In this document: positions 1 to 64,000 of the stretch, piece after piece
Layout: every line of letters begins with the position of its first letter
How positions within the stretch are numbered: the stretch's first letter is position 1
Virus record (IMG/VR): IMGVR_UViG_3300046167_000870
Source: a virus
Direction: 5' to 3' (one strand)
Length of the DNA stretch: 64,000 bases
Notes under the pieces: generated by a model
What the model saw: only the letters and a program-made list of their open reading frames with translations
Database searches by the model: none
What the model was told of the DNA's origin: nothing
Program-made: the position numbers and the translations under genes

Positions 1-2257
1 CATTGTCTGTTCCAAAAGTAGATACTTGTTCATCATCATCCCTAAACCAGTTACCAACTGAGTTGTAAATATCTACGGCAAATTCTGCTGCTGCATCTGT
101 GGCATGACCTAAACCTTCAACTGCTGTGTATGCTCCATCTGCTACAGCATTAAATGCATCTTGTACTACTTCGTCGTGACCTCTATCTTCTTCACCTCCT
201 GTCCAAGCATTATATAATTGTGTTGCTTGTATTGATGTAATATCTCTAAAACTCGTTATTCCTAATTCATTAGCTTGATCTGCTAATGCTAATTGTTCTT
301 TCATTATAGCATCTAAAGCAGGATCTATAAATTCTTTATTGTATCTATCATATAACCCAACATTCCATTTAGAAAAAGCAGTTGCATCATAGTCTTTAGT
401 ATTCCCTCCCGCTGCTGTTGCACCAACAGAAATCATAGTTGCTAATTCGGGTGTAATTTTTGTATCAAAATTAAAATCAGTTACAAAACTTCCTCTATCT
501 TTTTTTACTCCATAAACATTAAATGAAGGGATAGAATTCATTTTTCCTTTATTAAAAGAAAGTGCTTCTATTCCTGGTATAGTATTTTGTTCTACTATGG
601 TAATAGTATTATCATTTTTTAATGCTACCTCTAAGTTATTAATACCACCTAAAGCATCATTAATACCATCACATATATTTGTTAAAAATGAAAATATAGA
701 AACTTGTTTACCTCTATCAGTTTCATCAGTTGCTTTTGCTAATAATTTTGAAATAAAATCATAATTAAGATAAATATTCATTATTTGCCCATATATAACA
801 GTTTTATCTCCAAAATCTTGTGTTTGTGCAAATGGTTTTAATCTTGCCCACCCAGCGTTATTGTATAACCAAGTTGTTGAACTTTGTTCTTGAGAATTAA
901 TTGCAAGTGGAGGTCTTATAAGACAAACTCTAGGGTCTAATGATATTTGATTTGGAAAAGCTACACATAAATTTGTGTCTGTATTAGAATCAAAATAAAT
1001 CATTTCTGATGCTTCTCCGAAATCATTTAATAATTTTGGGATACAATATGTTTCTAATTTTCTTACTAACTCCCCAAAAGTCATATAGTAATTATATTTA
1101 TCTAAAGAACCTGCTTCATTAGCTTTTTGAGAAGACTCAAAATTATTAAAGTATAATGATGGGTTAGTAAAATTGGATTGCTCAGCATCCCATTTTTGTC
1201 CTAATATATCAGTAAACATATCTTGAGATAAAGCTGTACTACCCGCGTTTGATACTATTGGTGAATCATCAGCTGTTAATCCTGTATTTTCAAAAGCATT
1301 TGATCCTGTAGTGGCATTTATTTCTTTTACTGATAATGCTGTTGATTTTGTAGCTAATGTTAATGATTCAATTACATCTCCTACAGATATTAAATCTATA
1401 CTAACACCATAAGTACCATCAGTATCATATGACCAATTAAAGTTAGTTACCCTACCATAAAAACCATCATAATTACCATGATATAATTCTTGATAAGCCT
1501 TAATAGAATTAATCATTTCAAGTTGAGTCATGTTAGTATTATTTTGGAACCATTTATCCTCAATAATTGTATTACCAACATTATTTATATCTTTTCCATT
1601 TGTAGTATACTTATCCCATCCCCATTCAATCATTAAAGTAAAACCTAATCTAAGGTATACTAATTCTATTAACTCAAACTGGAACCTATTATAACATTTT
1701 AACTCTATTGTACCTTTTCTAATAGATCCTCTATTTTGGGAATCCATAGTAAATGAAATTAATCCAGGTGCAGGTACTAAACCTTTATTTGTACCTCCTA
1801 AACCGTATGAATTTGAATTATTCCATAAAGAATTAGTTTTACTTACCCCAGATCTAAAATTGTAATTACCTTCAATATCAACCGTAGTTCCATCATCATC
1901 GTAAGATGTTGGATTTAAAGTTGATAATGTATTAAATAATACTGTTTTTTCAGCTAATCCACTACCTACAAATTCATCTGTATTTGTAATACCTATATCC
2001 CTTAATCTTTTCTCTCCAGTACTAATATTAGCGTCTACATATTCTCCTGAAGTTTTATTAAATATTGAAGGTGAAGAATTACCTACTACAGCAACTGATG
2101 ATGCCATTTTTAACCAAGCTTGTTTATTATTGAGTAATTGAAGTTGGTTTTGATTTCGTAGAGAATCTTCCCCTACCCCACTTCCATAGAGATTTTGCCT
2201 TACTCTTATTTGGTTAAGGACATAATTTTCAAATTGTTCTCCTACAATGTTCCCCAT
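1..2257 (-). CDS. Baseplate hub-like structural protein (3' end runs off window; not in ORF track)
   Basis: ATG at 2257 (MGNIVGEQFENYVLNQIRVRQ...). The frame matches at both ends checked and contains GLVPAPGLISF...RGSIRKGTIELKCYNRFQFELIELVYLRLGFTLMIEWGW. It directly follows the LysM/gp53-like gene in the baseplate module. Confidence 0.65.
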   Translation of the reverse strand, partial: MGNIVGEQFENYVLNQIRVRQNLYGSGVGEDSLRNQNQLQLLNNKQAWLKMASSVAVVGNSSPSIFNKTSGEYVDANISTGEKRLRDIGITNTDEFVGSGLAEKTVLFNTLSTLNPTSYDDDGTTVDIEGNYNFRSGVSKTNSLWNNSNSYGLGGTNKGLVPAPGLISFTMDSQNRGSIRKGTIELKCYNRFQFELIELVYLRLGFTLMIEWGWDKYTTNGKDINNVGNTIIEDKWFQNNTNMTQLEMINSIKAYQELYHGNYDGFYGRVTNFNWSYDTDGTYGVSIDLISVGDVIESLTLATKSTALSVKEINATTGSNAFENTGLTADDSPIVSNAGSTALSQDMFTDILGQKWDAEQSNFTNPSLYFNNFESSQKANEAGSLDKYNYYMTFGELVRKLETYCIPKLLNDFGEASEMIYFDSNTDTNLCVAFPNQISLDPRVCLIRPPLAINSQEQSSTTWLYNNAGWARLKPFAQTQDFGDKTVIYGQIMNIYLNYDFISKLLAKATDETDRGKQVSIFSFLTNICDGINDALGGINNLEVALKNDNTITIVEQNTIPGIEALSFNKGKMNSIPSFNVYGVKKDRGSFVTDFNFDTKITPELATMISVGATAAGGNTKDYDATAFSKWNVGLYDRYNKEFIDPALDAIMKEQLALADQANELGITSFRDITSIQATQLYNAWTGGEEDRGHDEVVQDAFNAVADGAYTAVEGLGHATDAAAEFAVDIYNSVGNWFRDDDEQVSTFGTDN

Positions 2258-2259
2258 GA

Positions 2260-2580
2260 TTAAATAACTCCATTTATTGCATTATATAATTTTATAATAG
2301 CTTCAATGTTTGTTGGAATTCTAATCTGTTGATTTAAAGGTAAGTAATATGAATCTTGTTTTAAATTTTCATTTGCAATTGATATAACCCACCAATGATC
2401 AGAATTACCATAATATTCTAAAGCTAAGGTATCAAAACGATCTCCCTGTTCTGCATATACATAAGTGTCATTTACAGATAAAGGGATTCTTGGATATCTT
2501 GTACCTAAATAATTTTTAACTCCTAACTGTTGTTTAGGATTAATTTTTCTAACTATTTTTCTTCTTGTATATCTTCCCAT
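2260..2580 (-). CDS. Baseplate wedge LysM-like protein (gp53/tail protein X-like)
   Basis: GDRFDTLALEYYGNSDHWWVISIAN...QQIRIP LysM-like signature; position after the tube initiator. Confidence 0.8.
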   Translation of the reverse strand: MGRYTRRKIVRKINPKQQLGVKNYLGTRYPRIPLSVNDTYVYAEQGDRFDTLALEYYGNSDHWWVISIANENLKQDSYYLPLNQQIRIPTNIEAIIKLYNAINGVI

Positions 2581-4476
2581 TATTCTCCAGATTTAGGTGG
2601 CATATAATTTAAAGACCCATTTGAAACTTCTGTATTGCCTGGTCCTCCATCATAGTTAGATCCTAATCCACCTTTCAAGTTAATGAACCTTTCTTGTCCA
2701 TATCTTGAAATGAAATTACCACCACCTTCTACTTTACCTCCATTAAATGAATTTCTTTGTAATCTAGGAACAAAGTCATGAATTGGAGTAAATTGGAATC
2801 CTGATACATTAACTATCATAGGCATTTCTTGTACACTAGGATCTGAGTTTATTTCTCGTGTTCTATCTCCTGCTCCTATTGATGTTACATTCCCTGCGTC
2901 TGTTATTCCAATTTCCCATGGGGCTTCTTGTGGTACATCTAATGTTATACCACTCATAAATCCAACTTGTTCTTGGAACCAACCACCTACAGATAATGTT
3001 ATTAAATTTCCTCTCATATACCCAACATCTGAATAATCACCAGCACAAACTGAAGCTAAATAATTTAATTTTTGATACATTGGTATTAGTTCTTGTTTTG
3101 ATTGTGCTGCTACGGTCCAATCTAATGAAACTGTTCGGCCAAACCCCTTATATTTGTAAAACTCTTCAGATCTTCCCATAAATCTTTGACCTCCCCATTC
3201 TGATTGGTATGAATCACTTAAAGAATTAATTATGGCTCTAAAATGGATATAAGTTTTTTCACTAGGATTATTATTATCTATAACACCAATTCTAAATTTA
3301 ACAAAATCATTTTTATCATTGTCAGATGTTACTGAAGTCGACTTATATAATGGAAAGGCATTAATTTTATCTACAGCATTTTTATATCCTGAATTATTAG
3401 ATATTGATCCAGATATTGAAGTATTAATGTCTCTTTTACCTATAGTATAACTTGATAAATTTCCTCTTTTACCAGGATTACCTAAGTTAACTCTTTGTTC
3501 AAATTGTTTATCAAATTCCCAAGCTATAGTTGAAGGTCTTGTTTGACTTGGACCTAATGTTTGTTGGAAATTAGGGTTAGTTAAATTAGTACCTCCTTGA
3601 CTGTTTGGTATTCTTGGAGTTGAATTACCTGGAATTAAAGGAAGTGAGGGGATACCAAATAATCCAGAAATTGTATTAACAACTGATGTAACAGCATTTA
3701 AAGGATCACTTGATACATTAAATAATTGATTATAGGATAATACTGATTTACCTATACTGTTGCTTGTACCACTACCATAAAAATTTACATCTGTTGGTTG
3801 AAATGTTGTTCTACTAGTAATTGGAATTCTTGTTTTACCAACACCTAATATTGCTCCTGGTCCTCCTGAGTATGTTAGTAAATTTTGCTCACTTGGAGCT
3901 GCTATATTATCAATTTTTGTTAATTGTAAATTTTCTAATCTACTTCTTATTACACCATCAGGCATAATAGTACGTAAATAAGTTGGAAATGCTAATGGTT
4001 GATTTCGATTTGAACTAAATCCAAAATTTCTTGGACCATCTGGGTTTAAGTTATCAAATGGATTGTAACCTTGTTTTGGAACGTGCATTCCAATTGCATT
4101 AGTTCCTGCTTGTATAATTGCTTCTAAAGGAGTATAAACTCCTTGATTCATTACTAGTTTTGCAGGTTCTGCAAATCCTGCTTCACCATTAACGTTAGTT
4201 AATGATAATACATTTTGTTTTGCTATAAATAATGGACCTGCTGGTGATTTAAAATCAAAAAACATTTGTGCCAATCTAGATACATCATTACCTATTCTTC
4301 TAGGTAATAAAGTTCCCCCCACGTAATAGAAAGTCAGGTCCCCCTGTTCTTCCTACATCGTCAATATCTTTAGGAATTGACCTAGTTACATAAGGTTGAT
4401 TACTATTACCACCACCTACTGTATCCTTGCCATACCTTAAAGATTTAAGGTTTGTTGTCAAATTGACTAATGGCAT
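2580..4476 (-). CDS. Baseplate/tail-tube initiator-like protein (one +1 indel at 4315-4320)
   Basis: True start is probably ATG 4476 (MPLVNLTTNLKSLRYGKD...PDFLLRGG). It joins ORF 2580..4322 if one G of a G6 run is removed (span 1897 = 3n+1). The C-terminal IHFRAIINSLSDSYQSEW...MGRSEEFYKYKGFGRTVSLDW domain is tube-like. Confidence 0.65.
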
Positions 4477-4482
4477 ACTGTT

Positions 4483-4713
4483 TTATTTTGGCAAATTATT
4501 CAAATATTTGTCTTGTGGTGATACTGCTCTTTCCAAAGTTGATGGTAAAGGTAGTACTCCGTTTTCTGGTTTTACTTCTTGTGCATTAGGTTTTCCTACT
4601 ATAGAATAATCCTTATGTAAAGTAGACTGTTGAAAATTAGGAACACTTGGTGTTTGACCATTCAAGCCTGATAATTGAGTTTTACCTGATGTTAATTTAT
4701 CTAATAGACCCAT
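4483..4713 (-). CDS. Hypothetical protein (76 aa)
   Basis: ORF with late motif upstream (4741-4750); lies in the tail module. Confidence 0.7.
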   Translation of the reverse strand: MGLLDKLTSGKTQLSGLNGQTPSVPNFQQSTLHKDYSIVGKPNAQEVKPENGVLPLPSTLERAVSPQDKYLNNLPK

Positions 4714-4757
4714 GATTTTTAGTTTATGTTAATTAATTTATTATAAATATTGATTTT

Positions 4758-7127
4758 TTAACCTCTCGTTATTTGATATAAAGGTACTGGTTTTTGTCGT
4801 TTAAGACCTTTAGCCGTTTCAGCTGATGATTGTGCTATTGTTTTTAAAGAATTAGCCATTGCTGCCATTGCTTTACCATTACCTCCTCCTAAGTTAGTTC
4901 CTGCTACTACAGTATCTTCATTATTTAATGAAATTGAACCTTTAGGTGTTGATAATATTCTATCACCATAACCAGGTGATGAAGGAGCCATTGCCATATC
5001 ATCTGCTTTTAATGACTGATAAGCACCTATGGCACCAGCAACTGCTACTCCCCCTAATGCTAAACCTGCTATAACACCTGGAGGTCCTAAAGCTGACATT
5101 CCACCAACTACTTTTGCAAACATCTGACCAACAGAAATTGCAAAATTTAATAATGCTTTACCTGCTACTACTGTTAATGCTACTCCAACAGCACCAAGAA
5201 TACCTACTAAAGCTGCCATAGCAACTTCTGATTGTGCAAGGGCGGATGCTACACTACCCATCATTTCTACAACAGGAGCAAATGCAGCTCCTATCTTTTT
5301 AACAAATTCATTTATTTTATCAAATGATGCTTGTATTTTTTCTGTTTCACTAGCTTGGTTTAATAAGTTTTTTAACCCTTTTTCTTTTAACATTTGTTGG
5401 GCTTTTTCTAAACCATATTGATCTGTTAGAGATTCTAGCATTTTAGCTCTATTCTCTTTATCAATACCACTAGCTCCTTTTAATTGTTCTTGTATAAATA
5501 AAGTTTTACCTAACTCATCTCTAGACATACCAACAGCTTTAGCTAATGCATCTTGTTGAATTCTATTCATTTCTGCAAACTCAGCTGCTGATCCTGCTTG
5601 TTTAGCTATTTCTGTTGCTACTGTTTCAAGGTCATTATTTAATGCTGCTTGTCTTGCTTTTTCTAAATTAATATTTTTACCTAACAGTAATTCAGCTGCT
5701 AATTCATCTTGTATTGATTGTTCGAAATTTAAAATACTTCCTGCAATATCCTCTACTTTAGATAATTCCATACCTAAACCTTTTGCAGTAGTAATTGCTG
5801 CTGCTAATGCAGGACCACTTTTTCCTAAAGATAATTGTGTGGCTTCAGATGTATTTGCAATCTCAGCCATAACCTTTTTAGAATTTATCTGTATTCCTGT
5901 TGATTCATTTAGGGCTGCTACTTGTTTTAATGTTGAATCTGCAATATCATCAAAAGATTGTCCTGTTGCAAGGGATAATTTTTGTATCCCCATCATTTCT
6001 TCACTAGTTAGACCTGCTGTTTCTCTTAACTTTGTAAATGTAGCTAAGTTTTCGGCATTAAATCTAACAGTTGTACCTAAAGCATCATTTATATCTACAG
6101 TACTTTGTGCTAACCCTTCACTAGAAACAAATAATCTATCACTTCCGATAGCTGCTGCTGCAAAGTCTTCTGACATTTGTCTAGCTTCTTGAGCACCTAC
6201 ATTTAGATTTTTAGCTAGTTTTCCTGTATCTTCTTCTAGTTGTTTTATGCCTTTTATTACTGCCCCAATTGACATTTTAAACCCAGTAGCAAAGGCTTTT
6301 GCTGCTATAGCTACTTGAACTAGTGGATCTTTGAGGGCTGTTTCGATAGCTTCACCAGATAATTCAATTCCTTTTTGAAATATTTCTTGACTGCTTGCTC
6401 CAGTTTCAGCAAATTCTCTTAAATCCGCATTAATTTGATCGAAGCCCATGGCATTCGATAAATCACCTAAACCTATTTTTTGTAGAAGCCCTTCTATCCC
6501 CTTTAACGCAGCACCTGTGCCGCCCATTCTTTCTAATAACTCTTTCTCTTTCTTTATTCTATTATTAATCTTATTGTTTATAGACTCAACAGTTTTGTCT
6601 TCTTTTTGTAAGAATCCAAGTGCTGATTTTTGAGCGTCAGTAAGGTCTTTATATGCTTTTGTTCTTTTATCAATTTTTTCATTGATCATACCTTGAAGAC
6701 CAGATTCTTGAAGCAATTGGATCGCTGCCTCTTTAGCATCTGCTGTTCTTTTAAGAGCTCTTTTTTTAAGGTTTTGAAGCTGTCTTAGATTTAAACTATC
6801 AAGGCCTTCTTCTTCATATTTTAATTTTTTTACTTCAGCAAGTACCCCTTTAAAACCTTTAGCAAATTTTTGTGTTGCAGTAGGTCCTTTTGATATTTCA
6901 TTTATGGTTGCTTCTAATTGGGCACTTAAATCAGAGAAAGACTGGCTCATATTCTCTACTTGAGATTGAACCCCCATTAAAGCATTTTCTAACTTTTTAA
7001 CTTCATTTACAGACTTAGAAATTTCCCCAGCATCCATTCCTGCATAAGGGTTGATTTTTCCAAGTCTATCATATAAAGACTGGATTTGCTTTAATTGTTC
7101 TTGAATTTTTTTAGGATCGGCCGCCAT
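4758..7127 (-). CDS. Tape measure protein
   Basis: 789 aa, helical Ala/Leu/Gln-rich, hydrophobic C-terminal stretch; immediately downstream of the chaperone pair. Confidence 0.8.
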   Translation of the reverse strand: MAADPKKIQEQLKQIQSLYDRLGKINPYAGMDAGEISKSVNEVKKLENALMGVQSQVENMSQSFSDLSAQLEATINEISKGPTATQKFAKGFKGVLAEVKKLKYEEEGLDSLNLRQLQNLKKRALKRTADAKEAAIQLLQESGLQGMINEKIDKRTKAYKDLTDAQKSALGFLQKEDKTVESINNKINNRIKKEKELLERMGGTGAALKGIEGLLQKIGLGDLSNAMGFDQINADLREFAETGASSQEIFQKGIELSGEAIETALKDPLVQVAIAAKAFATGFKMSIGAVIKGIKQLEEDTGKLAKNLNVGAQEARQMSEDFAAAAIGSDRLFVSSEGLAQSTVDINDALGTTVRFNAENLATFTKLRETAGLTSEEMMGIQKLSLATGQSFDDIADSTLKQVAALNESTGIQINSKKVMAEIANTSEATQLSLGKSGPALAAAITTAKGLGMELSKVEDIAGSILNFEQSIQDELAAELLLGKNINLEKARQAALNNDLETVATEIAKQAGSAAEFAEMNRIQQDALAKAVGMSRDELGKTLFIQEQLKGASGIDKENRAKMLESLTDQYGLEKAQQMLKEKGLKNLLNQASETEKIQASFDKINEFVKKIGAAFAPVVEMMGSVASALAQSEVAMAALVGILGAVGVALTVVAGKALLNFAISVGQMFAKVVGGMSALGPPGVIAGLALGGVAVAGAIGAYQSLKADDMAMAPSSPGYGDRILSTPKGSISLNNEDTVVAGTNLGGGNGKAMAAMANSLKTIAQSSAETAKGLKRQKPVPLYQITRG

Positions 7128-7151
7128 TAATAGGTTTTATTATAAATATTA

Positions 7152-7400
7152 TTACTTATAACTTGTTTTACCTTTATATGGAGCACTTGCTTGTTTGAAG
7201 TCAGGTACATTTATTTTACCATCTGCATTTACCATATTTTTTTCCCCTTTCTTTTTATCTAATTTTTTCATTTCAGCATTCTGAGCGTCAAAATGGTCCT
7301 GGATTTCTTTAAATGTAAATTTTCGTAGCCAGATAGGCATATTATAAACAGTGTGATAATCAAATCCACCATTACCATGAAATACTATATCATGGATCAC
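7152..7400 (-). CDS. Tail/baseplate assembly chaperone C-terminal part (gp51-like; probably made by frameshift)
   Basis: IHDIVFHGNGGFDYHTVYNMPIWLRKF; only a GTG start; frame is open upstream through the T7 run at 7449-7455. Confidence 0.65.
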   Translation of the reverse strand: MIHDIVFHGNGGFDYHTVYNMPIWLRKFTFKEIQDHFDAQNAEMKKLDKKKGEKNMVNADGKINVPDFKQASAPYKGKTSYK

Positions 7401-7434
7401 TTTAAATAAATTCTTCCTTGCTAGGGGTGCGGTC

Positions 7435-8163
7435 TTAAGCGTCAGGCCAAAAAAAGTTCAACCCAATGGGTACAACTACCTCCTTCCCATTGTCCAAAAT
7501 ATAGGACAAATCAACATCTGGTTGACTATTTTTAATGTGTTCTCTGAAGGCTCTAGAATCTCGTGCTAAAAATGCTTTATCAACCCATTCTCTGATATAT
7601 TTCTTTTCCTCATTACCATCAACTGATAATATCATATGTTTATATCTTGTACTTAAAGTGGCTGCAGAATCTTTACTTATTTTCTTTAGTCCAGCAATTT
7701 CTCTTTCAATTGCTTTTTCAAGTTTTCCAGTTACTAATTGGTATGTAATAATTGTTCCTGAGGTTGGTAATGTAAATGAAAATTCATTTTTACCTGCTTC
7801 ATATTTAGATTCATCGAATTTTCTATTTTCTAAAGTAGATACATCAATAGTATGTTCTGATTCATCTACTGTTACTTTATAATCTTTACCGTAACCTAAT
7901 ACTCTAGATGCAATCAATAATGCATTTTTATCTCCTATAATTAAATCATCAATATTAATTTTATCATCAACAATTAATGATTTTAATAATTTATCTAATA
8001 CTACACCTTTTTGAATATAAGCTTGGTTAGAAAGAATATCTTCTTCTTTAGCAGTCATATATTTCATTTCTACTTTACCGCTTGATAGTGGGTTTTCTTT
8101 TGAATAAATTAATCCTTTAGAGGGTAAATCTACTTCTTCCGTGGGGAATTTAAAATCACTCAT
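7435..8163 (-). CDS. Baseplate hub / tail assembly chaperone (T4 gp26-like)
   Basis: PTEEVDLPSKG...MKYMTAKEEDIL...GDKNALLIASR...NFFWPDA; lies between tail tube and TMP. Confidence 0.75.
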   Translation of the reverse strand: MSDFKFPTEEVDLPSKGLIYSKENPLSSGKVEMKYMTAKEEDILSNQAYIQKGVVLDKLLKSLIVDDKINIDDLIIGDKNALLIASRVLGYGKDYKVTVDESEHTIDVSTLENRKFDESKYEAGKNEFSFTLPTSGTIITYQLVTGKLEKAIEREIAGLKKISKDSAATLSTRYKHMILSVDGNEEKKYIREWVDKAFLARDSRAFREHIKNSQPDVDLSYILDNGKEVVVPIGLNFFWPDA

Positions 8164-8212
8164 ATAATCTTTATTTAGTTCGTAACGTGTTTCTAGTTAT
8201 ACATATCAATAT

Positions 8213-8239
8213 AAAAAAAAGCTTGACCGAAGCCAAGCT
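8213..8239 (-). terminator. Rho-independent terminator after tail tube gene
   Basis: Minus strand AGCTTGGC-TTCG-GTCAAGCT followed by a T-run; cUUCGg tetraloop. Confidence 0.9.
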
Positions 8240-8265
8240 ATTTTTCAAAATATGCGTAAAATTTC

Positions 8266-8754
8266 TTAGAAATTTAATATACAGTAATCTGGTTGTACTT
8301 CTAAGCTAATTTCTTGAGCGGCATTTTCAGTGTCCCAATTGAAATCTCCGAAATCTGCTGAAGTAATGATTGCACCTTTTATAATCCATTCAGATACGAT
8401 ATCACCTACAGGTCCTAGTACATTTAATGTTAGATCTTTTTTATAGAAATCACTATATCCATCTCTACCTGTTACTGATTCGTGATGTAATCTAACCCAC
8501 TCCATTACTGCTTGAGCACCTGATGGTGTAATTGGATCAAATAACGTCATTGAAATTGGGTTCCAAGTAGATTTACCTTTTACAAATCTTTGAACGTTGA
8601 TATGATTTAAAGCTACTGTGCCTTGTGAGATTGTTACAGCTCCCATACCTTTAATCTGGTAAGATGGGATTCCATCTACATAAAGAATAAATCTATTCTT
8701 TTGTTTTGGCTCAAAAGCTGTGAAAAATATTTCGTTTGGGTCTAATACTGCCAT
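8266..8754 (-). CDS. gp19: Tail tube protein
   Basis: FEPKQKNRFILYVDGIPSY...WNPISMTLFDPITPSGAQAVMEWVRLHHESVTGRDGY; follows the sheath gene. Confidence 0.92.
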   Translation of the reverse strand: MAVLDPNEIFFTAFEPKQKNRFILYVDGIPSYQIKGMGAVTISQGTVALNHINVQRFVKGKSTWNPISMTLFDPITPSGAQAVMEWVRLHHESVTGRDGYSDFYKKDLTLNVLGPVGDIVSEWIIKGAIITSADFGDFNWDTENAAQEISLEVQPDYCILNF

Positions 8755-8800
8755 TTTATTATTTTATTTATTTTATTATAAATATTCTGTTTTTTAATTC

Positions 8801-10807
8801 TTATGATGGAAATGTTGCTCCAGTTGGTAAAACATTGAAATCTAGAATTATGAATTCAGCTGTTTTAGTTGGCTGTAAGTAAATTTGTCCTACTAGCTCG
8901 TTTCTATCGATTACATCTGGTGTGTTATTTGTAGCATCCATTACAACTTTAAACGCGTATAAACCTTGTCTTTGTTGTACACTTTCTAAGTATGGGTTAA
9001 CTTGTGCTAAGAAATTATTTCTTGTGCTTATTGTATTTTGTTCAAATACTAAGTTATCTGATACTTGTACAATGTATGATTTTAATGCTATTAATAATCT
9101 ACGTACATTTACTCTATCTAAAGCACTTGCTCTTTTCTGTAATGTTTTCTGTCCAAATACTACAACTCCACTTCCTGGGAATGTTGCAATTGGGTTAACA
9201 TTTGCTTCATATAGGTTATCTCTGTTACCTGATGTTAATTTTCTTTCTGCTTTAACTACGTTACCTAGCGCACCTCTAATTAGACCTGCTGGTGCGAACC
9301 ATGGGTCTGAAGAAGCATCTGTAAATGCGTATACTCCCGGTATAAACACAGAAGCTGGCGACCAAACATACTGAGCGTTTGCGTCAATTGATTGTAGCCA
9401 AGGCCAATATGTTGCTGCATATGAACTATCAAATGCTGATGCTTGAGTTACTACAGTATTTACTGTACTGTTATAAGGTACTAAATCAACTACTGCAATA
9501 CAGTCAGTTCTTGATTGAGCTAATGCTACCATCTGAGATACTACTGGTGAGTGATCTGATAATGAGTTAATTAGTCCTGGAGCTGTAATTACATTAAAGT
9601 TGTAAGCATCGGTATTTGACAATAAGTTTAATGATTGTGTATATTCTGCTGCAATTAATCCTTGAATGTTTGTATTCGTGATATTTTCGTTAAATTTCAC
9701 AGGCCCCATTGCTATATTATTACCACTACCACCTTGGAACGAACCTGATCCTATAGCTGGAATGCTTGTAAAATATGCTGGTTTAGCTGCTCCATTATTA
9801 TCAAAATAATTTGGTGTAGGTGAATTTACTGCGCTTACATAAACATAAGCACTATTGTTTGGATATTCACCATTTGATTTTACATAATAATCAACACCAT
9901 CTTGTTCTACTGAGTAGTAAGTATTACCAATAACTTTTTCTACATAATTTGCAGCCAATGGATCCATTGATAAGTTATTGTATTGTTCTAATACTGCTTT
10001 TTGAGTAGCTGTGTCATTACCACGTCTAATAGCTAATGAAAATTGTCCAGATCCTGTATTAGCACCTGTAATTTCCCATCTTACATTATTTCTAGTACCA
10101 TTTGTTAATGTACCATTTGCACTATCTGGTCCTGCTTGGTAATTATTCATTACAGCACCTTCTGATATTGTAGATAATTTAAATGCTACTTCACTTTCTA
10201 AATCTGAAGCTTTAAGAGTAATTACAAATGTTCCACTTCCTCCTCCTTGACTTCCTTGAACGGTTAATGCGTTACCAGCTACATAAGCTTGTCCTGCTGT
10301 AAAATTAACTGAAGTAACAACTCCATCTGCAGTTACTGTATATGTTCCTGCTGCTGAATTTCCTGCTCCACCAGTAACTGTACCTAAAGCATGTGTTCCT
10401 GCAACTTGACTTGCAAGAGTATTTGCTGAAATAGAAGCAGACATATTAATGTCAGTTCTCAGTACTCCTGCTGGGGTAGTAGCTATATTATCAATTGAAG
10501 ATGAAGCTTCTGACCATCCTGCTGATCCACTAACTACTCTTACGACTAGTAATGATTCACCACCTTGTTGGAAGTAATTAGATGCTGCTGCTGAGTTTAG
10601 GTATGAGTATGATCGTGAGCCACTTTCAATTGACCCTCCGAATATAGCTTCGTATTGCGAGAATGAAGATACTGCCGTTGGAATTCCAACTGGACCTTGA
10701 ACTGCTGGTCCAATTATTGCAGCACCAAATGAAATTGGTGGTGCTCCAATGAAGGATTGATCATTTTCTCTTGCTAATACACCTGGAGATATTAATGTTT
10801 CTGCCAT
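8801..10807 (-). CDS. gp18: Tail sheath protein
   Basis: SPGVLAREND N-terminus; YAATYWPW, PWFAPAG, VFGQKTL...LDRVNVRRLL, LQPTKTAEFI motifs. Confidence 0.95.
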   Translation of the reverse strand: MAETLISPGVLARENDQSFIGAPPISFGAAIIGPAVQGPVGIPTAVSSFSQYEAIFGGSIESGSRSYSYLNSAAASNYFQQGGESLLVVRVVSGSAGWSEASSSIDNIATTPAGVLRTDINMSASISANTLASQVAGTHALGTVTGGAGNSAAGTYTVTADGVVTSVNFTAGQAYVAGNALTVQGSQGGGSGTFVITLKASDLESEVAFKLSTISEGAVMNNYQAGPDSANGTLTNGTRNNVRWEITGANTGSGQFSLAIRRGNDTATQKAVLEQYNNLSMDPLAANYVEKVIGNTYYSVEQDGVDYYVKSNGEYPNNSAYVYVSAVNSPTPNYFDNNGAAKPAYFTSIPAIGSGSFQGGSGNNIAMGPVKFNENITNTNIQGLIAAEYTQSLNLLSNTDAYNFNVITAPGLINSLSDHSPVVSQMVALAQSRTDCIAVVDLVPYNSTVNTVVTQASAFDSSYAATYWPWLQSIDANAQYVWSPASVFIPGVYAFTDASSDPWFAPAGLIRGALGNVVKAERKLTSGNRDNLYEANVNPIATFPGSGVVVFGQKTLQKRASALDRVNVRRLLIALKSYIVQVSDNLVFEQNTISTRNNFLAQVNPYLESVQQRQGLYAFKVVMDATNNTPDVIDRNELVGQIYLQPTKTAEFIILDFNVLPTGATFPS

Positions 10808-10865
10808 TGTCTTATATTATATTTAATATTGTTTTATTATAAATATTAGAAAATATCTCAAAAAT

Positions 10866-11117
10866 TTATTCTGCTGTGGTAAATTCTCCTTTTTCTAAGT
10901 CTATATTACCATCACCATACTTTTCTTGTAACTCCTTACCAAATTTAGCTTGGTCTTTTGTTAATTTTTGAAACTTTTCTAAAAGTTGTTCCTTTTGTCT
11001 CTCTAGGACATCAATTCTTAATTCAGTTGCTCCTGTCTGTACTACAATATCATTGTTTCTAGTTTGGAATTCTTCTAAAATTTGCAACTCACTTTCTGAT
11101 AACTTTTTACTCGCCAT
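10866..11117 (-). CDS. Small coiled-coil hypothetical protein
   Basis: 83-aa ORF ending KYGDGNIDLEKGEF; own late motif at 11138-11147. Confidence 0.75.
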   Translation of the reverse strand: MASKKLSESELQILEEFQTRNNDIVVQTGATELRIDVLERQKEQLLEKFQKLTKDQAKFGKELQEKYGDGNIDLEKGEFTTAE

Positions 11118-11164
11118 AATTTTTGGTTTTTAATTTATTATAAATATGTTATTATTTGTTAAGA

Positions 11165-12112
11165 TTAACTTCTACTTCTATGGTCTGTAGTAGGGTTTGA
11201 AGTTTGTATTCCTGCTCCTTCTACATCACTTACAGTTTCCATGTTAATTGTAACTTTTGCTTTTGAATTATATTTTTTAGTTGATGCTAAATCTTTTTGT
11301 ATAGTATCAGGGATTAAATATCCACGTAATCTAATATTAAAAGTTCCAGTAACCAACCTATCTTTATTAATTGTTAATTCTGTGGCTGTAGAAAAACTAT
11401 CTATAAATGATCTAAACATAAATCTTTCAGGATTGCCCCAATACGCATCTGATGCATACTCGCATGCTTCAATAATTTTATTTAGTTGTTCCATATAATA
11501 AGTTTGTATTAAACAACTATAGTCCATAGTAACATAATCTGGTTGTGCTACTACATGAAATGTGTCTACTGGTATTCTATTATTTAGAGCTGCAAAATTA
11601 CCATAAAAGTTTTTAGCACTAAATTGTTTAGAAAATACCCCAGTTAAATTTGGTTGATTTGCATCTAATTTATTTGCAACTGTTCTATCTTTTGTTATTT
11701 TATCTCTTTTTAATACGATAATAGGTAACATAATTGCACCTTTTTTATCTCTATAATATCCATCACGTTGAAATGATTTCCATCTTTCAGGAGCACCATA
11801 TATTATAGGTACTTCTCTTCTAGCTCCATTTTGATAAACAAAAGGTTTAATTTTATTTTCAAAATAATAAAATACTGCTTCATCAATATCTTTAACACCT
11901 ACAGAAAATTGTTTAGTATCATCATCTCTAAAACTCATTTGATCCGATCTATTATGTTGGATACCAGTTTCTGAGTAATTTGGATTATTAGGGATAATAT
12001 CATTATTAGGATTAGTTTGTATCCCTTGTTCTTCTCTACCCCTAAAAGCCGTATGTTTATTTGTGCTTAAGGTTAATTGTGATTTTGGTATGGGTTTTCT
12101 TGGTTTTGCCAT
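11165..12112 (-). CDS. Tail terminator / sheath stabiliser (gp15-like)
   Basis: VPIIYGAPERWKSFQRDGYYRD...LPII; order after the neck genes. Confidence 0.75.
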   Translation of the reverse strand: MAKPRKPIPKSQLTLSTNKHTAFRGREEQGIQTNPNNDIIPNNPNYSETGIQHNRSDQMSFRDDDTKQFSVGVKDIDEAVFYYFENKIKPFVYQNGARREVPIIYGAPERWKSFQRDGYYRDKKGAIMLPIIVLKRDKITKDRTVANKLDANQPNLTGVFSKQFSAKNFYGNFAALNNRIPVDTFHVVAQPDYVTMDYSCLIQTYYMEQLNKIIEACEYASDAYWGNPERFMFRSFIDSFSTATELTINKDRLVTGTFNIRLRGYLIPDTIQKDLASTKKYNSKAKVTINMETVSDVEGAGIQTSNPTTDHRSRS

Positions 12113-12642
12113 TAGAATCTTTCTTGATATGGTGAAATAGCTACTTTATCAGCAGGTATATAATAAGTTGAAACTAGAATTGATATGTTATTACCAAATT
12201 CTTCTAATCCAGGATTAAGTGGATTAGGTTCTCCATCAGAATCATTATTAGGATATTCAGGATTTTTACCTCCCCAATATTGGTTTGCTACTGTACTTTG
12301 TACTCCATAATATCCTTCTTGATATAATATGATATCACCTACTCTAGGTACTATATCTTTTTCTACTAAATCATCTCTTAAAAAATAAAATTCAATAGGT
12401 TGGTTAAATTGGATACCTTCTACATTTTCACCATATTCTTCATTTGACCTATTAATTAAAACATTGAATAGAAAAGGACCATTATAATATTTTTCTTCAG
12501 CTGCTTCACCGTAAATATTAACTTTTGTTTCTTCTAATTGAAACTGATAGATAGCGGCTTGTTGAGTTATAATGTTACCCATTACTTCTCTATTTAAGTG
12601 CCTCATAAGGGACCAGTCCCTTTGTCTTGTAAACATTGCCAT
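12112..12642 (-). CDS. Neck / head-closure protein (gp14-like)
   Basis: NIYGEA...PRVGDII; located between gp13-like and gp15-like genes. Confidence 0.7.
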   Translation of the reverse strand: MAMFTRQRDWSLMRHLNREVMGNIITQQAAIYQFQLEETKVNIYGEAAEEKYYNGPFLFNVLINRSNEEYGENVEGIQFNQPIEFYFLRDDLVEKDIVPRVGDIILYQEGYYGVQSTVANQYWGGKNPEYPNNDSDGEPNPLNPGLEEFGNNISILVSTYYIPADKVAISPYQERF

Positions 12643-12643
12643 A

Positions 12644-14140
12644 TTATGCTATATAAATTGTGTAAGGCACTTGTTGTAACTCAATCATCTTAGATTCAGC
12701 CTCAGATGCTCTTCTATTTAATAATGCTTGTCTTGATGTTTCATCAAGATATGTTCTTAATCTTTCTATTAATGCTGCTTTTTCTGTTGTTGCTGCTGAT
12801 ATTAAATCACCTTGATTTAAATTAACTTCAGCATTTGGTATTGGAATACTACTATATTTTCCTCTTACATACCCTAACATTTCTTTTGCTAAAGCTAGTG
12901 TGTATTCGAATATCCATTGTCTACCTACTGAATTAATAAATTCATATGTAGGATTTTCAAATGGTGCATTTGATACATTTGTAACTTTAGTTGGAGTTTG
13001 TTTAACTGAACTATTTATTCTTTCATCTCTTAAAATGTAATCAAACCATAAAGTTCCTCCACCACAAATAGCTGTTATGTCTTGTTCTCTTAAAGTAAAT
13101 ACTAAATCTCCAGATGCATTACTAATATCATTACTAGAACCATCTATAGTAGCTGCTGATATTGTAATTACATCACCAGCTGTGTATCCACTACCTGATG
13201 ATTTTACTTTAAATTCATATGTAGTATTTGTTCCTTGACTTCCTATAATAACACCTTGTGCATCTTTACCTTCACCAGTTCCTCCAGTTATATCAATTAA
13301 AGATGAAGTTAAATCACTTGCAAATGTTATTGATGGTGGATTGGATGCTGATAAAGCATTATTTAATAGTAAAGATGAACCTGAATGGAATGTCCCATCA
13401 AAATTAGGTATAGGGAATATTCTTAATTTATCATCTTGTACTCTAAATGAATAGTTAGACATTCTAACCATTTCATTCATTTCTATTTGTTGTATTACTT
13501 GTAAATCATAATTTAATGGAGCCATTAAATATCCCATTCCTTGACCAAATCCTCCAAATCCAACAATACCTGCTGCTACAGCACCTCCAAATCCAAATCC
13601 ATTATAAGGATCTAAATATCTTGCTGATGCTGGGAATTTTGGTTCATAATATACTTTTTTTACTTCTATACCATTTTCGTATTCAGACCCTGTTAATCCA
13701 CTTCCTGTCATAAAAGTTTGGAAATCATAATCTTGAATACTAGAAGTTAATTGGAATGAGCCTGAGTAATACGGTACATTTCCTCCACTACCTGCTTCTT
13801 CACCATATTGTTCAGTTAATCTAACAATTGGTTCAAAACTTGGTGTTATTAATGCCTGGTTTAAAGATGACCCTGTTGTAATTCCTTCAAGTGATAATTG
13901 ATTATCACGTATTTTATATGCATATAATTCATTTCCATATGTAGTTACTGCTTCTTCAAATGCCGTAAAAAATGAACTTGATTGTAGTTCAACATCTACT
14001 AAAGGATAACCTAACCTTGAAGCACAAAATTTTGTGACTTTTATAGCATCGATTTGAAATGTAGTATCGGTATTATAGAATCCAAATGGTACGGATTTTT
14101 CGTTCCAAATTGGACAACCATCATAAATTGGTACATTCAT
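12644..14140 (-). CDS. Neck / head-tail adaptor (gp13-like) with inserted beta-domain
   Basis: RLGYPLVDVEL N-terminus; WIFEYTLALAKEMLGYVRGKYSSIPIP..VNLN C-terminus. Confidence 0.85.
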   Translation of the reverse strand: MNVPIYDGCPIWNEKSVPFGFYNTDTTFQIDAIKVTKFCASRLGYPLVDVELQSSSFFTAFEEAVTTYGNELYAYKIRDNQLSLEGITTGSSLNQALITPSFEPIVRLTEQYGEEAGSGGNVPYYSGSFQLTSSIQDYDFQTFMTGSGLTGSEYENGIEVKKVYYEPKFPASARYLDPYNGFGFGGAVAAGIVGFGGFGQGMGYLMAPLNYDLQVIQQIEMNEMVRMSNYSFRVQDDKLRIFPIPNFDGTFHSGSSLLLNNALSASNPPSITFASDLTSSLIDITGGTGEGKDAQGVIIGSQGTNTTYEFKVKSSGSGYTAGDVITISAATIDGSSNDISNASGDLVFTLREQDITAICGGGTLWFDYILRDERINSSVKQTPTKVTNVSNAPFENPTYEFINSVGRQWIFEYTLALAKEMLGYVRGKYSSIPIPNAEVNLNQGDLISAATTEKAALIERLRTYLDETSRQALLNRRASEAESKMIELQQVPYTIYIA

Positions 14141-14166
14141 AGTTGAGTATTTTATTATAAATATTG

Positions 14167-14196
14167 AAAAAAAAAGCCCGAACGTGAGTTCGGGCT
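14167..14196 (-). terminator. Rho-independent terminator after major capsid gene
   Basis: AGCCCGAAC-TCAC-GTTCGGGCT followed by a T-run on the minus strand. Confidence 0.92.
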
Positions 14197-14225
14197 AATT
14201 CTTACTAACTAAGAGTTATCTCTGA

Positions 14226-15938
14226 TTATAGAGTGTTTAATCCTGAGATGTTGATAGTACCATAAAATTCTGGTCTTACCATTTTCTTAGCATATCTAGT
14301 TAACAATCCTTTTCTTGGTGTGAAAGTATTTGGATCGTATACTAGTGGAGTCATGATTAACGGAATGTACGGAGCAAATACAGCACCACTTTCAAGGAAC
14401 TGAGAACCTCTAAATCCTAATAAGATTTTGTTTTCAGTCATGTAAGGGTTTTTGTATACTTTGTAACGTCCATTAATTGAACCTACTTTTTGTACACCAA
14501 ATGCGTAGCTAGCTTTAGCAGCATCGCCATCTGAATCAGCAGCAAATCCTGGAATACTTTCCAAAATTGTACCTACAGTTGGAGAACATACTAAGAAGTT
14601 AGCACCACCTCTAAGAGTTTTCTGGTGAATGATATTACTCAACTTTTGGATTTTAGTTCCTAAAGTTTGGAACCATTGTCCTTGTGAGTTATAGAATCCT
14701 AAGTCAGTAACAACAGCATTACCGTTAGCAGCTGTTGAAATTGCAGTATTGTTAACTGCTGACCAGTTTTCAGTTCCAGCTCCTGCTCCTTCGATCAACA
14801 TAGAAAGAATTTCTAGGTCAATTTCTAATGAGATATACTCACTAAGGATAGAAGTTAATTCTGCTTCAGCATCTAATGCATGGTATGCATTTAAATCCTG
14901 TGCGAATTCTGGAGTCCAAACTGCTTTAAGTTTTCTAGTTTTAGCAACGATTGCAGATGATTTCATCTGAATGTTGATTTCTGGAATAACTTGTGGAGGA
15001 CAGCATCCGCTGTTTCCGTTTGAACCTGAATCATTCCAAGTGTTTGGTACGCTGTTTCCAGCTTCAAAGTCACCTCTGTATTGATCAGTAGGTTGTACTT
15101 GGAATACAATTGATTGTGCAGTTGCAGCATTACCTGTAGCTCCAGCCCAATCAGCGGCTAGTGCAAGGAAATGTACATTAGTATCATCTACTGAAGTAAA
15201 TGCTGATACTTGTTTACCTGCAGATCCTGTTTTAACTAGTAAAGAAGGAATTCTTGATGCAGCTGAACCTGAGTATAATTGGAATCCTTTAACACCTTCG
15301 AAATCAGCCATTCCTAAACCTGATTTAGCGAATGAGAATTTCTTATAGTCTCCGAATGATGCTGAGTAATCAGAATCATAGTTAAAGTCAGACCATTTAG
15401 CTGTTGCTACTGCAGCAACGTTTACTTGTGAAGAAGTATTTTGAATAGAATATCCAAATCTACCTGCTCCATAAAGACCACCTTCGTTAGTGTTTCCGAA
15501 TGGTGCATTTCCACCTTCGTTACCGTATAATGAATCACCGGCAGCGAATGGAGTTTTGTCATTTCCGTATTGGAAATCTAGGTAAAATACTAGACCAGAA
15601 GGTAAGTTCATTGGCTGAACGCTAACAAATTCTTTTGCTGCGATTTGACCAAATACTTTTCTTACTAATGGTAAAGCAACTCCAGCCCATTGACCACCGA
15701 TGTTAACAGCAGTTTGGCTTGAGAATGTACCTGAAGACGCAGTACCTCCTCCTGTTTGAGAAGATTCTACTACAAGTTGTTTAGCTTGGTTTTCTAAAAT
15801 GATTCCCATGTTGTTTTTGTGGGCACCATTTAAACCTTCTAAAAGACCTGTTTTTTCCCATTTACCAGCTAATTTAGCTGCATCAGACTGTAGAGACTGA
15901 TATGGGTTAGCGCTTTCTAAAAGAGTATTTAAGCTCAT
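14226..15938 (-). CDS. gp23: Major capsid protein
   Basis: VSVQPMNLPSGLVFYL, AKTRKLKAVWTPEFAQDLNAYHALDAEAEL, FAPYIPL...FTPRKGLLTRY. Confidence 0.97.
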   Translation of the reverse strand: MSLNTLLESANPYQSLQSDAAKLAGKWEKTGLLEGLNGAHKNNMGIILENQAKQLVVESSQTGGGTASSGTFSSQTAVNIGGQWAGVALPLVRKVFGQIAAKEFVSVQPMNLPSGLVFYLDFQYGNDKTPFAAGDSLYGNEGGNAPFGNTNEGGLYGAGRFGYSIQNTSSQVNVAAVATAKWSDFNYDSDYSASFGDYKKFSFAKSGLGMADFEGVKGFQLYSGSAASRIPSLLVKTGSAGKQVSAFTSVDDTNVHFLALAADWAGATGNAATAQSIVFQVQPTDQYRGDFEAGNSVPNTWNDSGSNGNSGCCPPQVIPEINIQMKSSAIVAKTRKLKAVWTPEFAQDLNAYHALDAEAELTSILSEYISLEIDLEILSMLIEGAGAGTENWSAVNNTAISTAANGNAVVTDLGFYNSQGQWFQTLGTKIQKLSNIIHQKTLRGGANFLVCSPTVGTILESIPGFAADSDGDAAKASYAFGVQKVGSINGRYKVYKNPYMTENKILLGFRGSQFLESGAVFAPYIPLIMTPLVYDPNTFTPRKGLLTRYAKKMVRPEFYGTINISGLNTL

Positions 15939-15969
15939 AATAAATAGTTTAAATTGTTAATAATAATTT

Positions 15970-17181
15970 TTAAATTAATCCCGCTAGCTTACGCATACGG
16001 TTGTAAACGTCATTTGACTCAATGATTGGTTGTTTTGTTGACGTCGCTTTTGGTTCTAAACCACTAGCTTTCGATGCAGATCCTAAGTTTCTTGATTCAT
16101 TTACTGGAGATTTATCTAGTAAACCTTCTGATAATGTTTCAAAAATTGTTTTCGCTGCTTGTACATCCTTCGCTTTGTCAAACGCTTTTAATACCTTAAC
16201 TTTTTTACTTTCAGTTAAGTTTTTTGCCTTGAAAATTTTGTTAGTGTAAAGTAACTTAGCATTTAAAAGGTTAACTTCATTCAATTCAACTTTAAGCGCT
16301 TGAATTTCATCCATTGCTTCTTTGAATCTCATTTTTTCAGTTTCTTTTTCGATTTTAGAGTCATCTTTGTCTCCATCCTCGTTTCCGACACCTTTTTCAC
16401 CTTTTACACGAGATGCTTCATCGATCTCGTCTTTTGCTTCATCAACTTTTTCACTTTCATCCATTTCTTCTTTTTTGGCTTCGTCGATTTCTACATCTAC
16501 GCTTAAGTCGTCTACAACATCAATGTCTTCAACGTCTTCAACTTCAACTTCGTCTTCTACGAATTCGTCACCTGGCTCAATTTCGCCGTCAGCGACCATG
16601 TCTTTAATGACATCCTCGATAAATCCTTTAAGGTCGTCTTCTGACATATCTTCGAGATCAATTTCCTCGTCTTCCATGTCTTCTTTTTCGTCCTTCATTC
16701 CATCTTTGTACCCTTCTTCTTCTGCGTCAGTACGAGCATCTTCTTCAAGATCTTCTTTCTCGTCTTTCATGCCATCTTTGTAGCCTTCTTCTTCTGCGTC
16801 AGTTCTAGCGTCCTCAGATAAATCTTTAGAATCTTCAAGTTCAGCTAATAGTTCATCAAGATCGATTTCTTCATCCACTTCCTCTTTTTCTTCTTGCACT
16901 GTAGATTGACCTACTTTTTTCGGCGCAAGATCTTTTAAAGAGTCACCGGCTGGAGAGTTCTTTCTTTCGAAACTAGAAGCATCCATTTCTTCAACTTTGT
17001 CTTCTTTTTCTTCTTTTACTTCATCATCTTTGTCCATTTCTTCTAACTTTGCAGCTAGCATAGATTTTAGATGTGGAGTGAAAGCTTCTTCAAGAGCAAG
17101 TTTGGCGTTTGCGATTGCTGTTTCCCTTACGGACTTCGCATCGGCAATTGCCTCTTTTAGCAAATCTCTGTTTGTTGCCAT
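15970..17181 (-). CDS. Prohead scaffolding/core protein
   Basis: Very acidic coiled-coil protein between protease and MCP; LNEVNLLNAKLLY; ends RMRKLAGLI. Confidence 0.8.
   Translation of the reverse strand: MATNRDLLKEAIADAKSVRETAIANAKLALEEAFTPHLKSMLAAKLEEMDKDDEVKEEKEDKVEEMDASSFERKNSPAGDSLKDLAPKKVGQSTVQEEKEEVDEEIDLDELLAELEDSKDLSEDARTDAEEEGYKDGMKDEKEDLEEDARTDAEEEGYKDGMKDEKEDMEDEEIDLEDMSEDDLKGFIEDVIKDMVADGEIEPGDEFVEDEVEVEDVEDIDVVDDLSVDVEIDEAKKEEMDESEKVDEAKDEIDEASRVKGEKGVGNEDGDKDDSKIEKETEKMRFKEAMDEIQALKVELNEVNLLNAKLLYTNKIFKAKNLTESKKVKVLKAFDKAKDVQAAKTIFETLSEGLLDKSPVNESRNLGSASKASGLEPKATSTKQPIIESNDVYNRMRKLAGLI
16678..16812. repeat. Tandem duplication (63-nt unit, 72-nt period) in scaffold gene
   Basis: Peptide DARTDAEEEGYKDGMKDEKED occurs twice, with synonymous differences. 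Confidence 0.9.
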
Positions 17182-17205
17182 AATCCCAAAATTTAGTTTG
17201 TGAAA

Positions 17206-17291
17206 TACGTCTATTCATGAGACGTAATAGAAAATTATTAATAGTCTAACATCATATAAAGATAATCATGATGTATTACGGTTATACGTAT
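17206..17291 (-). promoter_or_regulatory. Structured 5' leader of scaffold/MCP operon
   Basis: Late-motif variant (ATACGTATAA, 17282-17291) followed by two hairpins, ACATCAT/ATGATGT (17249-17274) and TACGTCT/AGACGTA (17206-17226). Confidence 0.5.
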
Positions 17292-17308
17292 ATGAAAATA
17301 TCTTAAAA

Positions 17309-17908
17309 TTACATTACAGGACAAGAGCCTTTTGAGCAAAGGATCTCAGTAACAATTTGGTTAACTTTTGTATAATCATAATTAACCATTTCTTTACCTT
17401 CTTTAATAGTATGCATATAAGAACCTGGGTTTGATGGTGTTGAAACAAAATCCCAACATAGTAATTCAAAGTCATCTTGTACTTCCATTACACCACCTCT
17501 ATCTTGTAATGAACCCATTCCTCTTGATGATACACCTACTGTAACACCATGTCCTATTAGTTCTTTAAGTATATTTCCTGAGGGAGTAGGTAAAATTTCT
17601 ATTTTACCCATTACGTTATCTCCATCCCACCAAAAATCAGATATTAGGTGAGATACATTTTTTAAATTTACTACTGATGATTCAGGGTGATCTAGTTCTC
17701 CCATTGAACGTCTTTGTTCAACAAGTTCAGCATATTTATTCATTTCTCTTTCCCATAAATCTTTAGAGTAGTAACGACCATTACCGTTTTTAACTTCAGC
17801 AGTTGCTAAAACACCCTCAACTAATAAATTACCATTTTCAGATACATTTTCAGTTAGCTGTTGGGGTGAGGCCTTAAACTCGTGAGTTTCTATTAGTAAT
17901 GTCTTCAT
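17309..17908 (-). CDS. gp21: Prohead protease
   Basis: KNGNGRYY, MGELDHP, VSHLI, GVSSRGMGS, WDFVSTPS. Confidence 0.95.
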   Translation of the reverse strand: MKTLLIETHEFKASPQQLTENVSENGNLLVEGVLATAEVKNGNGRYYSKDLWEREMNKYAELVEQRRSMGELDHPESSVVNLKNVSHLISDFWWDGDNVMGKIEILPTPSGNILKELIGHGVTVGVSSRGMGSLQDRGGVMEVQDDFELLCWDFVSTPSNPGSYMHTIKEGKEMVNYDYTKVNQIVTEILCSKGSCPVM

Positions 17909-17920
17909 ATAATAACTTGA

Positions 17921-19255
17921 TTAATCTTTGTAGTTGCCTACGTATTTAGCGTTAATTGCACCTGCAATTTTTTCAGCATCTTCTCTTGATTTACCTTGAT
18001 CCATGATATCATCTACTACACTATCAAATGATTCCTCTACTTCTTCAGTTTCGTCTACCATTTCTTTTTTAGCATATTTTTTACCACAAGATTTTTCGTA
18101 AATCTTTTCCATTTTAGATTTTTTCTTTTCTAGTTCTTTAATTTCTTTCTGCATTTGCTTCATCTTAGCTTTATCAATTAATTCTTTAAGATTTTCATCT
18201 TCATTAATTGAATTTACTCTATCTACTTTTTCAGCAATATGATCATGTAAGAAATCTAACTGTGCCTCTAATTTTACTGCTTCAGCTTCTTTACCTATTT
18301 CAGCTAATTTAGTATCGATTGATTCTTTTTTTACTTTCTTTTTCTTTTCTTTATCTTTAGCTGCTTTAGCCATTGGCTCTTTTCTATCACCATCTCCATC
18401 GATATCTGGATAATCTGGTCTTGCTTCTTCAGCCATACCTGCTTTTTCTTGAGATGATTCTATAGCTTTTTCTCTTGCTTCATCAAATTTATCTTCACTC
18501 ATTGGAAGATCATCTTCTTTATTTAATTCATTTACAAAATTATCTAATGAATTTGGAGTTTCAACTAATCCTTCTTCAGCTAACATTTTATTAATAACTT
18601 CACCTGATATTGAAGCAAAGCTACTTTTGTTACCATTACTAACACCCATAAAGTGTTCTTTAAGTATATTTTTAATTTTTGATGTAGTTGATTCTTTAAC
18701 TACTTCCATTTGATTATCAATTGCAGGTAAACCAGCTGATTCTTCTTGGTATCCTAATCCTGCAACACCAAATTGTCCTTCTTTTACATAATACATTTGA
18801 TCTTTAGCTAAATTTTTAATTACTTTAGCTTGAGCTTCTTCTAATGTTAGTTTTGGATTATTTTTTATTTCACAGTATACACCATTCATCATTTCTTGAG
18901 CATTAACATTGTTAATGTTATCTACTTTTGGAGAATAGTCGTAATTATGTGAAGCGATATTTTCTACACCATCAGAGACTTTATATGAACCCGCCAATTT
19001 ATTATCCATAGAAAACTTATAATTAGGATCTGCAGATACCTTTTCTTCTGATTTTAGGGTATTAGCTTTCATATCATCGTTAACGATAGGATTAAGTGAT
19101 TTTTCACCTGCTTCATTAATGTAATTAAAATATTTAGCTTCCCATCCTTCTTTAGGGGTTGCCTCGATTTTGTTGATTGGTTTTAAATCAACATAATTTT
19201 CTGTAATTAACTTATCTGTTAACTCCTTGTGTAGTTGTTCAGCTGTTTTTTTCAT
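17921..19255 (-). CDS. Putative internal head/core protein
   Basis: Charged protein in the head module with many L/V-x-E sites and a DIDGDGD Ca-binding-like motif. Confidence 0.6.
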   Translation of the reverse strand: MKKTAEQLHKELTDKLITENYVDLKPINKIEATPKEGWEAKYFNYINEAGEKSLNPIVNDDMKANTLKSEEKVSADPNYKFSMDNKLAGSYKVSDGVENIASHNYDYSPKVDNINNVNAQEMMNGVYCEIKNNPKLTLEEAQAKVIKNLAKDQMYYVKEGQFGVAGLGYQEESAGLPAIDNQMEVVKESTTSKIKNILKEHFMGVSNGNKSSFASISGEVINKMLAEEGLVETPNSLDNFVNELNKEDDLPMSEDKFDEAREKAIESSQEKAGMAEEARPDYPDIDGDGDRKEPMAKAAKDKEKKKKVKKESIDTKLAEIGKEAEAVKLEAQLDFLHDHIAEKVDRVNSINEDENLKELIDKAKMKQMQKEIKELEKKKSKMEKIYEKSCGKKYAKKEMVDETEEVEESFDSVVDDIMDQGKSREDAEKIAGAINAKYVGNYKD

Positions 19256-19260
19256 TGTTT

Positions 19261-19500
19261 TTATTTTTCTAATAATGTTTTAATATCTTTAATATAATCT
19301 TTAATTAAATCTGTTCCATAAACGACAGAATAACTTTTAGGTTCATCTTGTCTATAATATTTAACCGTATCTATTTTTGCCTGTCTTAAGGGTTTAATTA
19401 GAGATTTTAATTCATCTTCAATTTCCCCAAAAGCATCAATACGGCTTTGTTGGAATTTTTCTAATTTAGCTTCTTCTTCTTTAACTAGTCTATCCTTCAT
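19261..19500 (-). CDS. Hypothetical protein (likely start ATG 19500, MKDRLVKEEE)
   Basis: The ORF-track start overlaps the upstream gene; the late motif at 19502-19511 abuts ATG 19500. Confidence 0.6.
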   Translation of the reverse strand: MKDRLVKEEEAKLEKFQQSRIDAFGEIEDELKSLIKPLRQAKIDTVKYYRQDEPKSYSVVYGTDLIKDYIKDIKTLLEK

Positions 19501-19513
19501 GTTATAAATATTA

Positions 19514-20587
19514 TTATTCTCCCCAAAGTTTACGAACTGGTAAAGTTGATGGAGGCTGTACATAAGTACCGTCTTTATTTTTCTTAACTAGTTTATATTT
19601 AAATTGTTTTACATATGCATTATCTGCTACCCCATTTTCACTTGCTTTAGGGCCTGGGCCTAATGTTGCTCCTGGGTTTTTGTTATTTTCATTTACAGTT
19701 TCTGTCCATACTTTAGGGATTTCTAACCCTAATTCTTTAGCAGCTTTTAATATAAGGTTTCTTACTTTATTAGTATGACTTAACTTTATTGCTTGTTGAA
19801 AATAAGTAATAGCTTCTTCATTACCTTCATTAACAGAATAATCCATATAATTGACTAAACCTGAAGGTTTATTCATTTTAACTCCTTTTTTCTTTTTACC
19901 TTTTTTTAATTTTTTTCTTACAAAAGCATATGGTGTATTATAAGCACCAGCTGCACCTGACATTGACGCTTCATCTACATCAGTTTCAGACATTTGACTT
20001 CTTAAAAGTGATTTCCAACTAACCATTATTTCAGCTACTCCTCTTATAAAATCAGGATTATTTAAATCACCTTTAAATTTACCAAATAATGTTCTTAAAT
20101 CTTCTTTAAATTGATCTACTTTTCCCTTTATTCTTTGAGAAGTTGGTTCAAATTTTTTGTAATCTGGGTCTTCTGGGTTTCTTATAAAACCACTATAAGC
20201 TTCACCAATCCTAGTCATTCTTTTATACTCGTCTGGGTATTCGTTTCTAAGATGTGTTCTTACTTTATTTCTTAATTTACGAGCTTCATCATAAATTTCT
20301 CTAAATTTATCATCATCCTTAGTTTTAACATAAACTCTTTTAGATACATCAACTAACTGATCCATTTCGTCATATAATTTATCAAATCCAGGTAATTGTG
20401 TAATTTTCCAAGAAACAGCACCTGTTTCACTATCTATATTAGTAATAGTAGATTTGGATTGACCATCTGCAGCATAAGTAACTTGACCTACTTGGAATCC
20501 TTCTCCATCTTTACGTTCAAGTTCTTTTGCTGCTGCTTCTGGTGAAGCAGTTTTGGACATTTCACTAAGTTTATATTTGTACGCCAT
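19514..20587 (-). CDS. Putative internal head protein
   Basis: Modular, with LSE/VDE/VNE sites; contains GAAGAYNTPYAF. Confidence 0.6.
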   Translation of the reverse strand: MAYKYKLSEMSKTASPEAAAKELERKDGEGFQVGQVTYAADGQSKSTITNIDSETGAVSWKITQLPGFDKLYDEMDQLVDVSKRVYVKTKDDDKFREIYDEARKLRNKVRTHLRNEYPDEYKRMTRIGEAYSGFIRNPEDPDYKKFEPTSQRIKGKVDQFKEDLRTLFGKFKGDLNNPDFIRGVAEIMVSWKSLLRSQMSETDVDEASMSGAAGAYNTPYAFVRKKLKKGKKKKGVKMNKPSGLVNYMDYSVNEGNEEAITYFQQAIKLSHTNKVRNLILKAAKELGLEIPKVWTETVNENNKNPGATLGPGPKASENGVADNAYVKQFKYKLVKKNKDGTYVQPPSTLPVRKLWGE

Positions 20588-21434
20588 TTGCTACTTGTAT
20601 TTCTTTTACTAGTTCGTAATATTGTAACAAATCAACTAAATTATCATTATCTACTTTATCAGTTTTATTTAATTCAGTCAATAATTTAGCTACTTCTGTA
20701 ATTTTAATTTTAGTAGCTGTATCTTTTATTGATTCTGATATAGTTTCTAAAGTTGATTTTAAAGTATTTACTTTATTATTGTAAAATTCTCTTAATGAAG
20801 GTGTTGAATCTACTGAGTATATAAATTCTTTTAGTATTTCTTTTTGCTCTATACTTAACCCATCATACTTATCATTAAATTTCTCTAATAATATTTTATA
20901 AGTTAAAGTTCTTAAATCTTTATCATAAGATGTAAATTCTTGAACTACTTTTTCTTTTGGTGCTTTAACTACTTTAGTTTTAGTTAAAAATTCTAATATA
21001 GTAACTTTATTATTGTTAATTTGATCTATATTAGTAACTTCTTTGTAGTTATAACTTTCTATTAAAGTATAAATAGAAGCTATTTCTTTATAATTTTTTA
21101 CTTTAGACCCAAAAAAGGATTCTAAGTTATAATGTTTTTTAATTTCATTAATTAGATTGTACTTTTGTTTTCTAAGTACAGATCTATTAAACTTTTTAGA
21201 ACTTTCTAAAATAGTAGATATTAAAGAATTAGCTTTTCCTTCTGATATTACCTTTGATTTCAATATGGATTCATACAATTTATACTCACGTCCCAGTTCT
21301 GTTTTTACAAAATATTCTTTAAGTATATCAATTGCAGGAGAATCTCCCCCTTTTAAAGTATCCGCGGTAATCTGTCTTACTAGCAATTCGAATAATATAC
21401 CAGTATTTTTAAATTTTGAATGTTTTATTTTCAT
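20571..21434 (-). CDS. Conserved head-module protein downstream of portal
   Basis: MKIKHSKFKNTGILFELLVRQIT...; helical; position next to the portal. Confidence 0.7.
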   Translation of the reverse strand: MKIKHSKFKNTGILFELLVRQITADTLKGGDSPAIDILKEYFVKTELGREYKLYESILKSKVISEGKANSLISTILESSKKFNRSVLRKQKYNLINEIKKHYNLESFFGSKVKNYKEIASIYTLIESYNYKEVTNIDQINNNKVTILEFLTKTKVVKAPKEKVVQEFTSYDKDLRTLTYKILLEKFNDKYDGLSIEQKEILKEFIYSVDSTPSLREFYNNKVNTLKSTLETISESIKDTATKIKITEVAKLLTELNKTDKVDNDNLVDLLQYYELVKEIQVANGVQI

Positions 21435-21458
21435 CAAAAATATATTTATTTATAAATA

Positions 21459-23351
21459 TTAGCTTTTTAGTTGAGATTCATCAAGTAGTGACGATGTGTT
21501 TTCATCTTCCTCAAATATTAATTTTTTCTTGTTAAGAGATCTAAAAATGTCCTTGTTTTTTAAATAAGTTACATGGGCACTTTCTGATTCACTTAAACTT
21601 GGTCTTCCATCACCATCATTTTTATCTGTATCTTTCATACGTTTTACGCCTAATGGATCTTTACCAAAATTATTTTCTTGTTTACCTCTTGTAGTCATTG
21701 AATCAATTGGTCTTCCTTTTTTAGGATCATCTTTAGCATATCCATCAGGTACATTTGCTGGGTCTGATTGTGTTCTACCCATACCATATAATGAAGCTAA
21801 ATCATGAGGTGTACCATATGATTTACCAGTTGCAACTGGGTCATTACCTTCTGCTTTTATTTGATCTAATCTAAATTGACGTTTAGCATCTTCTCGAGCT
21901 AAATCTCTATATTCATCATATTGATCTTCACTAAAGTGGAATACATTATGATAAATCCAATCAGATGGAACTAAACCTTGTTCTAATAATGAACCTGCTA
22001 ATTCTGTTTTAGCTTTTAATAATTCAATTTTTTCTTGGTCATATATAATAGATGGAGTAGTCATTGATAATTCAAAGTTTGTCAATGTCTCATCTGTATA
22101 GCCTTGAGTATATAAGTGTACTAATGCTATTTTATTAAATTCTGATAGTATAATTCTTTGTATTCTATCAATTGTACGAGCAAATCTAATATCTTCAGCT
22201 GCTAATGTAGCTTTACCTTCTGTGTTTTCATCATATCCTAAGAATGCTTTAGGTATTTTAAGAGCAGCAAATAATTTATCTCTTAGATATTCTACATCTT
22301 GAATACCATCATATGATAATCCTGGAGTAGTATCTATTTTTGTTGCGTTATCATTTCCACGAACAGGAATATAGAAATCTTCTAACATATTTTGCATGTT
22401 ATATTTCAAGTTATATTCACCTGTTTTTTCATCCATCATAGGAGTACGTTTCATACTTGAAATAGTTTTCTGCATAAATGCTTCTACTTCATTAGGTGGA
22501 ATAGCTCCAACGTTTACATAAAATACTCTTTTTTCTGGAGCACGAGCAATTCTATGAATTAACATCGCGTCTTCCATTAATGTATATTGTTTAAATAATT
22601 TTCTAGCTGGTTCAATATATGCTCTACCATAAGGAAGATAATTAACATCAGCTACAAATCTAAAATGTGCCATTTCGTAATTATCAAACACAATACCACC
22701 TCTATCATCATTTACATTTTGATTAGGTACATTATAGTAACCATAAGAACCACCTGCGAATCCATCAGGATTCCATCTAAATTTTACTTCTGATGGGTTT
22801 TCAGGATTTTGACCTTCCATTCTTTCAATGTGATAAGCAGTATAAGGTATTACATTATAAACACCAAATTTTTCTGATATTTCCATTTTTAGGAAAAAAT
22901 CACCATACTTACACATTTGTCTAATCCACATCCAAGCATTAAATTCAATATTTAATACATCATAAAATAAATTATAAAGAATTTTTTGTATATCTTCATT
23001 TGAACTTCTAATTTGAAGTACTTCACCCATATCATTTTTAAGGGTAGATTCATCAGCTAATATATCTAAAGCAGAGGCAATAATAGCATCCTGATCCATT
23101 ATATCATATTCTGAATATAGTTGGGGTCTTAAATAATTATAATTTAAGTTAAATTGGGCTCCATATAAAGATGAAGGAGCTGTTGAGTATACTCGATTAA
23201 ATCGGTCAACTAAAGCATTAGTTTCATATTCGCCACTTGATTGTATATGACCTGAATCTATTGTTTTAATTTGATTACCACCAACGTTCCTGATAACAAC
23301 GTCAGTTGAAAATAATCTTTGTAATCTTGAAAATATGCTTGTATTTGCCAT
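21459..23351 (-). CDS. gp20: Portal protein
   Basis: LMEDAMLIHRIARAPEKRVFYVNVG, MLEDFYIPVRG, DVEYLRDKLFAALKIP. Confidence 0.96.
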   Translation of the reverse strand: MANTSIFSRLQRLFSTDVVIRNVGGNQIKTIDSGHIQSSGEYETNALVDRFNRVYSTAPSSLYGAQFNLNYNYLRPQLYSEYDIMDQDAIIASALDILADESTLKNDMGEVLQIRSSNEDIQKILYNLFYDVLNIEFNAWMWIRQMCKYGDFFLKMEISEKFGVYNVIPYTAYHIERMEGQNPENPSEVKFRWNPDGFAGGSYGYYNVPNQNVNDDRGGIVFDNYEMAHFRFVADVNYLPYGRAYIEPARKLFKQYTLMEDAMLIHRIARAPEKRVFYVNVGAIPPNEVEAFMQKTISSMKRTPMMDEKTGEYNLKYNMQNMLEDFYIPVRGNDNATKIDTTPGLSYDGIQDVEYLRDKLFAALKIPKAFLGYDENTEGKATLAAEDIRFARTIDRIQRIILSEFNKIALVHLYTQGYTDETLTNFELSMTTPSIIYDQEKIELLKAKTELAGSLLEQGLVPSDWIYHNVFHFSEDQYDEYRDLAREDAKRQFRLDQIKAEGNDPVATGKSYGTPHDLASLYGMGRTQSDPANVPDGYAKDDPKKGRPIDSMTTRGKQENNFGKDPLGVKRMKDTDKNDGDGRPSLSESESAHVTYLKNKDIFRSLNKKKLIFEEDENTSSLLDESQLKS

Positions 23352-23382
23352 TTCTATATATTAATTATTGTTATAAATATTA

Positions 23383-24954
23383 CTATAATAACCAATCAAT
23401 GTTTTCTTTACCCTTATTTGTATCAATTTGATAAGGATTTTTCATTTGTTGGTTATTACCATAACTCCCTTGATATGCTGTTCTATTAACTTGCATATTA
23501 TTTAAGGATTGTCTGGTTAAGTCTATTCCTCTTTGTTTAAATTTTAATGCTGTATCTCTAATGTACATAGCAATACTAAAAGCCATAACTAAATCATCAT
23601 TGTATCCTGATTGAGCTTCTGGTCTTCCATTACGCCATATAAATGTTTTCATTTCTTCTACTAATCTTTTAGATTGTATTGTTACTCCTTTATCACCTAT
23701 GTATTCTTGAAATTTACCAATTACCATAGGTCTCGTTCTTGATGACATAGTAAATCCAGGAACCATTTTTGAATGATCTTGATATTTATCAAAATACGAA
23801 TTAACATTGGCTTCTCCACCCTTTTGTGAATAGTAGAGGTTCTGATATTGTCTATCAATAACAACTTGTATAGTTGCCCACCCAATATTAGCATTTTCTA
23901 TTACTAACATTGCTTCATTATATTCTGTAGCTATACCTACTAATAAGTGTCCATATTCTTTAGTTCCAATTTGTCCTTTATATTCAGCTACTTGTACATT
24001 TGTTTCTGTATCTATAACATGAAATGCAGAATAATCTTTACCATCACCCCTAGATACATCAGCTACTACCATATAATTTCTTGAATAATCTGCTTGTTCC
24101 CAAACCCATAAATTTTGATCATTACCTCTTCTTTCTAAGGGGTCTTTAACAAATGATTTTTCATAGTATTCTATATATTCAGGATAAAATACAATATCAC
24201 CAGAGGTGCTAAAATCACAATCACATTCTTGTGCTGCCATTCTAGGATCACCTAATAATTCATCTTGTCTTTTTCTCCATGCTTCATCTCTATCTGGGTG
24301 TACATACCAAGGTAATTTGATAGGTAAAAAGTCATTTTCTGCTGCTTCTGCTCTTGACCATGTTTGGTGAAACCAATTACCTGTACCATAAGGTGTAGAT
24401 AATGCTATACAACCACCCCCAGTTGCTAGTGTTTGTTGTGCTGATGCCCATATTTCACCAATATTTTCAATAAAGGCTGCCTCATCAATTAGTAGTAAAG
24501 ATACTGCTTCTGATCTACCGGCATCACTTGAAGCTGATGTTGCTTTAATTTGGGATCCATTTGCTAATCGTAGTGTTAATTTATTATTTTCAGGTGCATC
24601 TATTTTAAGCCATGATGGTAAATTTTCATACATAAATTTTACCTTTGTTACCATGTTTTTAGCTGTGTCCTGCTTTGTTGCAATACAAAGTACGTTTTTA
24701 TCCTTATGGAAAGTCATTAACCATAAAGAATAACCTGCTGATAGAGTAGATATACCTAACTGTCTAGATTTTAATACAATAGAATAAGGATTATCACGCC
24801 ATAGCGTTAATACTTTATCTTGGAATGGATATAAATTAAATTGTATACGTCCACGTTGTGGGTGTTGTATATAACAATATTTACGCATAAAATGCACTGG
24901 ATCCTTAGCACATTTTAAATATTCTTGACGTATTACTTTTTTTAAATCTGACAT
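23383..24954 (-). CDS. gp17: Terminase large subunit
   Basis: LKSRQLGIST (Walker A), LLLIDEAAF (Walker B), STPYG, ADVSRGDGKDYS, NDDLVMA. Confidence 0.96.
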   Translation of the reverse strand: MSDLKKVIRQEYLKCAKDPVHFMRKYCYIQHPQRGRIQFNLYPFQDKVLTLWRDNPYSIVLKSRQLGISTLSAGYSLWLMTFHKDKNVLCIATKQDTAKNMVTKVKFMYENLPSWLKIDAPENNKLTLRLANGSQIKATSASSDAGRSEAVSLLLIDEAAFIENIGEIWASAQQTLATGGGCIALSTPYGTGNWFHQTWSRAEAAENDFLPIKLPWYVHPDRDEAWRKRQDELLGDPRMAAQECDCDFSTSGDIVFYPEYIEYYEKSFVKDPLERRGNDQNLWVWEQADYSRNYMVVADVSRGDGKDYSAFHVIDTETNVQVAEYKGQIGTKEYGHLLVGIATEYNEAMLVIENANIGWATIQVVIDRQYQNLYYSQKGGEANVNSYFDKYQDHSKMVPGFTMSSRTRPMVIGKFQEYIGDKGVTIQSKRLVEEMKTFIWRNGRPEAQSGYNDDLVMAFSIAMYIRDTALKFKQRGIDLTRQSLNNMQVNRTAYQGSYGNNQQMKNPYQIDTNKGKENIDWLL

Positions 24955-24955
24955 A

Positions 24956-25366
24956 TTATTTTGCTAATAGTAGTACTATTCCTCCAACTACTAATGCGCC
25001 CGAACCTAATTGAAACAATTTAGTTTTGGCTTTTTGTTTTTTTAAATCTGTTTGTAATTTTAGAGATAATTCTTGTGATATAGCTAATTGGTCAGATTTT
25101 GCTAATAATATATTTTCAAAATTCATAACACTTTTATTTAAATTAAATATAACACTATCTTTAACAACTATTTTTGTTTCTAATAAACCTAATTTATTAG
25201 ATAATAATTTTAATTCTTCTTTGGCACCGTCCCCTATTATTAGGTCTTTAATTACTAGACGCGCTATCGGCTTTTTTAATTGAATCTTCGTAGTGTCTAT
25301 AACGCTCTGTGAAAAACCTTGTAAGCTCATCATCATTAAAAGAATCAACGGAATTAACTTTTTCAT
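24956..25366 (-). CDS. Secreted/membrane coiled-coil protein (spanin-like candidate)
   Basis: N-terminal signal peptide, coiled coil and C-terminal hydrophobic segment; overlaps the upstream gene by 119 nt. Confidence 0.5.
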   Translation of the reverse strand: MKKLIPLILLMMMSLQGFSQSVIDTTKIQLKKPIARLVIKDLIIGDGAKEELKLLSNKLGLLETKIVVKDSVIFNLNKSVMNFENILLAKSDQLAISQELSLKLQTDLKKQKAKTKLFQLGSGALVVGGIVLLLAK

Positions 25367-25631
25367 TTACTTTATATTTTAAAGTGACAATCTTTTTATC
25401 TTGCTTGTCTATTTCTGTATCTAACTTTACGATTTGTTGATTTAAAGTATCTATTTTAAATACTAAATCATCGTTTATATGGTGTAAAGAATCTACTTTA
25501 GCTTCCAAAGCATCTATTTTAATATTATAGTCCTCTACATATTTTTCATCTCCTAAAAATACAAAATAAACTAGTGCACTTAATAGAATAAAAATTATAC
25601 TATAAGTAATTAATCTTTCTTTAGACAACAT
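25248..25631 (-). CDS. Inner-membrane-anchored coiled-coil protein (i-spanin-like candidate)
   Basis: N-terminal TM (LITYSIIFILLSALVYFVFL) followed by a heptad coiled coil. Confidence 0.55.
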   Translation of the reverse strand: MLSKERLITYSIIFILLSALVYFVFLGDEKYVEDYNIKIDALEAKVDSLHHINDDLVFKIDTLNQQIVKLDTEIDKQDKKIVTLKYKVNEKVNSVDSFNDDELTRFFTERYRHYEDSIKKADSASSN

Positions 25632-26241
25632 CTTTTTCTAACTTTGCAACTAATGATTCTAGTTCTTTCTTTTGTGGAGTTTTTTTCCTTAATATATCTT
25701 TAATTTTTTCTTTTTCTGCTTCATCACCTTGACTATATTTTCTAGCTAATGATTTCATTTCTGCAGTGATTGATTTTAAAGCTTTAAGTGCTAAATCTAA
25801 TTTTTTATGTTTACCTCTAGCTCCTTTTGCAGCTTTAATTGCATCAGCATCTACATCATCGTCATCAATATCTTCTTCAATACCAGCATCTTTTTTTAAC
25901 TGTACAGTTTTTTCAAGTTCTGCGTTTAAATCTTGTTGAAGTTTAACATCTTTAGGGTCTACTTCTTTTAGATTAGCATTTTTTCCTACTAACTCATCTG
26001 CTTCTTTATCTCTACCACTTCTTCTTAAATAATCTATATATCGTTGATCATCTTCTTTAGGTTGGATTTCTTTTAAAGCATTCATTAGATCACGAATTGC
26101 TTGGCTTTCACCTACATTTCTATACTTCATAAACCTAGCTACAGCTTGTCTTGCCATTCTAATTTCTTCAGATGAAGGGCTTTCATTTAAAGTATCTACG
26201 ATGTTTTCTTTTATAAACGATTTTAATTCAGATTTCTTCAT
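25621..26241 (-). CDS. Putative internal head protein
   Basis: MKKSELKSFIKENIVDTLNE N-terminus; late motif at 26258-26267. Confidence 0.6.
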   Translation of the reverse strand: MKKSELKSFIKENIVDTLNESPSSEEIRMARQAVARFMKYRNVGESQAIRDLMNALKEIQPKEDDQRYIDYLRRSGRDKEADELVGKNANLKEVDPKDVKLQQDLNAELEKTVQLKKDAGIEEDIDDDDVDADAIKAAKGARGKHKKLDLALKALKSITAEMKSLARKYSQGDEAEKEKIKDILRKKTPQKKELESLVAKLEKDVV

Positions 26242-26268
26242 TATATTAGAGTTTTTATTATAAATATG

Positions 26269-26799
26269 TTAAAGACCAGTAATATTCAATATTTGTTCAA
26301 TTCGTTCCTCTGTTGAACCCTTAATTGTTTCTATATTTTTCATCATATATGCATACTTTCTAATAAAACTTGTAATAGTAAAATCAATTATATCCCTATA
26401 ATGTTCATCTGTTTCGCGTACTCCATTATCTTCAATAGGCAAGCCATCAGAAGAAATATAAAAAATATAATCATATTCTCTAATAAATTCTTTCGCATAA
26501 TCAATAAATTTATCTTTATCTTGATAAGGTATAGACTTAGCATTTTGTGTAAATGCCATAACATCAATAACAGTTCTATCTGTTATAATATCTGTTTGAA
26601 TTAATTCAGCACAACGTTCAGCCAAAAATATAGTTTGACCTTTTAATGTTGAATCTGTATTGAGTGGAATACCTTGCTCCATCAAATACTTAGAACGCTC
26701 TGTTCTAAACATATAATCTTTAAATTGCTTTGTTTCTTTTAAAGCATTTACTAATGTAGTTTTACCCACACTCATTGTACCGCATAAACCTATTTTCAT
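26269..26799 (-). CDS. P-loop kinase/ATPase (AAA_28/NadR-type)
   Basis: GTMSVGKTT Walker A; ITDRTVID; IEDNGVRE. Confidence 0.8.
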   Translation of the reverse strand: MKIGLCGTMSVGKTTLVNALKETKQFKDYMFRTERSKYLMEQGIPLNTDSTLKGQTIFLAERCAELIQTDIITDRTVIDVMAFTQNAKSIPYQDKDKFIDYAKEFIREYDYIFYISSDGLPIEDNGVRETDEHYRDIIDFTITSFIRKYAYMMKNIETIKGSTEERIEQILNITGL

Positions 26800-26802
26800 A
26801 TC

Positions 26803-27066
26803 TTAGTTTCTATGATTTTGTCCTTTAGGTGCTGGTTGTTTATACCAAGGCAATCCTGTTTGATTTCTAATTGCTTCTTTATGATCAGCTTCACTATACT
26901 GAATACCATATAGATAATATTCTCTTTTTTTCTCATTACCTTCAGGAATCAAAGCTGGTCCTTCCCAGTTATGTAATTTATTATCCCAAAGATAAGCTAT
27001 AGTTCCATCTGCTTTTTTTAATTTTTGACTCTTAGGCCAATCATTGTTTGTATCTTGTTTTTTCAT
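26803..27066 (-). CDS. Hypothetical protein (LHNWEGPALI motif)
   Basis: ORF directly behind the promoter at 27072-27102; ATG 27066 is preferred over 27072, which lies inside the promoter. Confidence 0.7.
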   Translation of the reverse strand: MKKQDTNNDWPKSQKLKKADGTIAYLWDNKLHNWEGPALIPEGNEKKREYYLYGIQYSEADHKEAIRNQTGLPWYKQPAPKGQNHRN

Positions 27067-27071
27067 GCCCA

Positions 27072-27102
27072 TAATATACGAAATTTATTTTAATTTTCCT
27101 AG
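27072..27102 (-). promoter_or_regulatory. Bacteroidota-type (host sigma) promoter
   Basis: CTAGGA-N15-TCGTATATTA; same spacing in five copies. Confidence 0.7.
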
Positions 27103-28398
27103 TAAACTCTCAGCAACATATGTACCTTGTGCACCACTTACCGTTATACCTCTAGCAGAAAGAGCATCACCAACAAAGTGGACGTTAGGATACTTAGTAA
27201 GAGCTAAATCGGAATAATCGACAAGTGGTTCAGGTGATAAGTATTTTACTTCAGGCACATAAATACCCCAATCATCTTTAAGTGTTGGGAATACTTTTTT
27301 CATGTCTTCAATAAAATCATACACATACATAAAGTATGGTTGCATTGCTTTTGATATTTTATGTAATGTATCTACTTGAATAGCTGATACATTTATACCT
27401 TCAGATGTTTGTGATGGTTTTCTACTTGGACTATAATATAATCCAGTACCATCTATCTGTAATTTTTTAACTACATCTCTAGACCAATCAAATGGTTTAT
27501 CAATACCTCTAACTTCCATTAGAATACCAAAATTGGTCATATCATTTCTGAATGATTCGTCTTTTTTAGCGTGTCCATTGTACGAATGATCTCCATACGT
27601 TTCTTCAACGGCAACATAAGCTGCGTTGTTGTTTGTACAGAATGAACGTAATGATACTCCTTTGTCTTCGAATTTACGATACAATTTGAAATCATAGCTT
27701 ACATCAATTAGTTTTTGGAAGTGTTTTTGTGGTGCTTCAAATCGAACACCTATTTGTACTGGTTTTGGTTCAGTTGGTAAATCGTATTTTTCAGCTAATT
27801 GTTTACCAAAGTCAATACCTGATTTACCTACACCAAATATAAGTTCATCATATTGAATTCCTAATTCTTCACCTCCATTTAAAATGCGAGCACGGAGATT
27901 ATTATTATCAAAGTCAATATCTTCTACTTTGGTTTCCCATAAGAATTCTACGCCACCATTAACTAAAAAGTCATACCAATTTTTACCTATTTCATGTAGA
28001 TAATCTGTACCAACGTGCCATACTGGAAATAATCTTAATCCAAAATAGGGTTTAATAAATTCTGGTTCTGCTATTGGATTTGAACATTGTACTTCTTCTG
28101 GTTTAGGGTGGAAACGTTTAAAATTATCAATCACCTGATCAAACAATTCCATTGCTTTTTCTTCACCACAATATTTAGATAATTGTCCTCCAATTGAAGT
28201 ATGGTAAGTTAATTTACCATCAGACCAACCTCCTGCACCTAGGAAGCCTGTCATTACTTCTTCATATGGTCTTAAATATGGGTCTTTACCCATATCAATT
28301 ATGGTAATTTTACCTTTAAAACCATTGTCAATTAGCTTAGTAGCAGCATTTACATTTGCTACACCTGCTCCAATCATTACTACATTTTTACTCACCAT
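27085..28398 (-). CDS. FAD-dependent oxidoreductase
   Basis: IGAGVAN Rossmann motif, GFLGAGGWSDGKL, IGVRFE, RSFCTN, HFVGDA. Confidence 0.88.
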   Translation of the reverse strand: MVSKNVVMIGAGVANVNAATKLIDNGFKGKITIIDMGKDPYLRPYEEVMTGFLGAGGWSDGKLTYHTSIGGQLSKYCGEEKAMELFDQVIDNFKRFHPKPEEVQCSNPIAEPEFIKPYFGLRLFPVWHVGTDYLHEIGKNWYDFLVNGGVEFLWETKVEDIDFDNNNLRARILNGGEELGIQYDELIFGVGKSGIDFGKQLAEKYDLPTEPKPVQIGVRFEAPQKHFQKLIDVSYDFKLYRKFEDKGVSLRSFCTNNNAAYVAVEETYGDHSYNGHAKKDESFRNDMTNFGILMEVRGIDKPFDWSRDVVKKLQIDGTGLYYSPSRKPSQTSEGINVSAIQVDTLHKISKAMQPYFMYVYDFIEDMKKVFPTLKDDWGIYVPEVKYLSPEPLVDYSDLALTKYPNVHFVGDALSARGITVSGAQGTYVAESLLGKLK

Positions 28399-28543
28399 AA
28401 AATCTATTTAAAGTATTATACATTCCTGCTACTCCAAAACTAGCACCGTGTTTTTTGTTTTGTTCTAAAAAAAACATCATTAATCTTTGAAATGAATTAC
28501 CTTCATTTTGTTTTACTAAGTAGAATTCTTTATCTATATTCAT
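28388..28543 (-). CDS. Small hypothetical protein (51 aa; not in ORF track)
   Basis: MNIDKEFYLVKQNEGNSFQRLMMFF...RFYGE; follows promoter 28566-28596 and overlaps the next start. Confidence 0.55.
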   Translation of the reverse strand: MNIDKEFYLVKQNEGNSFQRLMMFFLEQNKKHGASFGVAGMYNTLNRFYGE

Positions 28544-28565
28544 TTGTCATTTATTTTTAACACGT

Positions 28566-28596
28566 TAATATACGAACTAGAAATGGCGTCTCCTAG
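28566..28596 (-). promoter_or_regulatory. Bacteroidota-type (host sigma) promoter
   Basis: CTAGGA-N15-TCGTATATTA. Confidence 0.7.
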
Positions 28597-28606
28597 GGAG
28601 ACGCCA
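28584..28606 (-). terminator. Perfect 10-bp hairpin, likely terminator, overlapping the -33 box of the next promoter
   Basis: TGGCGTCTCC-3nt-GGAGACGCCA; short T tail (TTTCT). Confidence 0.6.
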
Positions 28607-28662
28607 CAGATGTCTGTTTTTTTTTTAATTAATTTCGACTGGCTATGAATCAGTCTATATGT

Positions 28663-28728
28663 TTAACAATGACAGCATGTACAGTTACATGATACTCCAC
28701 ACCCGCATGTTTTACAATTACATTTCAT
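28663..28728 (-). CDS. Metallothionein-like Cys-rich micropeptide (21 aa)
   Basis: MKCNCKTCGCGVSCNCTCCHC; 9 Cys + 1 His; ATG one nt after the cupin stop. Confidence 0.65.
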   Translation of the reverse strand: MKCNCKTCGCGVSCNCTCCHC

Positions 28729-28729
28729 T

Positions 28730-28975
28730 TTAATTTATTTTTATTTTTAAATCGGTTGTCCCTTTATGTATTCTATGGACATCTCCTTCGTTAATAAATA
28801 TACGATCTCCCTTTACTAATTCCAAGGGTAATTTATTATCTAGTTGAACTTTCCACCCTTTACCTTCTAATACTTCAATTTCTCTATCTTCTTTATCTTG
28901 ATGCCAAACCAATTCCATTGAATCAACATCTTTTGAAAACATTCTAATATTACCTTTATTTGTGTATGGGTTCAT
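28730..28975 (-). CDS. Small cupin-domain protein
   Basis: WHQDKEDREIEVLEG...GDRIFINEGDVHRIHKG cupin metal motifs. Confidence 0.75.
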   Translation of the reverse strand: MNPYTNKGNIRMFSKDVDSMELVWHQDKEDREIEVLEGKGWKVQLDNKLPLELVKGDRIFINEGDVHRIHKGTTDLKIKIN

Positions 28976-28976
28976 C

Positions 28977-30050
28977 CTACCAAAATGTATTCATGTTAGC
29001 ACCTAGACCTAATTGGCTTGCATATCTTGGTAATCTACAAGACCAGTATCCTGGTTTGGTTCTATCTGTTTTTTCTTTACATCTATGTCGTTTAGCAAAT
29101 GCATTTCTTGCTTTAGAGTTTCTAATCTTAGCTCTTAAACCACCTGATCCAAATGATACTTTTTTAACTTTTTTAGTTTTAGGATCTCTTACATAAACAT
29201 AATATGCTTTAGAACCACCTCTTTTTGGTTTTCCAATTGGTGGATCTTTTTTCTTTTTCTTAGCTTTTTTAGCTTCATTTAATGATATTAAACTTGTTGG
29301 AATATAAGCATTAGTTCCATCACCAAATTCAACATGAACTCTTTTATCATTTTTATCTAAGATATAAACTTGTTCTTTTTCTCCTGCTTCAAAAGATTCA
29401 AAGTCATCATCATACCCTTCACCGGTATTCATTTTAACTTCATAATCATTTTTGAAAGTGATTATTGCTTTACCTTCATTTAACATATTGTCTATTTCAT
29501 CACGAACCCAATCTTTTTCATTTGAACCTAATTGATCATAATCCATACCAAATTCTTCATTTGCTATTTCATCTTCTATATCCATTTGTTCATTAATACC
29601 TACTAAATCTCTTTTATTCCAAATTTTAGATTTGTTTTCGTCACTACAATCTTTAAAATCACAATCAAATTCTTTATGTGCTATTAAGTCTAATCTATCT
29701 TCTTCTTCATGACTTAATTTTCTACCCTTATATTCAGTAGCTTCTCTTATCATAGGTAAATCTAAAGGTATAATCTGGTTTTTATATAAATCAAATTCAC
29801 CTAAATGTGTTTTCATTAATCCTTCATCTTCTTCACATAAATCAAGTACGCCACGTGAATATAATTTTCTTGCTTCTTTAATCATGGATAAATGAGCATC
29901 AGAACCAATTCTGAATACATTTTCCATTAATGAGATGTTATTGTCAATATGATAAGATAAGTTTTCAGATATAAGTTTTTTAACTTTACCTTCAGTTAAG
30001 AGTGGTCCTCTTATTGTTTCACAAGTATTACATCCACATTTTTGACACAT
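28977..30050 (-). CDS. Modular putative head protein with Cys-rich N-terminus
   Basis: MCQKCGCNTC start; modules separated by LTE/IRE/INE/LNE; basic C-terminal KKVSFG...YWSCR domain. Confidence 0.65.
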   Translation of the reverse strand: MCQKCGCNTCETIRGPLLTEGKVKKLISENLSYHIDNNISLMENVFRIGSDAHLSMIKEARKLYSRGVLDLCEEDEGLMKTHLGEFDLYKNQIIPLDLPMIREATEYKGRKLSHEEEDRLDLIAHKEFDCDFKDCSDENKSKIWNKRDLVGINEQMDIEDEIANEEFGMDYDQLGSNEKDWVRDEIDNMLNEGKAIITFKNDYEVKMNTGEGYDDDFESFEAGEKEQVYILDKNDKRVHVEFGDGTNAYIPTSLISLNEAKKAKKKKKDPPIGKPKRGGSKAYYVYVRDPKTKKVKKVSFGSGGLRAKIRNSKARNAFAKRHRCKEKTDRTKPGYWSCRLPRYASQLGLGANMNTFW

Positions 30051-30070
30051 ATCTTATTTTATTATAAATA

Positions 30071-31273
30071 TTACTTAGATTTTGTTATTCTTAAAGACAT
30101 TGGTAAAATTTGTCCTTGAGTGTTTCTACCTACAACATCATATTGAGAAGGTCCAAATAATGGACTATCAGCTTGTAGTTTAACACTAACATTCTTAGTG
30201 TTTTTACCTGGGTATTTTATTTCTGCCTTTGTTATTTGTCCTACAGCATCTAAAGCATCCTGAGCTGTAAGTATAGGGACAACTTTTACATCATCTCCTT
30301 TAATTTCTTTTACATAATAATAACCATATCCCACAGATGATGCTAAAAATGCTTCAAATTTATCATCTTCAATATTAACTTCAGACCAATCATCTACATC
30401 TCCTGTTTGGTTAATATAATTATCTATACCTTGTGCTGTTCTTTCTCTATCAATATTAAATATGTTAAATAAAACATCAATAGCAGGAGCAACACTGTCT
30501 TTACTAGAATCATAAACTACTTTTCCATCTTCATAAACAAAGAATGGTATATTTTTTCCACTATAAATTCCTGATCCTGCTTTATTTTTTAATGATATAT
30601 AATAATCTTTTCCTTTATAGTTAATAGTTAAATCTGAGATTGTTTTTCCTATATCTTTAGGACCTTCAAAATTTAAACTACGTTTTGTATCAGTAGCACC
30701 AGCAAATGAAATATCATCTGGTGATAATTCTGAATTGTCTATCCCTAAACCATTATATAAAGTTTGTAATCTTATTGGTAATGAATCATTAGGTTCTCCT
30801 GCAAGTGATTTTGCTTGGCCTACAAAATCTTGTTCATATTTTTCTCCTTCATTTCCACCACCAGCTAAATACATAGCTACATCACCATCTTCTGTTTTAA
30901 ATTTATATAAATTAAATTTACCACTTTTATTATCACCTGTTCTAGGACCTACTACTTCAATGTCATCTACAACATGAACTTTTTTAATAATATCAATAAA
31001 TTCTTCGCCTGATATTTTTTGTTTATTACCTATTCTAACAGAGTTAGCCATTTTAGTTAAACCTGCATTTTTACCCACTTCTGAGTCTAATATTTTTTCT
31101 ATTGCTTTTTTAGTATTTGATGTAACAGATGCTTCTTTTAAACTAAATTTTTCTTCAGTTAATCTACTAATATAAGATTCTAGTAAAGCTACATCATTAG
31201 GATTATCCATATCCGGATATCCTTTATCGAATTTGTAAGCGAATTTTGTAAAAAATTTATCAAATATATTCAT
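30071..31273 (-). CDS. Hypothetical protein with PD-(D/E)xK-like nuclease core
   Basis: GEKYEQ...ISDLTINYKGKDYYISLK resembles a restriction-like nuclease; N-terminal YKFDKGYPD leader. Confidence 0.5.
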   Translation of the reverse strand: MNIFDKFFTKFAYKFDKGYPDMDNPNDVALLESYISRLTEEKFSLKEASVTSNTKKAIEKILDSEVGKNAGLTKMANSVRIGNKQKISGEEFIDIIKKVHVVDDIEVVGPRTGDNKSGKFNLYKFKTEDGDVAMYLAGGGNEGEKYEQDFVGQAKSLAGEPNDSLPIRLQTLYNGLGIDNSELSPDDISFAGATDTKRSLNFEGPKDIGKTISDLTINYKGKDYYISLKNKAGSGIYSGKNIPFFVYEDGKVVYDSSKDSVAPAIDVLFNIFNIDRERTAQGIDNYINQTGDVDDWSEVNIEDDKFEAFLASSVGYGYYYVKEIKGDDVKVVPILTAQDALDAVGQITKAEIKYPGKNTKNVSVKLQADSPLFGPSQYDVVGRNTQGQILPMSLRITKSK

Positions 31274-31722
31274 TATGCTTCTACGTCTACATCAACATCT
31301 ACTTCATCTTCTACTTCAGGTGCTGAATCGGTTTCACTTCCTTCTACTTCGGCTCCACTTTCTGGGCCATATTGTAATATACGAGCAATAGCTAAGGCAG
31401 CATATTCTTCTTCATCAAGATTTAGTAAATAGTATTTCTTACCTTCTACTTGTGCTATCCAACTACGTGGAGTAAATTGAAGTAAGAAAAATTGTCCATT
31501 CAGTAATTTAATTCTGAATGTTGATGGACGAGGGGCAACCCAATCTATTCCTTCTAAGAATGAATCAAATTCATGGGTTAATAACGAAACTATTATATCT
31601 TTGAGTTCTGGGAATTTAGTTAGCTCATCATAAGCCTCAGCAGCATCATCTGCTTTGCCTTTTTCATCTACCACTTGTAGTGCTAGAGCTCTAATTTTTT
31701 CTCTTAATTCAGCTGCTGTCAT
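31273..31722 (-). CDS. Hypothetical protein
   Basis: 149-aa ORF, coupled on both sides; acidic tail. Confidence 0.7.
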   Translation of the reverse strand: MTAAELREKIRALALQVVDEKGKADDAAEAYDELTKFPELKDIIVSLLTHEFDSFLEGIDWVAPRPSTFRIKLLNGQFFLLQFTPRSWIAQVEGKKYYLLNLDEEEYAALAIARILQYGPESGAEVEGSETDSAPEVEDEVDVDVDVEA

Positions 31723-33257
31723 TATTTTTTCTGTTTAGATAAAAACGACGCTAATGCCATTTGTTTAATTTTTTTAAGGGATTTACCTTTAAATTGAGGT
31801 GCATCTGAATCTTTAAAATCTTCAACATGGTCTTCTACTGAAGATGATTTTGTTAGTTTTTCTTTCACTAAAGTAGATATTTTTTCATCTATAGTACCTG
31901 ATGTACGTCCTCTAGCGCTATAAAAATCACTTTGTGCTTTAGCTTCTCTTTCAAGACCACTCATTGTATGATCAACTGCTCTTTTTAACCCATCAATTGA
32001 AATATCAACTGGGGTGTAATTTCCATCTGTCATATAAGAATCTATTCCTACTGCTCCTGATTGGCCTGCTTCTCTCATTCCTGCTAAGACAGCTTCTTCT
32101 TGATCAATTTTATAACCACCCATTTGACTGATCATAAATTCATCATTATCTTTATTATGTTGGAATATTACAGTTTGTGGATATCTTCCGTTATTGTTTG
32201 TTACAATATATGATAAAAAACCTGGGTTATTTCTAACTTCACCTCGTTCTTTTACTATGTATCCTTTTTTAGAAAAATAATCAAATAAAGAACCACCATC
32301 CATTACTTCAGTTAATGATTCATTCATATCATAATCACGGAGTTGTTTACTAATTTTGTATAAACGACTTTCTAATTTATTTAATTGATCACCATAATAA
32401 TCAGCTATTTCTCCTCCTTCTGGTTCTGCTTCTTGCTCCATATCTCTATATAACTGATTGATTTCATCTTGGATTTCAGCTTTCATACCTCTTAGAGTTA
32501 AAACTTCATCAAAATCAAGTCTTTCATTAACAAATACATCACCATCATCATCAATTTCAAATCCTTCTTCTTCTAATCTATCAATGAAGCTACCTAAAGT
32601 AACATCATATCTATTAGCTGAGTATACATTATTAAAGGCGCCATAAGCGTCTAATCTTGATAATTCATTTGGAAAATATTGTCTAACAATTTCTCTAGCT
32701 TCTTCACCTGCTCTTTCGATGTTATCAGCTGCATCTCTAAGATCTACAACTGCTTGTTCTAATTTAAATCCTAAAGAACCTTCAACATCTTCACCTACTA
32801 CTTTTTCATCTGGATCTCCTTCAAGATCTGCTCCTGATGGATCATTATCTTCTCTTATTCCTTTAACAAGCTCGTCATATGCTTTACCTATATCACCTTT
32901 ATATAATGAATCAACTACTTTTTTACCTAGTACTTCGAAATCACTATCTGTTAGAGAATGTGGTTTATTAAATCCTTCTACATAAGCTTGACCTATGTCA
33001 GTGTAGTCAGCCCAAAAGTCTTTGTTTTGTGGTTTTTTATCTTCTCTGGTTAGAGACTGTTGTATAAGTTCTTTGATTCTATCTTTATTCATGCCTTCAA
33101 CTTTAGATTTAGCTTTCTTTGTTGCTATTCCATACATTACTTGTTCTGCATCCTTACCGTACTTTTTAACTAAATTACGTTTATTATTCAATAAACCTTG
33201 AAGGACAACTTCGCGTGATTCTAGTTCTCTTTCCGTAAGTTTGCGTTCGTTAAGCAT
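31722..33257 (-). CDS. Modular putative internal head protein
   Basis: [11 protein letters not shown]; many [LIVM]-x-E junctions. Confidence 0.6.
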
Positions 33258-33260
33258 GTA

Positions 33261-34121
33261 TTAATCAGAATTTCTTCCAACTACATATTCTCTAGTGAAA
33301 AATGTAATTGTATTTCCAATTTGATCAGCTAATTTATCGTTTCCTAAAGCATCTGCAGCATCCATTGCAGCTTTTAAAGAATCTTGTACTATTTCTTCTT
33401 CTGGAGATAATCCTACTTCAACCTTTGCTTTAACAGCTGGCTTTACAATATCAATTTCGTCTCCTTCAGCATCAACATCTACTGTATCTTGAACATCTAC
33501 ATCAACGTCTGCTTCTACATCATCTTCGATGTCAACATCTACGTCTTCTTCAGCTTCTGAGTAAATAGAGGCATTATATTGTGATTCTTCAGATAATTCA
33601 GCTAATATAGTTTCTTTGATTTTAGCTTTTAATTCAGATACACTCATTTTAGAAGATTCTGACATAGCTTTTACGTCATCTTCTTCATATTTTTTACCGT
33701 ATCCTTCTTCTACTTCAATCTCTTCTTTATTAATTTTATTTTTGCCTTTTTTCTCAGCATCACGTTTACCAAATTTTCCGTAAGAATCATCTCTACGATC
33801 TTTCATAGATTGTTTCTTGTCTTTTTCAGCACCTCTACGAGCACCTAGAGATTCGTCTTCTCTATCGTCGTATCCTTGCTTTTTCATTTCGTTAACGTCT
33901 TTAGGTTCGTCTTTTTTAAGCTTAGATAATTTTCTTTCATCAGCTTTAATGTCTTTTTCTAAAGATTTGATGTGGTCTCTATTATCTCTAATAGCGCCTT
34001 CCATTCTTTTTTGCTCTTCTTTATTACCTTTTTTAGAGTCTTCTTTTTTCTCATCAAGTTGGCTAAAATCTTTGTTGATTCTTCCTTCTCTAAGGTATTT
34101 TTTGTAATCAAAGTTGTCCAT
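33261..34121 (-). CDS. Highly charged putative internal head protein
   Basis: MDNFDYKKYLREG; late motif at 34137-34146. Confidence 0.6.
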   Translation of the reverse strand: MDNFDYKKYLREGRINKDFSQLDEKKEDSKKGNKEEQKRMEGAIRDNRDHIKSLEKDIKADERKLSKLKKDEPKDVNEMKKQGYDDREDESLGARRGAEKDKKQSMKDRRDDSYGKFGKRDAEKKGKNKINKEEIEVEEGYGKKYEEDDVKAMSESSKMSVSELKAKIKETILAELSEESQYNASIYSEAEEDVDVDIEDDVEADVDVDVQDTVDVDAEGDEIDIVKPAVKAKVEVGLSPEEEIVQDSLKAAMDAADALGNDKLADQIGNTITFFTREYVVGRNSD

Positions 34122-34145
34122 TATGTATATTTTTATTTATAAATA

Positions 34146-35012
34146 TTAGTTTCTTCTGTTAGAATTACCTCCTCGTGAAACATTACTGCCTCTACTTACA
34201 TTACTTGAAGGTCTTGTAGTAGTGGTGCTATTGTTTGACGACGGTCTAGTATAAATATTAGAAGAGTTATTATTATTAATCTCTGGTCTACCATATCCTC
34301 TAACAGGTTTAGAATTATTATTATTAATTCTAGGCCTACTATTATTATTTATATTAGGATTATTAGGATTATTATAAACTCGTGGTTTGTTGTTTATTCT
34401 TCTACGTATTTTAGTAGCAATTATATCAACGTTGTTTTGATCAACATTAACTCTTGGTTTGTTTCTATTAACAACAACTCTATTTTCTATATTATTAGAA
34501 CCTCTTCTTCCATTAATATAAGCTGTATTAGGTCTATTTCTATGTTGCCAAGCATAATTATTCATTTCTTGTCTCCAGCCCCAATTATTCCAACCCCAAC
34601 TGTTCCATCCATAATAATGGTTATTCCAACCCCAATAAGGTCTATTCCAACTATTCCAACCCCAATTAGAATATGGATAACCCCATACCCAATCATTCCA
34701 CATCATATCTCTGTTCCAAGAATAGCTATAACTCCAATATGGGTTATAAAAATTATATCTATTACCTAATATACGATTATTCCAATCAAATGATCTAGGT
34801 TGACTTAAAGCATACTGAGCAAAATCATATCTAAATTGAAAATCAGTTCTTAATTTCCATTGTAGTTGCCTGTAATTTAATGTATCTATTTGTACATCAG
34901 CAGGTACTTCTAAAACTGTATCATAAATGGGATCATGACCAACGGTACTTACATGCCACGTTGTTGAGCATCCCGTTAATAATAATCCCAATAATAATAA
35001 TACTTTTTTCAT
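34146..35012 (-). CDS. Lipoprotein with W/Y/N-rich core and N/S/R-rich disordered tail
   Basis: [15 protein letters not shown] lipobox; low-complexity composition. Confidence 0.7.
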   Translation of the reverse strand: MKKVLLLLGLLLTGCSTTWHVSTVGHDPIYDTVLEVPADVQIDTLNYRQLQWKLRTDFQFRYDFAQYALSQPRSFDWNNRILGNRYNFYNPYWSYSYSWNRDMMWNDWVWGYPYSNWGWNSWNRPYWGWNNHYYGWNSWGWNNWGWRQEMNNYAWQHRNRPNTAYINGRRGSNNIENRVVVNRNKPRVNVDQNNVDIIATKIRRRINNKPRVYNNPNNPNINNNSRPRINNNNSKPVRGYGRPEINNNNSSNIYTRPSSNNSTTTTRPSSNVSRGSNVSRGGNSNRRN

Positions 35013-35014
35013 AT

Positions 35015-35956
35015 TTATATTTTATTTTCTGCTGTTACTTTAAGGTTGGAAAGTTTCCATCCTCCACCTTGACCACATAAAGTACCGTGACTACATTCAC
35101 CACCACTATCTTTATACCAGTGAGGATCATTTACACCAGGTGACCAATCACCATGATAAGAAGGTGTAAACCACCAACCCACAGCCATAGCATCTTTTAA
35201 TTTACTCATATCTAAAGTATTACTAGCTGGGTATGCTGGTTCTGTCATATCAAACACTTTTACACTATTTGAGTCTTGAGATAAAGTAATAATCATATTT
35301 GTGTAATCAGCATTAAAATCAACTACCATATGGAATGGTTTGTTTGGATCGATTTTACCTACTAAACTATGTACACCATCTGATCCAGCTGCTGCTTGCA
35401 TTTCATCCCATTCCCAACAATCTGTATTAGCTGCTTCTGTATAAGACACTTCATATCTTTGAGGTCCTCCTTTATCGTCAGCTAAATGTAAAGTATGTTG
35501 GAACATTTTTTGACCATTAGTTTCTAAGAAATCAATTTCTTGACAAAATGGACATGGATAACCTGGTTCACCTGGTTTAGGTTGAAACTCAGCATCACAA
35601 TAATTTCCATTTCCTTTAGGTTGTTTAGCGCTACTAACAGCATAAAAAGCTGCATTTAACCAATCACCTGTAAAGTCTGAACGTTGTGCTAAATTAGATA
35701 AATCGATGTCTGCTTCAATTTTTGATATGTTTATGTATCCATTTTTAGAAGCTACTCTACCAGCTTTTACTGAACTTTCGTCTCCAAAATCAACACCACC
35801 TACACTAACAACTGGATCTACTCCACATTTGTTATAATCCACATCAAATTCAACATCATATGTTATAGGATCATTTACTACTTTTTCTACTTTTTTATTA
35901 TTGTTACATGATATAACAAATATCGACAATAATAAGATTAAGATTGTTTTTTTCAT
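35015..35956 (-). CDS. Lipoprotein, GH7-like (clan GH-B) glycoside hydrolase
   Basis: VIS-C lipobox; collinear motifs ADIDLSNL, LNAAFYAV, NYCDAE, CQEIDFLETN, IDPNKPFHMVVDF, LSNLKV. Confidence 0.7.
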   Translation of the reverse strand: MKKTILILLLSIFVISCNNNKKVEKVVNDPITYDVEFDVDYNKCGVDPVVSVGGVDFGDESSVKAGRVASKNGYINISKIEADIDLSNLAQRSDFTGDWLNAAFYAVSSAKQPKGNGNYCDAEFQPKPGEPGYPCPFCQEIDFLETNGQKMFQHTLHLADDKGGPQRYEVSYTEAANTDCWEWDEMQAAAGSDGVHSLVGKIDPNKPFHMVVDFNADYTNMIITLSQDSNSVKVFDMTEPAYPASNTLDMSKLKDAMAVGWWFTPSYHGDWSPGVNDPHWYKDSGGECSHGTLCGQGGGWKLSNLKVTAENKI

Positions 35957-35973
35957 TTTTATTTTTGTTTTTG

Positions 35974-36246
35974 TTATTTACTAAATTTAGCTTTCTTTGT
36001 GTTTTTCACAAACTGCTTTCCTTTTTTACTACCTCTAACTTTTTTAGCAACTGTAGCTTTACGCTGTGCTTTAGTTAAAGATTGTGCTTTTTTCTTAGGT
36101 AAACATCTAGTAGTGGCTTTACCTTTTTTCATTGTACCACAATCACCAGATATATTACCTGAAGTATTTATTCTTACCCAATTTTCTTTTTTAAACCAAT
36201 CACGTAAGGATTCTTGTATTCTTTCTGTTAGTTTATCTTGTACCAT
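35974..36246 (-). CDS. Small basic hypothetical protein
   Basis: ESLRDWFKKENWV...CG...RCLPKKKA. Confidence 0.7.
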   Translation of the reverse strand: MVQDKLTERIQESLRDWFKKENWVRINTSGNISGDCGTMKKGKATTRCLPKKKAQSLTKAQRKATVAKKVRGSKKGKQFVKNTKKAKFSK

Positions 36247-36929
36247 TATGTTGCTGCTGATGCTATATCTTTTAATAATGATGATAAATCTTTACCTTTT
36301 AAAGCTGCTTTTAACCCACTTATTGTTCCAGCTGATATATTACCTTTGCTTAAACTTTGTAATGCACCACCACCTGCTTTTAATCCTAAACCTAATATTA
36401 ATAAAGCATATAAGCTATTAGTAACTAAGGATTTTGATTTTTCATCTTTAGTAAATAATCCAACTACCCTTTTAATTGGGCCTTTAAAATCATTTTCTAA
36501 TTTATGGGTAAAACTTTCTATTTTTTTAGCAGCTGCTTCTCCTTTACCAAAATTATATTTTTTAAATAATTTACCAATATACTTGGCTAAAATATTAGTT
36601 AATGTAGTACCAGCTAGTACTGTAGATAAAACAGAAATAGGATCAACTACCTCATTTAATTCATCTTTTTTGTCTTCTAATTTATCTTCAACTGCGTTCG
36701 CTAACTCCTTAGCTAAAGAACTTATTTCAAAATTTTCTTCTAAATATGATTCGTTAGTTTTTTTCTTTTTTCTACCGCTTATTTGACCTTTACATACTTT
36801 TACAGCACGACCAGATAAGTAAGCAGATGATTTTTCACCTGCAGCCATTCTGCGTTTGCGATATGCTTCACCTTTCTTACACAGTTTTTCGTTAACTGCT
36901 GATTTAATTCTTTCGTTTAAATTTTCCAT
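36246..36929 (-). CDS. Hypothetical modular protein
   Basis: MENLNER; basic KLCKKG...AVKVCKG module followed by a hydrophobic helical module after LNE. Confidence 0.65.
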   Translation of the reverse strand: MENLNERIKSAVNEKLCKKGEAYRKRRMAAGEKSSAYLSGRAVKVCKGQISGRKKKKTNESYLEENFEISSLAKELANAVEDKLEDKKDELNEVVDPISVLSTVLAGTTLTNILAKYIGKLFKKYNFGKGEAAAKKIESFTHKLENDFKGPIKRVVGLFTKDEKSKSLVTNSLYALLILGLGLKAGGGALQSLSKGNISAGTISGLKAALKGKDLSSLLKDIASAAT

Positions 36930-37312
36930 TAGCTTACATCCATTGAATCATCATGATCTAATTCAATCCCTAAATTATCAAATACTGGTTCTAGATCTTT
37001 ATAATAATTAAAATCATAAGTTCTACCACCAAAATCATTGTTTACTTGAACTCCTAATTTTTTAGCTACATAACGAATATCATCACTATTAAATCTTCTT
37101 TCTCCTCTATAATCGTCTTCATCTTTAACTGTTAATTCATCCCCGTTTTCATCTAAGACTTTTATCTTATATAAACGTCCAAAATCTGTATACCAAAAAT
37201 CAATTTTTTTAATTAATGGGATAAGGCCATCAATATACATTTCAATTTCCTTACGGATTTCTTCATGTAGCTGATTTAGCTTCCAAGCGTGATGGTCAAA
37301 ATTGTCTTTCAT
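36929..37312 (-). CDS. Hypothetical protein
   Basis: ORF with late motif at 37326-37335. Confidence 0.7.
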   Translation of the reverse strand: MKDNFDHHAWKLNQLHEEIRKEIEMYIDGLIPLIKKIDFWYTDFGRLYKIKVLDENGDELTVKDEDDYRGERRFNSDDIRYVAKKLGVQVNNDFGGRTYDFNYYKDLEPVFDNLGIELDHDDSMDVS

Positions 37313-37341
37313 TACTTTTATTTTATTATAAATATGTAAAA

Positions 37342-37911
37342 TTATTTTTTAAGTGACTCTAGATACTCAACTGTTTCTTTTACATACTCATCTACTCTTT
37401 CAACATTTAATTTACCATGCCAAGTTTCTACATCACCTTGTTCAGTAACATGGCCAGTATTTGATTCATTTAGTTTTGATTCTACGAAATCTTTAAAATC
37501 CTGGATTCTACTATCTATTACTTTGTTATTAATGTTATTAAAGTATTCTTCATATTTACCTTCTGCTTTTAATTTATCTTCAAATTTAGCATAGCAATTT
37601 AAACAGAATTTGTAGGTATTATAATATGGTTTATCTACCCTTTGGTCCATTATTTTTTTACATTTAGGACAAAATAAAGGCATTACATGAGCTTTTTTAG
37701 CTTTATCTAATTTAGTAATATTTTGTTTTATACCATCTTTAATAGTCCAAGTACGACCATCTCTTGATTCCCAAATATCTCCTTCTTTATATTGTTCTTC
37801 AGGTGGTGTGTAACCTATTGATTCTCTTGTTTTTTCTCCATATTTACCTTGAACAAGATTACGGATTCTTTCAACATCTTTCTTTTGAAATTCTTTTTTT
37901 AGTTGGGTCAT
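37342..37911 (-). CDS. Zinc-finger hypothetical protein
   Basis: CPKC...CLNC; WTIKDGIKQN. Confidence 0.7.
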   Translation of the reverse strand: MTQLKKEFQKKDVERIRNLVQGKYGEKTRESIGYTPPEEQYKEGDIWESRDGRTWTIKDGIKQNITKLDKAKKAHVMPLFCPKCKKIMDQRVDKPYYNTYKFCLNCYAKFEDKLKAEGKYEEYFNNINNKVIDSRIQDFKDFVESKLNESNTGHVTEQGDVETWHGKLNVERVDEYVKETVEYLESLKK

Positions 37912-39420
37912 AAACCTAATTTTTTCAAATCATTAATTACTTGATCAGCATTTTGATAGAAAATCCCTGTACCACCTGCTGCGTTCCAGTTATCAATTGT
38001 ACTACCTTTATCATCAATTAAAATATCAAATTTTGTTAAATTTGGTTTAACTGTATGTTTTTGTTTAGCTGATCTATACGTTACCTTTGGTTTCGTTGAA
38101 TATAATGTACCAATTTTATCTTTAACCCACAAGCCTTTTCCAATAATACTTTGTTTTTTAATTGAAGGTGCAGTTAACATCTCAAATGGATATTGCTCTA
38201 CAAATTTAACTAATTTTTGAGCACCAGGCATTAATTCAATACCTCGCCAAAACGCAACTTTATGTTTTTCATCAATTAAATCCCAAAAAGCATTTAAACC
38301 ATTTTTATCAACATAAGCTTGAGGCATCATACCTGATAGATCTTCAAATCGTTTATCAAAATCAGCTACCACACCATCCATATCTAAATAAATGTAATAT
38401 TCTTCATCCTCAGCTATTTCAAATATAGCTTCAGCTAATCCGAAAGGATCTTTATTAGTCCAACTTCTAAATGCTATGTTTCCTTCTTCGTATGCTTCTC
38501 TTTCTATCTGTTCTAAATACTCATCTTCATTAACATTATCTGTATTAATGTTTTCTAATCTGTCTTCGTGGTTTTGGTGAACGTGTATTAATTCATGCGC
38601 ATATGAACGTAATATATCCTTGGGATGTCTACCTAACGTGTATAGTACAACTTCATTATTGTTGGGGTCATAATACGCGGTTTTACCGAAAAAATTATCT
38701 GCATTCTTAAAATCAGTATGTATAAATTTGACTTTAGGATATGGTTTTAATTTTAACCCATCCATTTTCCATACTTGTAGTTAATGATTTAATTAAAGGA
38801 TTAAAATCAAAATTAATAGGATCTAAAACTTCTTTTAATATTTTTTGTTCTTTAACTACATTATTAACGTATCCAAAAATTTCTTCTGCTTCTTCATCTG
38901 TTACTTCTTTTGGTAATAATGGTCTTAATTTTTCTACTGATATTTTAGCTGCATTTCTAGCTGCAGTTCCCGATGCCCCACTTTGTGTTACTGTAGTTCC
39001 TACTCTTAAATTAGGGTAATTATCTACTGATTTAGTTCTTTTAGCTATATCAGCAAAATCATCTTCATTACCTTCTCTAGCTCCAAGTATGAATATTACA
39101 TTTTCATCTGGGTGTTCTTTAGCATAATTGTATACTGCTTGGATTGGAGGTTTAGAACTTAATTTTACTTCTACATTAATTGGTAAATATTGTTTATAAA
39201 TGTCCCATATAATAAGTGATTCTTCTGGTGTTACTCCGTCTCTTTCTTTACCACCAATTAAAATAATAAACTTATCTATTTCAGGATTATTTTTTATTGC
39301 TGTTTTTACAACTTGAAAATGACCATTTGTAGGAGGTTTAAAACCACCTCCATATACTGCTACCGTTCTTTTTTCTTCCTCGGGTAATAGTCCTTTTATA
39401 ATTTCTTTAACTAAACTCAT
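37908..39420 (-). CDS. Three-domain protein: HIGH-type nucleotidyltransferase + HExxH metallopeptidase-like + HAD 5'(3')-nucleotidase (one +1 indel near 38765)
   Basis: YGGGFKPPTNGHF and SGTAAR; RSYAHELIHVHQ; YLDMDGVVADF...LIDD. Span 1513 = 3n+1; removing one A gives ...TSMEMDGLKLKPYP. Confidence 0.7.
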
Positions 39421-40262
39421 TATTTATTTAAAAATTTTGAAATTGCTCTTTGTGCTTCTTCTCTTGAAATTGAATTATCAATTATATCTTTAACGCCCTG
39501 ATCTGATAGTAATTTTCTTATTTGACTATTAACTTTTTCTTTTTGTTTAGCTGCATATGCTGCTCTAGCTGGGGATTTAGGTTTAGTGTTTTTAGGAGAA
39601 TAAGGTTTTAAATATTTATCTACTATTGCATCTAAATCTTCTAATTTTTCATCTTCTAAAGTATTAGCAACTGATATAAAATTGTCATCACCAAATAAAT
39701 TTCTATATGGAGCATAGTTTTGAGTCACGTTATTCCATGTTTTTAACACGATTGCAGGCGCTAAACTTCTATCTTTACCATCTGATGCCTGAAATCTAAG
39801 TTCATTTTGTTTTAACGATCTTTCTAAATCAGTATAAACATAAAGCATAAATACTTCATACCCTACCTTTTTTAGTTCATTAACTAATTCTTCTGTTTTT
39901 TTATATGAAGCTGCTGTACCATCTAATATAAATGATTCTTTACCTGCTATTGTAGCTTCTACTTTACCTTTAAATTCTTTATTGGCGTCTGCCATTGCTA
40001 TTGCCTGTTTGCTTCTTTCTTCAGGACCAGCATTTTTTAAATCTAATGATACATTTGCTTTTTTTAGATTTTGAATATAAGTATCATCTATATTTAATAC
40101 TTTAAATCCTCCGATATTTAAACCTTTTAAAACAAATCCTTTACCAGCACCAGGAGCACCAGCTAATATAATTGCTTTAGGTTTATCTTGTCCACCAATA
40201 GCCCCAGCATTTACTCCTGCGGCATTGGTTACTTCTTTTAGTAAGTTATTTAGTTCTATCAT
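39420..40262 (-). CDS. Zeta-toxin/AAA_33-like P-loop kinase
   Basis: LAGAPGAGKG, NIDD, FILDGT, YEVFMLYVYTDLERSLKQN. Confidence 0.8.
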   Translation of the reverse strand: MIELNNLLKEVTNAAGVNAGAIGGQDKPKAIILAGAPGAGKGFVLKGLNIGGFKVLNIDDTYIQNLKKANVSLDLKNAGPEERSKQAIAMADANKEFKGKVEATIAGKESFILDGTAASYKKTEELVNELKKVGYEVFMLYVYTDLERSLKQNELRFQASDGKDRSLAPAIVLKTWNNVTQNYAPYRNLFGDDNFISVANTLEDEKLEDLDAIVDKYLKPYSPKNTKPKSPARAAYAAKQKEKVNSQIRKLLSDQGVKDIIDNSISREEAQRAISKFLNK

Positions 40263-40281
40263 ATATTATAAATATCGAAGT

Positions 40282-40410
40282 TTAAATCATGTTCATCTTT
40301 TTTAAAAACTCTAATTCTTCTTTAGTTACATCCATAACATTTTTCTGCATTATTTCTTGAGCACGTTTATATTCTTGCTCTTCCCAATAAATTTCTTCGC
40401 TACTCATCAT
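40282..40410 (-). CDS. Small hypothetical protein (42 aa; not in ORF track)
   Basis: MMSSEEIYWEEQEYKRAQEIMQKN...; starts 1 nt after the upstream stop. Confidence 0.55.
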   Translation of the reverse strand: MMSSEEIYWEEQEYKRAQEIMQKNVMDVTKEELEFLKKMNMI

Positions 40411-40411
40411 A

Positions 40412-40666
40412 CTAAAATAATTTTTCAAAAAGTTTATCAATATCTTCTTTTGATTGCCATCCTAATGGATCATTATCTCCAACCATTACTTCGAAAGAAG
40501 CAGCATCTTCAATACTATCACACGCAGCTCTGTTACCAGCTCGGGATGTACTGTACATATTTTCTCCACATACAATAGAAATTCGAGTACCATCATCTGT
40601 GAATACTTGAGAAATAATTCCTTTTACAACTGGGTGTTTAATAAAACCTAAATTTTTGAATTTCAT
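40412..40666 (-). CDS. Hypothetical early protein
   Basis: 84-aa ORF behind promoter 40701-40732. Confidence 0.7.
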   Translation of the reverse strand: MKFKNLGFIKHPVVKGIISQVFTDDGTRISIVCGENMYSTSRAGNRAACDSIEDAASFEVMVGDNDPLGWQSKEDIDKLFEKLF

Positions 40667-40700
40667 GACCTTTATTTTATATTATTACTTATTTACCCTG

Positions 40701-40732
40701 TAAATATACGACTCCTATTTCAGGTATCCTAA
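40701..40732 (-). promoter_or_regulatory. Bacteroidota-type (host sigma) promoter
   Basis: TTAGGA-N15-TCGTATATTTA. Confidence 0.7.
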
Positions 40733-41263
40733 TTCTTCCACGAGAGTCTTATATATACTGTAGCTGGTTGTTTTAATATCAATGTTAGGATTTATTTTTA
40801 GAATTGATTCTTTTACACAATCTAAATTATTACTATCCATATCTTCTTCAATTAAAATATTACTTTTAAAAAAAGGTACAAGATCACTATAGTGGTCTGA
40901 TAATATACGTTCACAACTAGAACTTTGGATTAGATAAATAACATCTCCATTTTTTATATCATGGATGATGTTATTATATCTTTTTAAGTATTTCTTTTTA
41001 GTAGTAGATAATTTATCTTCTTTTTCATGAATAAACATCATTTTATAGGTTTTATCCCATATTTGTTTGTTTTCAAATAAACCACTATTTACTATTTCAA
41101 CATCATCAAATATGTCATCTAATCCATTATCTAAAATATAAGATACAGTTTTATAAGAATTACCACTCCAATCAAAAGGGTAATTTTTTACTCTTACTTT
41201 TGCTTCATTTGCAGCATAAGCTGCTGTGCATACCTTACCTATTGGAAAATATACTATTCTCAC
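40715..41263 (-). CDS. DUF1796-like putative papain-fold peptidase
   Basis: PIGKVCTAA...YPFDW...FIHE pattern. Confidence 0.55.
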   Translation of the reverse strand: MRIVYFPIGKVCTAAYAANEAKVRVKNYPFDWSGNSYKTVSYILDNGLDDIFDDVEIVNSGLFENKQIWDKTYKMMFIHEKEDKLSTTKKKYLKRYNNIIHDIKNGDVIYLIQSSSCERILSDHYSDLVPFFKSNILIEEDMDSNNLDCVKESILKINPNIDIKTTSYSIYKTLVEELGYLK

Positions 41264-42028
41264 ACTGATCTTTTTACTGTTGTTTTAAAGCTTTGTGTAG
41301 CTGGTTTATGTTTGGGATTTTCAATATCAAATATACTTTTTACTGCTTTATAAATATCTATATTTTCTTCTTGAGTTCTTGGTGACTCATATACTTCCCA
41401 ATTTTTACCTTTTAATCTAGTACCTGATCTATCAGCTCCTCTAGATTTTGATTTTAACCATAATACACCTACACGATCAGCTGTTTTACCAAAACATTCT
41501 TTATAACATTGAGCATAAGCTGCACCCTGTAGATCATAAGTTGTTTGTAAATGGTTACTAGTTTTAAAATCAATAACCCCATAATTCACCATCAATTTCA
41601 CAAATTAAATCACAAGTACCAGCTACTTTAAGTTCTTCACTAAATAAATGTACCTCTGTTTCAATTAATGTTGGTTTATGTGTTTCCCAAAAGTCAACAA
41701 AACGTAAAAACATTTGCCATACATTAGGATCCATTTTTGGATAACCACTATCATTTAGATAAGTTAATTCCGCTCCTGTAAAATACTCTTCAATCATTTC
41801 ATGTACCTTAGTACCTTCTTCTGATGCCTTCTTAACAATCCAATCTGCACTATGCCCTACCTTTTTTAGCCAGTCTTGAAAATACTTGCCTTTTGGATAA
41901 CAATTTAAAACATAAGTAATAGATGGATAATATTCACCATTACGTCTGTAATACCTTGAATCTGGTAAGGTAATTTGTTTGTGATCGTCTGAGATCTCTA
42001 GAATTCTGTTGTAAGATTTCTTTATCAT
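41260..42028 (-). CDS. PD-(D/E)xK exonuclease (one +1 indel at 41577-41580)
   Basis: YPSITYVL, GTKVH, AGTCDLICEIDGELW/VIDFKTS, LQGAAY; span 769 = 3n+1. Confidence 0.85.
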
Positions 42029-42954
42029 ATAGATAGTTTTTGTTCCATTAAATTATAATAGGTTAAAGGAACTGTTTTTTGAATCAGTTTTGTGAAATTT
42101 TTAAAACCCATTTCACTCGGATCCTTATCTTGTAAATCTACAAGATAGACTTCTTTACCTTCTGCCATTAATTTTTCACAGAATTTTAAAGCTTGTTTAA
42201 TTGCATCCCTATCTAACGCAATATAAATTTTGTCTACTACTGAAGTAACTATTTTCTTCATTAAGTTACTTTGAATGTTTTTACCTAATAAAGGTATTGC
42301 ATTTCTTTTTATAGCCATAGCATCAAATAGTCCCTCACATAATATAATTGGTAAATTCCAATTAATAAAATGTTCGTTAGGGATTATGTCTCTTGATACT
42401 TGAGGATTTCTATATTTTATAAATGCATCCTTTTCAAATGAACGGGCGGTATAATAATTTATATTTCCATCTTTATCATAAGTTGGTAATATAATCATGT
42501 TTTTATATAAACCATCTTCACAATAACCAATATTATATTTACTAATATCCGTCATACTAATACCGCGTTTATTTAAATACGCTAAGGCATGGCGTTTAAT
42601 TATACTATTGTTATCTGACTGGTCTAAACGTGTATATTCGCTTGGTAATTTTAATACATTTACAACTTTTTCTTTAGTAGTATATGTAACATCCTTTACA
42701 TAAGTTTTTGCTTCAGCTATTTTATCTTGTGATGCTCCTGCTTTTCTAAGTAAATGTAATATGGATTTACCTTTTTTATCACATACCCAACAATGCCATG
42801 GATTATTACCTTCTTTATTTTCAGTAAAATTAATTTCTAATTTAGGTTTGTGATGATTACAATGAGGACAAGTATATGCCATATTGCCACGGGCAGTCTG
42901 CTTGCCTGTACCTAATACTGAATTTACTAAAGTAACTAATAACTGGTTTACCAT
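42025..42954 (-). CDS. DNA primase (Zn ribbon + TOPRIM)
   Basis: CPHC..WHCWVC, LCEGLFDA, ALDRDA, KDPSE; start 42954 chosen because it lies behind promoter 42962-42992. Confidence 0.9.
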   Translation of the reverse strand: MVNQLLVTLVNSVLGTGKQTARGNMAYTCPHCNHHKPKLEINFTENKEGNNPWHCWVCDKKGKSILHLLRKAGASQDKIAEAKTYVKDVTYTTKEKVVNVLKLPSEYTRLDQSDNNSIIKRHALAYLNKRGISMTDISKYNIGYCEDGLYKNMIILPTYDKDGNINYYTARSFEKDAFIKYRNPQVSRDIIPNEHFINWNLPIILCEGLFDAMAIKRNAIPLLGKNIQSNLMKKIVTSVVDKIYIALDRDAIKQALKFCEKLMAEGKEVYLVDLQDKDPSEMGFKNFTKLIQKTVPLTYYNLMEQKLSI

Positions 42955-42961
42955 AACGATA

Positions 42962-42992
42962 TAATATACATTAATGTATTTTAATTTCCAAA
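42962..42992 (-). promoter_or_regulatory. Bacteroidota-type promoter variant
   Basis: TTTGGA-N15-ATGTATATTA. Confidence 0.55.
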
Positions 42993-43456
42993 GGGTCTTC
43001 ATATTCAATATCCTCTAAATCTTTAGTAAAGAATTTACCTAGGATATTATCATTGAAAAATTCATCCGGTCTTTCTAACACCTGATATAACATTTGGTAT
43101 TTTAATTCAAAATAAGTTAATGCTTTTTTATTAGGTACACATTTTAATATAGTACGTTCAAATTCATCTTTTTTTCCTTCACGTAATAATTGTTTAATAT
43201 CTTTTTGGGAACCATAATAATTCTTCCAATCCGATTCTTTAACTGCTATTTTATATGAAGGGCGACGACCAACTACTCCTGTTAGGGCAGCTAGTTCTTT
43301 TTTCCCAAGTTTTACTTTTTTAGTAAATTGTAAAACTTTTTTTCCGATATATGATTTCCCTGAAGGTATGTGTTTGTTTATATAAACGAATCCATAAGTG
43401 TTTTCTGGGAACTGAGTGATATCGACCATTTTTTGGTTTTGATAGGTCCAACTCAT
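42971..43456 (-). CDS. GIY-YIG family nuclease
   Basis: YGFVYINKHIPSGKSYIGKK...DWKNYYGS...FNDNI. Confidence 0.8.
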   Translation of the reverse strand: MSWTYQNQKMVDITQFPENTYGFVYINKHIPSGKSYIGKKVLQFTKKVKLGKKELAALTGVVGRRPSYKIAVKESDWKNYYGSQKDIKQLLREGKKDEFERTILKCVPNKKALTYFELKYQMLYQVLERPDEFFNDNILGKFFTKDLEDIEYEDPLEIKIH

Positions 43457-43501
43457 AATATTTGTTTTAGTTAATTTAAGTTAACGTAACGTTAATAAAT
43501 A

Positions 43502-44762
43502 TTAATTTTTATTATTTAATATATAATTTTTAGCATATAATACTCTCTTTCCAATGTCAACATTTACATTTTTGACATATTTAGAATGAACCCACCAATC
43601 CTCATATGGGCTATTTTCATCAGGAGAAATATTTTCTGCTACTAAAACATAACCTGCTTCAGTAAGTAATTGTTGAGATTTGCTTTTATAACTTTTAGTA
43701 TTATCACAATAGTAATCATGTTCATATGTAATAACTCCAAATTCTAATTTATCAAATGGAATTCTTTCTAATGTTCTATATGTGTTATATGCAGGATCAA
43801 CATCTAATTGTAAGTAATCTATTTGACGAGTTCCAATATAATTATCTGCAATATCTAGATAGTCAGCTGATAATGAATTTTGATCTAAAATTGTATCAAG
43901 ACTTCTTCTTTTCTTCCATTCCTCTATAAATTCTTTAGATATGTCTAAAGATGCTCCTTTCCATCCCCACTGTGTAAGTAAAAGTGTATTATTACCATAT
44001 GTCGGATGTCCTGCTCCTATTTCTAAATAAGTACCATTTTTCTTTCCATTTAAAGCAGTTAAAGCAAATAAATCCTGATAACATTGTGAATAATTTTCTT
44101 CAACTAAATTTGCACCTTTAAATTTTTTAGATAATGTTTTATAATGTGTTTTTTTATAAGGTAATAAATCATGCCATGTTGTTAATACAGGTCTTTCTTT
44201 AATTAAATCAAAATTAATACAATTATTTATAACAAGTTCTCTATGGTTTTCATCTACATAAGGATCATTATATAATTCTAACCATAATTTATGTGATTTA
44301 TCTCTTTGACCTATATACCAACATACAAATGCTTTTTGAAATTTTAATTCCCAATCACCTTTATAACCAATATCATATGGTAAAGGTTCTTTTCCTATAT
44401 GTTGTAGACCTAAATCAGCATATAAATTAGCAGTTTTCCAATCCTTTCTACTACTATACCATTTACATAAAAATAAATAACCTTCAGGTCTAGTAGGGTA
44501 AATATGCTATAGCCGTTTCTAATTGACCTTTTTCATAATTTGCTCTACGTGTAGTTTTATTTAGTTGGAGCCATGTTTTTAAAATACCATTATAAGCTAG
44601 TATAGGATCAGTATCATGTGTTAATTCTGATGCTCTTAAAAAATAAGATAACGCAGCCGCTCCTTGACCTATGTTTTCATACTCTTGACCTAATTCAGCA
44701 TTTATATAAGGATCTAAAGGATCCTGAATGTATTTGTGTAAATATTCTTTTAGTCTTTCCAT
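43502..44762 (-). CDS. TPR-like + FkbM-family SAM methyltransferase (one +1 indel at 44496-44498; 3' part missing from ORF track)
   Basis: Manual translation 44495->43502 is open and Met-free: NYSQCYQDLF...GTYLEIGAGHP..GNNT...GWKG...IDYLQLDVDP...VITYEHD...PYEDWWV. Span 1261 = 3n+1. Confidence 0.85.
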
Positions 44763-45778
44763 TATAATCCGTTATTTGTCCATGACCTTCTATTTAACCA
44801 CCCTAAATTGTCTAATAATTTAGTTGGCATTTTTAATGCATAAGCAGCATTATCTTGATAACCATATGTAATAATAAAATTATCATCTTTTAAAGCTAAA
44901 CCACAAGCAAATTCAATTTTAGCTGCCATGAATTTAAATGGTTCTGATACTGCTTCTAAATTCCAATCTTTATCCCATATAACAAACCTATGATAATAGT
45001 GAGCATCTTTATGTTGTCCTGGGTTGTGATAAAAATCTACTTCATGTGTTACACATATTCTACTTCCATTTTTCCAAGGTATAACTTGTGACCCTCCTCT
45101 TAATTCAAAAGGAACTTCAGCATTATATTCTTTTGTTATAACAATTTCACTTGTTTTATTAACTGGGTCTATTTTAGCTATTTCTAGGTTATTAGTCCAT
45201 TTGATAAAATGCATTGGCATGTCTAATATAGGCATCCAATTTTTTTCTAAATAAGTTGGTTTTGGTGGTTCAATTCTATCTCTAGTTACTTCTTCACATA
45301 CATTACTAGTCCAATTTATTTCACATAACTCCATTCTACCTTCACCATCAGGTTTTACATCACGTCTTACACCACAAGCATATAATATATCATTCCATCT
45401 AAATACCCTAACATCTTCTAATCCAATAAAAGTCCATACAGGTTTGATATCATGTTTTGAAGTATCAATTTTTTGATGTGTTTTAACTTCTAAAGTATCA
45501 GGGTCTAATTTACATAAATAATTTCCTGTTCTTAATACAACATCATCTTCAGGGTTTAAATAAGCTAAACAACCCCAAACACAATAAAAGTTTTGGTTAA
45601 ATTCACTATGATATAAAGAATAATGTACGTGTCTAATATTAGCTATAATATCATCATTATCATCTATAAAAACCGATACATTACATAAACCGGTACCATC
45701 AGTTAAGTCTCCTGGGATAATGAGAGGTGCTATAGAACCACCATTATCTATTACTAATTTTGCTAAATTATCTATCAT
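44762..45778 (-). CDS. Five-bladed beta-propeller carbohydrate enzyme (GH130/GT91/GT108-like)
   Basis: GLEDVRVF, EKNWMP, RGGSQ, IEFACGL, TYGYQD. Confidence 0.7.
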   Translation of the reverse strand: MIDNLAKLVIDNGGSIAPLIIPGDLTDGTGLCNVSVFIDDNDDIIANIRHVHYSLYHSEFNQNFYCVWGCLAYLNPEDDVVLRTGNYLCKLDPDTLEVKTHQKIDTSKHDIKPVWTFIGLEDVRVFRWNDILYACGVRRDVKPDGEGRMELCEINWTSNVCEEVTRDRIEPPKPTYLEKNWMPILDMPMHFIKWTNNLEIAKIDPVNKTSEIVITKEYNAEVPFELRGGSQVIPWKNGSRICVTHEVDFYHNPGQHKDAHYYHRFVIWDKDWNLEAVSEPFKFMAAKIEFACGLALKDDNFIITYGYQDNAAYALKMPTKLLDNLGWLNRRSWTNNGL

Positions 45779-45781
45779 ATA

Positions 45782-46375
45782 TTATTTATAATGTCCTCCA
45801 CCTAACCATAATACGAAAGATTTTCTGGTTCCCCTAGTAACTGGTGTAACTCTGTGCATCATATAAGAAGGGAATAAAAACACACAACCAGCATTTCTTT
45901 CAGCTTGTATAAAAGGACCGTTCATACTTCCACCTCTAAATAATTCTAAATTACCACCTTCATATTCATCTGGTTCTGATAGTTGAACTGTAATAGATAC
46001 TTTTCTTAATGATAATTCTCTTGGACCTATATCAGCATGCCAATCATAATGACCAGCAGGTGCATGATATTCGGTATATTGAATTTGTTCTGGTATTTGG
46101 TGTAAATCAAATTTCCAAAGTGAATTATTAGCTTCTATAGCCATATTTGCTAGTTTTTCATATAACCAAAACCAATCATCATTTTGAGGAATCCACTTAA
46201 TATTAGATTTTCTATTTGTATCTTTATCACCAGCAGCGGTTGATGCTATATGCCAGGGTAAACTTTTAATGTTTTTAGATATTTTTTTTAATTCATCTTT
46301 ACTAAATCCCTCTTTATAATAGAAGTAATTTTGTGAATCTGTTTGTTCTTGTTCAAATGTATAGTTTAAGTTCAT
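45782..46375 (-). CDS. 2OG-Fe(II) oxygenase (prolyl/lysyl-hydroxylase-like)
   Basis: HYDWHAD, RKVSITVQLS..YEGG, FPSYMMHRVTPVTRGTRKS. Confidence 0.9.
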   Translation of the reverse strand: MNLNYTFEQEQTDSQNYFYYKEGFSKDELKKISKNIKSLPWHIASTAAGDKDTNRKSNIKWIPQNDDWFWLYEKLANMAIEANNSLWKFDLHQIPEQIQYTEYHAPAGHYDWHADIGPRELSLRKVSITVQLSEPDEYEGGNLELFRGGSMNGPFIQAERNAGCVFLFPSYMMHRVTPVTRGTRKSFVLWLGGGHYK

Positions 46376-47265
46376 TATAGATCTTTTATATTAAATATAT
46401 TTTCGGTTTTTGTATATGGGATATTATCCAATGGTTCTTGTAGGTTATAACCACTATAGCAATTCATATCTGTATGTAATTCATAAGGATTAGCTTTAAT
46501 ATTCTCATGAATTTCATAACCTAAAACATCAGGATTTGTTGTTATCCAGCATACAGTAGAAGGTAATTCTAAAGCTGCTGCCATATGTTGTGCAAAACTA
46601 TCTATTAATATCCTTTTATCTGCCTGTAATAATAATGAAATTATACCTCGTAAGTTAAATTCTGCTGGTATTGCTCCTTCATATGATTGAGGTTGACTAG
46701 AATGTTTAATATAATAAATAGTATAATCATCTTTATACTTTTCTATTAATTTTTTAGTTAATTTTAATGGTAAATCTCTTGACCAATTATAATATAAAGG
46801 TTTTGTATAATAACTAATTAGCTGGATATGTTCATTTTTTGCTAATGCTCCACCATGAGGATGGATTACTAATATAGGTTTTTTATTTATTAGCTTTACA
46901 GGAGTATTTTTTTCTTCTTCACTAAGATATAATTTAGGTTTTTCACCATTATATTCTAAATCATACATTTTAGCCCAAATTTCATATATGCTAGCCTTAC
47001 TGCTTATGTAATCGGGTTCATTATAGACCTCCTTTACTAATATTAAACAATTATCTAAATTATTATGTACATATTTTTCTAAAATATCAACTCTTCCTTC
47101 AAAATCAGTTAATATATCTAAGTGGGGATTATTAAAGAATATATCTTTAGCATCTGATATTACTATTATTTTATCATTAGGATATTTCTTTCTAAGTAAT
47201 TCAAGTATTACAGTAGCAATAATATTTTTACCTACCCCTCCGCTTATTTCAAAAACTATATTCAT
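46375..47265 (-). CDS. GT-B glycosyltransferase (GT9-like)
   Basis: GGVGKNI, NNPH, LIDSFAQHMAAALELPSTVCW. Confidence 0.75.
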   Translation of the reverse strand: MNIVFEISGGVGKNIIATVILELLRKKYPNDKIIVISDAKDIFFNNPHLDILTDFEGRVDILEKYVHNNLDNCLILVKEVYNEPDYISSKASIYEIWAKMYDLEYNGEKPKLYLSEEEKNTPVKLINKKPILVIHPHGGALAKNEHIQLISYYTKPLYYNWSRDLPLKLTKKLIEKYKDDYTIYYIKHSSQPQSYEGAIPAEFNLRGIISLLLQADKRILIDSFAQHMAAALELPSTVCWITTNPDVLGYEIHENIKANPYELHTDMNCYSGYNLQEPLDNIPYTKTENIFNIKDL

Positions 47266-47939
47266 GCTTGTATATTAAAATTAATTACTGCTCTTTGTTT
47301 TTTACCATAAAATGGCTCTACAGAATGTACTATATCATGCGGCCAAATTAATAACATTCCTGCTTTAGGCCTAACAAAATGTTTTTCTCCTCTAATATGA
47401 AAAGCAAATACACCACTATAAGGGTGATCTGGGTGAGGTTCTCCATCACTTAAATAATAACCACCTGAATACATTTTAGGTTTTTCTTCTTCATATTGCC
47501 ATCTGTTATGATTATGAGCATTATGTCCTCTACCTTCCGTTGGTTCATAATATTGTAACCAACTTTCTGTTACTGTACCTTCTTCACCTACTAATTCTTT
47601 AAAACCAGCTAATATTCTTCGTTTAATAACATCTACATCTGAGTTTTCTACGTCTAAAAAATCATTAGGTTTAACATAAAATCTACTTCCTATAGGTTGT
47701 AACTCATGACTTTCAATCCATTCTTCTCGCCTATCATAATTAACTTCATATGTAGAATACCTTTCACTATCCCATCTATCAACTAATTCTTGACCCATTC
47801 TCCTTTGTTCTGCATCTAATATTCGTAAACCAAAATCATAAGCTTTATTAGTTACAATATCATCTTCATATATCCTTTTGTAAACAGGGATAGGTGCTAA
47901 ATTAAATATATTTTCCTTATTCGTTGGATGAAATATCAT
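47262..47939 (-). CDS. 2OG-Fe(II) oxygenase (TIGR02466-like)
   Basis: HNAHNH, SGGYYL, PKAGMLLIWP..HSVEP..RAVINFN. Confidence 0.85.
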   Translation of the reverse strand: MIFHPTNKENIFNLAPIPVYKRIYEDDIVTNKAYDFGLRILDAEQRRMGQELVDRWDSERYSTYEVNYDRREEWIESHELQPIGSRFYVKPNDFLDVENSDVDVIKRRILAGFKELVGEEGTVTESWLQYYEPTEGRGHNAHNHNRWQYEEEKPKMYSGGYYLSDGEPHPDHPYSGVFAFHIRGEKHFVRPKAGMLLIWPHDIVHSVEPFYGKKQRAVINFNIQA

Positions 47940-48513
47940 AGTTTTCTAAAGTTGTTATATCCGAGTCTTCACCTGGGTTATGACCAAAATACGAAATATT
48001 TGCCTGGTCTCCACGGAAATCTTTAGATTTTCTTAAATCCCAAAACGCCCAATCTAAACCTCGTCTTAATTTAGAGACATTTTCTACATAATCAATCATC
48101 TTTTTAGCACCTTCAGGCCATACAATATAAGCTGCTACACTAGGTTCATTTGGAATAAACCAAAAGGCATCTAAATCTGTTACTGATGCTAATGTCTCAA
48201 AATAATTTTCTGGTGTTTTTTCGTCTTCATTTAAGAATACATCATCTTCAAATATAAAGAATGGTAAATCTTGTTTTGAACATTCTTCTAATAAATTTAA
48301 ATGCATATATTGAGCACAAACCATAGATGGGATATGTATTCCATATTTTTCGTAATCATTGCCTTTAATAAATTCTTTATCAAATTCTGTTAGTTCATAA
48401 GTTTTTCCATCTATTCCATCACAAAATTCAAAATCTATATGTTGGAACATATGAGCTATTTTTTTACGTCTGTCTTCACGTTTTGGAAGAGATATTACTT
48501 TTAATTTATACAT
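47917..48513 (-). CDS. GT25-family glycosyltransferase
   Basis: VISLPKREDRR, DGIDG, C..MH..L, IFEDD, AYIVWPEGAKK. Confidence 0.85.
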   Translation of the reverse strand: MYKLKVISLPKREDRRKKIAHMFQHIDFEFCDGIDGKTYELTEFDKEFIKGNDYEKYGIHIPSMVCAQYMHLNLLEECSKQDLPFFIFEDDVFLNEDEKTPENYFETLASVTDLDAFWFIPNEPSVAAYIVWPEGAKKMIDYVENVSKLRRGLDWAFWDLRKSKDFRGDQANISYFGHNPGEDSDITTLENYDISSNE

Positions 48514-49288
48514 GCTCTAAATAGGGTTTATAGTTAATTTTATTTTTTATATATTTATTAAATCTTTTTTGTGTTACTGATATAGTATAATTTTGATATT
48601 TTAATTCTTCATCTGATACACCTAATACATAATCAGGTTGGTATTCATTTATATATTCTTCTAGTGAACAATTAGCATATTTCCACATTGCAAATTCTTC
48701 TACTAATCCTTTTATATCATTTTCTTCTACTATTTTAAGTAAATCTTTACCTAAATCTTTATTTCTAGAATAAACACAACCAAAGTTAGGAATGATTAAA
48801 GCATCTTGCCATACCCAATGATAATGTTGTATTTGTGATTCTAATGTTGATAAATCATCAATTAAATTAAAATAAGTTTCATCATAATGTAAAATTGGGT
48901 GATGGTCAGGTATTGCTTCTAGTAATGCAAACATAGGTTCTTTATAATGAGCATATAAAGGGATTTGAGTTTCCTTTTGCCTCAGTAAATTATAAAAATC
49001 TTTATCTAATGGTTTTAAAATAAGACAATCCCAATCTAACATTAATACTTCTCCCCAATGTTTTAGAGCTATATCTAATACTTGTAATTTTTTCCCATAT
49101 ATGTTATTACCTGAGTAATTATTATCTCCCATAGCAACACAAGCGTATCCTCTTGATTCTAATTCCTCTTTATTTTTATCACCCCAAACATATACTATTT
49201 CATTATTATATAAAGGTTTTATTGGAACATCTTCCCATTTATCTGAGTCATTACCCCACCAACTTCTTATTATTTTTATATTAGACAT
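48506..49288 (-). CDS. Putative GT-A nucleotide-sugar transferase (paralog A)
   Basis: GEVLMLDWDC DxD motif, PNFG, EEFA, terminal YLEHV. Confidence 0.6.
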   Translation of the reverse strand: MSNIKIIRSWWGNDSDKWEDVPIKPLYNNEIVYVWGDKNKEELESRGYACVAMGDNNYSGNNIYGKKLQVLDIALKHWGEVLMLDWDCLILKPLDKDFYNLLRQKETQIPLYAHYKEPMFALLEAIPDHHPILHYDETYFNLIDDLSTLESQIQHYHWVWQDALIIPNFGCVYSRNKDLGKDLLKIVEENDIKGLVEEFAMWKYANCSLEEYINEYQPDYVLGVSDEELKYQNYTISVTQKRFNKYIKNKINYKPYLEHV

Positions 49289-50039
49289 GCTCGAAATAAT
49301 TAGTTATATCAACTTTAGTATCTAACCATTTACTAAATTTTCTTGATAGTTTATGTATTCTAGTATCATATATTATCATTTGATCTGATCTACCTTTTAC
49401 TACTCGAGGAACATATTTTTCAATATATTCTTCTAAAGTACAATCAACATAAATTAAAGTAGCAAATTCATCTACTACACTATTTAAATTATGTTCTAAT
49501 GCTATATCAACTAATTTTTTACCAAATGATTTATCTCTACAATATACAAAACCAAAATTAGGAGCTATTACTCCCTCTTCCCATTCCCATCCATACTTAT
49601 TCATTCCTACTTCTAAATCTTCTAATTCTCTTAATAATGAGGGACTTTGATCTTTTACTAACATCTCCAATACAGCATTTTTAGTATCTTTATGTTGAAT
49701 GTATAATGGTATTTGTATTGGTTTTTCTTTTAAAGAATCATAAAAGTTTTTATCAAATGGTTTTAATATAAAACAATCCCAATCTAATAATAATACTTCA
49801 CCAAATTCTTGTAATGCTAAATCTAAAGCTTGTAATTTTCTTCCAAATTTATTATATCCTTTTTTACCATCAAATTTTGTATCTTTTACTAATTTAGCTT
49901 CATATCCCAGTTCTTGAATAAACCAAAATGATTCATAATCAAAACAGTATACTACTTCTTGTTCAGGATATAATGGTATTCTGGGTATTTCATGGTTTAC
50001 ATTACCACCCCATAATACTCTAATTATTTTTATTTTCAT
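49281..50039 (-). CDS. Putative GT-A nucleotide-sugar transferase (paralog B)
   Basis: GEVLLLDWDC, PNFG, DEFA, YFEHV; clear paralog of 48506-49288. Confidence 0.6.
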   Translation of the reverse strand: MKIKIIRVLWGGNVNHEIPRIPLYPEQEVVYCFDYESFWFIQELGYEAKLVKDTKFDGKKGYNKFGRKLQALDLALQEFGEVLLLDWDCFILKPFDKNFYDSLKEKPIQIPLYIQHKDTKNAVLEMLVKDQSPSLLRELEDLEVGMNKYGWEWEEGVIAPNFGFVYCRDKSFGKKLVDIALEHNLNSVVDEFATLIYVDCTLEEYIEKYVPRVVKGRSDQMIIYDTRIHKLSRKFSKWLDTKVDITNYFEHV

Positions 50040-50997
50040 GATATTTGTCCCAATGTTTTTGCCATCTTACATCTTTTGTAAAAACTTCTCCAACCTTAAA
50101 ATCGTCAACTAATTCTCTAAACCATTTTTCTGTTTTTAAATGCATAGTGTTAATTTTATCTAACCAAATATGTTTAAAATTAACTTCTTTTTCTAAATCT
50201 GGGTTTTCAGGTAAGTACCATTTTTCTGCTTTACCTTTATATCTTGTATGAGGTTCAACACAATTATGATGTGATAATGATATTTTATTAGTTAAAGTAT
50301 TTACATGATAATCGTTTTCTCTAATAATATGACCTAAAATACCTTGATCAGTTAATAACCAAAACCATTCAGGTATATTTTCACCATTAGTTGTAACTAA
50401 TTTTTTATGCCATTGATGATATTCTTTTAATAGTTCTATGTTATTAAAACATAAGAATGATGTATTAGGTGACCAATCATCTACATTATAATTTTCAATC
50501 CAAGGTATATGAGTAATTTCTCTTTCAAATTTTTCTTTATCAAAGTAATAATAACCTCTACCTATTTCCCAATGTGCTATCGTTAAATCGTTAGTTCTAA
50601 CATATTCAGGTAATTTTTCTTTGATTATCATATCATTATCAAGGAATACAAAAGGTTCTGTTTGATTTGCTAAACATTTTATTTTACCACTTGTCCAAAA
50701 ATAAGCTGCATCTACTTTTGATTTTGAATAACTATTTAAAAAATCTATATCTACCTCATCATATAGATCTAATATTTTAAATCTATGATAAAAAGCTGCT
50801 CCTACAGAATCAGTATATAATTTAATAGGACCATTATGTCTTTGCCAATTTACTATAGATAATACTGTATATAGAATTTGATGATCAGTCATATTGTATG
50901 TGTCTGATTCTAGTCCCCTCATGGATTCAAAACCATGGCCTCTTAACCTCTCTTTATGAAAGTAAGGTTTAGTCCAATTAACGTGTATAGCCTTCAT
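50020..50997 (-). CDS. Putative GT-A transferase (DUF6734-like)
   Basis: LYTD, FWTSGKIK..QTEPFVFLDND, DQGIL, FKHIW. Confidence 0.6.
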   Translation of the reverse strand: MKAIHVNWTKPYFHKERLRGHGFESMRGLESDTYNMTDHQILYTVLSIVNWQRHNGPIKLYTDSVGAAFYHRFKILDLYDEVDIDFLNSYSKSKVDAAYFWTSGKIKCLANQTEPFVFLDNDMIIKEKLPEYVRTNDLTIAHWEIGRGYYYFDKEKFEREITHIPWIENYNVDDWSPNTSFLCFNNIELLKEYHQWHKKLVTTNGENIPEWFWLLTDQGILGHIIRENDYHVNTLTNKISLSHHNCVEPHTRYKGKAEKWYLPENPDLEKEVNFKHIWLDKINTMHLKTEKWFRELVDDFKVGEVFTKDVRWQKHWDKYHENKNN

Positions 50998-51852
50998 TTA
51001 GTCTTTTTGTTTTATTATCCAGTCATCATATAAACTCCATTTATCTTTTTGTATAGAGTTAATACACCTAAATAAATACATCATTTCAGTATGATCTATT
51101 TCTTTTTTTAACACACCATAATGCTTGTAATATAATGAAGATTCTTTGAGATTCCAAATACCTCCATCATCTACTATAGTACCATAATCTACATCTTTAC
51201 AATTAAAAACGTTTTTGGATAATGTTTTATGTGGGATATTTTCTTTATATAACATTTGTTTTAACATAAACTGTTCAGACAATATCATATAATTAGTATC
51301 CTTTACTCCCATTGAAGTAAATTCTTTATGATTTTGTAAAGTTTGTTTAGCGTATTTATTAGCAAATTTATAATCAGGAAGATAGAATAAAGATACATTT
51401 GCTGCTCTATCAATTATATAGTCAATTGGTGTTGTTAATCCTTTACAATATTTAGTATTTTCTTTAGGATACCAATTATCTGATAATTCGTTATATGTAA
51501 ATAGAACATTATCATTTAAATGTTCATCTATGTTTTTAAATATTAAAAAATCATGATCAACAATTAGTATTGGGTTTGTTGCTTTACTTATTATTTTTGT
51601 TTTACTACTTGACCAAAATACTTCCCTATCAATTTCATCATCATACTTTAAAGGTTTTATTTCATCAAATAAATCAAGTAATGGTGTTCCTTTATAATAA
51701 TCTTTAGTAAGATCATCAGCATATAGTACTGTTTTATGGTTAGGGTGATACCTTTTCCATAAACAGACGGATGCTGCTAATAGTAGTGTAAATTGTTTTG
51801 TATAAAAATCTTCAGAACGCTTAACGTTTTCAATTACCCATAATACTTCCAT
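50998..51852 (-). CDS. Putative GT-A transferase (DUF6734-like paralog)
   Basis: LYADD, FWSSSKTK..PILIVDHD, SEQFML, YKHYG; likely start ATG 51852. Confidence 0.6.
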   Translation of the reverse strand: MEVLWVIENVKRSEDFYTKQFTLLLAASVCLWKRYHPNHKTVLYADDLTKDYYKGTPLLDLFDEIKPLKYDDEIDREVFWSSSKTKIISKATNPILIVDHDFLIFKNIDEHLNDNVLFTYNELSDNWYPKENTKYCKGLTTPIDYIIDRAANVSLFYLPDYKFANKYAKQTLQNHKEFTSMGVKDTNYMILSEQFMLKQMLYKENIPHKTLSKNVFNCKDVDYGTIVDDGGIWNLKESSLYYKHYGVLKKEIDHTEMMYLFRCINSIQKDKWSLYDDWIIKQKD

Positions 51853-52627
51853 AAACCTTTTTAAATGTAACATCAATTTTAGAATAATCTACCATTAAAT
51901 ATCCATCAGAATGCATAATAGATGCTTGAGGTACTTCTTGTGCCATAACACCTTGAAATACTCCTTTACCATCTCTTTCTTGGTTTTTATAAGTCCAAGT
52001 ATAAATGTTTATTCCTGATAGTGATCTACCAACTAATCTAATATTTTCTTTTAGTCTTCTATCTGATTTAACAATTCCAAATGCAGCATGAAGTGTATCT
52101 ATATAAGCGAAGTTTTTACCACCGTAAGTACTATTATAATACCAATTTACTGCTGCCGTTGATGTTAAAACTGTTCCAAATGCGTTTTCTAATCTCCAAC
52201 CATTAAACTGATATCCATAACCTGCAACAGCATTTGTTCCAATATAATTTTGAGTATTACTCATTGATTGGTTTTTATATGCTGCAATACTAGTTCCCAT
52301 AGCTGCCTGAGCTGAAAAAGGGGAGGAGAAGGATATAACAGAAAGTGAAGAACCTCCACCTGACATTGCTAAATTAACATGAAACATTCTATCTTTATAC
52401 CTATATCCTGTGTTCATTGATATATTAGAAGTACCTGTTTGTGTTGTATTTAATTTGGGATCTGTATTTTGTTTCCAAGCTGAGTATAAACTATAGTTTC
52501 CATTAACCCCCCAGTTAGAACAAATGCCCCACATACCACTATAATACCCACAAGCTAATGTGGGATTTTGTATAGTTGAGGTATTAGATACCATGTGTAA
52601 TTGACTAGTGACTTGTCCGTAGTACAT
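51830..52627 (-). CDS. Fibre-tip-like protein with C-terminal peptidase S74 chaperone
   Basis: SDRRLKENI...GVMAQEV...VDYSKI. Confidence 0.75.
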   Translation of the reverse strand: MYYGQVTSQLHMVSNTSTIQNPTLACGYYSGMWGICSNWGVNGNYSLYSAWKQNTDPKLNTTQTGTSNISMNTGYRYKDRMFHVNLAMSGGGSSLSVISFSSPFSAQAAMGTSIAAYKNQSMSNTQNYIGTNAVAGYGYQFNGWRLENAFGTVLTSTAAVNWYYNSTYGGKNFAYIDTLHAAFGIVKSDRRLKENIRLVGRSLSGINIYTWTYKNQERDGKGVFQGVMAQEVPQASIMHSDGYLMVDYSKIDVTFKKVYGSIMGN

Positions 52628-52628
52628 A

Positions 52629-53171
52629 CTATATTAGGTCTTTTACATTACCTTCACCAAAAATATCCTTATAATGATTTTTAACTTTTTCATAAGTGTA
52701 CTCAAAAAGGCTACCAGTAATTATATTAATGTTTATTTTAGATTTAGTTACCATTTCACTTCCAGTAGTAATTGTTTCTATAGATTCTGTACGATAAGCT
52801 GATATTTCGTTACCATCATCATCAAAATCAATATATTCTACTGTTTGATCTTCCCATGAAGAAGAATATGTTACTTGTTCTACTTGTACACTTTCAGTAA
52901 GTGGAAATTCTAATGGATAAGAATTATTATGAATTTCATCATCAAATGTATAGTTAGGAGATAACATACCAGAAGCATCTAGTCCTATATAATCTTCTTT
53001 ATATACTGGGTGTCCTGATGAAGATTCTTTACTTACATAATGTTGTGTATTTGCAAGTATATCTCCTGTTGTTTTATGTAATACGTAATTTTCGATCCTA
53101 ACATAGAAGCTACTTACTTCTCTATTAGCTCCTCCGTTTTCCGTAATTGAACCTGTAACTATAAATCCCAT
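52629..53171 (-). CDS. Hypothetical fibre-associated protein
   Basis: 180-aa ORF translationally coupled to the collagen gene. Confidence 0.65.
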   Translation of the reverse strand: MGFIVTGSITENGGANREVSSFYVRIENYVLHKTTGDILANTQHYVSKESSSGHPVYKEDYIGLDASGMLSPNYTFDDEIHNNSYPLEFPLTESVQVEQVTYSSSWEDQTVEYIDFDDDGNEISAYRTESIETITTGSEMVTKSKININIITGSLFEYTYEKVKNHYKDIFGEGNVKDLI

Positions 53172-56100
53172 TATTTTTTATTTAATTTGTTTACTTTATC
53201 ATTTAATTCTTTAATAGCTTCTATTAATATTGCTACTAATTTTTCATATTGAACTGTGATATAATTTTCACCTGTTAAACTAGCTCCTTTATCTCCATCA
53301 GCATCAAATGGTGCTTGTCTAATTATTTCAGGGAAATGTTTTTTAACTTGTTGTGCTATTACCCCAATATGTCGATCTTTTTTATCATATCCAAATTGTT
53401 CTGCTAATTCATTAGATCTGTAATAAATACCATCTAATTCCATTACTTTATCTAAAGCACTTTCAATTCTACCTTCAATATCTTTTAATCTCTCATCTGA
53501 GTAATATGCAACAACATCACCTGTTGATCTTACTGTACCAAACTGAACTGTATCTGTAGTTCTAGTATATTGGTTCATCGCAGTAGCATAAGTATTTGAT
53601 GTACCTGATGCACCTTTTGCTCCAGTAGGTCCTGTTCCACCTGTTGCACCTTGAGATCCTGTTCCTCCAGTACCACCTGCTTGACCTTTTTGTCCTTTAG
53701 CACCACCACCACCAGTTGGTCCTGTTGCTCCTTTTTGTCCTTTTGGTCCTGTTGGTCCTGTTGAACCACCTGAACCTGAAGGACCTGTAGCACCTTGAGG
53801 TCCTGTGTTTCCAGTTCCACCTCCTTGACCTTTCTGTCCTTTAGCACCCGTAGAACCTTTAGCACCACCGCCACCAGTTGGTCCTGTTCCACCTGTTGCA
53901 CCTTGAGGTCCTGTTGAACCTGTTCCACCTGCTTGACCTTTTTGTCCTTTAGGTCCAGTTGGTCCTGTTCCTCCAGTTCCACCTGTAGCACCTGTAGTAC
54001 CTTGTGGTCCTGTTGGTCCTGTACCTCCAGTACCACCTGTTTGTCCTTTTTGTCCTTTTGGTCCTGTTGCACCACCACCACCTGTAGCACCTGTTGTACC
54101 TTGTGGTCCAGTTGATCCATTTGAACCTCCTTGACCTTTCTGTCCTTTAGCACCTGTTCCACCACCTGGTCCTGTTGCACCTGTAGTACCTTGAGGTCCT
54201 GTTGAACCATTAGATCCATTTGAACCTGCTTGTCCTTTTTGTCCTTTTGGTCCAGTTGGTCCTGTTCCACCACCTGCTCCTGTAGCTCCTTTTGCTCCAG
54301 TAGGTCCTGTTCCACCTGTTGCACCTGTTGTACCTTGAGAACCAGTTGAACCTGTATTACCATTTTGACCTTTTTGTCCTTTTGGTCCTGTTGCACCACC
54401 ACCACCTGTTGCACCTGTAGTACCTTGAGAACCACCTGGTCCTGTTGCACCTGTAGCACCTTTTTGTCCTGTTGTACCTTGAGATCCGGTTGAACCAGTA
54501 GCACCTTTAGCACCTGTTGGTCCTGTTCCTCCAGTTCCACCTGTAGGTCCTGTTGCACCTGTAGCACCCTGAGAACCTGTTGGTCCAGTATTACCTGTAG
54601 CTCCTTTTGCTCCAGTTGGTCCTGTATTACCTACTGTACCTTGAGGACCATTATTTCCTTGTTGTCCTTTTTGTCCTTTCGTACCAGTAGTACCTTGTGG
54701 TCCAGTTGCTCCAGTTGGTCCTGTTCCTCCTGTAGCACCTTTAGCACCAGTTTCACCTGTTTGGCCTATAGCACCTTGTGAACCAGTAACACCTATTGAA
54801 CCTTTTTGTCCTTTAGGTCCTGTTGGTCCTGTATTTCCTGTAGTACCTTGTGGTCCTGTTGGTCCATTAGCACCTTTTTGTCCTTTTGCTCCAGTATCTC
54901 CTTTATCACCTGTTGATACAAATGAAATTAAAACATCTTCATTATTTGTAAATGGAGCAACTGCTGATCCTGCTTCATTTGTGATTGCTAATTCCCAATA
55001 ACTTCCATCATCAGTTAAATCTGAAATAGCAAATGTTAAGAATTGTGTTGCATCCGTTCTATTAGAAATCCTAATATGTCCTTTAACAGCTGAAGTAACA
55101 CTATCTATAGTTGAAAGTGTACTTTCTATATTATTACCATCATCATCTGTAACATTAACATATGCTTTTGATGCTATATTTTGTGTTGTACTATTTAATC
55201 TTATTCTACCTGTGCCTGGATTTGAATCCCCTGTTGCACTATCAAATGTATAATCAAACGAGTTACCACCAAAGTTACCATCTGTACCTTGTGTACCTGT
55301 AGCACCTTGTGATCCTGTTTGACCTAATTGTCCTTTTTGTCCTTTTGCACCTGTAGTACCTTGTGATCCTACTTCACCTTTCTGTCCTTTTGTACCTGTA
55401 GTACCTTGAGCACCAGTTGGACCAGTTGGTCCTGTTGCTCCTTTTTGACCAGTTGTACCTTGAGATCCGGTAGCACCAGTAGCACCTTTGGCACCTGTAA
55501 CACCAACTTCACCTTTTTGTCCTTTAGTACCTATAGTACCCTGTGAACCAGTTGGTCCTGTTGGACCAGTTGCTCCTGTAGCACCTTTAGCACCTGTAGC
55601 ACCTTGTGGTCCTGTAGGTCCTGTTGGACCATCATCACCAACTGCACCTTGTGAACCAGTAGGTCCTGTATTACCATTTGCACCTTGAGGTCCAGTAACA
55701 CCTAATTGTCCTTTTTGTCCTTTTGTACCTATAGTACCTTGTGAACCTGTTGGTCCTGTTGGTCCAGTAGCACCTGTTGCACCTTTAGCACCAGTTGTTC
55801 CTTGTGAACCTGTTGGTCCAGTTGGACCATCATTTCCTACTGTACCTTGAGCACCAGTAGGTCCTGTTTGACCTGTAGCTCCTTTTGCTCCAGTAGGTCC
55901 TGTTTGACCTGTAGCACCTTGAGAACCAGTATTACCTGTAGCACCTTTTTGTCCATCTGTACCCTTGTGTACCTGTTGCTCCTGTAGCACCTTTAGCACC
56001 TGTAGGCCCTGTTGGTCCTGTAGCACCTTGAATACCTTGATCACCTTGATCTCCTTGAGCACCTTTTTGTCCTGTTGTTCCTTGTGAACCTGTTGGTCCA

Positions 56101-57068
56101 GTATTACCTGTAGCACCTTTTTGTCCATCTGTACCTTGAGCACCAGTTGGTCCTGTATTACCTACAGCACCTTGAGCACCTGTTGGACCAGTTGGTCCTG
56201 TAGCTCCTATAGCACCTTGAGCACCTGTAGTACCTACTGTACCTTGAGAACCTGTTGGCCCTGTTGGACCATCTGCACCTTGTGCACCAGTTGGTCCTGT
56301 TGGTCCTACTGCTCCTTTTTGTCCTTGGTTACCTACTGAACCTTGAGCACCATCTGCTCCTTGAGCTCCAGTTGGTCCTGTTGGACCTGTTGGTCCTACT
56401 ACACCTTTTTGACCAGTTGTACCTTGAGTACCTGTTGTTCCTTGTGGACCAGTAGGTCCTGTAGCACCTGTAGCTCCTTTTTGTCCATTTGTACCTTGAG
56501 CACCAACATCACCTTGATCTCCAGTAGCACCTTTAGCACCAGTTGAACCTGTTGGTCCTGTTGGTCCTGTTGCTCCTTTAGATCCTTGTGGTCCTGTAGC
56601 ACCTTGTGGTCCTACTACACCTTTAGCACCTGTAGAACCTTGTGTTCCGTCAGCACCTTGTGCACCTGTAGGTCCAGTTAAGGATAAATCTGTTCTATAT
56701 TTTATATCACCCGATGTATTTGAAACTAATATTCGAGTTTCTGATGTTCCATTTGATAAATTGTTTATATGTAAATTACTACCTGTAAGTGAAGTTGAAG
56801 CAACGATATTACTACCTGTAATAAACCCTGCAGAGGTAATATTTCCAATTACATTAAGGCCACCTGCTGGATACCAAAATAGTTTACTTTGTGAGTCTTT
56901 ATATAAAGTATCAAAATTATCTCCCGAAGATGTATCAAAAAATGGAATTTGATAAGCTTTAGAGGGTGATGATCCTGAACCTGTGGGACGTACGAAATAC
57001 TTCCCTGCTTTAATTTTGTTTAAATCTGCATCACTACCGGATACAACTACTTTTTTCCAATTTGGCAT
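53171..57068 (-). CDS. Collagen-like fibre protein 2 (~1,298 aa; one +1 indel at 55962-55964) with S74 chaperone
   Basis: Long G-X-Y tracts (GPT, GAT, GSQ, KGQKG), one internal globular domain, SDERLKD...GVIAQQV...[17 protein letters not shown]; span 3898 = 3n+1. Confidence 0.88.
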
Positions 57069-57080
57069 GTCAATCTTTTT

Positions 57081-57127
57081 ATTATGGTTGGTTACTCATT
57101 GAGCCCACTTCCGTTATGGCCTATAAT
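57081..57127 (-). ncRNA. Candidate structured cis-regulatory RNA in 5' leader of collagen gene 2
   Basis: AUUAUAGG-CCAUAACGG-AAG-UGGGCUCAAUGAGUAACCA-A-CCAUAAU folds by hand into a 3-way junction. Confidence 0.45.
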
Positions 57128-57131
57128 ATAG

Positions 57132-57175
57132 TCATACATATGAATAATATACGGAAAAACAAATAAAAACTCAAA
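57132..57175 (-). promoter_or_regulatory. Tandem host-type promoter and late-motif variant
   Basis: TTTGAG-N15-CCGTATATTA (57145-57175), then ATATGTATGA (57132-57141). Confidence 0.5.
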
Positions 57176-57180
57176 TAATT

Positions 57181-58363
57181 TTATAATTGGAACCAGCCTG
57201 TTGGTTTAACATAAGGCGACATACATGATCCAGTTCTTTCTACATTATGATTAATATTATTAGGGTCAATTGGGGAGAGAGAACGAGATACCATTAATTG
57301 AGTATACTGGTAAGTACTATTATCTTGATAAGTAAATGGTGATACATAATGTATTTCTCGTGGGAAATCTGATGGTGATAAGGTTACTACGCTTCCTTCA
57401 ATATTACCAGCTCTATTTACTATAAATGATCTAACATAGTCATTTGCAGAATTAACATAAAAGAAAGAACTTGAAGCCCATTGAAATGGATAACTATAAT
57501 TAGACTGAGATATATTTACAACTGTACAATTTACGAATGATTTATTTGCAAAAGGATAAGGGTCAATACCTAACTCTTCCTCTATACAAAAAGAAGAGGT
57601 TGATGTTGCTGATGCCAAATCATAGGGTCTAGATAAATGGAAAATAGTACAACAAGTCCACATAGGATCATTTTCTGCAGTAAAATCAACTTCTCTGTGG
57701 AATTGATATAAATGAGAACCAGTATAACCAAAAGATATTTGATCAACATTTTGAGTTAATGATTGGGTTACTGCTGCTATTCGTCTAACAGTTCCTAGTA
57801 CTGGTGTTTAAAGTGGTTATATCAAAATTTGAATTTAATTGATATTGTGTTATGTTTGATAATGCTGATCCTTGTCTAACCCCGAATTGTACCACAGAAC
57901 CAGTATCTGGTACTTGTATTGATTGTATAGCTCCAAATGCAGGTGATAATCCAGATCCTAATGTAGCTGCATTTAATGTTAACGATGCTGTATTATTAGT
58001 TGGACTTTGCCAAAGTTCAAAACTACCAAGATTTGGAGCTGTAGAATCTGAGGAAGAATACATATACTGATAAACTAATTGTTTATATGGAGCACCATCT
58101 GAAAAAGATGAGGTACCCCACCAACTAGTGTACATATAATGAACCAAACTAGCGTCACCACCATCATAACGTGAATTTATTGCTTGTTGTTGGTGATATA
58201 ATCCACTATAATTTTTAAAACTTTGATAATTTGGGAATTGTGCTGGGGTAGCAGTTGCAAAATCTCCTAATTCTAATTGACAAGTAAGTACAGGCCAATC
58301 AGCTTCTGATGTAACTTGCCAAGTTCCTCCTTGCATTACCCTAAAGAAATTTTGATTTGCCAT
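57181..58363 (-). CDS. Beta-rich hypothetical fibre-associated protein (~393 aa; one +1 indel near 57794)
   Basis: ORFs 57785..58363 and 57181..57663 join through ...TSTRTVRRIAAVTQSLTQNVDQISFG...; span 1183 = 3n+1. Confidence 0.65.
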
Positions 58364-61300
58364 TATTTACCTTTTAATTGATCTATTTGGATTTGTTGTT
58401 CCTTAATAGCTTCAATTAATAAGGCAACAATTTTTTCATACCTAACAGCTTTATATCCATTTTCTCTTGTAGTTACGATTTCAGGTAAAATTTCTTCTAT
58501 TTCTTGAGCTATTACTCCAATATCATGTCCTTCGTTACTGTGTAACCAAATCTTTTGTTCCTCAGTTAATGGTCTCCAATCAAACTCAACACCACTTACT
58601 TGTTTTATTTTTTCTAAAGCATTAGAAATAGGTATAATATTATCTTTAAATCTTTTATCTGATGATGCAAATGCTACAACGTCATTTGTAGCTGTAATTT
58701 TACCTACTGTTGCTGGGACTACTGCTGATCCAACATGAAGTCCACCAGCTGATACTGTTAAATGATCTCCATTGAATACTAAATTAGCTTCACCATTAAT
58801 ACCTGCTGCACCTGTTGCTGTTACAACTCTATCATTTGAACCATTTGTAAATGCTGTTACTGCACCACCTGGACCTGATGGTCCATCTGCACCTTGAGCT
58901 CCACCTGCTCCTTGAGGTCCTGCTGCTGTTGAATCTGCACCTGTAGCACCTTGAGCACCTTGTGTTGAATTATCTGCTCCATCTGCACCTTGTGGTCCAT
59001 CTGCTCCTTGAGTAGAGTTATCTGCTCCATCTGCACCTTGTGGTCCATCTGCACCTTGAGTTCCTGTACCATCTATACCTTGTTTACCTTGAGCACCCTG
59101 AGTAGAATTATCTGCACCTGGTTCTCCTTTTCCACCTGTTGCTCCTTGAGTTGAATTATCAGCTCCTGTTGCACCTTGTGGTCCTGCTCCTGTTGCACCT
59201 TGTGGTCCTGCTCCTGTTGCACCTTGTGGTCCTGCACCTGTTGCACCTTGTGGTCCTGCTCCTGTTGTACCTTGAGTACCATTTGTACCTTGAGTACCAT
59301 TTGTACCTTGAGTACCACTTGCACCTTGTGGTCCTGTTCCTCCTGGTGCACCTTTAGTACCTAAACTAGCTGTAGAACCAACTGTGTAGAAGAAATCTGT
59401 GCCATCACAATATATTCCAATTACAACTTGTGAACTTAAAGTAGTAGGCATTGTAAATGCACTACCATTTAAATATACATTACTACCCGCTGAAGGTGTA
59501 AATGTTACTGTTCTGGCTGTAGATGCACTTTGTTTTATTCTTATAACACCTGTATCACCAGCTTCCCAATGATTTGCTCTATCAAGTGTAATTGTTAAAT
59601 TACCTGTTAATGCTGCTACTGTTGCATTTGAACCATCTTTAGGATTAAATGCTACTGTACCTGTTGTTAATAATGCTTGTTGATCAATTGTTAACTTACC
59701 ATTTAAGTATGATGTAGATCCATCAAATGTAAAATTAGGTTCACCAACTAATCCTCCACTACCATCTGCTGTTACTAATCTATCACTTACATCACCTGAT
59801 AAATTAGCTACTCCTGTTGCACCTTTTTGTCCTTTAGCTCCATTATTAGTAAACTGTATTCTTACACTCTCACCATTAGAAAAAGTACCAGCAGCTTGTA
59901 CATCTGCAGCACTAACATCTAATAATGCTCTTGTTGCATTAATAGTATTAATACTATAATCAGCAACTGTAATAATATCACCTGAACTTTCACCAGTAAT
60001 TATTAATTGTGATTGTTTTGACCATAAATTATTGTGATTAACACCATCGGCATCTTCTAATGCTAATGAAATTTGAGTAGCTGATCCAATTGTAGTATTA
60101 TTAAACCTAATTGCACCCGCAGCACCAGCCATATTTGTACTGGTTTCATAATCATAATTTAATCCTGCATTATTTCCAGGAGCACCTTTTGTACCTGCGG
60201 GTCCTGTTCCTCCATCATCACCTACAACACTAAAAGATAAATATAATTTATCCCCATTAGAAAAAGGTGTTGTTGAAGAATAAGCTTCATCTGCTATAGT
60301 AAAAGTTTTTATATTAGTACCATCACTTATATTTGTTATTTTAAATAATATAAATTTACTAGAATCACCCTTTAATGAAACTTGCATATATGCTTTAGCA
60401 GTTGTATTACTTACAGCATCTATAGCATCATAAAAAGTAGCCCAATCATCTCCATTAACATCTGTATCTCTTACATAAGCGCTAGTAGCATTTGCTATAG
60501 TAGAATTACTAAATCTTATATTACCATTTCCTACTGAAGAGTCAGGAGTGGTAGTTTGATCGTAGGTATATGGAGCTGTTATTGCACCTGAACTACCAAT
60601 TGTTCCTTGAGTTCCAACTCCTGTTATACCTTGAGTACCTTGGGCTCCTTGAGTTGAATTATCTGGTCCAGTAGCACCTTGAGCACCTTGAGTTGAATTA
60701 TCAGCACCATCTGTTCCTTGGGCTCCTTGTGTAGAGTTATCTGGTCCTATAGTACCTTGTACACCTTGTGCTCCCTGAGTAGAATTATCTGCTCCGTCTG
60801 CACCTTGGGCTCCTTGTGTAGAGTTATCTGGTCCTGTTGTACCCTGAGCACCTTGAGTTGAATTGTCTGGTCCAGTAGCACCTTGAGCACCTTGTGTTGA
60901 ATTATCTGGTCCAGTAGCACCTTGTGCTCCTTGAGTTGAGTTATCTGGTCCAGTTAAACCTTGAGTACCTTGAGCTCCTTGAGTTGAGTTATCTGCACCA
61001 TCTGCTCCTTGTGCTCCTTGTGCTCCAGTATCACCTTTATCACCTGTTACTTGGAATGAAACAACTATATCATCTGTATTGGCAAATGGGCTAGTTGCTG
61101 ATGATGCTTCATTTGCTACTGTTAAAATATACCAAGCGTTTGTATCTTGACCTGCTACAGCACTTATTTGGAATAATAAGAAATCATTTGTATTAGACTT
61201 TTCTGATATTCTAACATGACCTTTTATTGTAGATGAAGCATTAGCAATTGTTGTCATAAATGAAACAATACTATTACTACTATCATCTGTAGCATCAATA

Positions 61301-63956
61301 TAAATTGCAGTTGCAGTATTTTGATTTGTCTGGTTTAATTGTAATATACCCGTTCCTGGATCTGAAGGTACACCTGGTACTGTTGTACTAAATGTATAAT
61401 CAAATGAAGCACCTCCAAAATTACCATCTGCACCTGTATCACCTTTAGCTCCTGTTGCACCTTGTGTTGAATTATCTGGGACCTGTTAAACCTTGAGTAC
61501 CTTGAGCACCCTGAGTTGAATTATCTGGTCCTGTAGCACCCTGTGCCCCCTGAGTAGAATTATCTGCTCCATCTGCACCTTGAGCACCTTGAGTTGAATT
61601 GTCAGGACCTGTAGTACCTTGAGCACCCTTGTGTTGAATTATCTGGCCCTATTGTACCTTGTACACCTTGTGCTCCTTGTGTAGAATTATCTGCACCATC
61701 TGCACCTTGAGCACCTTGAGTTGAATTGTCTGGTCCAGTTGCTCCTTGAGCACCTTGAGTAGAATTATCAGCACCATCTGTTCCTTGGGCTCCTTGAGTT
61801 GAATTATCTGGTCCTGTTAAACCTTGTATACCCTGAGCACCTTGTGTAGAATTATCTGCACCATCTGCACCTTGAGCACCTTTAGCTCCTGTTGCACCTT
61901 GTGTTGAATTATCTGGTCCAGTTGCTCCTTGAGCACCTTGTGTTGAATTATCTGGTCCAGTAGCACCTTGTGCTCCAGTATCACCTTTAGCACCTGATTC
62001 TATAAATGATATTGCTATATCTGAAGTATTACCAAATGGATTGGCTGCACTACTAGCTGTAACACTACCAACACAAGTAATTATATTACTAGTTGGTCCT
62101 GATACACTTGTAATTGAAAATGTTATAAATTCAGAATAATCGTTTCTATCTCTAATTGTTAATATACCTGGAGCTGTTGGTGTTGGAATACCATTACCAT
62201 CAGCATCTCTATAATCAAATACAATTTGAGTAGCTAAATTTGTTTGTGAGTTATTTGTTCTTACTATTCCAGTTGCTGGGTCTCCACTAGTTGCTGTACT
62301 AAAGTTATAAGAATAGGTATTTGCTCCATCAGCTCCAATTGAACCTTTAGCACCACCTACACCTTGACTACCTACATTACCTTCTTCACCTTGTATACCT
62401 GTGTTACCTTGTGCACCAGTATCTCCTTGAGCACCAGTATCTCCTTGGGCACCTGTAGCTCCTTGAGTTCCAACTCCTGTTATACCTTGTGTACCTTGTG
62501 TACCATCTGTACCTTGAGTTCCATCTGTACCTTGTGCTCCAGTTGCTCCTTGAATACCTTGTTCACCTTTTGTTCCATCTCCACCTTGAACACCATCTTG
62601 ACCTTTTTGGCCTTTTTCACCTTTTGTACCTGTACCACCTTGAGTACCAATATCACCTTGTACTCCATCAGTACCTTGAGTACCTTGAGCACCATCTGCT
62701 CCTTGAGTACCATTTGTTCCTTGAGTACCATCTGTACCTTGTGATCCAGTATCACCTTGTGCTCCTACTTCACCTTTTTGTCCTTTTGTACCTTTTTCAC
62801 CATTTAAACCTTGAATACCAGTTTCACCTTGTGTTCCTGTTGAACCTTGTGATCCAGTATCACCTTGTGTTCCATCTGTACCTTGAGTACCTGTAGGTCC
62901 TTGAGGACCAGTTACACCTTGTGTACCAAATCCTGTTATACCTTGTATACCTGTATTACCTTGTGCACCTTGAGATCCTATTCCTTCTGCACCTTTTTGT
63001 CCTTTTTGTCCTTTATCACCTGTAGTGACAAAAGAAACTAATATATCTTCTGAGTTGGTAAATGGAGAATCTGTTGAGAAAGCTTGGTATGCTATTGTGA
63101 TTGACCACCAACCAGTATTATCATCTAAGTCCGTTATACTATATAATATAAATTGCGTAGCATCCGTTCTATTTGCCACTTTAACGTGACCTTTAACAGC
63201 TGACGTGACTGCAGCAATTGATGATAAAAATGACTGAATACTATTGCCATCATCATCTTCAACATCGATGTACATTTTAGTAGCACCTTTTTGTCCTGCT
63301 GCTGATCCTGCTGCTGAATTTAATTGTAATTTACCTGTTCCTGGGTCTGCTGGAGTTCCTGGAACTGTAGAATCAAAAGTATAATCAAATGAAGCACCTC
63401 CAAAATTACCATCTGTACCTTGTGTACCATCTGTACCCTGAGTTCCATCTGTACCTTGTGCTCCTGTTAAACCTTGAATACCTGTTTGTCCTTGGGCACC
63501 TGTTCCACCTTGAACACCTGCACCACCTGGACCACCTGTAGCACCTTGAAGACCTGGTTCTCCTTTATTACCTAAATCACCACCAATACCTTGAGCACCT
63601 GTAGCACCTTGAGTTCCTACACCTGTAGTACCTTGAGCACCATCTGCACCTTGTGTTCCGTCTGTTCCTTGAGTTCCGTCTGTTCCTTGGGTTCCATCTG
63701 TACCTTGAGTACCACCTGCACCTTGTGTTCCATTTGCTCCTTGAGCACCTGTTGCACCTTGAGGTCCTGTATCTTTATTTACAAAGCTTAAATTACCAGA
63801 GCCATCGGTTTGAATAACCTGTGTATTTGCTCCATCTGAGGATGGATATATTAAACCACTTGCTGTTAAACCTGTCTTTATATCGGCTTGTGAAGACGTT
63901 ACAGACCTTAAGTCAGCGTCAGATCCGCTTATAATTATTTCTCTCCAATTTGCCAT
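58363..63956 (-). CDS. Collagen-like fibre protein 1 (~1,863 aa; +1 indels at 61478-61480 and 61626-61628) with S74 chaperone
   Basis: G-X-Y tracts alternate with five related globular domains; SDKRFKDN...GVIAQEIEE...[15 protein letters not shown]; span 5594 = 3n+2. Confidence 0.88.
58960..61960 (-). repeat. About 25 copies of a G-[PA]-D-N-S-T-Q-G unit (mostly 39-nt period) in three blocks
   Basis: Manual count is 12 (61440-61960), 9 (60640-61000) and 4 (58960-59165). Confidence 0.85.
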
Positions 63957-64000
63957 AGTAAATTATATGGTTATAAATATTAGGATGTTTCTATTTCTTG

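What the first reader, a model, noticed from the sequence alone, without database searches (positions are those of the whole stretch)
35015..35956. GH7-like (cellulase-family) glycoside hydrolase as a phage lipoprotein
Seen: after a lipobox, six motifs occur in the same order as in fungal Cel7 enzymes as I recall them. ADIDLSNL matches FDVDVSQL; LNAAFYAVS matches LNGALYFVS; NYCDAE matches GYCDSQ/AQ; CQEIDFLETN matches CSEMDIWEAN with the E-x-D-x-x-E triad intact; IDPNKPFHMVVDF matches LDTTKKLTVVTQF; WKLSNLKV matches VTFSNIKF. Seven further Cys are present. Established: GH7 is regarded as essentially eukaryote-restricted. Inference: a compact, loop-reduced (endo-type) GH7 relative displayed on the infected Bacteroidota cell as an auxiliary glycan-degrading gene. 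It could be a transfer from a marine protist or a prokaryotic/viral GH7-GH16 intermediate.
Basis: partly seen in the sequence, partly recalled or inferred. Interest (0 to 1): 0.85.

Follow-up and report, generated by a model that had tools for sequence, protein, structure and literature searches.

The report
Phage lipoprotein related to GH7 cellulases
A marine bacteriophage encodes a small lipid-anchored enzyme that is a true but distant relative of the GH7 cellulases, so far regarded as essentially eukaryotic, and it belongs to an undescribed family carried mostly by viruses.

Summary
The minus-strand ORF 35015-35956 encodes a 313-aa protein with a lipobox (Cys17), all six quoted motifs and seven further Cys.

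- Curated HMMs (Pfam, PHROGs) see nothing.
- A profile of 32 homologues finds only a small GH7 endoglucanase among all PDB sequences (8POF, E 5e-8).
- Of 74 distant profile hits, 67 are Pfam GH7 and none is GH16.
- Profile-profile comparison with haptophyte/dinoflagellate GH7 gives 99.7% probability (E 7e-27), against 2.3% for a small GH16 profile.
- The E-x-D-x-x-E triad and 22 further GH7-conserved positions are kept.

The family forms its own clade beside algal GH7. It is mainly in uncultured tailed phages, usually as a lipoprotein, with a few copies in giant viruses and bacterial chromosomes. It is absent from 50,697 deposited phage genomes.

The window is a T4-like myovirus nearest to a Flavobacterium phage.

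Not supported: surface display, because the Bacteroidota surface-export signal is missing. Untested: substrate and biological role.

Two other first-stage notes flagged the same family on other DNA.

The parts
35015..35956 (-). ORF of 313 aa (stop codon included): GH7-lineage glycoside hydrolase made as a lipoprotein precursor (P0001)
35906..35956 (-). Signal peptide with lipobox (residues 1-17, ...FVISC). The Cys is kept in 29 of 32 aligned homologues.
35594..35602 (-). Y119-C120-D121, invariant in the family and in algal GH7 (the GH7 'YCD' element). C120 is the presumed disulfide partner of C138.
   Evidence: The disulfide is inferred from GH7 knowledge and was not measured.
35513..35545 (-). 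C138-Q-E140-I-D142-F-L-E145-T-N147-G: the catalytic E-x-D-x-x-E strand. E140 is the presumed nucleophile and E145 the presumed acid/base. All are invariant in 32 of 32 homologues.
35486..35488 (-). H157, invariant. It aligns with the conserved His that follows the catalytic strand in GH7.
34146..35012 (-). Downstream gene, starting 2 nt after the GH7-like stop: a second lipoprotein of 288 aa, rich in W/N/Y with an Asn-rich tail. No family assigned. It accompanies the GH7-like gene only in the closest relative (L015).
37326..37335 (-). Promoter-like motif ATATTTATAA that opens the five-gene unit containing the GH7-like gene
34137..34146 (-). The next copy of the same motif, marking the start of the following unit

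Best explanation
The gene encodes a catalytically competent, loop-poor (endo-type) retaining beta-glycanase of the GH7 lineage within clan GH-B.

Inferred steps:
- It is exported through Sec, cleaved and lipidated at Cys17, and so tethered to a membrane of the infected cell's envelope.
- Catalysis follows the GH7 double-displacement mechanism. E140 acts as nucleophile, E145 as acid/base and D142 as helper, supported by the conserved N101, Y105, Y119-C-D121, H157, Q227 and W280.

The gene sits in a variable island of a T4-like myovirus, about 167 kb long, that most likely infects marine Flavobacteriia. It lies in a transcription unit opened by the same promoter-like motif that precedes the structural genes, so it is probably made late.

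Most likely role: an accessory (moron / auxiliary) enzyme that cuts a beta-glucan-type polysaccharide outside the cytoplasm.

My odds:
- Real GH7-lineage hydrolase: about 0.85.
- Beta-1,4 or mixed-linkage glucan as substrate: about 0.5.
- Nutrient-acquisition (AMG-like) role: about 0.35.
- Clearing host or particle glycans for release or superinfection control: about 0.2.

Shown here: homology, fold, conservation, the lipobox and the phage context. Inferred: activity, substrate, location and timing.
For: Homology and fold:
- The family profile hits only GH7 RsSymEG1 among 177,635 PDB sequences (E 5.2e-8).
- 67 of 74 distant hits in 1.8 billion proteins are Pfam GH7 and none is GH16.
- hhalign against algal GH7 gives 99.7% probability, E 7e-27, over 198 columns.
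- Atlas searches by features and by shape rank GH7 above GH16.

Conservation:
- The catalytic triad is invariant in 32 of 32 homologues.
- 26 positions are shared with algal GH7.

Lipoprotein:
- A lipobox is present in about 46-49 of 68 related loci, including the bacterial chromosomal copies.

Phage context:
- Portal, terminase, capsid, sheath and fibre genes are present.
- TerL is 60% and MCP 55% identical to Flavobacterium phage vB_FspM_immuto.
- The gene lies between blocks that are syntenic with that phage.
- The promoter-like motif has 16 copies, all on the coding strand, against 2 expected.
- Gene GC and GC3 equal the phage mean.
Against: - No curated GH7 model detects it. PF00840 gives nothing at E<=10 for any of 32 members or for the bacterial copies.
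- No activity data exist for any member.
- The Gln of the GH7 'YCDxQ' element is Glu or Gly here. The Trp platform at residue 268 is His in this subclade. Substrate binding may therefore differ from cellulases.
- No CBM or other informative domain is fused in any longer variant.
- No glycan-use genes lie nearby.
- The residues after Cys17 (N-N-N-K-K) lack the acidic Bacteroidota lipoprotein export signal (PMC5080379), which argues against surface exposure.
- Late timing rests only on a sequence motif.
Confidence: 0.72

Rival explanations
1. Host-glycan depolymerase. The envelope-tethered enzyme degrades the host's own capsule, exopolysaccharide or a receptor glycan late in infection. This would free progeny from debris or block superinfection, rather than feed the cell.
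For: - The gene is probably in a late-type transcription unit.
- It sits in a variable island next to another lipoprotein.
- Sister variants without a signal peptide carry an N-terminal extension and could be virion-associated or released at lysis.
- Giant-virus copies plausibly act on host walls.
Against: - Bacterial chromosomal copies are also lipoproteins and lie among housekeeping genes.
- No cellulose-like beta-glucan is known to me on the surface of Flavobacteriia (own knowledge).
- The neighbouring lipoprotein is not co-conserved.
Confidence: 0.2
2. Transglycosylase rather than hydrolase. As in GH16 XET/CRH enzymes, the retaining machinery would remodel or cross-link an envelope glycan.
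For: - A retaining E-x-D-x-x-E centre allows transglycosylation (knowledge of clan GH-B).
- The acceptor-side residues differ from those of cellulases: Gln to Glu/Gly, and a W/H swap.
Against: - No residue pattern diagnostic of transglycosylases was identified.
- Every characterised GH7 enzyme I know of is primarily hydrolytic (own knowledge).
Confidence: 0.07
3. Lysis enzyme. A periplasm-facing, membrane-tethered glycanase would cut peptidoglycan as part of a lysis cassette with the adjacent lipoprotein and the upstream 227-aa protein, which has hydrophobic segments.
For: - It is exported and lacks a surface-export signal.
- Late-type unit.
- The adjacent lipoprotein gives a faint PHROG 'Rz-like spanin' hit (E 0.19).
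Against: - That spanin hit covers only the signal peptide, residues 1-17.
- No clan GH-B enzyme is known to cleave peptidoglycan (own knowledge).
- The family also occurs in giant viruses of protists and beside algal GH7.
- The neighbours are not co-conserved.
Confidence: 0.06
4. Non-catalytic beta-jelly-roll (concanavalin-like) glycan-binding lipoprotein, for example an adhesin or a receptor mask.
For: The fold is shared with many lectins. BFVD matches are ConA-like and LamG proteins.
Against: E140, D142 and E145 and their supporting residues are invariant in 32 of 32 homologues and shared with active GH7. Such purifying selection on catalytic residues is not expected in a lectin.
Confidence: 0.04
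5. Ordinary GH16-type laminarinase or lichenase that only looks like GH7 because both share E-x-D-x-x-E.
For: - The motif EIDFxE resembles the GH16 motif EIDIxE.
Against: - No PF00722 match for any member.
- None of the 74 distant profile hits is GH16.
- hhalign against a GH16 profile gives 2.3% probability over 36 columns (the profile had only four sequences).
- GH7 aligns about 57 more residues and ranks first 46 times.
- The YCD / CxE Cys pair and the C-terminal Trp/Cys elements are GH7 features.
Confidence: 0.02

Closest known systems
RsSymEG1, the small GH7 endoglucanase of a termite-gut protist (PDB 8POF, 321 aa)
   Same: - It is the only PDB sequence found by the family profile (E 5.2e-8).
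- It is compact and loop-poor in the same way.
- It shares NAxxY, YCDA, CxExDxxEAN and the KPF strand.
   Different: - It is a eukaryotic secreted protein, not a lipoprotein.
- The Pfam GH7 model recognises such proteins, whereas the phage protein falls below every curated threshold.
- The phage domain is shorter still, about 283 aa when mature.
GH7 proteins of marine haptophytes and dinoflagellates (Prymnesium parvum, Chrysochromulina tobinii, Cladocopium, Prorocentrum and others)
   Same: - They are the nearest bona fide GH7 by profile search and hhalign (99.7%, E 7e-27).
- 26 conserved positions are shared, including four Cys.
- They come from the same marine planktonic setting.
   Different: - A well-supported branch separates them from the family (SH-aLRT 98).
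- They are often multidomain, with CBM1 or PAN modules, or with several GH7 domains.
- They are GC-rich eukaryotic genes.
- They keep the Gln of YCDxQ.
Fungal Cel7B/EG I and Cel7A (for example 1EG1, 1CEL)
   Different: - The family profile gives no sequence-level match even at E<=10.
- The fungal enzymes are 370-440 aa, with long loops that form a deep cleft or tunnel.
- They are glycosylated secreted proteins and often carry CBM1.
GH16 enzymes of clan GH-B (laminarinases, lichenases, plant EG16)
   Same: Beta-jelly-roll fold and an E-x-D-x-(x)-E catalytic strand. They are common in marine Bacteroidota, often as lipoproteins.
   Different: - No profile relationship.
- They lack the YCD / CxE Cys pair.
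Virus-encoded glycoside hydrolases proposed as auxiliary metabolic genes (for example the soil viral GH75 chitosanase, PMC9485262)
   Same: A phage-borne polysaccharide hydrolase lying outside the core replication and structural modules.
   Different: - Different fold and family.
- That enzyme's activity was demonstrated; here nothing has been assayed.
- This protein is lipid-anchored.

Membership tests
Glycoside hydrolase family 7 (GH7) | Recognised by the curated family model (Pfam PF00840, cut-off 27 bits) | tested here: not met
   No PF00840 match at E<=10 for P0001 or for any of 32 homologues. The bacterial copies are also missed in a six-frame search.
Glycoside hydrolase family 7 (GH7) | Significant profile-level homology to bona fide GH7 sequences | tested here: met
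   - hhalign gives 99.7% probability, E 7e-27, over 198 columns.
- 67 of 74 distant profile hits carry PF00840.
- The only PDB sequence hit is GH7 8POF.
Glycoside hydrolase family 7 (GH7) | GH7-type beta-jelly-roll fold over the whole catalytic domain | tested here: met
   - The model has pLDDT 89.6.
- Both sides of the Atlas comparison are predictions.
Glycoside hydrolase family 7 (GH7) | Catalytic E-x-D-x-x-E on the central strand (nucleophile, helper Asp, acid/base) | tested here: met
   E140, D142 and E145 are invariant in 32 of 32 homologues and align with the triad of algal GH7 and 8POF.
Glycoside hydrolase family 7 (GH7) | GH7-specific supporting elements: NxAxY, the Y-C-D...C-x-E Cys pair, the His after the triad, the C-terminal Trp platform and Cys | tested here: met
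   - N101, A102, Y105, Y119, C120, D121, C138, H157, Q227, W280 and C288 are conserved with the same residue in both groups.
- Exceptions: the Gln of YCDxQ is E/G, and W268 is His in this subclade.
- Disulfide geometry was not measured.
Glycoside hydrolase family 7 (GH7) | Retaining beta-1,4-glucanase activity | not testable with these tools
   No biochemical data exist for any family member.
Glycoside hydrolase family 16 (GH16) | Recognised by PF00722, or profile homology to GH16 | tested here: not met
   - No PF00722 match.
- None of the 74 distant hits carries PF00722.
- hhalign against a four-sequence GH16 profile gives 2.3% probability over 36 columns.
Glycoside hydrolase family 16 (GH16) | GH16 structures are the best structural matches | tested here: not met
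   [not shown]
Bacterial lipoprotein (signal peptidase II substrate) | N-terminal signal peptide ending in a lipobox with an invariant Cys | tested here: met
   - The N-terminus is MKK, a hydrophobic core, then V-I-S-C17.
- The Cys is kept in 29 of 32 aligned homologues.
- A lipobox is present in about 46-49 of 68 related loci.
- Lipidation itself was not tested.
Surface-exposed Bacteroidota lipoprotein | Lipoprotein export signal: a polar or Lys residue followed by two or more acidic residues at positions +2 to +6 (C-X-K-(D/E)2-X, SDDDD, SDDFE) | tested here: not met
   - The residues after Cys17 are N-N-N-K-K-V-E. Most homologues likewise lack paired acidic residues.
- The rule is taken from PMC5080379.
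- The rule is a consensus, and the host is only inferred.
Phage spanin / lysis cassette | Recognisable endolysin, holin and spanin genes next to one another | tested here: inconclusive
   - The only signal is a PHROG spanin hit of E 0.19 confined to the neighbour's signal peptide.
- The other unit members match no family.
- Only 64 kb of about 167 kb was examined.

The most novel reading that the evidence does not exclude
This would be the first GH7-lineage enzyme family native to bacteriophages and bacteria. It would be a virus-borne sister clade of GH7 that has moved among giant viruses of marine algae, tailed phages and a few bacteria. Phages of alga- or particle-attached Flavobacteriia would use it to cut the cellulose-like beta-glucans of phytoplankton, such as haptophyte scales and dinoflagellate thecae. 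It would also be the smallest natural GH7 scaffold, about 283 aa.
Probability: 0.25. Interest if true: 0.85.

Novelty: new variant of a known kind. Interest (0 to 1): 0.68.

Why it matters
GH7 contains the main industrial and ecological cellulases and, to my knowledge of CAZy, is treated as a eukaryotic family. A sizeable GH7-lineage clade that curated models miss would matter in four ways.
- It would extend the family's range to prokaryotic viruses. The clade is carried by dozens of marine phage lineages, at least two giant-virus contigs and a few bacterial chromosomes.
- It points to virus-mediated gene flow between algal and bacterial worlds.
- It offers a minimal GH7 core for structure-function work and engineering.
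- It adds an unrecognised glycan-degrading activity to models of phage influence on marine carbon turnover.

All of this depends on showing activity and finding the substrate.

Tried and rejected
Searches that found nothing informative:
- Single-sequence searches against Pfam, PHROGs and PDB.
- tblastn of the protein against 50,697 deposited phage genomes: no match.
- No whole genome is held for the window.
- BFVD gave only weak GH16 / ConA-like matches.
- Pfam on longer family variants found no CBM or other substrate clue. The only result was dockerin-like repeats just below the Pfam cut-off in the Planctomycetota-type forms.
- The Atlas feature search on the N-terminal extension of P0026 gave no usable hit.
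- Pfam on the other members of the transcription unit and on nearby genes was uninformative.
- Literature searches for bacterial, viral or phage GH7 found no description. Word-start matches were to GH73-GH79.

Ideas rejected:
- The GH16 reading.
- A functional pair with the neighbouring lipoprotein. That gene is conserved next to the GH7-like gene only in the closest relative.
- The spanin hint, which covers the signal peptide only.
- Recent acquisition from a GC-rich alga. The gene's GC and GC3 equal the phage mean.

Scans without result:
- The sigma-70 and terminator consensus scans of the unit were at background level.

Not attempted:
- A rooted tree with fungal GH7 and GH16 outgroups. No canonical fungal sequences were available by reference, and alignment at that distance would be unreliable.

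Full report
**Observation**

The window holds a 313-codon ORF on the minus strand at 35015-35956. Its product (P0001) starts with a typical signal peptide that ends in the lipobox V-I-S-C17. Besides Cys17 there are seven Cys, at 44, 120, 135, 138, 180, 288 and 294.

**Single-sequence searches**

P0001 on its own has no significant match in Pfam, PHROGs or the PDB sequences. It has 64 homologues of similar length in public metagenomes, nearly all without any name or Pfam assignment. An alignment of 32 diverse members (A1) has these invariant residues:
- N101, Y105 and Y119-C120-D121
- C138-x-E140-I-D142-F-x-E145-T-N-G
- Q153, H157, C180, Q227, S272-P273, C288 and C294

**GH7 or GH16**

Sequence profiles:
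- The A1 profile, searched against all 177,635 distinct PDB sequences, finds one relevant chain. It is 8POF (RsSymEG1), a 321-aa 'smaller GH7 endoglucanase' of a termite-gut protist, at E 5.2e-8. No other GH7 chain and no GH16 chain appears even at E<=10.
- The same profile against 1.84 billion representative proteins gives 294 hits. I passed 74 of the more distant ones (E 1e-24 to 1e-6) to Pfam. Of these, 67 carry Glyco_hydro_7, four also carry the eukaryotic CBM1, and none carries Glyco_hydro_16.
- The named relatives of these hits come from haptophytes (Prymnesium, Chrysochromulina, Haptolina), dinoflagellates (Cladocopium, Prorocentrum and others) and a dictyochophyte.
- Profile-profile comparison of A1 with 29 such algal GH7 proteins gives 99.7% probability, E 7e-27, over 198 columns at 28% identity.
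- The same test against a GH16 profile gives 2.3% probability over 36 columns around the catalytic strand. That profile was small, with only four sequences.
- A merged alignment shows 26 positions conserved with the same residue in both groups. They run from R67 to C288 and include the triad, NAxxY, YCD, H157, Q227, W280 and four Cys.

Structure:
- The AlphaFold model is confident: mean pLDDT 89.6 and pTM 0.86, with only the signal peptide and linker (residues 1-26) disordered.
- Foldseek against the PDB puts GH7 first, with GH16 interleaved at similar E-values.
- The Atlas searches, by language-model features and by shape, give the same order: the protein's own viral clusters, then GH7, then GH16.

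**Is it a member of GH7?**

The curated Pfam GH7 model does not detect any of the 32 family members or the bacterial copies. In a maximum-likelihood tree of 89 sequences, the family is separated from 33 algal GH7 sequences by a well-supported branch (SH-aLRT 98). Canonical fungal GH7 and a GH16 outgroup could not be included, so the root is open. I file the protein as a divergent sister lineage of GH7 (GH7-like) rather than as an ordinary member.

**Where the family lives**

- A pattern-plus-tblastn scan finds it in 59 IMG/VR viral contigs.
- The same kind of scan finds only five loci among one genome for each of 185,579 prokaryotic species. Four are in Halieaceae MAGs and one is in a Planctomycetota MAG.
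- In the Haliea genome the gene sits between uvrB and purK on a 212-kb contig, so it is chromosomal.
- Only 5 of 301 genomes of that bacterial family have the gene. In the tree these copies nest among viral sequences.
- Two contigs are giant viruses. L065 carries RNA polymerase II Rpb1 domains, DUF4116 and a DEAD helicase. L062, a GVMAG contig, carries DUF5901, topoisomerase IA and DHFR. Their copies lack a lipobox.
- A few members sit on short, 52% GC, single-gene contigs that look like eukaryotic transcripts.
- Other phage contexts are typical large-phage neighbourhoods: ribonucleotide reductase, QueC/PTPS, UvdE and T4 endonuclease V. One has a nearby protein with a T9SS sorting domain, a Bacteroidota hallmark.
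- None of the 50,697 deposited phage genomes has a detectable copy.
- The exact P0001 sequence occurs on 22 metagenomic contigs, the longest of 166,821 bp. Several related clusters include Tara Oceans records.

**The window**

The window is part of a T4-like myovirus with portal, large terminase, major capsid, tail sheath and collagen-like fibre genes. All long ORFs are on the minus strand. The nearest cultured relative is Flavobacterium phage vB_FspM_immuto, with TerL 60% and MCP 55% identical. This supports a Flavobacteriia host by inference.

In that phage, the interval between the NT5C-type nucleotidase and the terminase holds other small hypothetical genes. The GH7-like gene therefore lies in a variable island. 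Its GC (0.339) and GC3 (0.150) equal the phage means of 0.316 and 0.147, so it is not a recent import.

The decamer ATATTTATAA occurs 16 times, always on the coding strand, against 2 expected. Most copies lie 5-31 nt upstream of start codons, including those of the sheath, portal and fibre genes. The GH7-like gene has no copy of its own. It lies in a five-gene unit bracketed by copies at 37326-37335 and 34137-34146. This suggests, but does not show, late co-expression with structural genes.

The next gene (34146-35012) encodes a second lipoprotein, rich in W/N/Y. It accompanies the GH7-like gene only in the closest relative.

**Localisation**

About 46-49 of 68 related loci, including the bacterial ones, encode a lipobox, so lipid anchoring is a family trait. 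Surface exposure in Bacteroidota depends on an acidic lipoprotein export signal just after the Cys: C-X-K-(D/E)2-X, SDDDD or SDDFE (PMC5080379). P0001 has N-N-N-K-K-V-E at that place, and most homologues also lack paired acidic residues. The host and the generality of the rule are both uncertain, so the location remains open.

**Mechanism and role**

- Shown here: homology to GH7, the fold, strict conservation of the catalytic centre, the compact size (a mature domain of about 283 aa, against 321 aa for the smallest solved GH7), the lipobox and the phage context.
- Inferred: retaining double-displacement hydrolysis with E140 as nucleophile and E145 as acid/base; an open cleft, and therefore endo action; and a beta-glucan-type substrate.
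- Differences from cellulases may shift specificity. The Gln of YCDxQ is replaced by Glu or Gly. Residues 268 and 271 covary as W/Y in most members but H/W in this subclade.
- No fused CBM or neighbouring gene points to a substrate.
- I favour an accessory glycan-degrading role, either on imported or external algal beta-glucan. Degradation of host or particle glycans for release is the main rival. Transglycosylation, a lysis function and a lectin-like role are minor rivals.

**Novelty**

I found no paper in the searchable library that describes GH7 relatives in phages or bacteria. That GH7 is treated as essentially eukaryotic is my own knowledge of CAZy, not a tool result.

Two other first-stage notes of this scan flagged the same family on other DNA, as 288-aa lipoprotein forms. 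Forms with exactly those motifs (for example P0044) are in alignment A1, so the tests here apply to them too.

The finding is a new variant of a known kind. It would interest CAZyme and marine-virus specialists, with function still to be shown.

Noticed in passing
window, 16 sites on the minus strand (e.g. 7140-7149, 10837-10846, 23371-23380, 34137-34146, 37326-37335, 63971-63980): The promoter-like motif ATATTTATAA, usually followed by TAAAA, occurs 16 times against 2 expected, always on the coding strand. Most copies lie 5-31 nt upstream of start codons, including those of the sheath, portal, adaptor and fibre genes. It is probably this phage group's late promoter. It resembles the T4 late promoter TATAAATA but is not identical to it.
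   Followed up: partly
window 34146-35012 (-): A second lipoprotein of 288 aa lies directly downstream. Its central region is extremely rich in Trp, Asn and Tyr (WGWN-type repeats) and its tail is rich in Asn, Arg and Ser. It matches no family and has a neighbouring homologue only in locus L015.
   Followed up: partly
window 37908-38765 (-): This is a 285-aa protein. Residues 121-283 match a 5'-3' deoxyribonucleotidase (phrog_2643). The first 120 residues or so carry an HExxH-type motif (HELIH), so this may be a fusion with a metalloprotease-like module.
   Followed up: no
window 53171-56143 and 58363-61257 (-): These are very long collagen-like tail-fibre proteins. They raise the local GC to 0.38-0.45, against about 0.30 elsewhere. 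A 330-aa ORF is nested in another frame at 53575-54567.
   Followed up: no
L062 5704-6798 and L065 5818-6738; proteins P0073, P0077, P0080, P0127: Family copies on giant-virus contigs and their closest relatives lack a lipobox. Several of them (P0077, P0080, P0127) start with a Gly/Ser/Ala/Asn-rich N-terminus of the MSKAR...AG..GS type. One such copy (P0073) nests inside a clade of phage lipoprotein forms.
   Followed up: partly
L003/L004 and L011-L014 (proteins P0006, P0010); P0009, P0028, P0064; P0026: Close relatives (64-82% identical in the catalytic domain) carry different N-terminal additions. One is an 85-aa extension without a signal peptide (starting MEEHVSQ...). Another is a module of about 170 aa behind a lipobox. 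A third is an aromatic-rich module of about 250 aa. None matches Pfam.
   Followed up: partly
L001 2840-6097: In a 171-kb phage contig, a 1085-aa protein with a T9SS C-terminal sorting domain (Por_Secre_tail) lies 2 kb upstream of the GH7-like gene. This is a phage protein apparently addressed to the Bacteroidota type IX secretion system.
   Followed up: no
P0001 residues 268 and 271 (window 35144-35155): Two aromatic positions near the predicted cleft covary across the family. Twenty sequences have W268/Y271 and twelve, including this one, have H268/W271.
   Followed up: no

What the first reader, a model, noticed from the sequence alone, without database searches (positions are those of the whole stretch)
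43502..63956. Phage-encoded collagen-fibre maturation system: giant collagen fibres upstream of, and apparently co-transcribed with, hydroxylase, glycosyltransferase and methyltransferase genes
Seen: two collagen-like S74-chaperoned fibres (~1,863 and ~1,298 aa) and a third S74 protein. They run, with overlapping or abutting stop/start codons and no internal promoter motif found between 57068 and 43502, into ten modification genes. These are four DxD GT-A-like proteins (two paralog pairs), a GT25, a GT9-like GT-B, two different 2OG-Fe(II) oxygenases, a GH130/GT91-like propeller and a TPR-FkbM methyltransferase. The collagen Y position is dominated by Thr, Gln, Lys and Asp (GPT, GAT, KGQKG); Pro is nearly always in X. 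Established: animal collagen galactosyltransferases are GT25, collagen hydroxylases are 2OG oxygenases, mimivirus modifies its own collagens, and Bacillus BclA GPT-collagen is O-glycosylated. Inference: the phage hydroxylates (Lys, Asp/Asn or X-Pro rather than Y-Pro), glycosylates and O-methyl-caps its own fibres, giving a stabilised or shielded glyco-collagen. Such genes are seen near fibre genes in marine myoviruses, but I know of no described phage pathway of this kind.
Basis: partly seen in the sequence, partly recalled or inferred. Interest (0 to 1): 0.88.

Follow-up and report, generated by a model that had tools for sequence, protein, structure and literature searches.

The report
Phage collagen tail-fibre tailoring enzyme cassette
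An uncultured T4-like phage places twelve tightly packed genes, ten of them sugar-adding, hydroxylating or methylating enzymes, straight after its collagen-like tail fibres, and one hydroxylase in the set sits beside collagen-like genes in many other phages, so at least part of the set probably modifies the phage's own fibres, although nothing has been tested at the bench.

Summary
The genes are real, but the window as given breaks both giant fibres and the TPR-methyltransferase gene with four single-base G/C insertions. The 1,863 and 1,298 aa lengths appear only after frame correction.

Family calls mostly hold:
- two DUF6734 DxD proteins;
- two GT8/GT24-like GT-A paralogues (AF2 model plus Foldseek);
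- a GT25 and two 2OG oxygenases;
- a GH130/GT108-like propeller, not GT91;
- weak GT9 and weak FkbM signals.

The cassette is two modules.
- **Module B (GT9-like, ox1, propeller, TPR-MT):** it travels with collagen fibres. The PKHD/P4H-like oxygenase ox1 had a collagen ORF within 10 kb in 45 of 47 related viral loci. Non-ox1 control loci had 2 of 23.
- **Module A (DUF6734 x2, GT-A x2, GT25, ox2):** it is a movable block. It also occurs beside non-collagen fibres and tape-measure genes.

Lysine is absent from most ox1-linked collagens, so X-position proline is the likelier target.

My reading is a fibre-tailoring system (about 0.5). Host-surface remodelling, which is how the literature reads such clusters, is the main rival. 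This scan has already noted similar cassettes on other DNA. I class it as a new variant of a known kind, interest 0.62.

The parts
63969..63980 (-). Late-promoter-like motif ATATTTATAACC. It is a one-mismatch copy of ATATTTATAAYA and ends 13 nt upstream of the fibre 1 ATG.
   Evidence: Fourteen exact copies lie elsewhere in the window. All are intergenic and upstream of structural genes such as portal and sheath. None lies on the minus strand between 40276 and 63968.
58363..63956 (-). Fibre 1. It is 1,863 aa once two single-base insertions (61626-61628, 61478-61480) are read through. It has collagen-like runs, 25 DNSTQG interruptions and a C-terminal S74 chaperone.
   Evidence: Pfam Collagen and Peptidase_S74; frames and indels.
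57181..58363 (-). Two ORFs of unknown function between the fibres (57785-58363 and 57181-57663). They may be one gene split by a fifth frameshift.
   Evidence: The second frame is open back to about 57790. There is no Pfam hit and no homologue in the fetched loci.
53171..57068 (-). Fibre 2. It is about 1,298 aa once one extra G (55962-55964) is read through. It has 302 Gly-X-Y triplets, 54 G-x-K-G sites and a C-terminal S74 chaperone.
   Evidence: Pfam Collagen 2e-71 and S74 1e-11; intact 1,313-aa homologue in L002; composition.
52629..53171 (-). Conserved 180-aa fibre-associated protein of unknown family.
   Evidence: Homologues follow the fibre gene in L001-L009, L079, L102 and L122. No Pfam or PHROG hit.
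51830..52627 (-). Small S/T/N/G/Y-rich protein with a C-terminal S74 chaperone domain (the third S74 protein).
   Evidence: Pfam Peptidase_S74 4.8e-9 at residues 188-235.
50998..51876 (-). D2: DUF6734-like GT-A candidate with a DxD motif (module A).
   Evidence: Pfam DUF6734 1.2e-4, below the cut-off. It aligns with the D1 family, and the DxD and a C-terminal His are invariant.
50020..50997 (-). D1: DUF6734 protein with invariant DxD (D120, D122) (module A).
   Evidence: Pfam DUF6734 2.8e-16; alignments A2 and A3; 16 viral and 23 bacterial loci.
49281..50039 (-). pA2: paralogue of pA1, a GT-A fold with an LDWD motif (module A).
   Evidence: 41% identical to pA1. D-W-D is invariant in 16 sequences.
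48506..49288 (-). pA1: GT8/GT24-like retaining-type GT-A glycosyltransferase (module A).
   Evidence: AF2 model with pLDDT 89. Foldseek top hits are the UGGT catalytic domain, XXYLT1 and glycogenin, E about 1e-5, TM 0.39-0.49.
47917..48513 (-). GT25-family glycosyltransferase, 198 aa (module A).
   Evidence: Pfam PF01755 3.2e-15, 57 bits against a cut-off of 24. Profile hits to mimivirus R655, a bacterial GT25 and procollagen galactosyltransferase 1. EDD motif invariant.
47262..47939 (-). ox2: 2OG-Fe(II) oxygenase of the PF13759/TIGR02466 type (module A).
   Evidence: Pfam 2.7e-6, phrog_81 1.4e-13. It always travels with D1 and pA and lies next to GT25 in L062.
46375..47265 (-). GTB: candidate GT9-like GT-B glycosyltransferase (module B).
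   Evidence: Two collinear sub-threshold hits: Pfam Glyco_transf_9 0.016 at residues 200-248 and PDB 3tov 0.083 at residues 10-58. It travels with ox1 in L079, L102 and L122.
45782..46375 (-). ox1: PKHD/P4H-like 2OG-Fe(II) dioxygenase, the collagen-linked signature gene (module B).
   Evidence: Pfam PF13640 3.9e-13. H113, D115, H174 and R184 are invariant in 23 sequences. Nearest PDB chains are PKHD-type hydroxylases 3dkq and PiuC; a prolyl 4-hydroxylase scores 0.0056. Linkage to collagen.
44762..45778 (-). prop: GH130/GT108-like five-bladed beta-propeller, a candidate beta-mannoside synthase or phosphorylase (module B).
   Evidence: AF2 model with pLDDT 80. Foldseek top hits are Leishmania MPT-1, MPT-2 and MPT-4 and beta-1,2-mannoside phosphorylases, E 2e-9 to 4e-8, TM up to 0.58. 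The Atlas gives a GH130 hint.
43502..44762 (-). TPR plus class-I methyltransferase. It is split in this window by one extra C at 44496-44498 (module B).
   Evidence: Frame analysis. Four relatives lack the extra C. There are only weak Methyltransf_23 and FkbM hits; the FkbM hit is 0.0036, in the L009 orthologue, which is fused to prop.

Best explanation
This is a tail-fibre tailoring system built from two modules and expressed with the late fibre genes.

**Module B (GT9-like GTB, ox1, GH130/GT108-like propeller, TPR-methyltransferase).** This is the collagen-linked set. I infer that ox1 hydroxylates the collagen-like stalks of the fibres. The most likely target is proline in the X position of G-P-T, G-P-Q or G-P-S triplets. 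The glycosyltransferase and the propeller would then add sugars, and the methyltransferase would cap them.

**Module A (two DUF6734 DxD proteins, two GT8/GT24-like GT-A paralogues, GT25 and ox2).** This is a movable block of one hydroxylase plus several transferases. It has been inserted between the fibre genes and module B. It probably extends or diversifies an O-linked glycan on a virion tail protein. In this phage that protein is presumably the fibres, on Y-position Thr or on hydroxylated residues.

**Likely benefit.** Glycosylation or hydroxylation would stabilise Thr-rich, Hyp-free triple helices. It could also shield the fibres or tune them for host recognition.

**Shown here:** gene content, folds and motifs, operon-like packing, synteny in relatives, and the statistical linkage of ox1 to collagen genes. 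**Inferred:** every substrate and every chemical step.
For: 1. **Operon-like packing.** Twelve genes from fibre 2 to the methyltransferase abut or overlap. The only late-type promoter motif in 40276-64000 lies before fibre 1.
2. **Conserved order.** The gene order is the same in L001-L005 and L016-L018, with collagen fibres directly upstream.
3. **ox1 is linked to collagen.**
   - 45 of 47 related viral loci with at least 6 kb of upstream sequence carry a collagen ORF within 10 kb. That is 30 of 32 clusters at 95% ox1 identity and 16 of 18 at 75%.
   - The median distance is 3.2 kb, and 16 loci are within 1 kb.
   - Non-ox1 control loci score 2 of 23. Fisher p = 1.5e-13, not corrected for phylogeny.
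   - A second set of loci gave 13 of 15.
   - In five long contigs of 99-271 kb the nearest collagen ORF was always within 6 kb of ox1.
4. **Other lineages repeat the pattern with unrelated enzymes.** DUF6445, GT2, GT17 or GT4, or a GT25-2OG fusion, lie between or beside the collagen genes and ox1. That fusion family has 477 clusters.
5. **Sister phages keep module B with collagen fibres.** L079 and L102 show fibres followed by GTB-ox1-prop-TPR/MT.
6. **A protein-binding domain is present.** In L009 prop, TPR and MT are fused into one ORF.
7. **The enzymes look soluble and intact.** No hydrophobic 19-mer reaches transmembrane level. The catalytic motifs are conserved.
8. **Bacterial DUF6734 genes are not in the sampled polysaccharide loci.** They lie beside arrays of DUF2589 protein genes or a radical-SAM/SPASM gene.
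9. **Chemistry precedent.** Ac-(Gly-Pro-Thr)10 folds into a triple helix only when the Thr is galactosylated, and TGP triplets are over-represented in viral collagens (PMC11923368). Mimivirus L230 hydroxylates and glucosylates its own collagen (PMC4691112).
Against: - No chemical evidence exists for any modification.
- Module A and the GT25 occur without collagen. They sit beside a non-collagen S74 fibre in L006-L008, directly after tape-measure-like genes in L010-L015, and elsewhere in L047-L067.
- The linkage of ox1 to collagen could partly reflect both lying in the hypervariable fibre region, where accessory genes collect (PMC7029224).
- The nearest solved relatives of ox1 are PKHD-type hydroxylases (PiuC, Sbal_3634). 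I found no defined substrate for them in the papers searched. A characterised prolyl 4-hydroxylase scores only 0.0056.
- Cyanophage homologues of 43% identity or less lie beside the uvsW helicase, not beside fibres.
- Four ox1 loci have no collagen nearby, but those contigs are fragments.
- The cassette is followed on the same strand by a GIY-YIG-like gene and the primase, so an early or middle promoter hidden inside coding sequence cannot be excluded.
- The fibres and the methyltransferase are frameshifted in this assembly.
Confidence: 0.5

Rival explanations
1. The enzymes remodel the host cell surface (LPS, O-antigen or capsule) during infection. That would block superinfection or stop progeny sticking to debris. 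The genes sit among the fibre genes only because that region is hypervariable.
For: This is the published reading of glycosyltransferase clusters in the host recognition cluster of pelagimyophages and cyanomyophages (PMC7029224). It is also the published reading of GT, 2OG-oxygenase and methyltransferase clusters in jumbo cyanophages (PMC7824862). GT25, GT9 and GT8 are classic LPS-core families (Pfam descriptions). Module A and the GT25 occur without collagen.
Against: No transmembrane segment, flippase, polymerase or sugar-nucleotide synthesis gene is present. The cassette is tightly coupled to late fibre genes with no late motif of its own. The specific linkage of ox1 to collagen is not expected under this model. 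The bacterial DUF6734 contexts sampled are not polysaccharide loci.
Confidence: 0.22
2. Only module B, or ox1 alone, acts on collagen fibres. Module A is an unrelated mobile cassette that modifies a different virion protein or a non-protein target.
For: Module A is missing from sister phages that have collagen fibres (L079, L102, L122). It is present beside non-collagen fibres and tape-measure genes. Module B and ox1 track collagen.
Against: In this phage and five related contig lineages module A is inserted exactly between the fibre genes and module B, with overlapping reading frames. Other lineages also place glycosyltransferases between collagen genes and ox1.
Confidence: 0.2
3. The cassette hypermodifies phage DNA (base hydroxylation followed by glycosylation or methylation) or makes a small-molecule secondary metabolite.
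For: Phage TET/JBP oxygenases combined with glycosyltransferases are known to hypermodify DNA (my own knowledge; Pyle et al. 2024 is listed among the references of PMC12619734). A secondary-metabolite reading is offered for cyanophage clusters in PMC7824862.
Against: Both oxygenases are PF13640 or PF13759 types, not TET/JBP. No nucleotide-metabolism or carrier-protein genes lie in the block. The position inside the fibre operon and the link to collagen are not explained.
Confidence: 0.06

Closest known systems
Mimivirus L230, a bifunctional lysyl hydroxylase and glucosyltransferase acting on the virus's own collagen-like proteins (Luther et al. 2011, as described in PMC4691112)
   Same: A virus encodes both collagen-like structural proteins and a 2OG oxygenase plus glycosyltransferase to modify them. 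A GT25-2OG fusion of the same logic occurs in related phage contigs (L136).
   Different: Here the enzymes are separate genes of other families (PKHD/P4H-like, PF13759, DUF6734, GT8-like, GH130-like). Lysine is not a plausible general target. The host is a bacterium. Nothing has been shown biochemically.
Bacillus BclA, the exosporium collagen-like glycoprotein (Daubenspeck et al. 2004, cited in PMC11923368)
   Same: Both have GPT-rich, hydroxyproline-free collagen triplets with Thr in the Y position. In BclA the Thr carries O-linked oligosaccharides with methylated sugars, made by cytoplasmic enzymes.
   Different: BclA needs no hydroxylase. Its glycosyltransferases and sugar pathway are unrelated to the genes here as far as tested. 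BclA is a spore protein, not a virion protein.
Mycobacteriophage virion glycosylation (Freeman et al. 2023, PMC10527164, cited in PMC12619734)
   Same: Phage-encoded glycosyltransferase genes lie next to structural genes and decorate virion proteins.
   Different: In that system the targets are capsid and tail-tube proteins of actinophages. There is no collagen, no oxygenase, and the GT sets differ. I know that paper only from its citation and my own memory of it.
Glycosyltransferase islands in the host recognition cluster of pelagimyophages and cyanomyophages (PMC7029224; PMC7824862)
   Same: The genomic setting is the same: T4-like aquatic phages carrying GTs, 2OG oxygenases and methyltransferases among tail-fibre genes, some of which contain collagen repeats.
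   Different: Those papers read the enzymes as host LPS or capsule modifiers. They do not report a link between an oxygenase subfamily and collagen genes.
Animal collagen maturation (prolyl and lysyl hydroxylases, GT25 COLGALT1) and Riftia cuticle collagen with galactosylated Thr (Mann 1996 and Bann 2000, cited in PMC11923368)
   Same: The same enzyme superfamilies are involved (2OG oxygenase, GT25). The structural logic is also the same: hydroxylation or glycosylation stabilises the triple helix.
   Different: Pro sits in X rather than Y in the phage collagens. There is no peptide-substrate-binding domain and no ER. Similarity of the GT25 to COLGALT1 is marginal (E 0.006).

Membership tests
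Collagen triple-helix repeat (PF01391) fibre with Peptidase_S74 intramolecular chaperone | Long Gly-X-Y runs plus a C-terminal S74 domain in one polypeptide | tested here: met
   Pfam Collagen 2e-71 (53171-56143), 1e-38 and 3e-45. S74 1e-11 and 2e-16. One polypeptide results only if the frameshifts are read through.
2OG-Fe(II) oxygenase, PF13640 (ox1) | Pfam score above the curated cut-off, and an HxD...H iron triad plus a 2OG-binding Arg | tested here: met
   50.6 bits against a cut-off of 27. H113, D115, H174 and R184 are invariant in 23 sequences.
Collagen prolyl 4-hydroxylase (characterised P4H enzymes) | Closer to characterised P4Hs than to other 2OG oxygenases; hydroxylates X-Pro-Gly peptides | tested here: inconclusive
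   The best PDB relatives are PKHD-type hydroxylases 3dkq and PiuC (3e-8 to 9e-7). A prolyl 4-hydroxylase (6iuq) scores only 0.0056. Activity cannot be tested here.
Collagen lysyl hydroxylase logic (target X-Lys-Gly) | The substrate collagens carry Lys in the Y position | tested here: not met
   This is met in this window (K_Y 17.5% in fibre 2). It is not met across ox1-linked collagens, where median K_Y is 0.6% and most have zero.
CAZy GT25 / Pfam PF01755 | Pfam score above the cut-off; acidic DxD-type motif | tested here: met
   57 bits against a cut-off of 24, but only profile positions 5-107 of 199 are matched. EDD is invariant. PDB profile hits: R655 3e-4, bacterial GT25 1e-3, COLGALT1 6e-3.
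GT8/GT24-like retaining GT-A (pA1, pA2) | GT-A fold with DxD; sequence membership in Pfam GT8 | tested here: inconclusive
   The fold criterion is met: Foldseek finds UGGT, XXYLT1 and glycogenin at E about 1e-5, TM 0.39-0.49, and D-W-D is invariant. No Pfam, NCBIfam or PHROG family is matched.
DUF6734 (PF20508) | Pfam score above the cut-off | tested here: met
   D1 scores 60.2 bits against a cut-off of 27. D2 scores 22.1 bits, below the cut-off, but aligns with D1 with a shared DxD. The function of the family is unknown, and no paper in the library mentions it.
GH130 / GT108 beta-propeller mannoside phosphorylase or transferase | Five-bladed propeller fold nearest to GH130/GT108 structures; Pfam PF04041 | tested here: inconclusive
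   The fold criterion is met: top Foldseek hits are all GH130 or Leishmania MPT, E 2e-9 to 1e-7. There is no Pfam hit. The Atlas shows PF04041 on 32% of one related viral cluster. Catalytic residues were not checked.
GT9 heptosyltransferase-like GT-B | Pfam PF01075 above the cut-off | tested here: not met
   14.9 bits against a cut-off of 22. PDB 3tov scores 0.083. The two weak hits are collinear, so this remains a lead only.
FkbM-type methyltransferase (PF05050) | Pfam above the cut-off; SAM motif I | tested here: not met
   The window copy has no FkbM hit. The L009 orthologue scores 17.9 bits against a cut-off of 22.7. A motif-I-like LEIGAG is visible in the translation.
TET/JBP DNA base hydroxylase | Pfam TET/JBP domain | tested here: not met
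   Only PF13640 and PF13759 are matched.

The most novel reading that the evidence does not exclude
Aquatic phages encode their own collagen maturation pathway. A PKHD/P4H-like dioxygenase hydroxylates X-position proline of G-P-T/Q/S triplets, and exchangeable glycosyltransferase and methyltransferase modules O-glycosylate the fibres. This would be how Thr-rich, otherwise unstable viral triple helices fold and survive. It would be a widespread virion post-translational modification system, with hundreds of ox1 relatives in IMG/VR.
Probability: 0.38. Interest if true: 0.82.

Novelty: new variant of a known kind. Interest (0 to 1): 0.62.

Why it matters
Thr-rich Gly-Pro-Thr collagens are common in bacteria and viruses, yet the model peptide does not fold unless it is glycosylated (PMC11923368). 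How natural viral collagens are stabilised is still open.

This locus, and the cross-lineage link between one oxygenase subfamily and collagen genes, supply concrete candidate enzymes. These can be synthesised and tested on fibre fragments.

If confirmed, the result would:
- extend virus-encoded collagen modification from giant viruses to phages;
- add a second kind of phage virion glycosylation;
- change the default reading of glycosyltransferase islands in phage fibre regions from host-surface remodelling to self-decoration, with consequences for host-range prediction;
- offer enzymes for making stable recombinant collagens.

Tried and rejected
- **Cultured phages.** Megablast of the cassette against cultured phages found no match. 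tblastn of D1 found none either. The cassette is therefore known only from metagenomic contigs.
- **Read-level check of the frameshifts.** Whether the indels are real or sequencing errors stays open.
- **No whole genome is held for this window**.
- **Alignment A2 (D1 plus D2)** was too divergent for a genome scan. A3 was used instead.
- **Relationship between the pA and DUF6734 families.** hhalign found none.
- **PDB sequence searches.** The propeller profile gave only spurious ubiquitin hits. The D1 profile gave nothing useful.
- **'GT91-like' for the propeller.** Rejected in favour of GH130/GT108-like.
- **ox1 as a lysyl hydroxylase.** Rejected, because most ox1-linked collagens lack Lys.
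- **DNSTQG repeats in other loci.** None found.
- **Homologues of the two ORFs between the fibres.** None found.
- **The exceptions with ox1 but no collagen.** Their contigs are fragments estimated 6-42% complete, so they are uninformative.
- **Context of the GT25-2OG fusion.** Mixed: beside collagen in L184 and L185, not in L186 and L187.
- **Literature searches.** They found no paper describing hydroxylation or glycosylation of phage collagen fibres. The library is incomplete.
- **Complex prediction** was not used, because enzyme-substrate pairs are a poor fit for that test.

Full report
**What the window is.** All genes lie on the minus strand, and GC is about 30%, rising to 38-45% in the fibre genes. 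The major capsid protein (14226-15938) is 55% identical to that of Flavobacterium phage vB_FspM_immuto. Portal, sheath and primase genes are recognisable. This is therefore an uncultured T4-like myophage, probably of a Bacteroidota host. Megablast found nothing close among cultured phages.

**Checking the observation.**
- Two large proteins carry Collagen plus S74 domains, and there is a small third S74 protein.
- The sequence as given does not encode 1,863- and 1,298-aa proteins. Fibre 1 is broken by two single-base insertions (GGG 61626-61628, CCC 61478-61480). Fibre 2 is broken by one (GGG 55962-55964). The TPR-methyltransferase gene is broken by one (CCC 44496-44498).
- Relatives have intact genes: a 1,313-aa fibre and a single TPR-MT ORF in L002 and L003. 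Four relatives lack the extra C.
- All four indels lengthen a short G or C run. That looks like sequencing error, but I could not check reads.
- A fifth break may join 57785-58363 to 57181-57663.
- The stated collagen composition is correct. Such composition (Pro in X, Thr and Gln in Y) is typical of prokaryotic collagens (Rasmussen et al. 2003, cited in PMC11923368; the summary of it is my own recollection).

**Wiring of the genes.**
- From fibre 2 to the methyltransferase, twelve genes follow each other with gaps of 0-3 nt or overlaps of 1-47 nt.
- I found a strong candidate late promoter, ATATTTATAAYA, on the coding strand. It has fourteen exact copies, all intergenic and 10-40 nt upstream of structural genes. 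A one-mismatch copy ends 13 nt upstream of the fibre 1 start codon. None lies between 40276 and 63968.
- Terminator-like hairpins are at chance level.
- This fits co-transcription with the fibres. It does not exclude promoters of another class inside coding sequence. The cassette is followed on the same strand by a GIY-YIG-like gene and the primase.

**The enzymes.**

| Gene | Result |
|---|---|
| D1 | Pfam DUF6734, 2.8e-16 |
| D2 | DUF6734 below cut-off; shares an invariant DxD and a C-terminal His with D1 |
| pA1, pA2 | No family hit; invariant LDWD; the pA1 model (pLDDT 89) matches UGGT, XXYLT1 and glycogenin, so a GT8/GT24-like GT-A |
| GT25 | Pfam PF01755, 3e-15 |
| ox1 | PF13640, 4e-13; intact HxD...H...R; nearest solved chains are PKHD-type hydroxylases, with a prolyl 4-hydroxylase at 0.0056 |
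| ox2 | PF13759/TIGR02466 type |
| Propeller | Model pLDDT 80; best matches are GH130 beta-1,2-mannoside phosphorylases and the Leishmania GDP-Man mannosyltransferases of the same fold |
| GTB | Only two collinear sub-threshold GT9 hits |
| TPR-MT | Only weak methyltransferase hits; FkbM 0.0036 in the L009 orthologue |

None of the proteins has a transmembrane-like segment.

**Relatives and the two-module structure.**
- D1 found 16 IMG/VR loci. A tblastn map showed the full gene order conserved in L001-L005 and L016-L018, with collagen fibres directly upstream.
- The block D2-D1-pA-ox2 also occurs behind a 1,389-aa S74 fibre with no collagen (L006-L008). It also occurs directly after sheath, tube and tape-measure-like genes (L010-L015).
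- GT25 homologues in L047-L067 have no collagen nearby.
- Sister phages L079, L102 and L122 (primase 71-76% identical) go from the fibres straight to GTB-ox1-prop-TPR/MT and lack the six-gene block.
- The cassette is therefore two modules. Module B is resident and fibre-linked. Module A is an inserted, mobile block.
- In L009 the propeller, TPR and methyltransferase are one 746-aa ORF. This ties those three functions together.

**The key result: ox1 tracks collagen.**
- ox1 has more than 506 relatives in viral contigs.
- Among the 80 best, 47 loci have at least 6 kb of upstream sequence. Of these, 45 carry a collagen-like ORF (12 or more triplets) within 10 kb, nearly always upstream on the same strand. 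The median distance is 3.2 kb, and 16 are within 1 kb.
- By cluster, this is 30 of 32 at 95% ox1 identity and 16 of 18 at 75%.
- Non-ox1 control loci from the same searches score 2 of 23. Fisher p = 1.5e-13, not corrected for shared ancestry.
- A second scan centred on a distant member added 13 of 15.
- In five long contigs (99-271 kb) collagen ORFs lay only in one fibre cluster, apart from a second collagen ORF 120 kb away in G005. The nearest one was always within 6 kb of ox1.
- Many of these lineages have none of the other cassette genes. Instead they carry DUF6445, GT2, GT17 or GT4 genes between or beside the collagen genes and ox1. In L136 there is a GT25 fused to a 2OG oxygenase.
- That fusion is a large family of 477 clusters. 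Its own context is mixed.
- Homologues in cultured cyanophages are 43% identical or less and lie beside uvsW. The collagen link therefore belongs to a subfamily.

**Which residue is the target?** Across 50 ox1-linked collagen sets, Y-position Lys has a median of 0.6% and is often zero. Y-position Pro has a median of zero. X-position Pro has a median of 23% and is almost never absent. Y is filled by Thr, Ser or Gln. If ox1 acts on the collagen, X-position proline is the only hydroxylatable residue that fits nearly all cases. Thr and Ser need no hydroxylation to accept sugars. The chemistry is plausible. PMC11923368 reports that TGP triplets are over-represented in viruses. It also reports that Ac-(Gly-Pro-Thr)10 is a random coil unless its threonines are galactosylated.

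**Comparison with what is known.**
- Mimivirus L230 hydroxylates and glucosylates viral collagen.
- BclA is a glycosylated GPT collagen.
- Mycobacteriophages glycosylate virions (reference seen).
- Papers on pelagimyophages and jumbo phages describe similar enzyme islands among fibre genes. They read them as host LPS or capsule modifiers.
- I found no paper that links a phage oxygenase subfamily to collagen fibres.
- Earlier notes of this scan report similar cassettes beside tail genes in other genomes, and one follow-up reached a similar reading. I treated those notes as leads only.

**Verdict.**
- **ox1 is linked to collagen fibres.** About 0.7, on my own judgement.
- **The whole cassette tailors the fibres.** About 0.5.
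- **Main rival, host-surface remodelling.** About 0.2.

This is a new variant of a known kind of system, virus-encoded collagen or virion modification. It is worth a bench test.

Noticed in passing
window 4739-40275 (14 sites) and 63969-63980: ATATTTATAAYA on the coding strand is a candidate late promoter. All 14 exact copies are intergenic, 10-40 nt upstream of structural-gene starts. About 0.6 exact copies would be expected by chance from base composition (my estimate).
   Followed up: partly
window 44496-44498, 55962-55964, 61478-61480, 61626-61628: Four single-base insertions, each lengthening a G or C run to three, break three genes that are intact in relatives. This is a probable sequencing or assembly error, not verified against reads.
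   Followed up: partly
window 58363-63956 (fibre 1): There are 25 copies of DNSTQG in a 13-residue period. Each copy shifts the Gly-X-Y register and carries an N-S-T sequon. The motif is absent from every fetched locus. It may not form a classical triple helix, and it could be a modification site.
   Followed up: partly
window 57181-58363: The frame of ORF 57181-57663 stays open upstream to about 57790, next to the stop of ORF 57785-58363. This may be a fifth frameshift in one roughly 390-aa gene of unknown function.
   Followed up: partly
L023, L025, L039 (Bacteroidales) and L020 (Streptomyces): Bacterial DUF6734 genes follow arrays of about five DUF2589 paralogues. In Streptomyces they form a tandem pair beside a radical-SAM/SPASM protein. 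This hints at protein or peptide substrates rather than polysaccharide ones.
   Followed up: partly
L136:11476-12831 and proteins P0001-P0120: GT25 fused to a 2OG oxygenase (OGFOD2-like or PF13640) is a large, mostly metagenomic family of 477 clusters. It is usually preceded by a GT4 gene. One member is on record on a 104-Mb NCBI contig.
   Followed up: partly
L009:7567-9804: The GH130-like propeller, the TPR and the methyltransferase are fused into one 746-aa ORF.
   Followed up: no
L098, L119, L120, L137: A DUF6445 protein recurs next to ox1 and GT2 genes downstream of collagen fibres in lineages that lack the window's cassette. Its function is unknown.
   Followed up: no
window 14165-14200: A GC-rich hairpin followed by a run of nine T lies directly upstream of a late-motif copy at 14153-14164, just after the capsid gene. 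This looks like a terminator-promoter junction.
   Followed up: no
window 42971-43456: A GIY-YIG-like gene (PHROG hits labelled 'NAD synthetase' and homing endonuclease) sits between the cassette and the primase. It is conserved at that spot in relatives.
   Followed up: no
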